A program made the position numbers and the translations under genes. From positions 62,001 to 126,000 of the forward strand of contig NW_026865856.1 of the NCBI RefSeq assembly GCF_026571515.1: a stretch of DNA of 64,000 nucleotides. The letters run 5' to 3'. This stretch comes from Ruditapes philippinarum. Lineage: Eukaryota. Each line of letters begins with the position of its first letter. Positions within the stretch are counted from its first letter, which is position 1. Below, piece after piece: positions 1 through 64,000 of the stretch. Under the pieces are notes generated by a model. That model was given only the letters and a program-made list of their open reading frames with translations. It did no database searches and was not told where the DNA came from.

Positions 1-2369
1 TAAACATTTCCTCTCATCAACTGTTGGATCAATCGTATAACAGGCAATCTTAAATATACAGTATAGTCAATTCAGTGCAATTTGACAATGAAAAAATGAG
101 CATAATGTCACCTTAAATTGTACGTTGAGGAGAAACATCAAGCGCTTAGCTGGTCATAATGGGACTCAATTGTGAAATTTTCAAAAAAAAAAAGATCTAA
201 TTATTGACTATCCTGCTACACAGCACATTCTGTTAAAGTCTGATTCTGGCATGAAACAAGGTTAAGTAACCATGAATTGTGTTAAGTGTGTTTGTAATAA
301 AATGAGTAATATTTCTCCATTTTCCTTGAGTTGTGTCCCTTGAACTTGACATTCAAAATATACATAATCTGACACCGATTGTTAATTTATCTGTTGGCAA
401 TTTGTTTATTAACTGTTGTACCAGTTTTTTTTCTGTGCATTCGATTGATTTGCTACCAAAAACAAAATACTTAAATTGTTGAGATATTCAATGGCCTAGA
501 AAAACAGTGGAACTGTTTTTTAACAGGATTTTTTTTTTACCCATGTTAGTAAAAATATGTTTCCAGAGGCCATTATTGTGCTGTGTATTTCATTCATTTG
601 ATTAACTTAAAGGTGTTTGTGACCTGAGCCATATACTAAAATCACTTGTTTTCATATTTGTCCCGGTATAAAGAATTTCACACTGCAATATAGTACATAG
701 CTTCATTGTTGAAAAAGTTGCCAAAATAACCTAAATGAAAATGGTAACTTATAATATATTAACTTTAATAGGAACTTGTTTTCAGTGTACTAATATGTTA
801 CCTTACATGTACAATGTATGTGGTTTATTCAATTTAATTGTTGATGGAATACTGGACTGAGATTTGGTATTTCAGCATTTGTTTACATATTGAATGAGGG
901 TGATGAAAAAAAATTGTGCTTTACTGATGGACATGATTTATAAATATTTAAATGATATGTACATAATAGAAATAAATAAAAAAAATATTGTACAGATCTG
1001 TCAATTGTTGATGTTGTTTTCTGTCACAATATAATTTATGATGGGATAACTTATTATCAAGGTTGAAACTGTGACACTGCCGTTTGTCTTGAAGTCACAT
1101 TATATTGGTAAGGAAGGAAAAACATAAGATTTTGGAAGTTGCAAGCCAAAATCAGGAGTAAATGACTCCCAAACTTCCACTTCTGGAAGTGCAGTGGGAA
1201 GAGTGAAGTTTTGTTTAACAGTTTGTGAAAGTATATAGAGCCTATATCTTGCTGGTTTGAAGTGAGTTTGCAGTTATTCAACTTATTGCACATCTTTTGC
1301 TCACCAAAGGGAGGGCATATATCCTCAGTACCTTGTCTGTCCCTCTGTCCATCCAATTATACTCTTGTCTGGAGAATAACAGAAGTATTGAATGAACTTG
1401 ATAAAGTTGTCACACAGTGATAAAGACAATAGAGTCCAATAACCAGAAGTCTGCATTATTTAATTTTTGAATTATCTCCCTTCAGTCAAGTATTCTTGTT
1501 TGAGCTAATTATAACTCATTAAAACTTTATGATAGACTTGTGACAGGAAGTTCAATGTTGAAGAACCGTAACTATGTTATTTTATTTTAGCTCGCCTAAG
1601 CACAACATGCTGATTGTGCGTTATTGTAAGAAGGCTGTATCTGTTTTCTGTCACCATCTTTTGTTTCAAACAACATTTCGTAAACCATTGGGCCAGTAAA
1701 ACTATGCAGGATTGTTCTTGGCATGAAGCTTTTTCAAAATTGTTCAGAGTATTACATTCCATGCAGAACTCTGGTTGCCATTGCAAACAAAAACTTTTAA
1801 AATCATCACTAAAATCCCAAATGCTAGAGCTAAAGATATTTGATGTTTAACATTGCCTAGTGGGGCTCTACCAAGTTTGTTCAAATTATAAAACCTTCAC
1901 GTGCTATAGCTTAAATATTTGGCAAGAAACATTATTTAGTTGACTTCTTCAAATTATAGGCCATTGGGACAAAAAAGTTCCTCTATGGCCCAGGATCATG
2001 AACCTGTGGCCTTTTTTTTTATATGCCCGTTTGAAAATTCAAATGAGATGTATTATCGGAACGCCCCTGGCGGGCAGGCAGCATGCAATTTTGTGCAGAG
2101 CATATCAGTTTTCGTAAACACACTGAGGGATGTAATTGAAATAGAATAGAAATGTTCACCACTATGAGCAGCCGTGTCGCACACATAAACAAGGTCTCTA
2201 GATCAAAGGTCACACTTGAATCTCTTTAAAAATGCTTGTCCAGAGTAATATTTCTATATGAATTGAAAGATTTTAATATAACTTGGCACACATTTTCATC
2301 ATTGTGAGGCGGAGTGTTGCGCATTCAATTTAGGTCCCTGCAACCAAGGTCAATGATTTCAGATAAAAA

Positions 2370-3055
2370 TAGTAGATGACCCCTATCAATTTTGGGGTCA
2401 TTAGGTCAAAAGTAAAGGTCACAGGGGCCTTAAATGTTGGAATTGTTTCTGCTTATTGTCTAAACTCTTCATATTTAACATATTATTTGGACATAAGTAG
2501 AAGATGACCCCTAATGATCTTGGGGTCACTAGGTCACAGGGGCCTTGATGTAAGTACGGTTTCTGCTCATTATCTTGAAAGCTTTTGTCACAAAGTCTTT
2601 ATATTTCACAAAGTGATTGGTCTTAACTAGTAGATGACCTCATTTATTTTGGGATTGCTAGTCCAAAGGTCAAGGTCACAGGGCCCTTAAATGTCACAAT
2701 GGTTTCTGCTTATTTTCTTGAAAACCTTGAAAACTATTTATTACAAAATTACAAACTCTTCATATTTCACATTTTGATTGGTAATAACTTATAGATGTCC
2801 CATATTGGGATCACTATGTCATAGGTGCCTTGAATGTCAGAATGGTTTCGGCTCATTCTCTTGAAAATTATTTTATGTCAAAAAGTCTTCATATTTCACA
2901 TATTGAAAGGCCATATTTAGTAGATAATCCCTATTGATAATGGGATCACTAGTTTAAATGTCAAGGTCACAGCGGCCTTAAATGCAAGATGGTTTCCACT
3001 TATTACCGTGAAAACTTTATATCACAAGGTCTATATAAATTGGTTATAACTAGGT
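2370..3055 (+). repeat. Degenerate ~130-160 bp tandem repeat (HINE core/satellite-like); paralogous blocks at 28900-29725 (-) and 36765-37215 (+)
   Basis: Recurring tagatgacccc..ttttggggtcactaggtcaaaggtcaaggtcacaggggcctt..ttatcttgaaaa..cttcatatttcac units, carried in the gene A 3' flank. Confidence 0.75.
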
Positions 3056-3466
3056 CATTATTTTTATTTTTTTCCATAACTGAACACTTCCATATACACG
3101 TTTATGTCAATTTTGTATAAAAAATTACTAATATGAGTCAACATACACATAATGAAAAATTAACTATTGATTGCTCATAACATTTAAATTGTTACCCGAT
3201 TTTTTCTACTTTTCCTAAAATCTTTCTAAAAGTACATTTTTCACAAGTTTGATTTATTCATATATTTTCGCTCATGCTGCTTTAAAATATAGAGTTTAAA
3301 TTTTAATTTTCGTAAACAGGTACACAGCTATAAACACAGTTTCAGATTTACCTAGATTTTGACTTGGTGACCTACCTTTTGTATAGAAACAACCATTGTT
3401 TACAGTTGACCTAGATTTTTTACCCAGTGACTTATATGTATTTATAGCTACAGCTATGATATTTGA

Positions 3467-3744
3467 GGGGGCGTCCGTGGCCCAGTGGTAAAGGTCGTTG
3501 TCTTCAAACCACTAGCCCCTCACCGCTCTGGGTTCGAATTCCTACAGGGACTTTGAATTCTTTCATGTGAGGCAGCTATCCAGCTAGCTTACGGAACGTC
3601 GGTGATTCTACTCAGGTACCCGTTCGTGCCTAAAATAATGCAAAGAAGGGCACCTGAGGTCTTCCTTTACCAGTAAAGCTGGAACGTCGCCATATGACCT
3701 ATACTGTGTCAGTGTGACGTAAAACCCAATAAAACAAACAAATA
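3467..3744 (+). mobile_element. tRNA-derived SINE, family 1
   Basis: Pol III A/B-box head (GTGGCCCAGTGG..GGTTCGAATCC), AAAC tail, ATATTTGA duplication; empty site at ~28566-28575. Confidence 0.88.
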
Positions 3745-4772
3745 ATATTTGACCATGATAATATATCCCTGAAAGTTCATATGACACAAATGAACTATGG
3801 AAAGCAAGTTATATGCACAAATCAATTCAACAAAAAGTGAACTATAACTTTGCATGGGATTGTAATGACAATGAAACAAATAACAACTGAAAATTATAAA
3901 TCTTTATTTTGGAATGTTAGAAAAAGTATTATATACAATAAATATTTACAATATACACATTGTGTGTAATGTGATATTCCTAGGAAAAAAATGTTGAAAG
4001 TTGAGAATAAATCAAATCATAAAAATAATTTATTTATTAACCAAAACGCCTTATCAACATTATTCAAGTTCTTAAAAAAAAATCTTCAAAATTTGAGTCT
4101 TATCAAAAAAGCGTCAAAAACCCTTTCCCCAAACATTTCTTGTAATAATCTATAATATTTTTCATGTGTATTGAACTTCTAACTTAAAAAACTTATTATA
4201 CAAATGAAGATGAATTAAAAAAAAACTGACGATAGCATGAACAGAATGGTCCCTGTATAAAAATAATATGTTCATAAAATTGATACGATATGTAACTTTG
4301 TATACATGTTTCTACAATTTCCATTTGGATCTTGCCACTATATTGTGTATTTTCTGCAGAAAAAGCTATTGATTGCAAACTAAAAATGCTATAAAATTAA
4401 CAAAAATGTACGAGTACCATAATCTATCTATAACATTTAAAAGAAATAAATTTTTGAGCCGAACGTATAATTCATTACTTAATTCTATGAAACATGGCAC
4501 ACATATTTGCTGCTTACATTTCAAATACATTGTATTGCAAAAACATAAAATCTTATATTGATTATACATCTTTCATTCCTTTCCTCAACCATTCATTATC
4601 TTTATTACTGAATAAAGACATTTTAAATTGTTAATATTAATAGATGATCCATTTTTTATAAATTTTAACATTAAGTTACTATTTTCTGAATACATTTTCA
4701 AATCATGTGTTACTAACAAAAATATGTAAATGAGAAGATATGCATAGTCATTAAGAGCCAATCAGATCACAG

Positions 4773-7700
4773 CTACAACATAAGTTTTGCGAGTGTAACC
4801 ATAGCAACTGTTGCCAACAATGATACAGAGATTGCTGAGGCACCTTGGGCTTCGAAAGATGGACAATTCATGGCCCCTTGACACTCCATTGTTTCTGAAA
4901 TAAAAGTGAAAAAATATGAATAAAGTTAAACTAGATTTGTTTCAATATCCAATCCAAACTAGTTACAATGATGAACTCTGATGTGATACATGAAGTAAAA
5001 TGAAAGCGACATTCATAATTAATGATTTTCAAAGTCTGAAGGAACTTTATATACAACATGTAAGATATATTTTGCCCTGATGATAGAGAAGAGAAACTGG
5101 TCAGCATTATATTAAAATGACAAAATCGGTTATTTTCTAATATTATTTTTCTTGTTCCTGCACGTTTTTTGTCATTTAATTATACATGTATATACAATAT
5201 ATACGTTGGCACACATTATTTTCATCCTTGATTCTTTTTATAGACAAAACATATTTCTTAAGTAAATTACAGGAGGTAACCCTTGCCATGCTGTATCTGT
5301 GTGAAAGACTTGACCTACTTCAAATTTAAATTTGTCAAGTTTTGAATATGCAGGATTTCAAAACCAAAATGAGACAGTCAACTGTATAGAGCCTGATACG
5401 TAGTACATGGATATGCTATTATTGCATGCTGGTCAGACTCAAAGCCTGTGACAGAGACAAATTTTACAGACAGTAAACAATCGTAACAGACAGTAAACAC
5501 TTGTATGGTTAAGAAATTAACCAAAATTTATCAATAGCCTATATCATACACAAGAAAACAATAAAAAGAGGACAACTTAATAAGAAGCACAATTTATAAA
5601 CTTTCCAAAAAGCTCAATAATTGTGTGTCTGTCTTCTCCAATTCTGTTTCTTGCCACACAGTATTATTTGGTGTAATCGTTTGCCTCCACGTTTTTAATT
5701 CGGAGCACATACCAGGCTTCTTTGAAACGTAATGTCGTCGTGGCAATGAGTTTTGTTATTTCATATTTCTCATTGTCATTTAACTGCATTAATTGCGTGT
5801 TTCCTTCACTCCTGGTCGGTTCTTTGTACCACAACACTTCCGGCTCAGGATAACCTGTTAGTATACAACAAAACATAACCATATAAAATACATTAAAATT
5901 GTCCCTTGTTACTACTTAACTATATATTACTTTTAAAATCATTTTTAAACTTGATTCAATTAGATTAGTCACAAGTAATAAAGAATAAAAATAACTAATG
6001 AAAAATATCGAATAGATATAAATTTTAATGAAGTCTATTTAAATTGATTTTATCCCCTTATAAAATTCACATGACGATGATGTCATACCAATAACATTGA
6101 GATGGTAAATGTTATAATTTAATCGTTTATAAAATTACTTAATAAAAAGTTAACTTCTTTATCTTAAATTCTTCTCAAAATCATTGTTGAATGTAACCCC
6201 TATAAATACAAAGCTGTCCTTCAGACAAACATAAAAAACTTAATCTTGCATTAATATTTCTTGTGTTTCTGTGACAATTTAGTTGAACACAATACTGTTA
6301 CACCACGATTAATCATCCTCTGTTGATTAAAATTGAGAAGTTGTCAGATACTTGTAAAGAAAACAATGGAAGCACTGCTAAAAAATTGAAAAACATGATA
6401 GATATGCGTTTAATACAAAAATATCAGAAAGAAATAATACGGACAGGTACTGAAATAAGCAAAGTATTTTAAATATTTACCTGATACTCGACACTCTTAA
6501 CTTAGCATCAAACTGTCAAATCAAATTTTGAGCTTGCCCGACAGTATCTTGCACAGCAAGTGTCTCATGTTTGAAGAAGACACTTAGTGAGACAAGATAT
6601 ACATCTGGCGGCCTGACCTGGTTATCTGCAATACATTTATACAGCCCTCGGTCTTCCTTTGTTACATTCTTTAAAGGTAATGTGGTGTTCTGAAATAATT
6701 GCATACCAAAAATAGATAAATCATGCCAAAAAGCAAATATCATATTGATATAAGACTTTAAGTGTTAAAAGAAAGGGAAGATGAAAATTATACATGTTTC
6801 TTCCTTAATATTATCATATATCTATATAATAATGTTGACTTCAATTAAATTACCATTACATTCAATTCTTGAACTGTCGGGGACAACAAAATTAATCCTC
6901 AGTATTACCCAGGTTGTCCCTTAACCTGTATGGACAAGCGGAAATTGTCGATAATTTACTATATAAATATCGTATGGACAATTTAAGAAATGCGCAAGAT
7001 AAAATGAGCAAGTAAGCCAAAGTCAGACCCATCGATCTATATGAAATCTTATAATAATTAATAAATTTTACAAACAAAATCAAATAATTCAACAAGTATC
7101 ATGTCAATCAAGTAAACCAACCCTTAGTTGAGCGGCATCTAATCCAGGAAGAAGTCCTCCGTCTGACCGGATCCACGTTATATTTGGAGCGGGTACGCCT
7201 GTCGCAGAACATTCAAGGTTGTGAGAGAGTGACCCATGTCCAGTTGTAACACTGCCACGTTGTTACTGGTAATAGTTGGCGGAACTTAAATATGATAAAA
7301 TTAGTTAAGAAATATTAATATCACAATAAAAAAGAGGGTCAGATTTAACCCAAATTAACATTTCATTTATATATATGCGGATTTGAAGCACCTGCAGCAT
7401 CTTATATAATAAGGTACTGACATACTTCAACCAAACCAATCAATAACTATATGAATTAATATTAAACTACATAAATTAATTAATATTATTGTTTTATTCA
7501 AATGAAGAATTAATTCAATTAGTCAACATATGCAATTATATGTAGATTAATTTGTCAATATTTGCAATATTATTACAGACTAGTATAGCAATTAAGAAGA
7601 GGTCAAAGACATTTTATTCATTTATATCTAAGCCAGTCAAGTTGACAACTATATGCATAATTTCTACACAAAGATCTATTCTGTACATTTATATCTTAAT

Positions 7701-8031
7701 ACCAGATCAATTGATGTACAATTTCTACATAAAGATCTAAATGATGAATAATTACATATAATATAATTTACATTTACCTTGGACAATAAGATGCCCTATT
7801 TTTGAAGGCCATGATGCCGGACCTCTGATTTGAATACATGTATTACATTTATAGTAACCATAATCAACGACAGTTAATCACCAACATGTACGTTATACGC
7901 TTGTTGAATTCTAGCTTTACTGTATCGTACTTCTTCGAGCCCTCTTCACATACTTTGCTTTCAACAAATATGTTTTCATCAGTGGTAATAATTTCACCAC
8001 CGGACTTGGAATCTAAAAATGCCCAAATTAC
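4773..8031 (-). pseudogene. Lachesin-like gene A copy A1, disabled (exons 3-7 only)
   Basis: Exons 7778-8031 (net -2 nt), 7122-7284 (+2 nt), 6481-6689 (in-frame TGA and +1 nt), 5606-5854 (TAT>TAA at 5664-5666; donor GT>GA), 4773-4894 (+3 nt). Coding exons 1-2 are absent: the intron-2 donor (~8587) is joined almost directly to the promoter fragment at 8591-8610. Confidence 0.9.
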
Positions 8032-8610
8032 CTGGAAGGAAAAATGGCTATCTCAAAAATGTTATCATAATAATATTGTATAGTTATTCATATTACATGA
8101 GATTGTGCAGTTAATCACTCGATCACAAATGCCGCAAATGGCAAAAGGAAATGGAAGTGACGAAACATATACTTAATTTACAAAACAATAGTTTATACTT
8201 GTAATCAAAGTATTATGTCAAAATAACACGAGCATTTCATACATCAAAACATAATCTATACAGTATTTCATTTAATAACTAATTTTGTGGACAGTGCACA
8301 AGAGTTGGATTCTAAATACATAAAAATACATGTAACATTTTTGTAAACTTTACAAATGTATATCATTTAATATATTCTATAATACAGTGATCAACACATA
8401 ATTATGATCGCAAATCAAGACAGATAACTCATGCCTTTTCATTCAATATTCCTTTGTAATTGTCACAGTTCATATCTACTCTGTGGCAGTGTTTTTGAGT
8501 GTATACTCATTGTAAATATTCACATTAAGAGAGTATGTTAGGCTGTTTGACTCTGAGTATTGATGAGTAGTAATTATTCATACTTACATTACTTGTTTGT
8601 GTCACCTGTA

Positions 8611-11600
8611 TTGTTTGATTTTATTTACCTGTCAAATAATGATTATACGGTCTATGCACATGATCAATTAATTTTCGATCATTTCCGTAAGATTTCCGAC
8701 AACTTGCTATCAATAAGAGGTGTATATATGTTTAATGTGTGTGAACCAAATTCAACCAAATTATAATCAATTCAATTTAGTTTAATTAAGTAAAATGAAA
8801 TACAAAACAGTGGTCAAAATCTATCACTAAATTTCGCTCGCGGTGTCTGTGCTGCTGTCAGAATCCGAGCTGCTGTCATCAGCCAAATTTATCTTCTTCT
8901 TCTTCTTCTTCTCGTTCACCGCTATAATCTCAGACCTGCCACATCGATGCATGTTGCCGTCTTCTGCAGTTCCTCCATTGCGCCGTGTAGTTTCGTTTGT
9001 ATCCCGGTCTCATGTGGCCACACGGCTCTTCTCTGTTGTTCCAGGAGAGGACATTGTTGTAGGAGATGTTCAGCTGTTTGGTTGTCACGTCCACAAGAGC
9101 ACTTAGGAGAGGCAGCTAGTTTTAGTTTGAACATATGTGCGTTCAGCCATTTATGACCTGTGCGAAGCCTAAAGATAGTTACTTGCTCCTTCCTGTCCAG
9201 GTAGTGGTAGTCATCCTTGTTTGACTGGCACCTCATTGCTGCTTTGATGGTTGTGGTCTTCTCATTGTAGCTGATGTGGTTCATGGGCTGATCACCTTCC
9301 GCTCCTAGCTTTGCCAGTTCATCAGCCTTTTCATTTCCAGGGATGCCGCAATGTGCGGGGATCCACTGGAATGCTATTTGTCTGGTTTGTGACATGCGAG
9401 AAAGCACTTCTGATAGTTCAGGCAGCTGGTGGTGTTCTAGGGCCTGTAGTGCCGACAGAGCATCATTTAATATGACGATCTGTGGGCAGTCCTCTGGAGA
9501 CTCTTCAATCACTCTCAGAGCTGTCTTGATGGCTTCATACTCTGCCTTGTAGTTGGTACAGTATTTCCCCGTTGCTACACTGTGTCACTCCTACCATTGT
9601 TATGTTGGACGTAGATGCCACCTCCCCCATCTTTGATAGCTGCTGTAGCTGAGCCATCTGTATAGATATGGGTCCATGGCTCTTTGGGGTACTCACCAGC
9701 TATCATTGCGAGTGTGAGTGCCTTTTTGGTGACATCATCTTTTGTACTTGGATGGAGTAGTGGCACAGTCGTATTAATATGGGTGTTTGACAGTTCTTGA
9801 ATCCATGGGGTTTGCAGGTCAGATTTATCAAGTGGTATAATAGAAGGACCAAGATTTTCAGCATATGTTCTAGTCAGTTTGTTGGCCTCGTGTACAAAGC
9901 TATCTCTGCGCAGACGATCTTTTGTCAGTCCTTGTAACTTTTGTGTCATTGGGTGGTCTGGCAGGAACTCATATTTGCTGGCTTGTACAAGTCCTTTTCA
10001 TCTCTTCTATGACTGAGTGGTGGAATCGTTGTAAGGTTTTCCATAGCCTTGATTGGATGAATTTCATTGCTCCTGTAATTACACGTAAGGCTTGGTTTTG
10101 GACCTTGTCGAGCACATTCTGGTTTGTCTTTGACGTAGTTATCCAAGCTAAGGATCCATATTCTAGATGGGGCCTAATTGTGCCTTGGTATACTGTCTTT
10201 AGTATTTCCTCATTTGCTCCCCCAGTTGGTACCCGCCAGTTTCCAGAGTATAGCTAGCTTTTTCCGGGCCTTGGTTTCAGCATATGCTACATGGGGCTTC
10301 CATGTCAGCCGATTGACAAAGGTCACACCGAGGTAGGTAGCCTCTTCCACTTCAGTAAGAGTTGTGCCACTGACTTAGATGTTTCCAGCTTTCTGTTTTG
10401 GTGACAGTGTGAACAGTGTGGTACATGATTTATCTGTATTCACCTGTACACACGACTTATCTGCTCATGCTGATAGCTGGTCGGCAGCTTGTTGCATCCA
10501 GTAGGTGGCAGTCGTGGCATGTTCTTCTGAACACCATAGGACAAGGTCGTCTGCATAGAGTGCTGCTTTGATACCTCTTGCTAGATCGGACACCAGATCA
10601 TTTATAAAGATGAGAAAGAGAGTGGGCGACAGGACACCACCTTGAGGGACACCATGTCTCTGTAGGAATTTTTGGCTGGTGGCCCCGCCGGTTCTGACTC
10701 GTGCTCTTCTGTTAAACAGAAACGACTTGACCAACTTGTACATTGTGCCTACAATGCCATTCCTCTGTAGCTTGACCAGCAGACCGTCTGTCCATACCTT
10801 GTCAAATGCTTTCTGGAGGTCGATCCATGTGACTTCTTTTCTTGAAAAGCCTCCTAAATTTCTTGGGCAAGGTATGTTGTTTGGTCTTCAGTAGACCTGA
10901 ACTGCCTGAAGCCAGCCTGTTGGTTAGCTAGAAGTTGGTTGTATTCCAGATACCACTTAAGACGCTGGTTCACAATCCTCTCCATTGTCTTACATACAAC
11001 ACTGGTGAGACTGATGGGGCGATAGCTTGATGCCTTATTTCGATCCTTGCCCGCTTTATGAATGGGGATCATGGTCGTCTCTCTCCATATTTGTGGGAGT
11101 TGTCCTTCTCTCCAGGTGAAGTTGTATATTTCCAGGAGTTTGCCCGTTGCAAGGCAGCCCAATTGTATGAGCATCTCGTTTGTGATGCCATCTTGACATG
11201 GTGACTTCTTAGTTTGAGCTGACGTAGAGCAGCATGAAGCACACTAAGGGTGAGCTCCTTCTCCATGACTTCCTCCTTGGCTTTCCCTGTTGTCCTCTCT
11301 CCTTCCTCTCTTCTGACCTCTCTCAATCTTTCCCTGCTGTTGTGAATGTTGCTTATTCCTCATAATTGTCAGCGAATTTGTTTGCTGCCTGTTTGCCTGT
11401 CAGCAGGGAATCACCCTCTATCAACGAAGTTGTGCCTCTTTCACTACCTGCTTCACCATTCATCTGCTTGGTGAGCTTCCACAACTTAGTGCCGTCCTTT
11501 TCTAGGTTTAGAGATTTAGTTTTCTCTCTGCAGGATGTTCGCCTGGCCTGAATCTTTGCTTTGAGGAACTTGGCCTTAGCTTGTTGCAGATTGTTGTTGT

Positions 11601-13939
11601 TTTCAAGGGCTGGGTTAGAATCTGCCTCCCTCCTGGCTTCTGATAGATTGTTCTGGAGTCCTTCTAAGTCCTCATTCCAGCATGGCTTATAATTCTTCCT
11701 GGCACCCCGAGGTATGCACTTATGGGCAGCTTTAAGAGTGGCAGCGTTGAAGTCCTTAATGCCTTTATTGACGTCTCTGCCATCTACTCTAATGTCTCTG
11801 CAGAGATCATCAGTGAGTCTGCCTTCTTGTAGTTCCATCGAGGGAAATTGGACTCTGTTCTGACCTTGCACTGTATGGTGAGATAAACTGGGTGGTGGTC
11901 GCTTCCGCCTTATTGTTCACCTACTTCCCTGGTGACATTGCTGTGAATGTCTTCTGTATAGAAGGCCAGATCAGGTGTGGATGTGGAATGCCAACGTCTG
12001 GAGTAGAATGTTGGATGGTCGTCAGGGTCATTTATCTGGATCAGAATCAGGTTATACTCATCCTGCCAGGTATCAACCGCCTCTCCGCGCCTGTCCATAT
12101 GGTCATATCCCCAGCTCTGGGAATGGCTGTTGAAGTCACCAACAACAAGGTAATTTGTGTCCTCTGGATCGATAGTGTCCAAGGATAGAGCTCTGTCATT
12201 TGGTGAGTAGAGGTTTACAACATGTATCACCCAATCGCTCAGTCTAAGGCACAAAACATGAAATGAGCATTGTTTTTGTGCTGCTCAACAACCGCGTCTA
12301 CATGTTTGCAAGCACTCAGCCATCTGTCCGCACCAATCTCTTCAAATGCATCATTAGTAATCTTCTGAAAATCCCCGAATCTGAACTATAAAAATTTGTG
12401 AAAATTAGTTTTGAACTGTTAAAAATGTATTGTCATATTCGCAAGTTTTATATTAATATAAAACTTTACTAACCTAAATGTAGTATTTCTTTTACGAATA
12501 ATGTCTTTAAGCTGGCTCCAAATGATCTCTATTGCATTAAAACCGGGATGATACGGAGGCAGCCTCAGAATTTCATGGCCGTTTTCTCTAACGAGTTAGT
12601 CAATGGCGTATGTTGGAGGAGGTCTATTCATCCGTGCCAACTCTAGAAGCTGTGCACGAAACAAGGAGTCATTGAAAGAGATATTGTGTCTTTGTAGCCA
12701 GATCTGGAAATATAAAACAGCAAAGATATCAATTTACGAAAAAACATATACATGTATACAGCAAGTGATTATTTTATTGATCAATGTATAAAGGACTAGC
12801 TACCTTAATATCCTCTTTCCGAGTGTTCGATGTGGGGCATCTCTATGTCTGGACGGAATGATAACTGGCATTATCCATCACTATGGCACACGGGCAGTCA
12901 AGGTTTGGTATGCACTGGGTCTACATCCATTTCTTTTCGCCGTTGATTTCTCAATGGTAATTCCCTGTGCTTGATGAGGCTTTATGAATAGGTTGATCTC
13001 TAGGAACAAATCCATCTGTCGATCTTGCATGCAAAACTATCAACATCTGTCCTTTATTACACGGCATAAATACCCTGGTTTGTTTGGTCCTTGCCAGCAT
13101 CGTTTTGCACAATATGCAGAGTCAACCCAAGTTTTGTCCACATACACTAGTTTAAATCCTAGATCTTCTAGTTCTTTCTTCCTCATATAGTATGAAAACC
13201 TCTGTGATACAATAGACGGCTACAAGTACTTTCCTGTCGTTTGAAGTTCTCTTCCAACGCAAGCCCAACTGCCTAACTACTTTCCTCAAAGTTTATATAC
13301 TTCCAGGAAAATTAATGTCCGTTTTCAGTACTGTGTGGGGGTTTCTTAGTGTTGGCAGCTGTCGACGTACCGTATAAACTCATGGATCTGGTTCCTGATT
13401 AAAGTTGTGTCAAAGTCATCTAGAGGTTTATAATCTCCTCTCTGAGACCGCTGTAGAGATTTCAATGGTCCTTTGTGTTCCTTTCTAATTCTATATACAG
13501 TCCTAGTACTAACCCCGGTCGTCCGAGCAGTGCGCTCGATGCACGACCCGTTGTCTTCCTTTGGTTGCTTTAGAAAGTAATTTTATACATTTATAACAAT
13601 CTGTTTAGCTTTCGAGCCAAGATGGCTAAGATTGTTCAGGCATGCTTAAGCAAAATCCCCATATATGTAATATAACACCCTCGTAATGAGAGTTTTTATC
13701 GTGAATCCCGTGAATACTAGTTTACACAAATGTTTGTTTTCCGACAAAATACATGTATGCCGCAAAAAGAAGAAAATAAAGACTTATTGTACTAAAAGCA
13801 ATCGTGACTTTTCAAAACATGAATTGCATATTAGAAATTAATTCTCGTAATCTATACGGACAGAACCGAAGTGAATTTGATTATTTAAATGAGTTATATA
13901 ATGTATTCATTATTGACAGGGCAATAAATCACGTGACTA
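8611..13939 (-). mobile_element. IS630-Tc1-mariner DNA transposon, DD81E (Sailor-like), decayed, with nested LINE
   Basis: TA duplication (8609-8610 / 13940-13941) splits the A promoter sequence gtcacctgTAtcacgtgac; imperfect TIRs (tgattttatttacctgtcaaataatga versus rc tgatttattgccctgtcaataatga). Transposase motifs on - strand: RTARTTGVSTRTVYRI, VYVDKTW (~13136), IVMDNASYHS (~12873), LRLPPYHPGFNAIEIIW (~12527); acidic tail INLADDSSSDSD at ~8830-8892. Confidence 0.85.
8893..12260 (-). mobile_element. Non-LTR retrotransposon (I-group, Ingi/I-like): APE + RT + RNase H, 5'-truncated and frameshifted
   Basis: Fragmented ORFs: GDFNSHS..PDLAF (endonuclease), YRPISLTS..QAGFR, GVPQGGVLSPTLF..YADDLV (RT), YTDGSA and QWIPAHCGIPGNEKADELAK (RNase H), CSCG..HLLQQCP; (GAA)n 3' tail at 8893-8912; GC-rich relative to flanks. 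The 5' boundary is approximate. Confidence 0.92.
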
Positions 13940-14059
13940 TATCACGTGACTTCAGGTACCAAATTGTCAAAAAACATAATTGTTGTGGATAATCAATGTT
14001 CCACATTTATATTTTGTATCAATTACAAAAGACCCTCCATATTCCCTTACATGACATGT

Positions 14060-14265
14060 TTGTTTGTTTTTACGCCTTGTCAAAACAGTATTTCAGTCAC
14101 ATAGGCGGATAGTTTCCTAACCATCGTTCCTGGATAGTTACACCAGTACTAGACTACCTTCCTCCGTGCTAAACTACCAAAGCATCTTCCGGGGATTGAA
14201 CCCGCGCCAGAGAGGTAACTGGATTAGAAGTCATCGACTCCAACCCCTCGACCACGGAGGCGGTC
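14060..14265 (-). mobile_element. tRNA-derived SINE, family 2
   Basis: Pol III head on - strand (CCGTGGTCGAGGGG..GGGTTCAATCCC), (AAAC)n tail, 12-bp duplication TACATGACATGT; empty site at ~32271-32283. Confidence 0.8.
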
Positions 14266-14289
14266 TACATGACATGTGCATATGCATAA

Positions 14290-15390
14290 TTATGCAAGGG
14301 TATATAGAACTTAATATTTGGACACAATTCATTTCAATTTATATTTATCTCTGTATGAATGACAAATAACTCATGTGGTCCAAGAAAGTTTCTGTAAATA
14401 TCAATCAGAATTTACCTGTAGCATTCAATTCATTAAAAGAATGGGACAGTCTTCTTATAGAATAAGCAGAGTTATAGTTTATCCAAAACACTCTGTTCAA
14501 ATCAACTGTTGGTCAATCATTATAATAGCAGGCAATCTTTTGAAATACAAGTATTTAGTTAATTTAGATCACATTGACAATGAAAATATGAGCATAATGT
14601 CACTTTAACTTGTATGTTGAGGAGAAACATCAAGGGCTGGTCATAATCAGACTTAAATTGTTAAATTTTCAAAAGATTTAATTGTTGACTTTCTTGATAT
14701 TTCTCCATTGCCCTCTAGTTGTGTCATTTGAATGTGATATTCAAAATATACAGAATCAGATAGCTTGTAATATTTTTTTTGTTTTTTTGTTTGTTTTTTG
14801 TTTGTTTTTTTTGTTGTTTTTTTTCTTTTCTTTATTAACTGCTGTACTAGTTGTCTCTTGCTGTGCACTTTTGTGACAAGAATTATTTTTATTTCTTATA
14901 AGTAAAAAAAGGTTTCCAGACTATGATCGTACTGCATATTTCATTCATTTGATCAATTTAAAGGTGAAAACTACCCTCTCAAAATAATTTGAAACTATGT
15001 ACATTGTATTTGACCAGAGCCATATACTTAGCTAATTTTTTATTTCATGAAGAATTTCACACTGCAATATAGTACATGGCTTCGTTGTTGAAAAGTTTCC
15101 AAAATAATCTTCATGAAAATGGTAACTTAATTATAATATATTAACTTTCTGAATAGGAATATGTTTTCAGTGTACTACTATGTTATGTTACATGTACAAT
15201 GTATGTGGTTTATTCAATTTAATTGTTGATGGAATACTGGACTGAGATTTGGTATTTAACATTTGTTTACATATTGAATGAGGGTGATGATAAAAAAAAT
15301 TGTGCTTTACTGATAGACACAATTTATAAATATTTAAATGATATGTACATAATAGAAATAAATATAAAAATATATTGTACAGATCTGTAA
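14290..15390 (+). repeat. Segmental repeat X (direct copy of ~1-1000; inverted copy at ~30920-32040)
   Basis: Shared long blocks, e.g. gtacaatgtatgtggtttattcaatttaattgttgatggaatactggactgagatttggtatt and aaatgatatgtacataatagaaataaat. Confidence 0.85.
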
Positions 15391-15957
15391 GATTTTTTTT
15401 ATCAGAACTTAAGAATGGTTCTAAAAAACAAGAAAATTATTCAAAGTTGGTGCAGTTTAGATATAACATAACAATGTATAAATATATGAAATAGAATATA
15501 CGACAACCTAAAAATCAATGCTCCACTGAACCATTCCTTGACAGAAACATAAATCATTTCAAAAGAACATACATAAATTAACATTTTTTGCCACATGTCA
15601 TGTATGGGAATATGGAGGTTCTTTAGTAATAGAGACAAAATATAAATGTGGAACATTGATTGTCTACAACAATTATATTTTTGACATTTTGAAATTTTAG
15701 TTTGAATACTTCTTAACTGGTGTAAAGGTGGCAAAATCCACAAGGTCTCCTATAGCACAGCTATCGAGAAAAATGAACTTCTTTCTTCTGACAATCCATT
15801 AGTGTATAATTAAATAATCCAAGGTTAAAACACAAATTTCATACAAATCTGTTAAAGTTAGAGCAGCTTATAGTCAAAATACATCAACATTCTGTAAATA
15901 TGTCTTTACATCTAAATGATGATAGCAATTCAAGGAATTACATTTTTTATAAATATA

Positions 15958-16072
15958 TTGTTTGTTTGTTTCATTTTACGCCTTTTCCCAACAGTAGTTC
16001 AGTCATATTGGCGGGTAGTTTCCTAACCATCGTTCCTGGAGACTTACACCAGTACTAGACTACCTTCCTCCA
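15958..16072 (-). mobile_element. 5'-truncated SINE family 2 copy
   Basis: Matches 14060-14165; flanked by a TTATAAATATAT direct repeat. Confidence 0.7.
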
Positions 16073-17209
16073 TTATAAATATATACACACTCTGAAATAG
16101 CCAACAAATAGACACAAATATGTTCGATTTACGAATCAAATCACTCCCCTTTAACATCCTAACAACATTCACACTTTCAATCTGTCACAAATACCTCCCT
16201 CCCCCTCACAGATCCCCTCCCCCTTTGCTTATCCCCCCCTGATGCACTTCAATGCCTATTTTTAAAACAACACTGAATCAAATTCAGTACAGTGTTTACA
16301 TTTTTGAACACTTAAATCACACCTACAACAGTTCAAATAGACTTAAACACACTATGATTCTAATTGATTTTTAATGTGTGCAAAATTTTACTTAAGAATC
16401 GTTCTTAACAAGCTTATTTGTAAACAAACTAATTTATTTCAGCTCAACACTAAAATATTCCTTTGTTTTCCCAGTTCCATTCATCATTCTGTGTTACATA
16501 ATTTCTTGTGGCAAAAATTTTAGTTAAGAATCTTTCTTATAACAAGCTTATTTGTTTCAGTTCAACACTTGATTAAAAGATCTCCTTTGTTTTCCCATTT
16601 CCATTCAATCATCACCAGTTACATAATTTCTTGTTGCTTGTTTTTTTAACTGTTTTTCATCCAATAAATATATAAAGTAGTTGAGTGGTTTTGTGTTACA
16701 CTATTTCATACTTGTCAACATAAAAACAGACTTCCGATGAATATTTAGCAGATGAGTCATCCTCCAATAGTTTTATTTCTGTAATCTATAAAGATACAAA
16801 TCATGCGTTAAAATTGTGAATATACAATTATATTTTTATACCAAACTTGACATTGCTTGGTTTCGCTTATAGGATGTATTTCATTTTATGCACTTTATTA
16901 TGTATGATGAAATTAAAATTTATATTGGATGGAGGCCCAAATTCCTGCATTCCCAGCATTACAATAAAGCCGGCAGACAAGAAAAAAACACGTATTTCAT
17001 GTCAAGTATCTTTCTTACAAGAAAGTTACCAATGGTTGCAGTGAATTTTTAATTTGTGCATCTTTAATGTTATATATGATTCAAAGCCAGGCATAATATC
17101 TTAACAGCAGATTTTTTAAGATAACATAATCATGTACAATAAAGTATTGACAAAAATATCTGAAAATCCATAAACTACCAATTGATGGACATCTCTATTG
17201 TCACACTGA

Positions 17210-17335
17210 TACAGGGTCTTTCCAGCTTTACTGGTGGAGGAAGACCTCAGGTGCCCCTTCGTGCATTTAGCCAAGACACAAGCAGGCTTCTGAATAGAAC
17301 TACCGGTCACCCATTAGCTAGCTGGATAGCATCCA
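17210..17335 (-). mobile_element. SINE family 1 fragment
   Basis: Reverse complement of the ccagctagct..gggcacctgaggtcttcct..aaagctggaa body. Confidence 0.7.
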
Positions 17336-20069
17336 CTTTTCTACCATGATTTGTTTTCAAATGAGTAAGATAAACATTTTTACCCTTAAAGGCTTTAAAA
17401 ATTTTCAAAGAACTTCTGAGTCTTGTATACTGAACATGACCAATGTATATAGATATTCACTTCGGATTTAGTCATAGGATAGATTTGTAAAAAATCTGTC
17501 AAAATATTTAAATTCTCAGTATCCAAGAGAAGTTTTGCCAGAATGTAAATTAAAATGAAGATTTTTTGTTTGTGTTTTTGAAATTGATTATCCATGACAA
17601 CATTAAGTAAACAAAATGTATAAAGGATAGTATGTTGCTGATTAACATGTGACCTAACCTGGAGTACTGGAATATAAGGGAGTGTCTATCTATATTAAAT
17701 AGGCTAATGATTATCATATTATGTACTGGGAGCTACAGGAAATGAATTATCTAACCATTCAATCTGACAGATAGCATATATCAATCATTGCTATGATTAC
17801 ATACATATATATAAGGCAGTTACAGAAGTTAATTCACACAAAGTACATGTATAGGAATGGTTGATATGATTAATTAATTTAATGTCCTAAACTAAAATAT
17901 ATGGTCTCATTAATTTTGATGAAATTTATATCATCAGTCAAGGAAACCCACTGATATAATAATTATTAATAAATGTATTGTATGTAATCACATATATGTA
18001 TGACAATAATGGAAGATAAATAGATCTATAATATGTAAATAGGCATTGAACCCTATGGACCGAGTGGACGGGGAAGTCAGATAATAACAATTTGTTCAGT
18101 TTTTATTTTACATTTTTTCATTTTAAGTCATTTGGTATTACAAGCACCGCTACGCCAAAGCTCGCAAATTGACTTCCCCATATAATTGACAATACGCCAG
18201 AGAAGAGATTGCTCCGCCCACTGATTCACGTGACCCTATCATTCAGATTCTTAGATAAAACACAATACCGACGTTTACAGGAAACTATTATGCAACTTAA
18301 GTGACTAAAGAATTGACCTTATATAAATTGGTATACATAAAAAATTAATGCTTTTCTTGGATAGTTCAATGTATTATGGTGTTTAAAAAAGTAACACATA
18401 ACTGCATTTATGCATTAATTATGAATACAGTAAAACGTTTGGCAAAGATCTTGTTAGATTTCTCGTTGACTTCAATGAAGATGTTTCTGACAAAATATCA
18501 TTTTAGTTTACAAATTAAAAGATAGTTAAAATTGAAGTAGCGGTACATATAAATAGTAAAATTATATCAATTGCACAGTAACATTTACAAATGTCTTTAG
18601 GGTTTTATGTGCGAAATCACTTACATATAATGTATTTTTGCATAAATTGTTAAAATTGAATGAGAAAATTGCCCTTGCGTAACTTTGTAGTATGATTTAT
18701 GATTATATGTATATTTCTACATTAGATATTTTTCGTGATAAAACGCAATATTATTCACTTCAAAATAAGTTTCGCATACACGTACCAGATCGTGAGACCT
18801 CGGTTTTAAATTAAAACCGTGATCAGGTATGATGTTATTGAAACAGATGTATCTAAATATTTAATCTTAATTCATTGAGCTTTCATAGAAATATTTGGGT
18901 AGGATAATTTTACATGAAATATTCATTGCATATTCTCTCATTTTATTTGCAAGTACTTTTTTCTACTGCAGCATTTTATTGACACTATTTGAAGAACGAA
19001 CAAACAATGTCATATCAGACCTTACAATATATTATGTAATTATGAATAGACATAACTGTAATAAAGGAAGGAATAGAGTATTTGTTAAACCTTTTCCTTG
19101 TTTAATGCATTGTGGTATAGCCAGGCTTCATAACCTCAGATTCCCATTCAAAATTCAATTTTATTTAGTTCTACCCATTGTTTTCTCGTTTAGAGCAAAC
19201 GCATTTTTTTACTTGGGGACCATATGCCACTTTTCATGGAATGGCACTAACGTAACACATTGAAGGTTCCATGGATGTTTCAAAATTCAAAATTTTACCA
19301 AGTCATGTTAAATGTTGAATACCACTTAAGCTGGTGATAGTGGGCGTGGACGGCTACTTGCACATTCCATTACCGTCCATGAACAGGCTCAATCAAACCG
19401 AGCCTGCAACATTTTCAATTTTGTCGTTTTGTACGTTCTTTAGGGATTCTTTATTTCTCTCTATTTTAACTTTCGTCAGAGATGTAAATAACATCTAGAT
19501 AATATCTATGTCTCTGCTTTTGTACCTGCTATATAACTTATTATCTTCATATATACAAAGTTACTGATATTTTTTTGTAAAATTAACTAACTGACTCCAT
19601 CTGTCAATATGTCAGGATAGTTGGTAACTTTGATATACCGATTTAATAGCTTTAAATTGACAAAAAAAATCAATATAAATACTGCTGCACCATTGTCTTA
19701 TACAAATAGCTTGTTTAAGAAAAATGGCGAATTTTGCAGACATCTTAGCGTGAAACTGATAACGATCGCCGACTGGCTTATTTGTAAGACCCCTGAATAT
19801 ATAATATATTATAATATAATATTATCTCCTGGACATATTTATGTGTATTAACATGGGAAATTGCCTTATATAGATTCCAGAGAAAAATCTCGATTGGACA
19901 TTATTTGGCCTATACATAAATTTTAACCAAGCCTGTCCAATTAAAAACTTGTACAAAGACTACCAAAGTATCATATACATACATTATCAAAACGGTTATA
20001 AAAGTCTACATAAGTGCTGACACTCATTAAAACGGAAGGGGAAATCTGAGAAGAAAGTTGTTAGGTAGA

Positions 20070-20520
20070 AAGCAGAAAATCTGACGGACAATCCTACCAT
20101 ATACATTATTCAAAACAAGGCTTTAATTAAAGAACTAACGTAACTATTTGATATATAAGTATAGCAACCATTCCAGTAAACAGTTATGATTTTTGAATTC
20201 ACTTAAGTCTCCTACAAAATGAAATTATTTCTACCTGAACTGAATTTACCTGTCCAAAAGGTAAATAATGTAACCAAAACCAGTATCGCAAGAAAAACGA
20301 CATTTTTCTACTAATATGTGGATACGAAAGTAGTTAACAAAACTATTAGTGCTTTATAATTCATTCTGTTTGAGTGGTTTTCATTCCATTTTCCAAATAT
20401 TTTACTCAAAATTTACAATCAAAATACTACGGAAGTAAGTTTGGGCATACGCAATTACTCATACCTTTACGGTAAATACATTTCAAGAATTAATTATTTT
20501 ATCGTAAATGAAAAATATAT
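20070..20520 (-). pseudogene. Inverted remnant of gene B promoter/exon 1 (B')
   Basis: Reverse complement of ~48390-48860. ATG at 20364 reads MNYKALIVLLTTFVSTY*; the first donor is mutated (ACAG|GT > ACAT|AT). A short B intron-1 homology also occurs near 18005-18045, but I found no B exon 2. Confidence 0.8.
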
Positions 20521-20844
20521 TCTTCATACGCGATGCGTGACAGTGTCATTTTTGCATTAATTTAATGAAACATATTTAAGCGGTGATAATATAACCTAAA
20601 GTTATTTCAAGCTTACGGGTGCTGGATAAGACTTAATTATATAGAACTACTCGCCCATAGAGAATACCTTCAATATTTTTCAAGACGAAGTGTATGCATG
20701 TAAAAATGATGACAAAAGTTGAAGTGTTATATATATCACTGGTAGAATAACTCCTGGGGTAGGTTCGTTAATTTAATACATATGCAAATATAAATGCTGT
20801 CTAAAATATTTCGTGTAAAATGATTTCTATATACAAATATTTTG

Positions 20845-20900
20845 TACCTGAAGGCACGTGATACAGGTGACACAAACAAGTTGAATATTCCGGAAGTGAA
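20845..20900 (+). promoter_or_regulatory. Gene A proximal promoter: E-box CACGTG and ETS-like CCGGAAGT
   Basis: Motifs ~100-140 nt upstream of the ATG; also present at 32375-32425 (A3) and 46665-46715 (A4, -), where the ETS-like site reads CCGGAAAT. Confidence 0.5.
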
Positions 20901-20990
20901 TTTCAACAATAAATAGTTTAATATTTCGATACTTTTAAAGAATTTGTTTTAAGTTACAACGTAATCAACCGCTGCTGATCAACCAAGAAC

Positions 20991-23900
20991 ATGTTTAAAA
21001 GTTGCTGGATCATTGCTGCTGTTGTCGCAGTTCACCTGATCGGCACAGGTATTTTCCTTGTGAAATCAAAATGGCGCTCATGATATGAAAATGTAACTCA
21101 CAAGCAGAATAAGCGACTGATGCCAGTATTGGAAAACTTTGACAGCTCTCTTTCTTTATGCCCCAACAATGTGGGAGCATGTAGCGTTGCACTTGTCCGT
21201 CCGTACGTCCCGAAATCTTGTGAACGCAACTCCTCTTAAACCGGATGGCAGATTTTGCTTAAATTTACAGGGATGAACAACCTTAATGTGTAGATGGAAG
21301 TAAAGGAAGGAAATTTTGCTGCGACCAAATTTAACAGAATTATGGCCCTTTGTTGATTTTTTCACTATATACTATGTAGAAATTTTGTGAACGCAACTCC
21401 TCTTAAACCGGATGGCAGATTTTGCTTAAACTTACAGGGATGAACAACCTTAATGTGTAGATGGTAGTAAAGGAAGGAATTTTTGCTGCGATTAAATTTA
21501 ACAGAATTATGGCCCTTTATTGACTTTTCACTATATACTATGTAGAAATTTTGTGAACGCAACTCCTCTTAAACCGGATGGCAGATTTTGTTTAAACTTC
21601 CAGGAATGAACAACCTTAATGTGTAGATGGTAGTAAAATAAGGAATTTTTGCTGCGACCAAATTTAACAGAATTATGGCCCTTTGTTGATTTTTTCACTA
21701 TATACTATGTAGAAATTTTGTGAACGCAAGTCCTCTTAAACCGGATGGCAGATTTTGCTTAAACTTCCAGGGATGAACAACCTTAATGTGTAGATGATAG
21801 TAAAGGAAGGAATTTTCGCTGCGACCACATTTAACAGAATTATGGCCCTTTGTTGATTTTTTCACTATATACTATGTAGAAATTTTGTGAACGCAACTCC
21901 TCTTAAACCAGATGGCAGATTTTGCTTAAACTTCCAGGGATTAACAACCTAAATGTGTAGATGGTAGTAAAGGAATGAATTTTTGCTGCGACCAAATTTA
22001 ACAGAATTATGGCCCTTTGTTGATTTTTAGTTTTCAACTTGTGGCACATGTAGTCCAAAAAATATTTGACCTAGACTCATAAGATTGACAGAACAGTGGC
22101 GTGTGGGGGCATCCGTGTCCTATGGACACATTTCTAGTTTTTGTTATATAATGAAAATGTTCGTTGAAAACCTAGTAGAAAACAATTTAGATAAACTTTT
22201 AATAACTTCTAAAAAACCTTTAACAAATGAAGAAAATATGAAGCTGATTATTTACATAAATTGCTAATACAGATTAACTTAAATGTACTGAATGGGGATC
22301 AAGATACTTTACTACCTAGACTTGCCAAATCTAGATATTCTGAGACATTTTTATTCTGGGTCAGAAGCTGGCTCTTTGCCCACAATAATTAGTGCATTAC
22401 AATAAGTTGGGTAAAGAGTCAACTCGGCCCTATATCAACGGGTCAACTCGGCACATGTCAACTCAGCCCACTTATGAGGAAAAAAACATATTAAACGTAT
22501 TAACTTTTATATTACTGTACTTGCATGTTATCAAGGCAAGTAGTTTCAAATGAAAAATAAGAGATATCTGGTATATTTTTGTTATAACCTCCTCACAGTG
22601 ATTACCTCCCTTGGCAGCATTGTACTGATAATGGGAGATCTCTGCGTAGGAGATGATATTATTTTATAACTGTACATAGTACTTCTGTAGAATTAAAGTA
22701 TATTTAGAAGAAATTTGTTTCGTTTCTTCTTGCAGATTCGTAAAAAAATTAGTTTTTAGTTTTTTTTGTAAAGTAATCTTCACTAAAATATCAAATACGT
22801 CACTTATTATTATAAAATATTTTTAAATGTTCTTTATCTTATATACATAAAACAACATGTAATGCATTTATTAACATGCAATGTATTTTGCAATGTCACA
22901 AGGATGAATTATAATAAGTTTTTATTACCCAAATCATTGAAAACTCTTTCATTACCAAAAATGTAGTAATAATTTATGAAAACATCTTTCCACGTTTGTA
23001 AATAAGTCCATATATTAATTATTTGGTTCCAACAATAGTGATAAAACCAATATATCAATAAATTGAAAAGTGGGCCGAGTTGACCAGTGCCAATGCTGGA
23101 ATAGAACCGAACTGACTCTGGGGGCCGAGTATATTTTAGGGCCGAGCTAACCCTGATTCATTAGTTGGACTATTCACTCCCAAACCAAAGAAATTGTGAG
23201 CCAGAACATTTAATTATATATACAACAGTCACAGAGTTAATATTGAATATAAATCAACCTTTTATTATTTGTTTATTTTGTTCCTTTTAATAATTTCTGA
23301 TAAAATGTGTACCAATTTTATTATTTTGTTTTACAGTAAAATGTCAGCTGGACCCAGAGATTGTAGATGAGATTATACCAGAAGTTACATCACAGGGCGG
23401 ACAGGCAAAACTTAACTGTACTGTGGTAAATAAGCAGGATGCTCATACTGTAAGTATAAATAATTATTACTTATTAATATTCAGAGTCAAACAGTCTAAT
23501 AAACTCTCTTAATGTAAATATTTACAATGAGAATACACTCAAGAACATTGCCTCAGAGTTGATATGAACTGCGTAAATTACAAAGAAATATTGAATGAAA
23601 AGGCATGAGTTATCTGTCTTGTTTTGCGATCATAATTATATGTTGATCACTGTATTCTAGAATATGTTAACGATATACATTTGTAAAGTTTACAAACATG
23701 TTACATGTATTTTATATGTATTTAGAATCCAACTCTTGTGCACTGTCCACTAAATTAGTTATTAATTGAAATAATGTATAGATGATGTTTAGATGTATGA
23801 AATGCTCGTGTTATTTTGACATAATACTTCGATTACATGTATTAACTATTGTTTTGTAAATTAAGTATATGTTTCGTCACTTCCATTCCCTTTTTGCGCA

Positions 23901-26900
23901 TTTTTGATCGAGTGATTAACTGCACAATCTCATGTTGTATGAAATAACTATACAATATTATTATGATAACATTTTTGAGATAGCCATTTTTCCTTCCAGG
24001 TAATTTGGGCATTTTTAGATTCCAAGTCCGGTGGTGAAATTATTACCACTGATGAAAACATATTTGTTGAAAACAAAGTTTGTAAAGAGGGCTCAAAGAA
24101 GTACGGTATAGTAAAGCGTGAATTCAAGAAGCGTATAACGTACATGTTGGTGATTAACTGTTTAGAAGTCGTGGATTATGGTTACTATAAATGTTATATT
24201 CAAATCAGAGGCTCGGCATCATGGCCTTCAAAAATAGGGCATCTTATTGTCCAAGGTAAATGTAAATTATATGTAAATTATTCATCATTTAGATCTTTAT
24301 GTAGAAGTTGTACATCAATTTATCTGGTATTAAGATATAAATGTACAGAATAGATCTTTGTGTAGAAATTGTGCATATAGTTGTCAACTTGACTGGCTTA
24401 GATATAAATGAATAAATTGTCTTTGACCTCTTCTTAATTACTAGACTAGTCTGTAATAATATTGCAAATATTGACAAATTAATCTACATATAATTGCATA
24501 TGTTGACTAATTGAATTAATTGTTCATTTAAATAAAACAATAATGTTAATTAAGTTATGTGTTTTAATATTAATTCATGTAGTTATTAATTGGTTTGGTT
24601 GAAGTATGTCAGTACCTTATTATATATGATGCTGCAGGTGCTTTAAATCAGTATACATGTATATATAAATGAAATGTTAATTTGAGTTAAATCTGCCACT
24701 CTTGTTTATTGTGATATTAATATTTCTTAACTAATTTTATCATATTTAAGTTCCGCCAACTATTACCAGCAAGAACGTGGCAGTGTTACAGCTGGACGTG
24801 GGTCACTCTCACAACCTTGAATGTTCTGCGACAGGCGTACCCGCTCCAAATATAACGTGGATCCGGTCAGACGGAGGACTTCTTCCTGGATTAGATGCCG
24901 CTCAACTAAGGGTAGGTTCACTTGATTGACATGATACTTGTTGAATTATTTGATTTTGTTTGTAAAAATTATTAATTATTATAAGATTTCATATAGATCG
25001 ATTTTTATTGACCTTATTGATTGCCTCATAATTTTGAGATATAGACACACATTTCATAATTTATCACTGTTGATAATTTTTACCACCTATAACATTCAGT
25101 CAAATTTTTATATATAGTATAACATACTAGTATAGTAGAAACAAAATGTTCTCAGTAAATGATTGTCCATATTCTCCTGTGTAATATATCACTTGATAGA
25201 TCTTGTCTAACAGTTCAAGGGTCTGACTTTGGCTTACTTGCTCATTTTATCTTGCGCATTTCTTAAATTGTCCATACGATATTTATATAGTAAATTATCG
25301 ACAATTTCCGCTTGCCCATACAGGTTGTGGGGCAACCTGGGTAATACTGAGGATTAATTTTGCTGTCCCCGACAGTTCAAGAATTAAATGTAATGGTAAT
25401 TTTAAATTGAGGTAAACATTATTATATAGATATAGGATAATATTAAGGAAGAAACATGTATAATTTTAATCTTCCCTTTCTTTTAACACTTATAGTCTTA
25501 TATCAATATAATATTTGCTTTTTGGCATGATTTATCTATTTTTGGTATGCAATTATTTCAGAACACCACATTACCTTTAAAGAATGTAACAAAGGAAGAC
25601 CGAGGGCTGTATAAATGTATTGCAGATAACCAGGTCAGGCCGCCAGATGTATATCTTGTCTCACTAAGCGTCTTCTTCAAACCTGAGACACTTGCTGTGC
25701 AAGATACTGTCGGGCAAGCTCAAAATAGACAGTTTGATGCTAAGCTAGAGTGTCGAGTATCAGGTAAATATTTAAAATAGTTTGCTTATTTCAGTACCTG
25801 TCCGTATCATTTCTTTCTGATATTTTTATATTAAATACATACCTATCATGTTTTTCAATTTTTTAGCAGTGCTTCCCTTGTTTTCTTTACAAGTATCTGA
25901 CAAATTCTCCATTTTAATCAACAGAGGATGATTAATCGTGGTGTAACAGTATTGTCTTCAACTAAATTGTCACAGATATACAAGAAATATTAATGCAAGA
26001 TATAGTTTTTTATGTTTCTCTGAAGGACAGCTTTGTATTTATAGGGGTTACATTCAACAATGTTTTTGAGAAAATTCTGGAAACAAAGTGAAACATTAAT
26101 CACAACAAAATAACATAAGAATTGCAGACTCGGTTTGATTGAGTCTGTACATGAGGGATAGTGAATAAGTGCAACATCACTCACGCCCCCTAGCACCGGC
26201 TTGAGCGGTACTCAATTCTCAACACTTTATAGTGAAGAATTTAATATAAAGAGGTTATATTGTTCTATACTAACAGGTTATCCTGAGCCGGAAGTGGTGT
26301 GGTACAAAGAGCCGACCAGAAGTGAAGGAAACACGCAATTAATACAGCTAAATGACAATGAGAAATATGAAATAACAAAACTCATTGCCACAACGACATT
26401 ACGTTTCCAAGAAGCCTGGTATGTGCTCCGAATTAAAAACGTGGAAGCAAACGATTACACCAAATATTACTGTGTGGCAAGAAACAGAATTGGAGAAAAC
26501 AGACACACAATTATTGAGCTTTTTGGTAAATTTATAAATTGTGCTTCTTAAGTTTTCTTATTATTGTTTTCTTGTGTATGTTATAGGCTATGGATAAATT
26601 TTGGTTAATTTCTTAAACATACAAATGTTTATTGTCTGTAACAAGTGTTAACTGTCTGTACCGATTGTTTACTGTCTGTAAAACTTGTCTCTGTCACAGG
26701 CTTTGAGCCTGACCAGCATGCAATAATAGCATATCCATTTACTGCGTATCAGGCTCTATACAGTTGACTGTCTCATTTTTGGTTTTGAAATCCTGCATAT
26801 TCAAAACTTGACAAATTTAAATTTGAACTAGTCTTTCACACAGATAAATCATGGCAAGGACTATTGCCTGAAATATGTTTTGTCTATAAAAAGAATCAAG

Positions 26901-27370
26901 GATGAAAATGATGTGTGCCAAGGTATATATTGCATATACATGTATACTTAAATGACAAAAACGTGCAAGAACAAGAAAAATAATATTAAAAAAATAACCG
27001 ACATTAACTGATTTTTGTCATTTTAATATAATGCTGACCAGTTTCTCTTCTCTATCATCAGGGCAAAATATATATTATATAAAGTTCCTTCAGACTTTGA
27101 AAATCATTAATTATGAATGTCTTTACGTCCAGTAAGCTTTCATTTTACTACATGTATCACATCAGAGTTCAGCAGTGTAAATAGTTTGGATTGGATATTG
27201 AAAAAAATCTAGTTTAACTTTATTTCATTTTTTTGTTCACTTTTATTTCAGAAACAATGGAGTGTCAAGGGGCCAATTGTCCATCTTTCGAAGCCCAAGG
27301 TGCCTCAGCAATCTCTGTATCATTGTTGGCAACAGTTGCTATGGTTACACTCGCAAAACTTATGTTGTAG
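20991..27370 (+). CDS. Lachesin/IgLON-like GPI-anchored 3-Ig cell adhesion protein, gene A copy A2 (intact, 7 exons, 385 aa)
   Basis: Exons 20991-21048, 23337-23449, 24000-24255, 24751-24911, 25562-25763, 26277-26525, 27252-27370; all GT-AG with compatible phases, 1158 nt open frame. Signal peptide MFKSCWIIAAVVAVHLIGTVKC; Ig motifs LNCTV..VIW..DYGYYKC, LECSATGVPAPNITW..DRGLYKCIADN, LECRVSGYPEPEVVWYK..DYTKYYCVARN; lachesin-like LFETMECQGANCP then a hydrophobic C-terminal GPI signal. Confidence 0.92.
21155..22138 (+). mobile_element. Non-autonomous Helentron/HINE (pearl-like) element with ~5 tandem 166-167 bp repeats, in A2 intron 1
   Basis: Starts TTTATGCCCC, GTCC microsatellite, units begin at 21219, 21386, 21552, 21719, 21886; ends GGGGGCAT + hairpin GTGTCC-TAT-GGACAC + CTAGT in a T-run; empty site in A3 (~32675) and A4. 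Confidence 0.85.
22411..23159. mobile_element. MITE with reiterated GTCAACTCGGCCC subterminal motifs in A2 intron 1
   Basis: Three GTCAACTCGGC-type motifs at the left, inverted GGGCCGAG(TTGAC) motifs at the right; candidate 9-bp duplication ataagttgg / attagttgg. Confidence 0.6.
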
Positions 27371-30300
27371 CTGTGATCTGATTGGCTCTTAATTACATAT
27401 TTTTGTTAGTAACACATGATTTGAAAATGTATTTAGAAAATATTAACTAAATGTGAAAACTTATAAAAAATGGATCATCTATCAATATTAAGAATTAAAA
27501 ATGCTTTTATCCAGTAATAAAGATAATGAATGGTTGAGGAAAGGAATGAAATTTTAGTGAAAAGAAGCTTATAACATAATTTTTTTTTGTATTTATGCAT
27601 CATGTAAGACGTATAATCAATATAAGATTATATTTTGTTTGCAATATTTGAAATGTAAGCAGCAAAATATGTTTGACATGTTAGAATCTGTTTCATGGAA
27701 TTAAGTAATGAATTATACGTTCGACTCAAAAATTTATTTCTTTTAAATGTTATAGATAGATCATGGTACTCGTACATTTTTGTTAATTTTATAGCATTTT
27801 TAGTTTGCAATCAATAGCTATTTCTGCAGAAAATACATGATATAGTGATAATATCCAAATAGAAAGAAATGAACATTTCTGATGTATCAAAATAGAAAGA
27901 TTGAAGAAAAAAATTCCTGATTTTTTAAAATTCTTTAGTGATATCCATTTTTGTACATATGTGTATATTATTAATTGTAGAAACATGTATACAAAGTTAC
28001 ATATCATATCGATTTTATAAACATTATATTTTTATATTTTTTAATTCATCTTCATTTGTATAATAAGTCAAAATTTCATATTTTCTCATCCATTCATTCA
28101 TGTATACATTCAAGTATGAATTAATCCATTAAAACAGATTTTCAGTTAGAAGTTCAATACACAAGAAATATCATAGATTCTTACAAGAAATGTTTGGGAA
28201 AAGATTTTTTGACCCATTTATGATAACTTTAAATTAAAAAGACTCAAATTTTTAGGAAATTTTTTAAGAAATTGAATAATGTTGATAAGGCGTTTTGGTT
28301 AATAAATAAATTATTTTTATTATTTGATTTATTCTCAACTTTCAACATTTTTTTTCCTAGGAATATCACATTACACACAATATATAATATTTATTTATTT
28401 TATATAATACATTTTCTAACATTCCAATAGAAAGATTTATAATTTTATTTGTCATTACAATCCTATGTAAAGTTAGAGTTCACTTTTCTTTTAATTGATT
28501 TGTGCATATAACTTGCTTTCCATAGTTCATTTGTGCCATATGAACTTTCAGGAGTATATTGTCATGGTCAAATATCATAGCTGTAGCTATAAATACAAAT
28601 AAGTCACTGGGTAAAAATCTAGGCCAACTATAAACAATGGTTGTTTTTATACAAAAAGGTAGGTCATCAAGTCAAAATCTAGGTAAATGAAACTATTTTT
28701 ATAGCTGTGTACCTGTTTACGAAAATTAAAATTTTAGCTCAAAATGCAAACAAGAAATGTCGAACGACACATATGCCCCCCTTTCTAGCCCTTGACTCAT
28801 ATTATTGGTAATTTTGTTATAGAAACTTGCCAAAAACGTGTACATGGAAGTGTTCAGTTATGGAAAAAAATGACCTATTTGTTATAACCAATTAATATGT
28901 GAAATTTATTAAGACCTTTGATATAAAGTTTTCACGGTAATAAGTGGAAATCATTCATACATTCAAGGCCGCTCTGACCTTGACATTTGAATTAGTGATC
29001 CCATTATCAATAGGGATTATCTACTACATATGGCCTTTCAATATGTGAAATATGAAGACTTTGTGATAAATAATTTTCAAGAGAATGAGCCGAAACCATT
29101 CTGTCTTTTAAGGCGCACCTATGACATAGACCTTTGACAAAGGGATCTCAAAAGGGGTTATCTACAATTTATGACCAATCAATATGTGAAATATGAAGAG
29201 TTTGTAATAAATAGTTTTCAAAAAAAAATAAGCAGAAACCATTGTGACATTAAGGCCCCTGTGACTTTGACCTTTGGACTAGCAATCCCAAAATCAATTG
29301 GGGTCATTTACTAGTTATGATCAATCTCTATGTGAAATATGAAGACTTTGTGATATAAAGCTTTCAAGATAATGAGCAGAAACCATACTTACAACAAGGC
29401 CCCTGTGACCTTAAACCTTGTGACCCCAAGATCATTAGGGGTTATCTACTATATATGACCAAATACTATGTAAAATATGAAGTTTGTAATAGTTTTCAAG
29501 ACAATAAGCGGAAGCCATTATGACATTTAAGGCCCCTATTACCTTGCCCTTTGAACTAGTAACCCCTAAATCGAAAGGGGTCATCTTCTAGTAATGGCCA
29601 ATTACTATGTGAAATATGAAAACTTTGTGATAAACACTTTTCAAGATAATAGGCAGAAACAGTCCTAACATTTGGCCCCTGTGACATTGAAATTTGACCT
29701 AGTGACCCCAAAATCAATAGGGGCTTTATGAAGATAAAAAACAACATATTTTTGTATTTTTATCTGGGATTTTTTCTCTGTGTATTCTTGACCTTGGGTG
29801 CAGGGACCTGAATTCAATGCGCAACATTCAGCCTCACAATGATGAAAATGTGTGCCAAGTTATATTAAAATCTTTCAATTCATATAGAAATATTACTCTG
29901 GACAAGCATTTTTAAAGAGATTCAAGTGTGACCTTTGACCTAGAGACCTTGTTAATGTGTGCGACACGGCTTCTCATAGTGGTGAACATTTCTATGAAGT
30001 TTCATTAAGATCCCTCTGTGTGTGTACGAAAACTGATATGCTCTGCACAATTTTGCATGTTGCCTGCCCGCCAGGGGCATTCCGATAATATATCTCATTT
30101 GAACTTTCAAACGGGCATATGAAAAAGGTCACTGGGTCATGTTGGAACTTATTTGTCCCCAATTGCTATAATTTGAACAAACTTGGAAGAAGTCAACTAA
30201 ACGATGTTTCTTGCCAAATATTTAAGCTATAGCTAAGATGATGACAGAAAATAGACACAACCTTTTTACAATAACGCAAAATCAGCATGTTGTGCTCAGG

Positions 30301-32516
30301 TGAGCTAAACTAAAATAACATAGTTACGGTTCTTTAACATTGAACCTCCTGTCACAAGTCTATCATGAAGTTTTAATGAGTTATAATTAGCTCAGACAAG
30401 AATAATTGACTGAAGGGAGATAATTCAAAAATAAAATAAGGCAGACTTCTGGTTATTTAACTCTTTTGTCTTTATCACTGTGTGACAACTTTATCAAGTA
30501 CATTCAATACTTCTGTTATTCTCCAGAAAGGAATGCTATTGGATGGACAGAGGGACAGACAATGTGATGAAAATGTATGCCCTCCCTTTGGGGAGCAAAA
30601 ACATGCGCAATAAGTTGAATATCTGCAAACCCACTTCAATCCAGTAAGATATCACAAACTGTTGAACAGACTTCATTCTTTACACTGCAAACTAAAATAC
30701 AGGGCTTCCATAAGTGGAAGTTTGGGAGTCATTTTCTCCTGATTTCGGCTTGCGACTTCCAAAATCTAATGTTTTCCCTTTCTTACCAAATTAATGTGAC
30801 TTCAACACGGCCGTGTCACACTTTCAGTTTAGGACTTCCAAATGGAAACCTTGATAATAAGTTATCACATCATAAATTATAATTTGAGATATTTGTGTGA
30901 GAGAAAACAACATAAACAATAATTGACAGATCTGTACAATATTTTTTTTATTTATTTCTATTATGTACATATCATTTAAATATTTATAAATCATGTCTAT
31001 CAGTAAAGCACAATTTTTTTATCATCACCCTCATTCAATATGTAAACAAATGTTAAATACCAAATCTCAGTCCAGTATTCCATCAACAATTAAATTGAAT
31101 AAACCTTATACATTTTACATGTACCATAACATAGTAGTTTTACACTTAAAACATATTCCTATTCAGAAAGTTACCATTTTCATTTACGTTATTTGGCAAC
31201 TTTTTCAACAATGAAGCTATGTACTATATTGCTGTGTGAAATTCTTTATGTTGAGTCAAATATGAAAACAATTGATCTAAAGTATATTGATCGGGTCAAA
31301 TACAATGGAGATAGTTTCAAACAAGTTTTAGAGTGTATTTGTCGCCTTTAAATTGCTCAATTGAATGAAATATGCTGTATGACCCTGGTCTCAAATTTTT
31401 TACTTACAGGGAATAAAAAAAATCTTGTCACAAAAGTTTCACTGTTTTGCTAGGCCATTAAAAATCTCCACAATTTAGTAAAGTATTTTGTTTTTGATAG
31501 CTATTCAAGTTCATAGCAAGAGATCACTAGTACAGCAGTTAATAAAGAAACAGTTTGCCCCCCAAAAAATTAATTGACAATCTATCTGATTCTGTATATT
31601 TTGAATATCAAATTCAAGGGACACAACTCGAGGACAATGGAGAAATATCAAGAAAGTCAACAATAAATTCTTTTGAAAACTTAAGTCTGATTATGACCAA
31701 CTCTTGATGTTTCTCATCAACATACAAGTAAAAGTGACATTATGCTCATTTTTTCATTGTCAATGTGATCTGAATTAACTAAATATTTCAAAAGATTGCC
31801 TGTTATAATGGTGATTGACCAACAGTTGATTTTTTAACATAGTGTTTAGGATAAACTATAACTCTGCCTATTTTATAAGAAGACTGTCCCATTCTTTTAA
31901 TAAATTGAATGCTACAGGTAAATTCTGATGGATATTTACAGAAGTTTTCTTGGACCACATGAGTTATTTGTTATTCATGCAGAGATAATTATAAATTGAA
32001 AGGAATTGTGTCAAAATATTAACTATACACCCTTGCATATATATAATGTCACTTTAGAAATGTTAAATTATCGACAGTCAATAAACAACGAATGGTTCCA
32101 TAAACAAGAAAATTATTCAGAGTTGATGCAGTTTAAATATAACCTAACAAATGTATAAATATATCAAATATAATATATGACAACCTAAATATCAATGCTC
32201 CACTGAACCGTTCCTTAACAGAAACATAAAATCATTTCAAAAGAACATACATTAATTAACATTTTTTGCCACATGTCATGTATGGGAATATGGAGGGTCT
32301 TTTGTAATAGAGACAAAATATAAATGTGGAACATTGATTATCCAGAACGATTATGTTTTTGACAATTTGGTACCTGAAGTCACGTGATACAGGTGACACA
32401 AACAAGTTGAATATTCCGGAAATGAATTCCAACAATAAATAGTTTAATATTTCGATACTTTTAAAGTATTTGTTTTAAGTTACAACGTAATCAACCGCTG
32501 CTGGTCAACCAAGAAC

Positions 32517-33292
32517 ATGTTTAAAAGTTGCTGGATCATTGCTGCTGTTGTCGCAGTTCACCTGTTCGGCACAGGTATTTTCCTTGTGAAATCAAAATGG
32601 CGATCATGACATAAAAATGTAACCCACAAACAGAATAAGCGACTGATGCCAGTAATTGAAAACTTTGACAGCTCTCTTTCTTTTTTGTTATATAATGAAA
32701 ACGTTCTTGGAAAACTTAGTGGAAAACAATTTAGATAAACTTTTATTAACTTCTGAAAAAAAACCTTTTACAAATGAAGAAAATATGAAGCTGATTATTT
32801 ACATAAATTGCTAATACAAATTAACTTAAATGTACTGAATGGGGATCAAGACACTTCACTACCTAGACTTGCCAAATCTAGATATTCTGAGACATTTTTT
32901 TTTTCTGGATCAGAAGCTGGCTACATAATATAGGTATTGCAGCCGAAATATTGAGACTATTCAATCGAGCCTAGAGACACTTCACCCCGCAAATTTTGAA
33001 AACAATTCACACATCAACAGACACTTCAGCCCCAACATTCATAACACACTTTACCCATCATATGTTGTTTTTTCTAGAGTAAATATTGAACATAAATCAA
33101 CCTTTCATTATTTCTTTTTTTTTTTCCTTTTAATAATTTCTAATAAAATGTGTACCAATTTTATTATTTTGTTTTACAGTAAAATGTCAGCTGGACCCAG
33201 AGATTGTAGATGAGATTATACCAGAAGTGACATCACAGGGCGGACAGGCAAAACTTAACTGTACTGTGGTAAATAAGCAGGATGCTCATACT
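32517..33292 (+). pseudogene. Truncated gene A copy A3 (promoter, exon 1, exon 2, part of intron 2)
   Basis: Exon 1 32517-32574 (MFKSCWIIAAVVAVHLFGT) and exon 2 33180-33292 are open with intact splice sites; homology to A stops at ~33780 and no exons 3-7 follow on this strand. Confidence 0.85.
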
Positions 33293-34736
33293 GTATGTAT
33301 AAATAATCATTACTCATCAATACTCAGAGTCAAACAGTCTAATAAACTCTCTTAATGTGAATATTTACAATAAGAATACATTCAAAACATTGCCTCAGAG
33401 TAGATATGAACTGCGTAAATTACAAAGGAATATTTGAATGAAAAGGTATGAGTTATCTGTCTTGATTTGCGATCATAATTATATGTTGATCACTGTATTC
33501 TAGAATATGTTAATGATATACATTTGTATAGTTTACATTCATGTTACATGTATTTTATATGTATTTAGAACCCAACTCTTGTGCACTGTCCACTAAATTA
33601 GTTATTAATTGAAATAATGTATAGATTAATATATGTTTAGATGTATGAAATGCTCGTGTTATTTTTACATAATACTTTGATTACATGTATTAACTATTGT
33701 TTTGTAAATTAAGTATATGTTCGTCACTTCCATTGCTTTTTGCCATTTGCGGCATTTGTGATCAAGTGATAAACTGCAAGACCTCTACAATTCAAAGATA
33801 GGATATTTAGGCTACTTGAATTCATCTAAAACGTATATTTGAAAAAGAAAAAATACATGTTTCAAGGAAGGTAATGTGAAAAAACACAAACAAATAAATA
33901 AATCATTCATGCATACATAAACAGATGCATACAAACATACATATATACAAAATAAACACAGAAAGAACAATTGTTCCCAGTATAAAACTTGAGAAAAATA
34001 GATAAATCACTTATACATTGGATATATTTTTTATTTTGTTTAAATGCAAAAATGTGAGAGTAAAATGAATCCATATGGCTGGACTATTCTTCGTTTTCTT
34101 TTGTGTATAAACAAGCGCTTGAAAGACACTGTCTTCTTTTAACCAGAATAATTTAGTTTATAGCTTAAATTTAAAAAAAAAATGAAAAATCGAGCTAAAC
34201 TTAAGATAAAAGCGTCTTATATTTTCTTAGAAGCTTACATCTATTTCTTAGAAAAATAAAAAATAAAAAGAACAATGGTAGACGAATTACTGGGAATAAA
34301 AAAACACACACAGAAAAATACAATTTGATCTGTTGTACTTTAACACAAGAAAGTTTCATTGTGGAAAAAAAAGAGAACAGTTCCCCCAAACCACTAGATA
34401 TTAATTTTGGACATCATATGTATTTAAGCATACATTAAATGCTAAGTGGTGATTCCTGCAAGGCATAATATGCACTATTATAAAAACTGACTTCTAAGTA
34501 TTTATTCATTTATTATGTACTGCATGAATAGAGTGAAGGAGAAAAACAAAAACAAAACTTTTTAAAGCACAATGAATAGTATATCATTAAATTAAAGTTA
34601 TATTGAAATGGACATCAAAGTAATGTCTTTGCGAAAAAGCGAAAAACAAAACGAAACAGAAAAGATCATTACAGAGAGATTGTAAAAAAAACAAACGTGT
34701 TTATACATACGGATAAAAATTCTACCTTTGTGATTA

Positions 34737-35050
34737 CACTGCGAAAAATATACTGATATACGGGAATATACGGTCCCGTATTTTTGACAAATACGGGCGT
34801 GTACGGGATGTATTTGTCGAATATACGGACCAAATATACGAGTCCGTATAGGGAACATCGGGTATAAGGGAAGTCCGTATATGCATCAGGCGTATACGGA
34901 ATTCCGTATTTGCCCCATATACATGTACGTTTTATTTGTTCGTACTTTTGAAGTATACGGAGAATAAAATTCCGTATACAGAATTTATCAAGGTTGTTAT
35001 CCCTAGTATACTATAAATATACCAGGGATATACGGGACCGTATTTTCTAC
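34737..35050. repeat. TATACGG/CCGTAT motif-rich segment, probable MITE end
   Basis: More than 10 dispersed ATACGG/CCGTAT motifs in both orientations after CACTGCG; no matching other terminus found. Confidence 0.5.
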
Positions 35051-35059
35051 ATATACAGA

Positions 35060-36460
35060 GAATTATTTTATTGATATTATTGCTATTTTTATTAATATAT
35101 AAAATTTTCACGTTGACTTAAGTCATATTATAGATTTAAACTATAGCGAATGAATAGAAAATATCCGAAAGGTTATTCAAAATTGGAAAAGAAGAATTCT
35201 CACACCAATATGTAAAATTGATGTTATTGAATCTCTTTTGATTTCATCTCTAAATCATTTATTCATTTCACTACCAAACCCTTCTGGAGATGTAATCAGT
35301 GTATCTAATAAAATGTTTTATGACTTTATTTGGCAAGGAAATGTAAAAAATAAGTCTATGCTGAGGGCTGCTTGCAAATGATAAATATTTCTGCCGTTAT
35401 AATGGCATTAGAATAACATGGTTTAAAGAACAATCTCAAATGCTAGTTGGAAAAGTATTCTTTACGACAAAATAGATATGCAAAAGTTTTTTCACTGCGG
35501 AAACCATTACTTTGATAAACTTGCAAAAGAAACAATCTTTTTTTGGAAGGACACTTTTACAGCCTTATCACGATATATAGAATTAATTTCCATCGAAAAT
35601 CATTCTTTCGGAAAACATTCTTTATTTTATAACAATAACATATTAATTGGTTCAAAAAGCGTATATTTAAAATCGTGGTTCGATGCAGGTGTTTATAACA
35701 TAGAACACCTAAAAGCACCTGATGGAAAGTTTTTATCTTATAATGAATTTATTAATCGATACAATGTCCTATCTAATATCTTAATTTTCAACGGTATGAT
35801 TTTATCAGTAAAGCAATTTTTAAATAAATATATTATAATTTATAACATTCCACAGAAAAGCATTGGCCCAGACATACTGCTATACATTAAAGATATTATA
35901 TCAGACATAAATGGAGCAAAACTTTTCTATAATATATTAAATAAAAACAAATCAAAGCCCACAAGTATCGAAAAATGGACAAACAACCTTAATTTAGCTT
36001 TTAGTGAAAATGAATGGAAAATTATATTTGAAATGTCTTTTACAATTACAAAATGTGCCAAGTTCCAATGGTTCAAAACAAGAATTTTACACAGGATTAT
36101 TGGAACTAATCATCTTTTATACAAAATTAAGTATAAAGAAAGTCCTTTATGTTCTTTTTGTAATAATGATGTTGAAAGCATTGAGCATCTATTTTGGCTG
36201 TGTCCCATTGTCAAAAAAATTATAAATGAATTTCTTGAAATAAATGAAGCACCTTTTTTATCTTTGGGTATAAAAGAAATGATGTTTGGCTATAATGCAA
36301 AGGATGATCTATCTAACGCAAAAAACTTATTTTTAGTATATTATACTTATTTCTTATTTATTTCTACACTGAAAAGTATTGTTTTGAGTTTAAGTAATTA
36401 AGAAATAATTCAAGCCAAAATAGCATGCATTAAATTTTATATGATGTCGATGCTTTTGAA
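35060..36460 (+). mobile_element. L1/Tx1-like LINE ORF2 3' fragment (zf-RVT region)
   Basis: Decayed frame WKRRILTP..LISSLNHLFISLPNP..FYDFIW upstream of ORF 35478-36401 with FQWFKTRILHRIIGTN..CSFCNNDVESIEHLFWLC. Confidence 0.8.
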
Positions 36461-37880
36461 ACTATTTTTTTAGAATACGGTTATGAGTGCGAGTGTGAAT
36501 GCATGTGTCGTCCTTGTCTCTTTGTGTTTTGTTGTTGTTATTTTTTGTGTGGTGTTTTTTTTCTATTCTTTTTTATTTCTTTTGTTATTGTTGTTTGTCT
36601 TTTCTTTCATTACAATGGTTTCACATCTGGTATACCCGTTCATATGCATGAATATAAATAATCATAAAACCACTGTGGGATGTGCTGCGACCCACAAATG
36701 GTTATGTGACGAAGCGAATAAATGGGGTTACCCCATGTGGGGGCCTGAAAAAAAAATATCTTGAAAGTTTTTATTACAAAGTCTTCATATTTCACATAGT
36801 GATTGGTCATAACTAGTAGATGACCCCCATTGATTTTGGGATTGCTAGTCCAAAGGTCAAGGTCACAGGGGCCTTAAATGTCACAATGGTTTCTGCTTAT
36901 TTTCTTGAAAACTATTTATTACAAACTCTTCATATTTCACATATCGATTGGTCATAACTTGTACATGTCCCCTATTGGGATCACTTTGTCAAAGGTCTAT
37001 GTCATAGGTCCCTTAAATGTCAGAATGGTTTCGGCTCATTCTCTTGAAAATTATTGATCACAAAGACACATATTGAAGTAGATAATCCCTATTATTGGGA
37101 TCACTAGTCTCAATGTCACAGCGGCCTTAAATGTAAGAACGGTTTTCACTTAGTAACGTGAAAACTTTATATCAAAAGGTCTTAATATATTTCGCATATT
37201 AATTGGTTATAACTAGTGCAGCTCATTATTTTTCTTTTTTCCATAACTGAACACTTCCATGTACACGTTTATGGCATGTTTCTATAACAAAATTACCAAT
37301 AATATGAGTCAAGGGCTAGAAAGGGGAGCATATGTGTCGTCCGACATTTGTTTGTATTTTGAGCTATAGCTTTAAAGCAGAACGCCTCCAGATTTATGCT
37401 TATTTTCATGAAAATTTTGATATTGAAATTAAATTAATATTGTATAGTAACCAAGAGATAGCAATTAACACATTATCAATGGCACTTATTACCCACGTTA
37501 ACTACAAAGAAGTCAAAATATGCAAAAAAATGCCCTTACTGCGTTAGCAGTAGAAATATAGTTACACATAATGAAAAATTAACCATCGATTGCTTACAAC
37601 ATGTAAATTGTTATTTGATTTGTTCTACTATTCTTAAAATCTTCCTAAAAGTACATTTTTCACAAGTTTGATTTATTCAAATATTTTCGCTCATCTGGAG
37701 GCATGCTGCTTTAAAATATAGATAAAATTTTAATTTTCGTAAACAGTACACAGCTAATAAACACAGTTTCAGATTTATCTAGATTTTGACTTGGGTAACC
37801 TACCTGTTGTATAAAAACAGTTGCTCTAGATTTTTACCCAATGACTTATTTGTATTTATAGCTACAGCTATGATATTTGA

Positions 37881-38150
37881 GGGGGCGTCCGTGGCCGAGT
37901 GGTTAAGATCGTTGTCTTCAAACCACTAGCTCCTCACTGCTTTGGGTTCGAATCCCGACAGGGACTTTGAATTCTTTCATGTGATGCAGCTATCCAGCTA
38001 CGGAACATCGGTGATTCTACTCAGGTACCCGTTCGAGCCTGAAATAATGCAAAGAAGGGCACCTGAGGTCTTCCTTTACCAGTAAAGCTGGAACGTCGAC
38101 ATATGACCTATACTGTGTCTGTGTGACGTAAAACCCAATAAAACAAACAA
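37881..38150 (+). mobile_element. tRNA-derived SINE, family 1, same insertion site as 3467-3744
   Basis: Same body, same ATATTTGA duplication and same flanks as the 3467 copy, so it was duplicated with the segment. Confidence 0.88.
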
Positions 38151-39470
38151 ATATTTGACCATGACAATATACCCCTGAAAGTTCATATGGCACACATGAA
38201 CTATGGAAAGCAAGTTATATGCACAAATCAATTCAACAAAAAGTGAACTCTAACTTACAAGGGATTGTAATGACAATGAAACAAATAACAACTGAAAATT
38301 ATAAATCTTTATTTTGGAATGTTACAAAAAGTATTATATACAATAAATATTTACAATATACACATTGTGTGTAATGTGATATTCCTAGGAATGTTGAAAG
38401 TTGAGAATAAATCAAATCATAAAAATCATTTATTTATTAACCAAAATGCCTTATCAACATTATTTAATTTTTTTTAAAAAAATCTTCAAAATTTGTGTCT
38501 TTTTAATTTATAGAAATTTATAAAAATGCGTCAAAAACCCTTTTCCCAAACATTTCTTGTAATAATTTATTATATTTCTTGTGTATTGAACTTTTAACTA
38601 AAACTTTATTTTAATGGATTATTTCATACTTGAATGTATAAATGAATGAATGGATGAGAAAATATGAAATTTTGACTTATTATACAAATGAAGATGAATT
38701 TTTAAAAAAACATGACGATAGCATGAACAGAAGGGTCCCTGTATAAAAATATAATATTTATAAAATTGGTATGATATGTAACTTTGTATAAATGTTTCTA
38801 CAATTTATAATATACATGTATGTACAAAAATGGATAACATTGAAGAACTTTAAAAAATCAGGAATGTTCATGATTTTCTATTTCAATTTATCAAAAATGT
38901 TCAGGTTTTTTCTATTTTGATATATTTTTTTCTATTTGAATATTGTCACTATATTGTGTATTTTCTGCAGTTCTAAAGAGCTATTGATTGCAAACTAAAA
39001 ATGCTATAAAATTAACAAATTATTGAAATGTACGAGTACCATGATCTATCTATAACATTTAAAAGAAATAAATTTTTGACATGTTTGAGCCGAACGTATA
39101 ATTCATTACTTTATTCTATGAAACAGATGCTAACATGGCAAACATATTTTGCTGTTTACATTTCAAATATTGCAAAAAAATAAAATTATATATATATAAC
39201 TTGATTATACACCTTAAATGAAGTATAAATAAAAAAAATATTATGTTATAAGCTTCTTTACAGAAACATTTCATTCCTTTCCTCAACCATTCATTATCTT
39301 TATTACTGAATAAAGACATTTTAAATTCTTAATAATAATAGATGATCCATTTTTTATAAGTTTTCACATTTAGTTACTATTTTCTGAATACATTTTCAAA
39401 TCATGTGTTACTAACAAAAATATGTAAATGAGAAGATATGCATAGTCATTAAAAGCCAATCAGATCACAG

Positions 39471-42400
39471 CTACAACATAAGTTTTGCGAGTGTAACCAT
39501 AGCAACTGTTGCCAACAACGATACAGAGATTGCTGAGGCACCTTGGGCTTCGAAAGATGGACAATTGGCCCCTTGACACTCCATTGTTTCTGAAATAAAA
39601 GTGAACTGCTGAACTCTGATGTGATACATGTAGTAAAAGGAAAGCTTACTGGAAGTAAAGACATTCATAATTAATGATTTCCAAAGTCAGAAGGAACTTT
39701 ATATGATGTATATTTTGCCCCCGATAAATAGAAACCGGTCGGCATTATATTAAAATCAGTAAATGTCAGATATTTTTTTGTGTAATTTTTCTTGTTTGGC
39801 ACTTAATTATCATTTATATATACATGACATTGTATATGTTATACATAATTAATGATAATTTGACACAAATTATTTTCATCCTCAATTCATTTTCTGTATA
39901 GACAATACATAAATTTTAAGTGAATTAAACGTAACCCTTGCCATGCTGCATTTGTGTGAAAGTCTTGGCCTACTTTGAATTTAAACTTACTCAGTTTTAA
40001 ATTTGCAGGATGAGACGGTCAACTGTATAGAGCCTGATACGCAGTACATGGATATGCTATTATTGCACGCTGGTCAGACTCAAAGCCTGTGATCCAAACA
40101 AATTTTTTAGCCACCAGTAAATACTCTTAACGGTTACGAAATAAATCAAATGTTTACCATAGCCTATAACATACACAAGAAAACAATAAAAAGAATACAA
40201 CTCAAGAAGCACAATTAATAAAAACTTACCAAAAAGCTCAATGATTGTTTGTCTGTCTTCTCCAATTCTGTTTCTTGCCACACAGTAATATTTAGTGTAA
40301 TCGTTTGCCTCCACATTTTTAATTCGGAGCACATACCAGGCTTCTTGGAAACGTAATGTTGTTGTGGCAATGAGTTTTGTTATTTCATATTTCTCATTGT
40401 CATTTAGCTGCATTAATTGCGTGTTTCCTTCACTTCTGGTCGGTTCTTTGTACCACACCACTTCTGGCTCAGGATAACCTGTGAGTATGGGACAAAATAT
40501 AACCTACTTAAATACATAGAAAATTGTTCCTTAATATGTTAGTAGTAATCACAGGAAAAAATTTAAATAACTTTTTATGCATGATTCCTTCAAATAAAAA
40601 AAAATCATGTAATATGAAAGAGTTACACCAATATCATTAGTATTTTGAATAATTCCATCTCCTCATATGTTTCATGTCATACCAATTACATAGAATATAA
40701 TTTGTAAAACTACCAAGTTTTGGTTCAAGACAAACTTACAAAACTAAATATCTTGTACATTTTTTTTCTGTGACAATTTACTTGAAGACATTATACTGTA
40801 ACATCCCCTATTGATTAAAGTGGAGAAGTTGTCAAATACTTGTAAAGAATACAAGTAAGAACAGGGACAGAATTAGAAAACATATGATAGATATGTATTT
40901 AATAGAAAAATATAAGAAAGAAATTTTACAAACTGGTAAACTGAATATGAGCAAGCTGTCTTAAATACTTACCGGACACTCGACACTCTAACTTAGCATC
41001 AAACTGTCTATTTTGAGCCTGACCGACAGTATCTTGTACAGCAAGTGTCTCAGGTTTGAAGAAGACGCTTAGTGAGACGAGATATACATCTGGCGGCCTG
41101 ACCTGATTATCCGCAATACATTTATAAAGCCCTCGGTCTTCCTTTGTTACATTCTTTAAAGGTAATACAGTGTTCTGAAACAAAAACATATCAAAAATAG
41201 ATCAATTATGCCAAAAGCAATTATTATATTGATTTAAGTGTTACAAAACATGGAAGATAAAAATTATACTATTAAATGGCTTTATTTCTTTTCTTTATAT
41301 CATTCTATATATATACATAATAGCCTCAAATTACCATAACATTAAATTCTTTAACTGTCAGGGATGACAAAATCAATTGTCAGTATTGGGCAAATGAAAA
41401 TTTTCAATAATTTACTATATAAGTATCATACAGACAAGTAAAGAAATGCTCCAGATAAAAATGGACAAGTAAAATTTAACATAGGATTTCGCCACCCCTT
41501 GAAGATTCACACAAGATCTATCAAGTGATAATGTAACATATCACTTCAAAGGAGAATATGGACAATTATTTTACTAAGAACATTATTTTTCTACTACCAG
41601 TAAATTATTTTTTATATATATATAAATTTGACCGTTAGAATGTTACAGGTGGTTAAAATTATCAACAGTGATAAAAATAAAGTTTATGTCGATCTCTCGG
41701 CTCAAAATTACGAACCAATCAATAAAGACAATAAAAATAAAAAAAGAAATCTTATAATAGTATATTTCACAAAAGAAAACAACAAATTAATCAACATGTA
41801 TCCTTTCAATCAAGGAACCTACCCTTAGTTGAGCGCCATCAAATCCAGGAAGAAGTCCTCCATCTGACCGTACCCACGTTATATTTGGAGCGGGTACGCC
41901 TGTCGCAGAACATTCAAGGTTGTGAGAGTGACCCACGTCCAGCTGTAACACTGCAACGTTCTTACTGGTAATAGTTGGTGGAACTTAAATACGGTATGAT
42001 TAAATTAATCAAGAAATATTCTTATCACAATTAAGGTATTAGCACCCTAATGCATTACCTCCGCTTTGAAGAGTATTCAAATAGGCTAGAATTACTGTTA
42101 ACTACATTGAAAATGAGGGCCATGGGTTCAATCCCCAGAAGGGTCAACTTTTTTTTTTCTTTCTTTTTTTCTTTTAACATTATTTATGTATCTCTCATGT
42201 CCCATATGGAAAGAAAAAAGTGTTTAATTTTGAATTTTTAATTTATATAGGTATTTATTGGCTAAATTATGCTAAATCTAGTAATAAATATGGTACCTGA
42301 TATTTTCAAAGTGTAATATAATCAAAACTAGACGGTAAAAGTATTTCATATTTTACAAGATCAACCAATATACTTTTTTAAAAATTTAGGGAAACTTTGA

Positions 42401-45400
42401 AAACAGGCACTCATTTGGGTAAATTTTAAGAATGTTTCTATTTAGGCTCCTTAAGTAGAAAAATGGTCAGACATGAGGTAAAAATGGGTGGGGCAGGGTA
42501 ACATTTTTATACAGATTTCATAAATTTTAAGTAGAAATCATAATTTTGCTTATGTGGATTGTTAGCTGAATGTTACTATTTGTTTCTTACCAAAAATTCA
42601 TGGGAAAACATTTTTCATTAGAATGTTATTGCAGATTATTTAAAGGTTCCTCATTTCTAAAAAAGGGCCCTCATAACATCCTAGCTTGAGTTCAGAAAAG
42701 TGGCCATAACTTGATTTCCGTACGGTAAACTTTGTTTAAATTTTGCATACAGGTGTACTTTAAGGTATACATCTGACCTATGATGTCAATTCTTTAGTTC
42801 CTGATAGTGCCCATTAGGGTCCTAATACCTTAACAAGAGTGTCGGATTTAACCAAGCTTTATCAAAATTATTAATTAAATTATTTTCATTTATATATACT
42901 GATTTGAAGCTCCTGTAACTTCATATAAATAATAAGGCACTGACATAATTCAACTAATTAAAGTAACTAAATTATATCATAAAATAATTAACACATTATT
43001 GTTATATTAATATAAATATTTTAACAATTATTTCAACTGGTCAACATTTGCAATTATATGTAGATTAATTTGTCAATATTTGCAATATTATTACAGACTA
43101 GTAGAACAATTAGGCTAAGCAGAGGTCAAAGACATTTTATTCATTTATATCTAAGCCAGTCAAGTTGACAACTAAACACAAAGATCTATTCTGTACATTT
43201 ATATCTTAATACCAGATAAATTGATGTACAACTTCTACATAAAGATCTAACTGATGAATAATTACATATAAATAACATTTACCTTGGACAATAAGATGTC
43301 CTATTTTTGAAGGCCATGATGCCGAGCCAGTGCCTCTGATTTGAATGTAACATTTGTAATAACCATAATCCACCACTTCTAAACAGTTTATCACCAACAT
43401 GTATGTTATACGCTTGTTGAATTCACGCTTTGCTAACTCGTACTTCTTTGAGCCCTCTTTACATACTTTGTTTTCAACAAATATGTTTTCATCGTTGGTA
43501 ATAATTTCACCACCGGACTTTGAATCTAAAAATGTCCAAATTACCTGCAACACAAAATGGCTTAAATGAGTAGCAATAATAAATAGAATCTCCAAAATGT
43601 TATCATAATAATATACAAGTTATCTCATATTACATGAATTTTCACAGTAAATCACTAGATCATCAATGCTGCAAGTGTCAAAAAGGAATGGAAGTGACAA
43701 AACAATAGTTAATACTCATATTAGTCATAATCAAAGTATTATGTCAAAATAGCATGCTCGAGCTTTTCATATGTATCTTAACATTATAAATCTATACATT
43801 AATGATTATTTCAATTAATAACTAATTTAGTGGACAATGCACAAGAGTTGGATTCTAAATACATATAAAATGCATGTAACATGTTTGTAAACTTTACAAA
43901 TGTATATCCTTAACATATTCTAGAATACAGTGATCAGCACATAAGGTGGATTTTACACGCGATTCAGGACAGATAACTCTTGGTTTTCATTCCATATTAC
44001 TTTTTTATCAATTTACACAGTTCATATCGGCACTGTTTATGGATGTTACTTATTTAAGTTCTCATTATAAATATTCACATAAAGAAAGTATGGACTGTAA
44101 GTATACTGTATCAATGAGTTATACTTACAGTATGACCATCCTGCTTATTTACCACAGTACAGTTAAGTTTTGCCTGTCCACCCTGTGATGTAACTTCTGG
44201 TATGATCTCATCTACAATCTCTGGGTCCAGCTGACATTTTACTGAAAAACAAAATAATAAAATTGGTACAAATTTTATCAGAAATTATTAAAAGGAAAAA
44301 AATAAAGAAATAATAAAATGTTGATTTATGTTCATTATTTACTTTAGAAAAAACAACGTATGATGGGTAAAGTGTGTTATACCCCGGTCACATATTCACG
44401 GAATACGCCCACGGAAGAGCCACAGATTTATTCCGGCATCGTCCGTAGCTACCCGTACTGGTCAGTAGCTTTCCGTACTGTAACTGTAATCAAACATAGT
44501 AGTCCTTGTTTATCCGTAGCAATCCTTGACAATTTTTGAACATACACAAAAATTTGCTATGGAAAAATCAACCGTAGCGTATCCCTGCTAGTCCGTATTA
44601 AACCGTACTGATACGTACTGGTCTGTGCGAAAACCTTACCAATCCGTACTGATTCGTAGTCCACCAACTTGCCAAGGATTTCCACGGTTTGGTACGGAGA
44701 ACTACGTATTTGTACGGTTACCCTATGTATAAGCTACGGTTTAATACAGATTAATACGGCATTGTCATGGAAAGCCACGATCATAATACGTTGTACTATG
44801 GAGAGGCAGGGATTAGCACGGTCTTATACGGTTTATTGCGTTGCAACAGGAAATGGTACGGAATGGTACGGTCCACCACTGTTTATAGTACGAATGAAGT
44901 AAGTATCATGTACTTTTTCAGGGTATAAATACTACCTTCTTGTTAAAACAGACATATTTGCGGGAACATTCAATAAATGATAATTGACATTTACTGCAAC
45001 TTTATATTGAAATGGCTCAGAATGCGGAGGCAGTGGTCGATCTGCTTGATGACATGCATAGAGGTTAAAATGTATTAACATCGTACTACAATTCATAATA
45101 AATTGATTAACATTTACTGTTACATATTTCAAGTGTCTCATAAGCCTCGGACGCTGGCCCTTGAGTGATATTAAGATTAATTAACAAGCTTTTTACATAT
45201 TTTTAAAACATAAACATTCACGATAATTAATGTAATTGTAAAATAAACAGCAAATTTAAAAATTAAAAGAGAAGCAGTATTGATCAACGTTTTTCCTTAA
45301 TGATTACTAGTCCATATCTAATCAGGTAAGAGAAGACAGACGAGATGGTGGACTAGAGATGTGCTTTTACGAAGACCGCTTCATGTTTAGTATGAGGCTA

Positions 45401-46573
45401 TCATGGCTGAACTTGTTGGGGATCCGGCGTCCTTCAAAAAATTCATTTTAATCGGACCTGATGTGTCTCGGGGTTTGGACGCGATTTGGCCGAATCCTCT
45501 CCACCAAAATCATTGAACTCTGCAATTTGTTTTCTAGGTGTTCTTTTTTTCTTGTGAGGCATTTTGAAAATGAGCATGCAAGAGGTTGCGGACGGAGGTA
45601 TTAGGTCCGTATAGATCAGTGGCAATTCGTTCTTCTCCGTATCATAATCAATTCGCTCTTCTCCGTATCAGACCGTACTTATTCGTACTAACCCGTGCTT
45701 ATACCGTAGCAGACTGTAGTGTGTCCGTCCTGATTCGTGTCGCTCCGTATCAAACCGTGTCGGTCCATAACAATCCGTGTCTGTCTGGGGGCTTTTGGTG
45801 GTAAATCCGTCGGACTCCGTACTCATACCGTTGTGTGTCTGTACTGGAACTGTAGCAGACTACGGAATTTTACATTTCCGTAGTAACCCGTGAACAATTA
45901 GACTGTAGCTCTTCCGTGGCATTATCCGTGAATATGTGACCGGGGCATTATGAATGTTGGGGCTGAAGTGTCTGTTGATGTGTGATTTGTTTTCAAAATT
46001 TGCTGGGTGAAGTGTCTTTTATAGGCTCGATTGAATATAGTCTCAATATTTCGGCTGCAAGACCTACATTATGTAGATGTTTGTCTTTCCGAAGTGTAAC
46101 TGTTGTATATATATGATAAAATGTTCTGACTCACAATTTGTTTGGCTTGGGGATTGAATAGTCCAACTAAATGTACTGCACTGATTATTGTGATATTTTG
46201 TGTATGGGCAAAAAGCCAGCTTCTGATCCAGAATATCTAGATTTGGCAAGTCAAGTTAGTGAAGTGTCTTGATCCCCATTTAGTAGTCGCAAATTATTTA
46301 TGTAATTTAGCTTCATATTTTCTTCATTTGTTAAATGTTTTTTAAGAAGTTATTAGAAGTTTATCTAAACTGTTTTGCTCTAAGTTTTCAAAGAACGTTT
46401 TCATAATATAACAAAAAAGAAAGAAAGCTGTCAACGTTTTCCATTACTGGCATCAGTCGCTAATTCTGCTAGTGTGTTACACATGAGCGCCATTTTGATT
46501 TCATAAGGTAAATACCTGTGCCGATCAGGTGAACTGCGACAACAGCAGCAATGATCCAGCAACTTTTAAACAT
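39471..46573 (-). CDS. Lachesin/IgLON-like gene A copy A4 (intact, 7 exons, 387 aa)
   Basis: Exons (-) 46516-46573, 44129-44241, 43283-43544, 41823-41983, 40973-41174, 40230-40478, 39471-39589; same exon sizes as A2 except a 6-nt in-frame insertion in exon 3 (IRGTGSAS); canonical splice sites, no stops found. Confidence 0.92.
42035..42829. mobile_element. TTAA-flanked MITE (Kolobok-like GG..CC termini) in A4 intron 3
   Basis: TIR GGTATTAG(C/G)ACCCTAATG at both ends, TTAA on each side (42031-34, 42830-33), absent from A1 and A2 at this position. Confidence 0.75.
44380..45947. mobile_element. PIF/Harbinger-derived non-autonomous element in A4 intron 1
   Basis: ~40-bp TIRs (CCCCGGTCACATATTCACGGA..CCACGGAAGAGC), TTA duplication (44377-79 / 45948-50), empty site in A3 (~33040), many subterminal CCGTA motifs, relic RRQTRWWTRDVLLRR..YEAIMAEL..SFKKF (~45330-45450) resembling a Harbinger transposase N-terminus. 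Confidence 0.82.
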
Positions 46574-46929
46574 GTTCTTGGTTGACCAGCAGTGGTTGAT
46601 GACGTTGTAACTTAAAACAAATACTTTAAAAGTATCGAAATGTTAAAACTATTTATTGTTGAAATTCATTTCCGGAATATTCAACTTGTTTGTGTCACCT
46701 GTATCACGTGACTTAAGGTACAAAATATTTGTATATAGAATTTTTTTTAGACGAAATATTTTAAACAGCATTTATAGTTTAGTAAAACATGATACGCTAC
46801 TGTATATAATGATAAATAGCCTTTAAAATATGCGACATACTAATGAACATTGTATATACTATTTCTAAGTGTCAAATGTATGCCAAAAGGATAAAAAAGA
46901 TTTTTAATAAATAAATATGAAGCTCTATA

Positions 46930-47021
46930 AATTATGTAAAAAAAAAATTTCCACTATCAAAATTATAGTTATAGATCTAACTATAATTTTGATAGTGGAA
47001 AATTTTTTTTTTTATATAATT
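46930..47021. repeat. Near-perfect ~43-bp-arm inverted repeat (6-nt loop) between A4 and B
   Basis: aattatgtaaaaaaaaaatttccactatcaaaattatagtta-TAGATC-taactataattttgatagtggaaaatttttttttttatataatt. Confidence 0.9.
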
Positions 47022-48474
47022 TCATCGGTGGTTTTGTATTTGGTACCTTATAGTAAGCCTTAGAGTGTTGAATTATTTTTTTCAGGGTTGTAGTAGGAGT
47101 ACAGGGGCTGATAGGGGTGGGGTGTCCAAACACTGATACTGCCACCTGTGTATTTAACAAGTTAATATATATAACAACTATTACAGCGTTTCAACACGGA
47201 GGGCGAGTGCCATGCAACAACGCTACTCACATATAAATACGTGACCCTTGTGATTAATTTTCACTGATGAAAAATGATTCTTTTGCATTTTAAACAGTCT
47301 TTATTTTGGGTATGTCATGAATAGGATAAATATATTCGTGTATAAGGTGAACTCATTAATTACTGAATTTATTGAACTCGTTTAATAAATTCAGGATTGA
47401 ACCTAACGTACGTTACACTTAGTATAACGCACGCGTCGGGATAATAATCAAACAATGTTTGTGATATTTTGGTTTCATCTTTACAAAATTTAAATCTGAG
47501 AATGCGTGTTCTTACAGTTCCTTCTTTCTTTTTTTACTAATTCCAAGTATTGATAATAATGAATGTTTTAGAACCATGATTTGTAATTTAGCTAAATCCG
47601 ATATTAAGTTTATGCCTTTAAAAGATTGATCATTTTGTGTTTATAATATATGTGATAATTTTTTTTAGTCGAAGCAGTTACATACTTTTAGTTGATAGCT
47701 GAACATTTACCTTTAAATTTATCAGTTATGTTTTGGAATAATTCTCGCAGTACCCCCCCCCCCCACCACTCCCTCCCCCACTCCCCTCACCAATGTACTT
47801 ATTATAGTAACTGAATATTTAAATTTACTGAAAATATCGCTTTATAATACGTATACTGTTTGCATTCACCACATGTCATGTTTTTTGAAATTTGCATTTA
47901 CTCTGTAATCTCATATGTCTATTGATTTGTTCTGTTCTGTTCTGATATAAAACTGTTTCAATTCAAATGCTAGTTTGTAATTCAAGTTCCAATCTTTTAT
48001 AATTCAAATTTTGATCTTTTTTGATGATATGGATACAGCAGTTTTAAGACAGCTGTTTTTTAGAGGAACCTCCTGGCAGGGGAGAATGTCACGGGTTGCT
48101 TTAATTACTTGTTACGTTCAGTCTGGGACAAAGAATAATTATGAGCATTCATTTTGCTGTATTTGTCAATAAACGCGGGAAAATAATGCTTTATATCTGC
48201 GCACGCGCCAATTATTGTTTGTTTACGTACGTAGCGTCTTTTGTCGTATGCTTTCCATTTCATTCATTTACTTAAAATAGTGCTTACATTTGCATTTGCA
48301 TCTCTCTATTATTGTAGGCCTAATGTTGTAGTGAATGTATTTTTTATATCGTATTATAATATACAATGAAAATGTCACACAACATACGTATGAAGCGGCC
48401 TTTCCTAAGAAGAAAATATTTTCGTTTACGATAAAATAATTAATTCTTGAAGTGTATTTACCAAAAGGTATGAG

Positions 48475-48505
48475 TAATTGCGCATGCCCAAAGTTACTTC
48501 CGGAG
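48475..48505 (+). promoter_or_regulatory. Gene B proximal promoter: NRF1-like TGCGCATGCCCA and ETS-like ACTTCCGG
   Basis: 65-90 nt upstream of the B ATG; both motifs carry substitutions in the B' remnant. Confidence 0.4.
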
Positions 48506-48568
48506 TATTTTGATTTGTAAATTTTGAGTAAAATATTTGGAAAATGGAATGAAAACCACTCGAACAGA

Positions 48569-51500
48569 ATGAATTATATAGCCCTAATAGTTTTGTTAAC
48601 TTTCGTATCCACAGGTTAGTAGAAAAATGTCGTTTATCTTGCGATACAAGTTTTGGTTACATTATTTACCTTTTGGACAGGTAAATTCAGGTAGAAATAA
48701 TTTCATTTTGTAGGAGACTAGGTGAATCATTGCTTCTGCTTCACAAATATTTTTTAACGGAATGGTTGCTGACTTATTTCAATTAGTTACACTATTTCTC
48801 AACTTTAATTGAATACTGTATATGGTAGAAATACCTGGCAGATTTTCTGCTTTCCACCTGCAGACAGCTTTGATCAATAATATATATGAAATTAGGCAAA
48901 GCCTATGATCAGGGAAGTCGGTAAAAAAAATTGTTCATTTTTCCATTTTAAAGGAGTCATTCGGTATTTCATGCACAGCTTCAGTTTTCACTCTGAACAC
49001 TTGACAATTATCATTGATCCGAACAGTTGCGATTGTTCCGTTGTCGGAATATTCCACTTATCATGATTGAATTATTTTGAAATGTCAGCGTCCAACTAGA
49101 TCTGATACTTAAAATTTCATGGATAATCAAGATTAGGTATAAAATTTTCTATATTTTTTAATTGTTTTTTATTTGATTTCCTTTTTAATATTACACAGTC
49201 ATGTAGTATATAGCCCGGGCAAGCCAAAACGTCGAGGTCCCAGCCTTTGCCAAATCCCCGTATAAGTTGGTGATTACATGGGGAAGTCAAATTGTGGGCA
49301 CATGCTTCCAATAACAGACCAGTCACAACTTTATGCCTAAAAAATAATTGGCTAGGTGTTCCGATTAAAAACAGAAGCGGTGCTTGAAATACCAAATGAC
49401 TCTTTTAAAACGAAAATTGTAAAATAAAAATGAACATTTTTTTTTCTTCTGACTTAATTCCCTATTCATAGACTTTGCCTACTTTCATATTATAGATCTA
49501 TATCTATCTTCCATTAATTTGAAAACAAATCATATGGTAGTATATTGTGAAAGACAATGATTTTATTTTTTCTATAGTATGGTGTGCTGACCCGAAAGTT
49601 GTCCTTAGGTACACATTTCCAAAGACTGTGATCAGAAGTAACTACAAGACAGTTGTCGTAGAAAAAGACAGCGATTGTTTTTTGGCCTGTATTGTGGATA
49701 ACAAACCGGCTGATAAAAAGGTATGGTGATTGTTTTTCAAAAATTTATACTTATTATAGATAGAGAGGTGCATGCCTTGTGATTGACATGTCTGTCTCAC
49801 AGTGTACTGCTACATGAATCTATGGTTAATTCAGTAATGACATTCCTTTGGCCAAATTAGAGAAAAAACTATGACTATTGTAGTTGGTCAGTGAGTAAAT
49901 TCAATAAAGTCTTCTTGAAAGTTGTCAGTACACATATTCCCAACAATTTAATAGATTTATTTATTGTATATGTTCACAATAGCAAAAAGCCAGTGTTCAA
50001 ATAAATAGATATTAATAAAAAATGTTTTTTTGTTTGTTTTATTTCAGGTTCAATGGTTGGTACAGAACTTCCGTACAAACACACCCATTCCTATATCTAC
50101 TGATACAGACACTCAGAATGCCTTCAAATATCAGATAGATAAGCCTGCCGCCAACAACTGGCGCTTGAAGATCCAGAATGCTCAAGAGTCAGACCAGGCT
50201 CTCTATATATGCAGAGTCCAGCTTGGCGGGCAGCAGAACGCTAACGACAGTCGTATGATACAAGTTATTCGTAAGTATTTGGGGTTTTCTCTTTATAGTT
50301 ATATTTAAAATTCTTTTTGATACCGCTTTCAAGAGAATATGCTCATTTCCTTCGGTGTCAAGTCAAGTTGAATTAGTAGTATGTTTCAAAAGATTGGCAA
50401 TTACTATGGTCCTTGAGGGAAATTGTTTAAGATACAATATAAAAATTTATCTAAATTATAAAAAGACTGCCCCACTCATTTCAAAACCTGAGCATTTCTG
50501 ATGTATTCTGAATGATATTTATAGAAATTTCTTTTGGTTGTTGTTTTGTTTTATTTTTCATTGTAAAATATAAAATTGAACACAATTATGGCAAAATGTC
50601 ATGCTATTTTTATTTTTACCTGTTTCTTTGGCCATTTACTCTCGGGTCACGCTCCCTTCACAGCTCACTGAATACACTTGCGTTACTTCAGACAGTGAGC
50701 GATAGTTAAACATCCGACAGATGCTCAGGAGAGTACACTTGGATGGGCATAATACCACTTTGTCGTACCAGCTAGCAATGAAATAGAGAATATCACCTCC
50801 ATAAGTAATAACTGATTAACGCCAAGTTCCTACTGTCACAATTGAAACATGAAAATTTTATCTTATATTTTCAGAGAAACCACAGATTATCGATATCTTT
50901 ACAAGTTCTAACACAATCAAGAAAGAGGGTGACCCTCTAGAACTGACTTGTGATGCTAGTGGTATCCCAAAACCTGTCATCAGCTGGACTATGGTGGGAG
51001 GTGGTGTCCTACCAACTGGGGGGAGAGAGCTCACTGTAAGTTATAAATGCCATTCATCTGTATGCTTTGTAATTACCGAGAATATCTATCTTAACACTTA
51101 CTTCACTAAATACTAAGTCTTGTACCTTAAAATAATGAACTTACCCAAAGTAATTATTTTTTCAGGAAAATTTCAATATAACTAACTCAACCCTAACTTC
51201 TCATAACATTTTAAATGGACTATTCTTCAATCTGGACAAAGCCATTCATCATTTTTGGGGAAAAGTTCAAATATGTTCTGAATAGCCTTAACAGTGCAGA
51301 CTATAAGCAGCTTCATTACACAAATTCAACAGGTTAAACCTGGGTTTAAAATATCAAAATGATTTCATGGATTATAGTTGTGCCATGGGGAATTGTTATA
51401 TCAATTTGTGTGGGTGCTTTTGATAATTAAACCCAAACAGAACCTGAAAGAAATGTAAAACTTTTTCTTGTGTTAAAATGGTACTCAAATAAAAAAATAT

Positions 51501-54500
51501 CAATAATATAATTAATAATAATGATTGATGGAAACATGTCTTGTGTATATTTTATCTAAAAGCAAATATAAATAGATTGTGTGTTAATGATTTGACTGTT
51601 TCCAGGCGCCATCTATCAAGGTTGACAGTGTGGATAGGGACATGAAAGGAGCTTATAAATGTAAAGCTGAGAATATTGCGGGAACCGATATCCGTAGCAT
51701 ATACCTCAATGTACAGTGTAAGTAAAGATTTTTATTTTATTTAAACTTTGTCATAGTTAGTCTGCAAGGTTGTTCAAATTACTTGAAATACTGTCACCCA
51801 GGGTTCAAATCTTGCATAAGATGTAAACCAAGCAATTCAACCATTGCAATTCAGAAACTTGGAACTGCAAAACCTTTGCCACCAGTAAAAAGCTTTTTCT
51901 GTTTTTTATCGGTAATTTTTGCAACTAGTAAAAAGCTTTTGCCACCAATAAAAAAGCCTTTGCAACCAGTAAAAAAGCCTTTGCCACCAGTATAAAAGTC
52001 TTTGCAACCAATAAAAAAGTATGCCACCAGTAAAAAAACCTTTGCTTAAAAAAAGACTTTGCCACTAGAAAAAGCATTGGCCACCAGTGAAAAAGCCTTT
52101 GCCACCAGTAAAACGTCTTTGCCACCAGTGAAAAAGCCTTTGCCACCAGTAAAAATAGCCTTTGCTAACAGTAAAAAAGCCTTTGCCACCAGTAAAAAAG
52201 CCTTGGCCACCACTAGAAAAGCCTTTGCTAACAGTAAAAAAAGCCTTTGGGACCAGTGAAAAAGCCTTTGCCACCAGTAAAAAAGCCTTGGCCACAAATG
52301 AAAAAGTCTTTGCCACCATTATCCAGTAAACTTCACCAACAGTAAAAACACCTTTGCCACCAAAATAAAGGCCAGTCTGAATAACATTTTGTTGTTCTGA
52401 AAATATTTCACTAAAAAGTAATTTCTTCACAGATTTATAAATTGATTTTACGAGAATTTGAAATACCTTACTTTTCTTTATTGTTGCATTCGTCTTCTTT
52501 CAGTCCAGCCTCAAGTAAGGGCCAAAGAGGAGGTAGTAGCACAAGCTGTGGGCTATAGTCGTGAACTGACCTGTCTGGCTGCGGGTAACCCAGTTCCTGA
52601 TGAATCACAGATGTATTGGTCTAGAGATGGAGTACCATTGGATGATAGAAACAAGTAAGAAATTGTTAATTAAATGCAATCTATTTTGTAGAAAATCTGG
52701 CCATTGAATGTTTTACATTTTATGTTTTGTATTGATTTTGAAAACATAAGAAAAGATTTTCCCCAGAAGGGAAAGTAACAGATGTCTTATCTATGAAATT
52801 GGTGGCAAACATATTAATTAAAATTGTCGTCTTTCATGCTGCACATGTATGTGATTCTGCAAACTGTATTAAACCCTAACCTTTAAGAAATTGAAAGTGA
52901 TAAGCCTGGCTAATAGCTTGATTTCTGTATTTTGACCGGACTGTTCCATATTGAAAGCTGGGCAAATCAATTTCACAAATTTCAGCAGGTAAGGATCAAT
53001 ACTCAATAGCAGATTATAATATGTAGTTGTATGTTGTTGTTTTTTTTGTTTTTTTTTTCAAAAAGTCACATGTATACAAGTTAACCATACATAAATCTGT
53101 TACATGTGTCAGTGGGATTTAAAACCCAACCAAAATATTTTTTTTTAAAGTGAAGACTGAAAATAATGCACATTTTTTTAACATTTCAATGCCTGTTTAT
53201 ACAGGTGTTAATTATATATTTATAAATGAAATATTGATGAAATAAAATGTGTATTTTCATTTCCGTATTTTTACTGTAAAACTTTATTTTTCACTGCAGT
53301 GGAATATATTTTCCATAGTTTCACTGATGTCTTGCCAGACTACTGTCATCTAAATTAATCAGTTTCCAAACTTTAAAGGGGTAATGTCAGAAAAGAGAAA
53401 AATGTATATAAAAAACAGAAAATTTATGTTTTTTTTCTATATAACACTTGATGAAAATAAATCCTGTATTTATAGAAAAAAAACCTTAAATATCCCCTAT
53501 TTATTTGTAGATACGCTGAGGAGTATTACTTTGGGTCGAACTACGTCTTGATGAAACTGATTATACAAGATATTACTGAGAATGATTTCGGACAGTACAG
53601 GTGTTACGCTGAAAACATTGAGGGAAATGAGAATGCATTTGTTGAGCTACAGCGTAAGTGGTCTTTATTGCATTTTATTGGTATATCAACAGATATTAAA
53701 TTGTTTACAATTGATATTTATATTTGACCATTTACAAAACTGAATTTCTTTATGGACATGTTCTTCTGGTACCAAATTGTGTGTTATTCTAAGGGATTTT
53801 TTTATTATCAAAGACCAGTAACCAACAGTAAGGAATATGATTGTACAGAAAGCATAGAAGATATGGGAGCGGGGCTAAGTTTTATTCCGATGGAATTGGC
53901 CTGACCAAATTATTGTAGTTTGTGCTTAGAGACACTGAATCCATTTGTTAAAATAAATAATCAGGATACACATTGTCTGATAATACTGTATGTTTGTAAC
54001 AATGATTTTCATTGGATAAAAATTATCATGATGTTTAAACGATGCTACATTATAACATATTTCTTCAAACATGGCTGCTACAAATTTATGACCTTTAATT
54101 TTCATCATTTGTGACGTTTAGTTTTATATACATGACTGTTGTCAATTTATGAAGAAATCTCGCTATTTTCTGTATAAGAGAAAATTTGCTGTATTATAAA
54201 GTCATTATAAATATTCTTGACCGGTTATATGACCGTATATATAATTGGTAATGGTTGTTTTCAATATAACCCTTGTCTAGTGGCTCTGGTTATAACTTGT
54301 TTAAAATGTTTATAACTGATCATTAATATGGAGACATTACAAGAAATAATTATTTTGTTCAAAACATGTAGTTTACAGCAATTTTTTTCTTCTGAATTTC
54401 AGAGTCGTCATCGCAAGTTATTGAGCGGCCTGGTATGAGCGGCAGTTCCATGTTAACTTTCAGTATAACAACAATAACAATGTTGGTGGTGACAGTGTTG

Positions 54501-54515
54501 CTGCACTGTTGTTAA
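48569..54515 (+). CDS. Second lachesin/IgLON/DIP-like GPI-anchored 3-Ig protein, gene B (8 exons, 363 aa)
   Basis: Exons 48569-48614, 49578-49720, 50048-50270, 50875-51035, 51606-51717, 52504-52654, 53511-53653, 54403-54515; phases compatible, 1092 nt. Signal peptide MNYIALIVLLTFVSTVWC; Ig motifs FLACIV..VQW..WRLKIQNAQESDQALYIC, LTCDASGIPKPVISW..GAYKCKAEN, LTCLAAGNP..DFGQYRCYAEN; C-terminal SGSS followed by a hydrophobic tail. Exon 1 is the least certain. Confidence 0.88.
51868..52368 (+). repeat. ~21-22 bp minisatellite (AAAAAAGCCTTTGCCACCAGT)n in gene B intron 5
   Basis: Roughly 20 degenerate units directly visible; source of the spurious LLVAKAF/KKPLPPV ORFs. Confidence 0.9.
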
Positions 54516-57500
54516 TTGTCACGTTTTTAACTGTTTTATCATTCCTCATTGAACTTTTATTCAGATTGGACCAATTAGTGTAATTAACTCTTAGCCAGCT
54601 ATCAGTATCTGAATCTTCTTGTGTAACCAGTGCAGACCAATACCAGCCGGTACTATCTGCGCTGCCTGATCATGGTCTACACTTTTCACAATTCAGTCTG
54701 CACATTATATTAAAATATATATTGAATTTTCCTTACAAAATGATGACGAGCCTTATTCAGATACGGGCAAATTCATTTAAGATATTTAGTGTGGTATTTT
54801 AGGTTAATTTTTTGGACTCATTGATTTTATCAAGGGAGAGAATTTATCATGATATAATTCTACAATTACGGAAAAATCATTCAATTTTCTGAGTGCCTGT
54901 ATAGTCACTTGTTTACATTATTTTATTTTCATGACATACTGCTGTAATTTTAAAAAAAATTGTGCATCCTTTTTAAAGAATTTTCTTTGTTTCTTTACAT
55001 AAATATGGTATGAAATGGTTTCTAAGTAAATTTTCCAAATTTTCATGAAATTTAACTTTGGCATTGAAAAATGGCTAGTGAAACTTTTTCTCCACTTTTT
55101 AACAAATTTTAAACTTGATTTAGTACATGTAGTAATTTTATAGTAAATTTCCCAGGTTGTATGCATTTTTTTATAATATGGTTTGAATCAGTTAATAATC
55201 AGTCTAGTTTTCATTAATTGTACATACCTCCACTTTTCATTTAATGAAAGGAAAACATAATAAATAATTGTATATATATTCTGTTTTTACACATTTCTAG
55301 ATATTTCATTAACATATTCATTGTAAAATATGCTTCATTATTGTAGTTCTAGGAAAAATTAACATATCATGTATATATATAGATCTTTTATTACCTTCAA
55401 TTGTACAGTGCTTTTAATCTTTTAGTATACTCAAAGTAAGGAATCTTCAACTTTTAAACCGTCTTTGATTTGTATGTTGTGTGGAATTTCAAATATGAAG
55501 GGAGGTAATTCTGGGAGGTTAAATGAAAAATTGTCTCCACTCACTGCTGGGTTTTAGTTCTTTGAACATGCTATTTTGCAAAGAAAGATCTTTTTTTAAG
55601 TAAGTCTAACATTTCCAGCACTTTCAGTCTAAACAAAATTAATGTTTAATGTATTGTCATGATTTTCATGCTTTTCTGTGATGTTTTAGGTAGATTGCCT
55701 CCCTTTATAGATTAGATTATAGAATGTACATATCAGTTTTGTAATCTTTTGTGTTTGGTCAATAATCAGACTCGGAAAGAATCTCCATATGTATAAAAAT
55801 ATACTGAATGTTTGTTAACTTTATTCTGATTCTAAGCAATTTTACCAAGTAAACCTATTTCCTATATCTATGAAATCTCATTATTTCAATGTTAAGAGAT
55901 TACATTTAAAAGCATTTTAAACTGCTTTTTCAATTGTGATATTCAGCTATGATTTAAAAAAATTTCTTCCTTACTTAGAGTGGCAATAGTTAAGTTTTAT
56001 AATTCATGGAGCATATACACGATCACGTACAGTTTAATGACACTTCAATAGGTAGCAAATTATATAATCTTAATACATATTTCAGCCAATATAAATTATT
56101 TGTAATTTTATTGAACGCAAAATGTTTTTTTTTCTATATTAAGGTAGGTAGACTCAAATTTAAGAAAGATTTATAATTAACACATGTACAAAAATTCTCA
56201 ACATTTTACTTCTACATGTTATATGCAATATTTTTCCTGGTATATTATCATTTTTATACACAAATAAAATATTTTCTTACATATATGTATATGAAGTGGT
56301 TTTGTTGTTATTATTTTCCCTATGTGTTTTGTATTAGCTCATTCTTTGGTAACTTAAGTAAACTTAATTTGTAAATGGCATGTGAAAGCTTTAAAGTCTC
56401 TAATTACCTCAGATGTCACTTTGTACATGTATGTTACACTCACACATATATCAAAGTAGCACTTTCGAGATTACTATGAAGAACTATGAGGCACTTTGCT
56501 TCAAGTTAACACCTTGAGCATTGAAATTTGTTTTACAACAATAAGATTGGAGAACTTCTTTTAAAACTTGAGAAACCTAACCTAGTAAATGATGGTCATT
56601 CTTTAAAAACAGAAGTCAATTCAATTAATTATTTTCGTCTGATAAAAAAATGTTCTTGTTTATGATGATTTTAGGTCTATGGTTCAACAAAGAAATTTTT
56701 TTAACTAATGTCTTACTCTGCTCCTGTGTATATTATATTTACAAAGTTTGTCATGGACAACTCTCTCCACTTTTTCAAAGGGTCATAACTTTGCAAAAAA
56801 ATAATTTCAGTATTATCTGCCCTTTTCATGAATATAAACAAGTATATCAAGTTTGAAGTGACTAGCTTAAATAGTTTTCGAGAAAATGGACCTTATCCAG
56901 AAAGTTTAAAATGCTGATGCCGGCAATTTTTTGTACTTGAGAACATATATTCTTAGCTTTGTTTCCAAATGGTAAGGATAACAAAACATGATTTAAGTAT
57001 ATTGTGAGTGTTAATCCGTGCTGTTCTAAAGAAATTAGAAACTTAGAGAGAATGGTTCTAATTTCTGTAAAAACTTTATGGATGAATACTTAGTGGTAAG
57101 CTTTAACTGGCTTCAATAATATTCACTTTATTACGTCACTACCAGTCTGCTGGATTCACAGTTACCTGAATGGTGGTATTGGCCTGATAAATATGCATGA
57201 TTTACGTCACTTTGCGACCAAAGATGCATTTACCCTTGTGTCTTAGTTGGGAAAGATGGAGGACGGCAATGCGGCTGACGTGAGTTATCATTTGCTTGAT
57301 ATTAAAACATTATTTTAGAAAAACATTTCATTGTCCAAACTTTATATCGCTTAGTCTAAAAATAGTTAAAGGCTTTTTTGGTGATGGTTACCAATGATCC
57401 ACTATCGTTCGCTTCAATATAAGGGAGTTAACTTGTTCTACACTGAATGAGGAAGCATGTAGGAGTTGTGTGCCCACTAGTGACGTTATTTAAAAATATT

Positions 57501-57767
57501 GTCTATCTATGGATGGGTATATTGAGGAATAATAAAACAGTGAAGTGTTCTAAATAAAACTAACTGAAGTCACCCGAGATGTTCCAAATGTTTGAAAGAA
57601 TTTCGTTGCTACCTAGTATTCGGTGATGTTTTAACATAACGATAGACATAAACTTGCAGCGTTGTGACGTCACAGAAGAAGTCAACTGACGTTACTCATT
57701 AGCAACGTCATATAGCGCCCGGAAAACTACAGCAGCTCTTTTGAAATCAATAAAGCATGGAGAATTA

Positions 57768-60700
57768 ATGGCTAGCGAAAATCCAGGCTGTTTTATTTGG
57801 CTCATAAGTTTAAAGAAGTCTTGCAACGAAAGGGTGAGTAGAATTAAAGAATATAAACATTCAATTAAGATGATAGTAAAGAGTTAGGGAAGCACGAATT
57901 CCTTTAGTGAATTTGATAATAATAATAATAATAATTATAATAGATCTAATCATAATAATAATAAAAGATTTAATAATAATTATTATTATTATAATAATAA
58001 ATAGATTCTTATAACAATAATGACGATGATGATGATAAAGAGATGACAAATAATGAAAGATGAAATAATTAATGCAAATATAATTCTTAGATTTTAGTGG
58101 ATTTATACATGTCCAGTATCGATAAATATATAATGGCGATACATAGGAAAATTATAGTTATTAAATATTTGATGAAAATCCCGAAACTTAATGATAATAC
58201 CATATTAAAAAAACATATAATTTCTTAAGAAAAGATACGGACAATGGGGTAACATACGATGGTAAAAACTGGGCGTATCAGGTTAAATGTATATTAAAAA
58301 ACATAGTCAAATATATTGGTACATGTACATCAGGACATCAGTGAAATAAATGTTCTATATATAAATTAAGATACAGTATTAATGTTTCTATCTTAAAAGA
58401 CTTTCGATCTGCTTTACTCCAGAATGATTACATACATATGAATTGTATCAATTAAAGTCCTTACATAGGCTCTGTATGACTTTAGATAAAGTAACTAAAT
58501 AAAGTAATTCTAATAGCTGCAAATCACAATGTTTCGTGATACTAGTTGATAAGAATTTTTGCAAGGGAAGGGAAACAATTCGCACAAAAATTGTCTATTG
58601 ACACAAAGTCTTGCAGAGTTCTCGCCCAACCAGTATAGTTCTGACAATTATGCACAATGATATTTTTATCTACATATATGTGTATAAATACTAATCAAAT
58701 ATATATTATTCTAATGTGATTGGCATTCGTCAGGCAATGGACTTCTCGGTTAAACATACGCATATTTCTAGGTTAAGAAATCCCGTGTCTCACTTTTGCA
58801 CTGTTTCAATGTAAATCGATAACAATTTTGTTGTTACAATTTGAATGTCGAATAAAAGTTATGTTAATATGTTATGTTAAAAAATAATCAGGATGAATAG
58901 CTGTAAACAGAAAAAAATGGTTTACTTAAATTTTAATGAAAGTAGCTAGATATTTCAGTGCCAGTAAGGAATATTGAAAATGTTTTACCATTAATGGACA
59001 TCTCTTTTACAGTTTGCAAGATTTCGAAACCGCTTGCGCCAAAGATACTATGCAAGAAGAGGCAAGACTCTTGACCCAGAAACCCTGTTAAATGAAACAG
59101 GTACTGCTGACATGGTCGTCGGAAAGATTGCTGGCAAGTCAAACAAAGTCGTTCCTCAAAAGTTGCCATCTAAGAATGGTAAAATCATTTTGTGATACGC
59201 TATATTTACTAAATGAATTCTCAAATTTTAGCGCAGCAGTATTATTTGTTTGACAAATAAAAAGAAATTTGGAATTTTTAAAAAACTTTTGTTTGTGTGA
59301 GTCAGCATACTTATATACAAAGATGATACTAAAAAGTAAAAACTTGATTCTGTTAATTTTATAATACGAATAAAAATGAAGTAACTTGAAATTTACTTAA
59401 AAAAATCCGGAAACCTATTATTTTCCAGACGATGCTGTTGATACAGAAAATGCAACAGTGGCAGAGATCATTGCAGACGACAATTCCACAGCAGACGACA
59501 GACTTGGTAAATATGAGTATTTTTACTCAATCATTTTTACAATTTCATTAATTAACAATTATATCAAATTATAAAGAATTCCAAAATCTTCTTTTTTTTC
59601 GATTTTGTCAAAACGCTGAAAAATACTCATAGATATATATACGACATTTTGCGGTGTTGCTACATTTAATGGCGACCCGCAATTTCATTAAATATGAATG
59701 TTCGAGTATAATGCCTGAATTAAAACGTACATTTACATCTACATACTGATAATTTGTATGACAACAACAACAGCCATAAAGCCTAAAATGCATTATTTTC
59801 TATTTTCAAAAGTTTTTTAAATTTAATGTTAGGCCTATGTGTCTTTTTTACATTTTTTATTTATAAATATTCATTTACCATAAAGCTGAGAAATCTTTTG
59901 CTTCTTTTGAACTTTTGGCAATTGTTGAAATTGTGACTAAGTATTTTGATGGAAGTAAAAATACCAGCCTGACTACCCTTTCCTACATTTATGACAATTT
60001 ATTTCACTTCAGATCATTTCTATCCGGGTGATAAGCATCTAAATCTAAAAATTCTAAACTCTATCAAATCTAAAAATTCTAAACTCTAACCTGCTTAGAA
60101 CCATTATTATTATTATTTTTTTTTTAAACTATTATTATAACATTTTAAAATGTTTTTCTTTTTTCTAAAGAGGAATATAATGTATTATGTATCAATTTCA
60201 GAGATATACTGTGCCTTTAAGTAATGTCTAAATTCTCAATTACATTAAATAAAGTTTTACAAAATCTTTTAGTTGCAGAATACGTGACAGGCATCATAAA
60301 CAAGGCAGCCGACAGTCTGAGACAGGAGTTGCCTAGCAACACAACGACTGTAACTGTGAGGCCAGCAGACGACAACGTATCTTTGTCCTCCAGTGTCATA
60401 AGCCGTAAGTGATGTGATTTATGCATTTTTATTTCATGCTTTCCAGTGTTTTATTGTAATATATCAGATGATTATATTCTGATAAACCACTAGTGAAATT
60501 TATAAAATATAATTTTCACTGTAGCCGGACTATATCCGAATGCGGATGAAAAGAAAATCATAACTAAATGGAATAACAATCAGAAATAAATGCTGTCATA
60601 CGTAAATTGTGCTTCTTAAGGAAGAGAAAGTCGATGTCACTATACATTCTGTTAAAAATGTAACAAAATTAGAGAAATTTAACAAAACTATATTTCAAAA

Positions 60701-63700
60701 TTGATGATGTGACGTAATGAAGTGATGACGTCACATAGGAGAATGCGCGACGTTACGCGGCAAAATCAATAAAAAATACTTAAAATCACTTAAAAAGCAT
60801 GAAATAAAAAGAAAATTTATTTGTTTTACATATAAGATTGAAATATAATATATTTCATTCGTGAACACCAGCTATTATATTTTCACGAGTACGCCACTCG
60901 TGAAAATATTGCATCTGGTGTTCACTCAGTGAAATTATATTTCAATCTTACACGCAAAACAAACAAATATCCTCTTTGTATATCCGGATACCAGGCGAAT
61001 GAGGTGGGGAAATAAGCGGGGTTTGATATTTTTCTTGTCCCTTCACTTTAAATTAAATAATTAAATGCGGTATTTTTTGTGTGCCAAAATGAACCAGGAC
61101 AGCGCCGTGATGGCCTTTAGCCGGATTAAATGGTTGGGTCATTACAAGGTGTAAGAAAATCCAATTGCCAAAGTCCTTGTCATTCGTCGGGGGTGGGGAC
61201 AGTGGCTGTTGATGAGATTGCCCCGTGCATGACACAAAGTGTGTTTATGTATTAAATAAAAAATTTCCTACATTGTCAAAGGTCATCATTTATACCATAA
61301 ATCATATAGACATAGCTAGTGCTGTCTTTACCTTATAACTGACTTTATGGATATAAGCCTAATAAAAGAATATCGTTTTAAGGTTATATATTTTTAAGGG
61401 CATTTTCATGATATTAATCATGACAAGAAAACCCGTGGTATAAGAAGCAGTTACACCAGCCTCAAATAAACCTGACAGTTCTCGGCATTTCAGTTGACAG
61501 TCAATCAAATGACGAAAATTGTCCAGCTTTATCTGTTCATGCACAAGGTTTATCCTGGCTATGTACTTTTTATGTGGTCTTTATGTTTTCAGCTTCACTC
61601 TTTTTATACCGTAGCCTGTTTGTTTTCATCTTGACTTCCGGTAAATTTATGAGCTTTTTGCCATCCTGTTTCCGGTAGTTGTCTGGCAGGTACCAATTAT
61701 AAACGGTTTTGCCACGTTTTAACGCGGCCTTTTACCATGTTGGAAGTTAGCTCTTGTTTTACTTATGAGTAGTGTTTAAGTGTACATGCACATGACAGTA
61801 ATATTTTTTCTTTCACAGAAATTGCTGATATGGCTGTCACGGAGAGCCTGTCAAATATTGTGACAGCTGCCAACATCAACCAGTCTGCTATTAGAAAGGC
61901 TAAAACTATCAAAGAATTCAAGGGTAAGAGATGTTGATGAATATTTTGTGACAAACTAAAATTTTTACACTTAGAGCATTCAGTGCAAGAAGTTTACAGA
62001 ACGTCGGTGGTTCTACTCAAGTGCTCGTCTGTACCTGAAATGACGCATAGAAGAGCGCCTGAGGTCTTCCTCCGCTAGTAAAGCTGGAAAAAGCGCCATG
62101 CGACGGAAAACCCAATAAAAAGGGGGATGAATTCGCAACTCTTTGGTATAATGAAATAAAATGCGTCGAGTCGACCGAGAGCAAAATTTATGTCATGTTA
62201 AGCTTAAAACAAAAGTACACATAATGATCGTTCTGTATCTTTTTACAGAAGCATTCGGCATAACCGGATGTGACGTCACTGATGACGGTCTTCCACCTGT
62301 AAGCGTGTATGGTAAGATTCATATAATATTATTTGTAAAGTTTGAAATGGTAAAGCTAAAGAATGTAAACAGCGTTATGCCTTCTGCAGTATTATTATAA
62401 ATTCAAAAATCTTTTTATTGAAGAAAAAAATGTAAAACTGATCGTCACCACACTAAGCTTACTCTTTTAATTTCAGAGTACAAGAATAAGAAAGAAACTG
62501 CGTTCGTGTGTGTGTTTGTGTGTGTGTGTTATTTTTGTGCGTGTATTGTTTATTTGTATCTTTGTTTTGTTTGTTTCTGTCTTTGTTTTGTTTGTTTGTG
62601 TCTCTTTTATTTCTTTTTGCCTTATTTGTTTGTTTTCATCTTCATTTTTTCGTGTTCTGCTTAGGCATCGACTCATTTTTTACCATATCGTTGTCATAAA
62701 AATGTTTCTGTATTTTATTCTTACCAATAAAGTTCATTGAAACATATTTTTGTTTATTTTTACATCAAATGACTTCAAGTTCGTCTGCAACGAAATCAAC
62801 GACAAATGGTGTTTTAACAATTCGCATCAGAAAATGGTGTTTTTGTGATCGCTTTTCGTCCGCCGTCCGTCCGTCCGTCCGTCCGTAAACTTTTAATTTA
62901 AACGACATCTTGTCATAAACCGCTTAGCCAATCTCATCCAAACGTCACAGGAATGTTCTTTTGGTGGTAACCTTTAAAAATTGTTCAAAGCATTTAATTC
63001 CATGCAAAACTCTTGTTGCAATGGCAACCGAAAGAAAAAAAAACACTTGAAAATATCTTCGGTTAAAAAAACAAGGAGCTAGAGCTTAGATATTTGGCAT
63101 GAAACATCTTCTAGTAAGTGTTTTACAATGTTTGTTCAAATAAAAGCACTGGGAGCACTGGAGTCAAAATTGGCCTCGCCCAAGAGGGTCATTGTTTTAC
63201 CATATATGTATATAGTAAAACTTAAAAATCCTCTTTTAAAATAACTCAAATAGCTAGAGCTTAGATATTTGGCATTAAACATCTTCTAGTAAGTGTCTAC
63301 CAATTTATTAGAAAAAAGCCCTTGGGTCAAAATCGGCCTCGCCCAGGGGGTCATTGATTATCCTTATATACAAAAAAATCTCCTTTAAAAGACCCAATTG
63401 AACAAGTTTTCTGACTGTGAGCGATTTAGGGCCATCATGGCCCTCTTGTTTATAAGATTGTAAAATACAGTTACTCCTTATATTCTATGCTACGCGGAAA
63501 TCTCCCGGAAATTTTGCTTGGATTTAGGCTTTTGGTCTTATATTACATTAAGAAAGACCCTTCAAATAAATGTAAAAACGAATCCTCAACGGAATCAGAC
63601 AACTAGTTTTTTAACGGTTGGCTCGACAAAATGTTGTTCTTTACGAAAATTGACTCTTCATAATTATACGGAACAGAAAGAATAAATTGCCGGTCAAAAA

Positions 63701-64000
63701 ATATCTCCCGGACATTTTGCTTTGGTTTAGGCTTTGAGCCTTATATTGTAGGAAGGAAGACCCTCAAAACTAATGGAAAAACAATTAAAGTTTTAACGGT
63801 TAGCTCGAGAAAACAGTTGTTCTTTTTGAAAGAAAATTACTACACTTTAAATACAGAAGGAACAAATCGCCGTTGAAAAAATGCAAAAATAAATAAAATC
63901 AAAGAGATCGGGTGATGCTCCCCGAATAAGTTTTGGACAGAGAAAAGTATACCTCTTGTAATTTCAGAGTTATGTCTCGGACAAAGTTCAAAGTGCAATA
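57768..64000 (+). CDS. Uncharacterised multi-exon gene C, 5' part (continues beyond window)
   Basis: Phase-compatible GT-AG exons: 57768-57833 (or alternative first exon 57256-57279), 59013-59178, 59429-59506, 60273-60404, 61819-61923, 62249-62311, 62477-62501, 63968->end, giving a continuous frame ...FARFRNRLRQRYYARRGKTLDPE...VAEYVTGIINKAADSLRQE...IADMAVTESLSNIV...FKEAFGITGCDVTDDGLPPVSVYEYKNKKETAVMSRTKFKVQ. No domain recognised. Confidence 0.65.
57915..58037. repeat. (AAT)n/(GAT)n low-complexity tract
   Basis: Directly visible trinucleotide runs. Confidence 0.85.
61995..62122 (+). mobile_element. SINE family 1 fragment in gene C intron
   Basis: gaacgtcggtggttctactc..cctgaggtcttcctc..agtaaagctggaa..aaaacccaataaaa matches the 3' half of 3467-3744. 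Confidence 0.7.
62820..63451 (+). mobile_element. HINE/pearl-like element
   Basis: (GTCC)n near the 5' end, two internal ~175-bp repeats (agctagagcttagatatttggcat), 3' hairpin AGGGCCAT-C-ATGGCCCT followed by CTTGTT. Confidence 0.75.

What the first reader, a model, noticed from the sequence alone, without database searches (positions are those of the whole stretch)
20070..54515. Head-to-head pair of GPI-anchored 3-Ig genes (A/B), duplicated as an inverted module: candidate cell-recognition locus
Seen: intact A4 (-) and B (+) start ~2 kb apart facing away from each other; both encode signal peptide + 3 Ig + GPI signal but are highly diverged from each other. The same divergent arrangement recurs inverted at 20.1-21.0 kb (B' remnant / A2). 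Established: lachesin, IgLONs and Drosophila DIP/Dpr are GPI-linked Ig proteins that bind homo- or heterophilically, largely through Ig1. Inference: A and B may be a co-regulated partner pair, with A expanding by birth-and-death while B stays single, as expected of a variable adhesion or self/non-self code. Function cannot be shown from sequence.
Basis: partly seen in the sequence, partly recalled or inferred. Interest (0 to 1): 0.8.

Follow-up and report, generated by a model that had tools for sequence, protein, structure and literature searches.

The report
Clam lachesin-like adhesion gene cluster
A Manila clam locus holds two nearly identical working copies and two dead pieces of a conserved lachesin-like cell-adhesion gene next to a very different three-Ig gene; this is a real but ordinary local gene duplication, with no sign of a variable recognition code.

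Summary
A4 (-, ATG 46573, stop 39471) and B (+, ATG 48569, stop 54515) face away from each other with 1,995 bp between their start codons. An inverted older copy of the module gives A2 (+, 20991-27370) beside a dead B exon 1 (20364-20317). A1 is a pseudogene and A3 holds only exons 1-2.

A4 and A2 are already in RefSeq as 'lachesin-like [Ruditapes philippinarum]', XP_060572510.1 (387 aa) and XP_060572516.1 (385 aa). All 7 exon translations of each match exactly.

The A family is found across molluscs. Its AlphaFold model is closest to DIPs and IgLONs.

Three points go against the interpretation:
- A2 and A4 differ at 14 residues plus a 2-residue indel, with dN/dS 0.11, and A4 is 94% identical to the Mercenaria protein. 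That is conservation, not a variable code.
- B is not single: an intact, anciently diverged paralogue (B2) lies about 36 kb downstream, outside the window.

One oddity remains. The shorter copies in both clam genera share three states, two of them in Ig1.

Verdict: real, a new member of a known kind, low interest.

The parts
39471..46573 (-). A4: intact 7-exon gene for a 387-aa lachesin-like protein (signal peptide, 3 Ig domains, hydrophobic GPI-type tail). Coding exons: 46573-46516, 44241-44129, 43544-43283, 41983-41823, 41174-40973, 40478-40230, 39589-39471.
   Evidence: Codon and splice-site reading. 7 of 7 exon translations are exact in P0202 = XP_060572510.1. AF2 model has pLDDT 86.4 with three beta-sandwich domains.
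48569..54515 (+). B: intact 8-exon gene for a 363-aa protein (signal peptide, 3 Ig domains, hydrophobic tail) that is very different from A. Coding exons: 48569-48614, 49578-49720, 50048-50270, 50875-51035, 51606-51717, 52504-52654, 53511-53653, 54403-54515.
   Evidence: Codon and splice-site reading. Pfam V-set, Ig_3 or I-set on 5 of 6 tested exon stretches. Exon 3 is conserved at 68-91% in 9 exon-sized proteins of other assemblies. Exons 3, 4 and 7 match the corresponding domains of DIPs and IgLONs in order.
46574..48568 (.). Spacer of 1,995 bp between the A4 and B start codons. About 206 bp next to A4 and about 163 bp next to B are shared with the A2/B' module. The remaining 1,626 bp is not shared and includes a high-copy palindromic MITE-like repeat at about 46929-47173.
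   Evidence: Local BLAST. Own-genome DNA search gave 81 matches, nearly all to query positions 150-394 and on both strands; 40 of 1,890 candidates were scored.
20991..27370 (+). A2: intact 7-exon paralogue of 385 aa. Coding exons: 20991-21048, 23337-23449, 24000-24255, 24751-24911, 25562-25763, 26277-26525, 27252-27370.
   Evidence: 7 of 7 exon translations are exact in P0204 = XP_060572516.1. Against A4: dS 0.158, dN 0.018.
20317..20364 (-). B': dead copy of B exon 1, 626 bp from the A2 start codon. It has the ATG and a hydrophobic leader, but a 3-nt insertion and no GT donor. Part of intron 1 follows (18007-18151), with no further B exons.
   Evidence: tblastn at 94% identity. Side-by-side sequence of B and B' exon 1. 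Self-BLAST match 18007-18151 to 49516-49376.
18007..29371 (.). Arm 1 of the old inverted duplication: B intron 1 and exon 1 remnant, spacer, A2 and its 3' flank.
   Evidence: Self-BLAST, 76-91% identity to arm 2 in reverse orientation.
36757..49516 (.). Arm 2 of the inverted duplication: A4 3' flank, A4, spacer, B exon 1 and intron 1.
   Evidence: Self-BLAST.
32365..33778 (+). A3: 5' fragment of an A2-like copy. It has exon 1 (32517-32574), exon 2 (33180-33292) and part of intron 2. Homology stops at 33778, before exon 3.
   Evidence: tblastn hits for 2 of 6 A4 exon stretches. 93-96% DNA identity to A2. Sequence reading.
4773..8591 (-). A1: pseudogene holding exons 3-7 only. Exon 3 has a deletion with stops, exon 4 a frameshift, exon 5 an insertion with a TGA, exon 6 a TAA and a donor changed from GT to GA, and exon 7 a 3-nt insertion. 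Exons 1-2 are missing.
   Evidence: codon reading. tblastn hits for 4 of 6 A4 exon stretches. Stops also flagged.
35478..36401 (+). Piece of a non-LTR retrotransposon ORF between the A3 fragment and the 3' end of A4.
   Evidence: Pfam zf-RVT, E 1.1e-08.

Best explanation
This is a small cluster of Wirin-type cell-adhesion genes (the lachesin, IgLON and DIP kind) in the Manila clam.

A is the clam's version of a roughly 380-aa protein found across molluscs. It has a signal peptide, three Ig domains, a conserved Cys-rich stalk motif (F-E-T-x-E-C-Q-G-x-N-C-P) and a hydrophobic GPI-type tail. B, and B2 just outside the window, is a second, very different three-Ig gene of the same broad kind.

Shown here: one inverted segmental duplication of about 12.8 kb copied the unit 'B exon 1 and intron 1, spacer, whole A gene and its 3' flank'. 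This produced A2 next to a B exon 1 that has since lost its splice donor. Later partial copies of A2 gave the decayed A1 and the truncated A3. Both intact A copies are kept by purifying selection.

Inferred from what is established for DIPs, Dprs and IgLONs: the proteins sit on the outer membrane leaflet and bind like or unlike partners through the first Ig domain, probably on neurons, glia or epithelia. The head-to-head position of A4 and B most likely reflects how the cluster arose. It is not evidence of a partnership.
For: Gene models and identity:
- Exact exon-by-exon identity of A4 and A2 to RefSeq XP_060572510.1 and XP_060572516.1, which sit on a contig of 232,759 bp, the length of this window's contig.
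- Duplication arms and breakpoints. A1 defects and the A3 truncation.

Selection and conservation:
- A2 against A4 over 383 aligned codons: dS 0.158, dN 0.018, ratio 0.11.
- A exons 3, 5 and 6 hit only this locus in the 1.41-Gb assembly: 3 of 16, 3 of 8 and 4 of 8 scored candidates, all on this contig.
- 39 relatives at E<=1e-20 among 3,032 candidates, from bivalves, gastropods and a chiton, plus a cephalopod (Argonauta). Source names among the 39: 7 'lachesin-like', 2 'amalgam-like', 1 'LACH-like', 2 'I-type lectin-like protein 3', 1 'neuronal growth regulator 1', 1 'limbic system-associated membrane protein', 8 hypothetical or unnamed, and 17 Logan proteins with no name.

Structure and family:
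- AF2 model has pLDDT 86.4. Foldseek ranks 1-4 are DIP-theta, DIP-eta and DIP-alpha (E 4e-27 to 4e-25). Ranks 5-10 are NEGR1, OPCML and IgLON5 chains, apart from LRIG1 at rank 9.
- By sequence, the Unionid homologue P0017 matches OPCML at 3e-21 and DIP-alpha at 7e-21 as single collinear stretches.
- Cheng et al. 2019 (PMC6525511; passages read) state that Wirins bind through the GFCC'C'' face of Ig1 and expanded in molluscs.

B and B2:
- B Ig1 aligns to A Ig1 starting at the same intron position (hhalign probability 79%, E 1.6e-5).
- B against B2: 219 of 340 residues identical, pS 0.89, pN 0.26, so both are old and constrained.
Against: - No expression data were obtained, so transcription start sites and any shared promoter are unknown.
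- GPI anchoring rests on the shape of the tails alone.
- The subfamily of B was not placed. Only exon-sized relatives without names were found, and exon-level PDB hits are led by generic multi-Ig proteins.
- The head-to-head unit was copied as a unit, and about 160-200 bp next to each start codon is retained in both modules. A shared regulatory region is therefore not excluded.
- The short copies of Ruditapes and Mercenaria share three states. That hints at two maintained forms and not pure redundancy.
Confidence: 0.72

Rival explanations
1. A and B are a co-regulated receptor-ligand (or cis-partner) pair driven from a shared divergent promoter. A diversifies by birth and death into a variable adhesion or self/non-self code.
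For: - Head-to-head arrangement with 1,995 bp between start codons, and only 626 bp in the older-looking A2/B' module.
- The duplication carried B exon 1 and the spacer along with A.
- 7 of the 14 substitutions between A2 and A4, plus the indel, fall in Ig1.
- DIP/Dpr and RIG-5/ZIG-8 are heterophilic pairs within this superfamily (PMC6525511 passages).
Against: - dN/dS is 0.11 overall and 0.14 in Ig1 exon 3.
- There are only two intact A copies, 96% identical. A is 94% identical between clam genera.
- B has its own old paralogue, B2, with no A-like exon nearby: no A4 exon stretch gave a family-level hit in 162 kb of flanks, only a 48% match over 29 residues on a B2 Ig exon.
- There is no expression or binding evidence of any kind.
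Confidence: 0.1
2. Two maintained specificities. The long-loop form (A4-type) and the short-loop form (A2-type) predate the split of Ruditapes and Mercenaria. Gene conversion homogenises them within each species, except at a few selected sites in Ig1 (end of strand C', FG loop) and one in Ig2.
For: - Both genera have one long and one short copy: 387/385 aa and 386/384 aa.
- 3 of the 4 sites that differ within the Mercenaria pair coincide with 3 of the 15 that differ within the clam pair. Both short copies carry the same states: T at column 74, an FG loop shorter by 2 residues, and L at column 192. P is 1.9e-4 over 387 columns, or 2.6e-3 over the 160 columns that vary in five other species.
- By strand assignment in the model, column 74 and the FG loop lie on the sheet that Wirins use for binding.
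Against: - The ML tree groups the copies by species (clam pair 99/98).
- The three sites are among the more variable columns of the family, so parallel change is possible.
- No clear conversion tracts: exons 1 and 7 are nearly identical, but with too few sites to be significant.
- No Mercenaria DNA could be examined.
Confidence: 0.25
3. Assembly artefact. The A copies are alternative haplotypes or a mis-join, not paralogues.
For: Bivalve genomes are highly heterozygous (recalled, not from a call). The best DNA runs hold only 0.29-0.39 of the sampled words of window 40001-50000. No long reads could be laid.
Against: - The copies are 78-95% identical, inverted, on one gap-free contig. They carry different repeats and different disabling mutations.
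- dS between A2 and A4 is 0.158.
- RefSeq annotates both copies, and Mercenaria also has two on one chromosome.
- No extra copy exists elsewhere in the assembly.
Confidence: 0.03

Closest known systems
Lachesin (grasshopper and Drosophila), Lachesin subfamily of Wirins
   Same: Three Ig domains with GPI-type membrane attachment. RefSeq names A2 and A4, and many mollusc relatives, 'lachesin-like'. Cheng et al. 2019 report two Lachesin paralogues in molluscs (passages).
   Different: The name comes from automated annotation. I did not place A or B in a phylogeny with insect Lachesin. The mollusc family carries a conserved Cys-rich stalk motif before the tail (invariant T350, C353, Q354, G355 and C358 in 44 sequences), and I have not checked whether Lachesin has it.
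Vertebrate IgLONs (OPCML/OBCAM, NTM, NEGR1, LSAMP, IgLON5)
   Same: Same three-Ig layout. Collinear sequence matches: P0017 against OPCML 3e-21, NEGR1 1e-18 and NTM 4e-18. Foldseek ranks 5-10 and 16.
   Different: 21-24% identity. IgLONs are the deuterostome branch of the family. A's Ig1 is poorly covered by the sequence matches, which start near residue 97.
Drosophila DIPs and Dprs, and C. elegans RIG-5 and ZIG-8
   Same: DIPs are the best structural matches of the A4 model: ranks 1-4, TM 0.63-0.70 on target length. B exons 3, 4 and 7 match the corresponding parts of DIP-eta, DIP-theta and DIP-alpha, and exon 3 also matches RIG-5 and ZIG-8 weakly. The family is known for heterophilic pairs.
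   Different: There is no evidence that A and B bind each other. Nothing I read describes DIP and Dpr genes as head-to-head pairs. B's matches are weak, with E from 2e-9 to 0.1 per exon.
The two 'lachesin-like' genes of Mercenaria mercenaria (XP_045209937.2 and XP_053409073.1)
   Same: 93-94% identical to A4. Also one long and one short copy on one chromosome, sharing T74, the shorter FG loop and L192 with A2.
Divergent (bidirectional) gene pairs
   Same: Head-to-head genes with a short spacer that was duplicated along with one of the genes.
   Different: The usual criterion of start sites less than 1 kb apart is recalled, not from a call. Here the start codons are 1,995 bp apart and the transcription starts are unknown. 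Part of the spacer is a repeat insertion.

Membership tests
Wirin family (IgLON, DIP, Dpr, Lachesin, Klingon; Cheng et al. 2019) | Ectodomain of two or three Ig domains and nothing else | tested here: met
   A: the AF2 model has three beta-sandwich domains between a leader helix and a tail helix, and Pfam finds only Ig families. B: Ig families on exon stretches 3-7.
Wirin family | Closest relatives are DIPs, Dprs or IgLONs. The paper uses a reciprocal best-hit rule and monophyly in an ML tree. | tested here: inconclusive
   A proxy test against solved structures is positive for A: Foldseek ranks 1-8 are all DIP or IgLON chains, and phmmer gives collinear matches to OPCML and DIPs. No reciprocal search against fly or human proteomes and no tree with outgroups was run. 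For B only exon-level matches exist.
Wirin family | No cytoplasmic signalling region; GPI or similar attachment | tested here: inconclusive
   Both proteins end in a hydrophobic stretch of 13-19 residues with small residues (G, A, S) a few positions before it, and nothing after it. In the A4 model residues 361-367 are disordered and 373-386 are helical. No GPI predictor or experiment was available.
Wirin family | Homo- or heterophilic binding through the GFCC'C'' face of Ig1 with a hydrophobic core | not testable with these tools
   This needs binding assays or complex structures. I only noted that T61A, N74T and the FG-loop indel between A4 and A2 lie on strands of that sheet by DSSP assignment.
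Lachesin subfamily | Groups with insect Lachesin rather than with DIP, Dpr or Klingon in a phylogeny | not tested
   Only automated names are available. Reference sequences from flies were not on hand. The paper's supplementary trees (SI Figs S1-S3) were not opened because supplements are closed.
Divergent gene pair with a shared promoter | Transcription starts close together and correlated expression | not testable with these tools
The start codons are 1,995 bp apart for A4/B and 626 bp apart for A2/B'.
Diversifying recognition-gene family (self/non-self type) | Many divergent copies, with excess amino-acid change in the binding domain | tested here: not met
   Two intact copies that are 96% identical. 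dN/dS is 0.11 overall and 0.14 in Ig1 exon 3. 94% identity across clam genera. No other copies in the genome.

The most novel reading that the evidence does not exclude
A and B are an ancient inverted-duplicate pair of Wirin genes that has stayed head-to-head around a shared regulatory spacer. The clam lineage keeps two A forms with different Ig1 tips (long and short FG loop, residue 74). These have been preserved since before Ruditapes and Mercenaria split, while gene conversion erased the rest of the divergence. That would amount to a small, conserved two-specificity adhesion code, possibly read by B or B2.
Probability: 0.12. Interest if true: 0.55.

Novelty: new member of a known kind. Interest (0 to 1): 0.25.

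Why it matters
If the plain reading holds, the locus is a tidy worked example of how IgSF adhesion genes multiply in bivalves. A single inverted segmental duplication carried a neighbour's first exon with it, and partial copies then decayed. It adds nothing to the known picture that Wirin-type genes expanded in molluscs.

What could matter is narrower. Two clam genera each keep one long-loop and one short-loop copy that share the same three states. This gives a cheap, testable question: do these tiny Ig1 differences change binding specificity? It also asks whether the A/B linkage is old. Both can be answered with public genomes and a few ectodomain binding assays.

Tried and rejected
1. RNA evidence. 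The look-up of sequencing runs listed four raw RNA runs and 14 small runs guessed to be RNA. No junctions, start sites or expression levels were obtained.

The linkage test was not done.

3. Naming B.
- The word search with the exon 3 stretch found 9 of 11 candidates at E<=1e-3. All were exon-sized (76-142 aa) and unnamed.
- B was not folded or searched whole, because that would need a joined spliced model. Only A could be studied full-length, through the database proteins P0202 and P0204.

4. A genome-wide I-set scan listed 151 matches dominated by giant muscle-type genes. It told me nothing about this contig.

5. B2's first exon was not found.

6. I looked for positive selection or clear conversion tracts between A2 and A4 and found neither.

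7. Haplotig or mis-assembly reading: rejected for the reasons given under rivals.

8. Literature. 'lachesin' with 'Ruditapes philippinarum' gave 0 papers. 'lachesin' with 'clam' gave 6, none about clams. 'lachesin', 'bivalve', 'tandem dupl' and 'immunoglobulin superfamily' gave 4 papers (3 listed), none relevant. A five-term mollusc, oyster and GPI search listed only Cheng et al. as relevant. An 'I-type lectin' and Littorina search listed nothing on this family.
- For PMC6525511 I read passages through 'find'.
- All other papers were seen as search listings only.
- Its supplementary figures and datasets, which hold the mollusc sequences and subfamily trees, were not opened.

Full report
WHAT IS THERE

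The window is bases 62,001-126,000 of a 232,759-bp contig in a 1.41-Gb assembly. It is AT-rich (27-47% GC per 2 kb) and has no N runs.

Reading the open stretches on both strands codon by codon, with their AG/GT borders, gives three intact genes:
- A4 on the minus strand: 7 coding exons, ATG at 46573, stop at 39473-39471, 387 aa.
- A2 on the plus strand: 7 exons, 20991-27370, 385 aa.
- B on the plus strand: 8 exons, ATG at 48569, stop ending at 54515, 363 aa.

The models of A4 and A2 are not only mine. A look-up of the 90% cluster around a Mercenaria hit returned XP_060572510.1 (387 aa) and XP_060572516.1 (385 aa). Both are named 'lachesin-like [Ruditapes philippinarum]', and both sit on a contig of 232,759 bp. 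All 7 whole-codon exon translations of A4 occur exactly and in order in the first protein. All 7 of A2 occur likewise in the second. The only gaps are the four codons split by introns. So the organism is the Manila clam, as earlier notes of this scan say, and both A genes are already annotated.

THE ARRANGEMENT

A4 and B point away from each other, with 1,995 bp between their start codons.

A self-comparison of the window shows one old inverted duplication. Roughly 18007-29371 matches 49516-36757 in reverse at 76-91% identity. The unit runs from the end of B intron 1, through B exon 1, the spacer and the whole A gene, to a satellite in its 3' flank.

In the second arm, B is represented only by exon 1 (20364-20317, minus strand) and part of intron 1. 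The exon 1 copy has a 3-nt insertion, and its donor GT is gone. None of the other 7 B exon stretches has a second copy in the window.

The two start codons in this arm are 626 bp apart. The extra 1,368 bp in the A4-B spacer is not shared between the arms. It contains a palindromic repeat of about 225 bp that occurs many times in the genome: 81 matches were listed, with 40 of 1,890 candidates scored.

Two younger, partial copies of A2 also exist:
- A1 (minus strand, 8591-4773) is 85-95% identical to A2 and holds exons 3-7 only. It has stops or frameshifts in exons 3, 4, 5 and 6 and a lost donor after exon 6.
- A3 (plus strand, 32365-33778) is 93-96% identical to A2. It holds exons 1 and 2 and stops inside intron 2.

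A1 and A3 cover complementary parts of the gene with a 480-bp overlap. They may be two pieces of one broken copy, but I did not test that.

HOW MANY COPIES IN THE GENOME

A exons 3, 5 and 6 find only this locus in the whole assembly. The matching candidates were 4 of 8, 3 of 8 and 3 of 16 scored, all on this contig.

B exon 3 finds itself, one weak hit elsewhere (E 0.005), and a 75%-identical copy 42 kb downstream on the same contig. I fetched 162 kb of flanks and found there a second B-type gene, B2, at contig 152,775-159,517. That is beyond the end of the window, on the same strand.

B2 has exons 2-8 open and 53-72% identical to B. Over 340 aligned codons, 219 residues are identical. Synonymous sites are saturated (pS 0.89) while pN is 0.26. 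This is an old duplicate, and both copies are kept. I could not find its first exon. The only A4 hit in the flanks was a 48% match over 29 residues on B2's own Ig exon. So 'B stays single' is true only inside the window.

WHAT THE PROTEINS ARE

Family A:
- The big profile-free search with A4 exon 6 gave 359 proteins at E<=1e-3. Among them were 3-Ig proteins of about 380 aa from freshwater mussels, Solemya, Mytilus, Haliotis, Elysia and Argonauta.
- A word search with the mussel protein gave 39 relatives at E<=1e-20 from bivalves, gastropods and a chiton. Where named, the names are 'lachesin-like' (7), 'amalgam-like' (2), 'LACH-like' (1), 'I-type lectin-like protein 3' (2), 'neuronal growth regulator 1' (1) and 'limbic system-associated membrane protein' (1).
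- The family is strongly conserved. A4 is 94% and 93% identical to the two Mercenaria proteins and 74-78% identical to those of Mactra, Mya and Dreissena. A Cys-rich motif just before the tail is invariant in 44 sequences.
- An AlphaFold model of the RefSeq A4 protein, built on that alignment, has mean pLDDT 86.4. It shows a leader helix, three beta-sandwich domains, a disordered stretch at 361-367 and a terminal helix.
- Foldseek against the PDB puts DIP-theta, DIP-eta and DIP-alpha first (E 4e-27 to 4e-25). NEGR1, OPCML, IgLON5 and neurotrimin follow.
- By sequence, the mussel homologue gives single collinear matches to OPCML (3e-21), three DIPs (about 1e-20), NEGR1 and neurotrimin.

This places A in the neighbourhood that Cheng et al. 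2019 call Wirins. The passages I read state three things (PMC6525511). The family expanded independently in molluscs. Molluscs have two Lachesin paralogues. Binding uses the GFCC'C'' face of the first Ig domain.

Gene B:
- I worked exon by exon and made no joined model, so there is no whole-protein search or fold.
- Pfam finds V-set on exon 3 and Ig_3 or I-set on exons 4-7.
- Exon 3 is 68-91% identical to nine exon-sized proteins from other assemblies, with no names.
- Exon 3 (as a profile), exon 4 and exon 7 match the corresponding parts of DIP-eta, DIP-theta and DIP-alpha and of IgLONs. Generic multi-Ig proteins score higher.
- A profile of B exon 3 aligns to A's Ig1 from exactly the same intron position (probability 79%).
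- By my reading, five of A's six introns have a counterpart in B at the equivalent place and in the same phase. The two mid-domain phase-0 introns are the informative ones.
- A and B share at most 45% identity over 29 residues.

So A and B are distant members of one broad kind. Which Wirin subfamily B belongs to is open.

IS IT A VARIABLE CODE OR A PARTNER PAIR?

The two intact A copies differ by 14 substitutions and one 2-residue indel. Over 383 codons dS is 0.158 and dN is 0.018, a ratio of 0.11. Ig1 exon 3 alone gives 0.14. Seven of the substitutions and the indel lie in Ig1, which is a mild enrichment at most. Together with the cross-genus conservation and the absence of further copies, this is the opposite of a fast-diversifying recognition family.

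Nothing here tests co-regulation or A-B binding. The only RNA hint is that the exact 387-aa A4 protein is also on record from a Logan assembly. I could not inspect that record.

ONE THING I CANNOT EXPLAIN

Mercenaria also has a long (386 aa) and a short (384 aa) copy on one chromosome. The ML tree groups the copies by species (clam pair 99/98).

Yet 3 of the 4 sites that differ within the Mercenaria pair coincide with 3 of the 15 that differ within the clam pair, and both short copies carry the same state at each:
- T at column 74, at the end of strand C' of Ig1.
- An FG loop of Ig1 that is two residues shorter.
- L at column 192, in Ig2.

P is 1.9e-4 over all columns, or 2.6e-3 over the columns that vary in five other species. 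Either the duplication is older than it looks and conversion has erased most of the difference, or the same changes arose twice.

VERDICT

The family assignment and the birth-and-death history of A are supported. The variable-code idea is not supported. The claim that B is single is wrong at contig scale. The partnership idea is untested.

The genes are already annotated, and their kind is known to have expanded in molluscs. In the searches listed under Tried and rejected I found no paper on this locus or on clam lachesin-like genes. I rate it a new member of a known kind, with low interest.

Noticed in passing
contig 152,775-159,517 (+), outside the window; loci L010:6775-9342 and L011:51-3517: B2, an intact-looking old paralogue of B. 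Exons 2-8 are open, 219 of 340 residues are identical, and synonymous sites are saturated. Its first exon was not found, and no A-like exon lies nearby.
   Followed up: partly
proteins P0202, P0204 (window A4, A2) and P0168, P0203 (Mercenaria): The short copies of two clam genera share T74, an Ig1 FG loop shorter by 2 residues, and L192, although the copies cluster by species in the tree.
   Followed up: partly
window 46929-47173: High-copy palindromic MITE-like repeat of about 225 bp inside the A4-B spacer. It matches on both strands at many contigs.
   Followed up: partly
window 51918-52362: Minisatellite of 21-bp units (19.5 copies, 79% matches) inside the intron between B exons 5 and 6. 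It reads as open K/P/L-rich frames on both strands but lies outside the coding exons.
   Followed up: no
window 21212-22028: Tandem repeat of 167 bp, 4.9 copies at 94% identity, in A2 intron 1. The self-comparison shows no counterpart in A4 intron 1.
   Followed up: no
window 2367-3141, 28881-29685, 36759-37064: A satellite of about 140-146 bp lies downstream of each A copy (A1, A2, A4). It marks the outer end of the duplicated unit.
   Followed up: no
window 35478-36401 (+): A 307-aa open frame with Pfam zf-RVT (E 1e-8). It is the tail of a non-LTR retrotransposon ORF, lying between the A3 fragment and A4.
   Followed up: partly
window 8106-8591 and 33289-33778: A1 (exons 3-7) and A3 (exons 1-2) cover complementary parts of an A2-like copy and overlap by about 480 bp at 91% identity. 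They may be two pieces of one broken copy. A1's homology ends about 20 bp from the transposon noted by another finding (8611-13939).
   Followed up: no
window 57.9-62.7 kb; L008, L009, L010: Blocks of several hundred bases recur between B and B2: similar open stretches at window 61424-61675 and L009:2010-2288, and at window 62155-62737, L009:3785-4187 and L010:2873-3241. This suggests repeated segments in the 36-kb interval.
   Followed up: no
proteins P0166 and P0172 (Mya arenaria): The 347-aa 'LACH-like protein' is the 385-aa 'amalgam-like' protein minus a block of Ig3. It looks like an exon-skipped or mis-annotated model of the same gene, not a second gene.
   Followed up: no

What the first reader, a model, noticed from the sequence alone, without database searches (positions are those of the whole stretch)
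24085..24225. Variable patch in Ig1 distinguishes the A copies
Exon 3 reads KKYGIVKREFKK (A2), KKYELAKREFNK (A4) and KKYDTVKLEFNK (A1); a second site reads IRGSAS / IRGTGSAS / IRGPAS. By my hand count A2 versus A4 has about 8 amino-acid-changing events in exons 2-3 (~123 aa) against about 7 in the remaining ~260 aa, and exons 1 and 7 encode identical peptides. Clustered replacements in the membrane-distal domain suggest diversifying binding specificity. A1 is a pseudogene, so some of its changes may be neutral.
Basis: partly seen in the sequence, partly recalled or inferred. Interest (0 to 1): 0.7.

Follow-up and report, generated by a model that had tools for sequence, protein, structure and literature searches.

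The report
Duplicated clam adhesion gene, drifting patch
A clam has locally duplicated a normally very conserved cell-adhesion gene, and its copies differ most in one eight-residue surface patch that is predicted to lie away from the family's usual binding face, which most likely reflects loosened constraint after duplication, though selection by an outside binder such as a parasite is not excluded.

Summary
The sequences are as described. The locus is a Ruditapes-specific duplication of a lachesin/amalgam-like three-Ig (Wirin-like) gene: two intact copies (A2, A4), one broken copy (A1) and one two-exon stub (A3). The narrow patch (codons 93-100) is nevertheless a real cluster. Public contigs add more types (GIVKREFK, DIVKLEFN, DIVKREFS, ELAKREFN), giving 7 of 9 exon-3 replacements in 8 of 85 codons (scan p=9e-5; 0.005-0.065 on a conservative tally), where other venerid clams keep EIVKREFN. 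Local dN/dS is about 1.7, not distinguishable from 1 (p=0.11-0.17). In the predicted fold the patch is strand D and the D-E turn, on the sheet opposite the GFCC'C'' face that Wirins use to bind each other, so it probably does not tune adhesion specificity. The second site, a 2-residue F-G loop deletion, is closer to that face, and a Mercenaria second copy also shortens this loop. Best reading: relaxed constraint plus sequence exchange between copies. Selection by an outside ligand remains possible.

The parts
20991..27370 (+). Copy A2: intact 7-exon gene, 385 aa (exons 20991-21048, 23337-23449, 24000-24255, 24751-24911, 25562-25763, 26277-26525, 27252-27370); signal peptide, three Ig domains, hydrophobic C-terminal tail
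   Evidence: GT-AG exon edges and open frame; the database protein P0009 'lachesin-like' shows the same sequence; four of the six splice joints are among the listed RNA joints
24105..24128 (+). Variable patch, codons 93-100 of A2 (GIVKREFK); predicted strand D and D-E turn of Ig1
24204..24221 (+). F-G loop site of A2, 6 nt shorter than in A4 and in single-copy orthologs
39471..46573 (-). Copy A4: intact 7-exon gene, 387 aa, the more ancestral-like copy (exons 46573-46516, 44241-44129, 43544-43283, 41983-41823, 41174-40973, 40478-40230, 39589-39471)
   Evidence: the database protein P0007 shows the same sequence; polarised with outgroups
43416..43439 (-). Variable patch of A4, codons 93-100 (ELAKREFN); L94 and A95 are derived in A4
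4776..8031 (-). Copy A1: exons 3-7 only; frameshifting indels in exons 3, 4 and 5 and a stop in exon 6 in this assembly
7900..7935 (-). Variable patch of A1 (KKYDTVKLEFNK); a decayed form of the DIVKLEFN type seen in 3 of 3 DNA runs laid
8592..13936 (-). 5.3-kb GC-richer segment standing where A1 exons 1-2 should be; holds an RNase H-bearing ORF (8922-9512), likely a retrotransposon
   Evidence: gap between self-alignments, composition, ORFs and Pfam PF00075 E=4.8e-8
32517..33778 (+). Copy A3: exons 1-2 and part of intron 2 only; shares derived A55 with A2

Best explanation
The locus holds lineage-specific duplicates of a conserved lachesin-like three-Ig gene, and the variable patch is most likely a tolerant, predicted surface-exposed stretch (strand D and D-E turn of Ig1) that drifted once redundancy loosened selection, with likely sequence exchange between copies reshuffling the variants. 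Shown: the duplication, the gene models, purifying selection over the gene as a whole, the cluster of replacements, a longer A2 branch, and mosaic exon-3 contigs. Inferred: GPI anchoring, Ig1-Ig1 adhesion through the GFCC'C'' face as in DIPs and IgLONs, surface exposure of residues 93, 95, 97 and 100, and gene conversion as the cause of the mosaics.
For: A2/A4 dN/dS is 0.12 overall, 0.156 in exons 2-3, 0.10 in exons 4-6. With a Mercenaria transcript as outgroup, the A2 branch has 9 N/13 S changes (omega 0.21) and the A4 branch 5 N/16 S (0.096), against Ig1 dN 0.018/dS 0.95 between A4 and Mercenaria: constraint is looser than between orthologs but still purifying. A2's derived changes are spread over all three domains (55, 61, 93, 100, 180, 192, 286, 340). 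Two of the four copies are broken or truncated. The patch is strand E92-99 and the turn before E102-109 in a model of mean pLDDT 86, whose top Foldseek hits are DIP-theta, -eta and -alpha; these bind through GFCC'C''. The patch ranks 15th of 115 eight-residue Ig1 windows for variability across 24 relatives; position 94 is always aliphatic, so I94L is conservative, and D and G occur at 93 in relatives. Patch dN/dS 1.6-1.75 is compatible with 1 (P=0.11-0.17). One RNA-run contig carries the A4 patch amid six A2-type silent sites and one A1-type silent site.
Against: Plain relaxation does not predict that 7 of 9 exon-3 replacements fall in 8 of 85 codons while the rest of the exon stays at omega about 0.05 (scan p=9e-5; 0.005 if only 35 tolerant sites are allowed). 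On a conservative tally (5 of 7) p is 0.005, or 0.065 with 35 sites. The patch is invariant (EIVKREFN) in all 6 closest venerid-type rows of the alignment. The slower copy A4 also has two derived changes there. The A2-versus-A4 branch difference in N/S is not significant (p=0.33). Burial was inferred from alternation and conservation, not computed from coordinates.
Confidence: 0.55

Rival explanations
1. The D-strand/D-E patch is under diversifying selection from a third-party binder (a parasite or microbe adhesin, or a cis partner) that docks on the face not used for adhesion, so copies and alleles vary there while keeping the adhesion face.
For: 7 N versus 1 S in the patch against 2 N versus 11 S in the rest of exon 3 (Fisher p=0.002, window chosen after seeing the data); three states at codon 93 and three at codon 100; silent changes are not enriched in the patch (1 per 5 sites vs 11 per 52), which argues against a mutation hotspot; both intact copies changed there. 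A mosquito Lachesin is reported to serve as a virus receptor through its first domain (10.64898/2026.07.28.741352, passages seen), so the family can be a pathogen target.
Against: omega is not significantly above 1. The tally comes from 4 runs of unitigs read through a table that omits some sites; one type rests on a single contig of depth 8.3, and one belongs to the A1 lineage. Only about four types were seen, far fewer than in hypervariable immune receptors (general knowledge). No ligand is known. The clam gene's orthology to insect Lachesin was not tested.
Confidence: 0.27
2. The duplicates are diverging in adhesion specificity through the GFCC'C'' face, using T61A (strand C), N74T (end of C') and the F-G loop deletion rather than the highlighted patch.
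For: These three changes sit on the A2 side and in or next to strands C, C' and F-G of the model. Mercenaria's second copy P0008 also has T74 and a 2-residue F-G loop deletion; 3 of its 5 differences fall at sites where A2 and A4 differ (hypergeometric p=0.009 among about 140 variable sites). A spliced contig with the deletion exists in one run (depth 177 vs 335 for the long form).
Against: Positions 74 and 129 are among the most variable Ig1 columns family-wide (entropy 3.3), A61 occurs in another ortholog, the two deletions are not identical, and the GGC-ACT-GGC micro-repeat favours slippage (sequence). L190 may be ancestral in Ruditapes. The P0008 locus could not be inspected.
Confidence: 0.12
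3. A1, A2 and A4 are partly alleles or haplotypes placed side by side by the assembly, so the 'copy differences' are ordinary polymorphism.
For: Exon-3 contigs are mosaics of the reference copies; raw RNA reads share many non-A2 bases with both A1 and A4; only one copy per species was returned for most other clams.
Against: A2 and A4 introns differ at 329 of 2676 aligned bases (12.3%), A1 and A2 at 121 of 2473 (4.9%); the copies lie in inverted and direct orientation in one 233-kb contig; run X5 holds three non-A4 patch types and X2 holds two plus an A4-type intron-2 contig (whether these runs are single animals is not on record).
Confidence: 0.06

Closest known systems
Mollusc 'lachesin-like / amalgam-like' three-Ig proteins (Mercenaria XP_045209937, Mya XP_052804259, Dreissena, Mactra; more distantly Littorina 'I-type lectin-like protein 3')
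   Same: 92% identity to Mercenaria, 73-78% to Mactra, Mya and Dreissena, about 45% to oyster, mussel and snail proteins; same length and architecture
   Different: Four local copies here (two intact), with a burst of changes at codons 93-100 that the closest orthologs lack; these names are automatic annotations
Wirin family: Drosophila DIPs, vertebrate IgLONs, Lachesin (PMC6525511)
   Same: Signal peptide, three Ig domains, hydrophobic tail; best structural matches are DIP-theta/eta/alpha, then NEGR1, OPCML and IgLON5
   Different: About 25% identity only; Ig1 has an extra cysteine pair (C85, C111) shared by clam orthologs; specificity residues of known Wirins lie on GFCC'C'', not on strand D; binding untested
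Hypervariable invertebrate recognition Ig systems (Dscam isoforms, Hydractinia Alr, amphioxus VCBP; recalled, not from a call)
   Same: Variation concentrated in a short stretch of a membrane-distal Ig domain
   Different: Two intact copies 96% identical, gene-wide omega 0.12, about four patch types; no sign here of alternative exons or of a large allele series

Membership tests
Wirin family (DIP/IgLON/Lachesin) | Signal peptide plus three Ig domains | tested here: met
   Model with three beta-sandwich segments and an N-terminal helix; Pfam Ig_3, I-set and V-set hits
Wirin family (DIP/IgLON/Lachesin) | Closest solved folds are DIPs and IgLONs | tested here: met
   Foldseek ranks 1-4 are DIPs (E 5e-27 to 3e-25), ranks 5-8 NEGR1/OPCML; among three-domain chains DIP-eta, -alpha and -theta score best by profile
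Wirin family (DIP/IgLON/Lachesin) | GPI anchor, no cytoplasmic tail | tested here: inconclusive
   Sequence ends in a small-residue stretch and a hydrophobic helix 373-386 with no tail; no GPI predictor was run
Wirin family (DIP/IgLON/Lachesin) | Ig1-Ig1 binding through the GFCC'C'' face with a hydrophobic core | not testable with these tools
   Needs a binding assay or a solved complex
Lachesin subfamily | Groups with insect Lachesin rather than DIP or Klingon in a phylogeny | not tested
Diversifying recognition receptors | dN/dS significantly above 1 at the variable sites | tested here: inconclusive
   Patch estimate 1.6-1.75, P=0.11-0.17 against 1; exons 2-3 0.156
Diversifying recognition receptors | Variable residues map to the known binding face | tested here: not met
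   Patch is strand D and the D-E turn in the model; the known Wirin face is GFCC'C''. Model-based; the F-G loop site is adjacent to that face

The most novel reading that the evidence does not exclude
A conserved Wirin-type adhesion molecule has become a pathogen-contested receptor in the Manila clam: copy-number-variable duplicates, shuffled by gene conversion, diversify a back-face D-strand patch to evade a parasite or microbe binder while keeping the adhesion face, and venerid duplicates repeatedly shorten the F-G loop to retune self-binding.
Probability: 0.2. Interest if true: 0.65.

Novelty: new member of a known kind. Interest (0 to 1): 0.3.

Why it matters
If the best reading holds, this is an ordinary birth-and-death duplication. 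If the patch is under selection, it would point to an unknown binder on the non-adhesive face of a Wirin-type protein in a farmed clam, and give a compact, testable marker (8 codons, about four types) for disease-association work. The parallel F-G loop shortening in Mercenaria would offer a natural test of how Wirin duplicates change self-recognition.

Tried and rejected
Domain-level enrichment in Ig1: not significant. Ancient shared duplication with Mercenaria: the protein tree groups A2 with A4 (99/97) and the two Mercenaria proteins together (90/81), so the duplications look independent, though concerted evolution could give the same tree. Mutation hotspot: silent changes are not enriched in the patch. 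Further copies: DNA search with exon 3 and protein search with exon 6 each gave 3 matches in the genome, all in this window; tblastn of three flanking 10-kb stretches gave no hit. Ig1 homodimer prediction gave no answer (score 0.00, alignment not used) and is not evidence either way. Pfam finds nothing for exon 3 alone. A PDB alignment of Ig1 to DIP interface residues was not obtained, as the printed alignments were other proteins. The reference A4 middle of exon 3 was not among the contigs of the 3 DNA runs laid; contigs can be filtered, so this is not evidence of absence. Raw RNA depth on exon 3 was too low to rank copies: 5 of 5 reads at 24106 and 5 of 5 at 24128 were non-A2 (X22, X24; X23 had none). 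Literature: 'lachesin + bivalve + immunoglobulin' and 'lachesin + Ruditapes' each returned 0 papers; searches listed nothing on this locus. Earlier scan notes: none. The last table (Ig2, Ig3 distances) failed on a math error and is not used.

Full report
What is there. The window is bases 62001-126000 of contig C14343 of a 1.41-Gb genome. Self-comparison shows one gene unit repeated in inverted and direct orientation. A2 (+, 20991-27370) and A4 (-, 46573-39471) have seven exons with GT-AG edges and open frames of 385 and 387 codons. Database proteins P0009 and P0007, labelled lachesin-like from Ruditapes philippinarum, show the same sequences. A1 (-) keeps exons 3-7 with frameshifting indels in exons 3, 4 and 5 and a stop in exon 6, and a 5.3-kb segment with an RNase H ORF stands where its exons 1-2 should be. 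A3 is exons 1-2 only. Two genome searches found 3 matches each, all in this window. A2 and A4 introns differ at 12.3% of aligned bases, A1 and A2 at 4.9%.

The observation. The Ig1-versus-rest contrast is weak: 8/123 vs 7/262 gives p=0.09, and p=0.27 once the invariant signal peptide and tail are left out. dN/dS is 0.156 for exons 2-3, 0.10 for exons 4-6 and 0.12 overall. The gene is under purifying selection in every exon that differs.

Polarity. Orthologs were found in Mercenaria (92-93%), Mactra, Mya and Dreissena. Against six outgroups A4 is the more ancestral copy. A2 is derived at 55, 61, 93, 100, 180, 192 and the F-G loop deletion; A4 is derived at 94, 95 and 338. With a Mercenaria transcript (L007) as nucleotide outgroup, A2 has 9 N/13 S changes and A4 5 N/16 S, with 9 ambiguous; the difference is not significant (p=0.33). 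Between A4 and Mercenaria, Ig1 shows 5 replacement and 44 silent differences, so both copies are evolving faster than orthologs do. The protein tree pairs A2 with A4 (branches 0.028 and 0.011) and the two Mercenaria proteins with each other.

The patch in other animals. I laid 4 of the 24 listed runs (three DNA-type, one RNA-type, four studies) on A4 exon 3 and decoded the variant table. Codons 93-100 read GIVKREFK (X2, X5), DIVKLEFN (X2, X5, X13), DIVKREFS (X5, one contig, depth 8.3) and ELAKREFN (X15); the closest venerid-type orthologs all read EIVKREFN. Leaving out changes private to the broken reference A1, exon 3 has 9 replacement changes, 7 of them in these 8 of 85 codons, and 12 silent changes, 1 of them in the patch. 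Scan p is 9e-5, 7e-4 if two A1-type changes outside the patch are added, and 0.005 if only 35 sites are assumed free to vary. Dropping the A1-lineage L97 and the low-depth S100 leaves 5 of 7, p=0.005 or 0.065. Patch omega is 1.6-1.75 and the rest of the exon about 0.05, but 7 observed against 4.0-4.3 expected under neutrality is not significant (P=0.11-0.17). Limits: the table omits some sites, unitigs are not phased, and the window was chosen after seeing the data. So the cluster is real; positive selection is not demonstrated.

Exchange between copies. The X15 contig across the patch has the A4 peptide but six A2-type and one A1-type silent bases around it. In raw RNA reads of X24, 12 of 12 reads carry A1-type bases at 24791 and 24798 in exon 4, and that run has reads across three listed splice joints. 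The A1 type is therefore probably not dead in every animal. Exons 1 and 7 show 1 silent difference in about 42 sites against 36 in about 230 elsewhere (p=0.024). These fit gene conversion or recombination among copies, which is inferred and not shown by phased reads.

Where the sites lie. The AlphaFold model of A4 (27-row alignment, mean pLDDT 86.4) has Ig1 strands at 43-50, 57-63, 70-74, 92-99, 102-109, 118-125 and 136 onward. The conserved C47, W60, L107 and D116-x-G-x-Y-x-C122 fix these as B, C, C', D, E, F and G by standard Ig anatomy. The patch is thus strand D plus the D-E turn, on the ABED sheet. Family conservation suggests Y92 and position 94 point inward and 93, 95, 97 and 100 are exposed (inferred, no coordinates were available). 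The best structural matches are DIPs and IgLONs. Passages of PMC6525511 and PMC6374074 state that these bind through the GFCC'C'' face. The highlighted patch is therefore predicted to be off the adhesion interface. The A2-side changes T61A, N74T and the F-G loop deletion are on or beside that face. Mercenaria's second copy also has T74 and a two-residue F-G loop deletion, but those columns are hypervariable family-wide and the deletions differ.

Mechanism. The protein likely works as a GPI-anchored Wirin-type adhesion molecule (inferred from architecture and fold). After local duplication in the Ruditapes lineage, redundancy loosened selection; some copies broke, A2 gathered scattered changes, and the tolerant D-strand surface took several replacements that were then shuffled among copies (0.55). 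The tightness of the cluster is not fully explained by this, which leaves selection by an outside binder on the back face as a serious rival (0.27). Retuned adhesion through the front face (0.12) and assembly artefact (0.06) are less likely.

Papers. PMC6525511, PMC6374074, PMC10084454 and 10.64898/2026.07.28.741352 were seen as passages only; the others only as search listings. Searches for this gene in bivalves or Ruditapes returned 0 papers in the held library, which omits most subscription journals.

Verdict. Observation confirmed; interpretation partly supported; a new member of a known kind with a real but unexplained local cluster. Interest 0.3.

Noticed in passing
window 21212-22028: 167-bp tandem repeat (about 5 copies) in A2 intron 1, absent from A3 and A4; similar sequence is abundant in RNA runs.
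   Followed up: no
window 26090-26234: About 145-bp element in A2 intron 5 that draws roughly 10,000-fold read depth per strand in two RNA runs, with reads running on unlike the locus; likely a high-copy SINE- or MITE-like repeat.
   Followed up: no
window 24081-24083 and 24159-24161 (A2 C85, C111): Extra cysteine pair in Ig1, kept in the clam orthologs and absent from more distant mollusc relatives; could form a second disulfide near the variable D-E hairpin.
   Followed up: no
window 20991-21048 and 27252-27370 vs 46573-46516 and 39589-39471: Exons 1 and 7 are almost identical between A2 and A4 even at silent sites, although signal peptides vary strongly among species; suggests recent conversion.
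   Followed up: partly
window 51888-52373: 21-bp minisatellite array.
   Followed up: no
window 50928-51014: Weak tblastn match to Ig2 (E=7e-4, 45% over 29 aa); perhaps an exon of another Ig gene.
   Followed up: no
L004 7415-9988: The stretch just left of the window matches the non-coding region at window 14-17 kb, mostly inverted, with no coding exon; a further remnant of the duplication.
   Followed up: partly
proteins P0001 and P0008: Mercenaria has two near-identical entries with the same longest contig length, differing mainly in Ig1 (T74, shortened F-G loop).
   Followed up: partly
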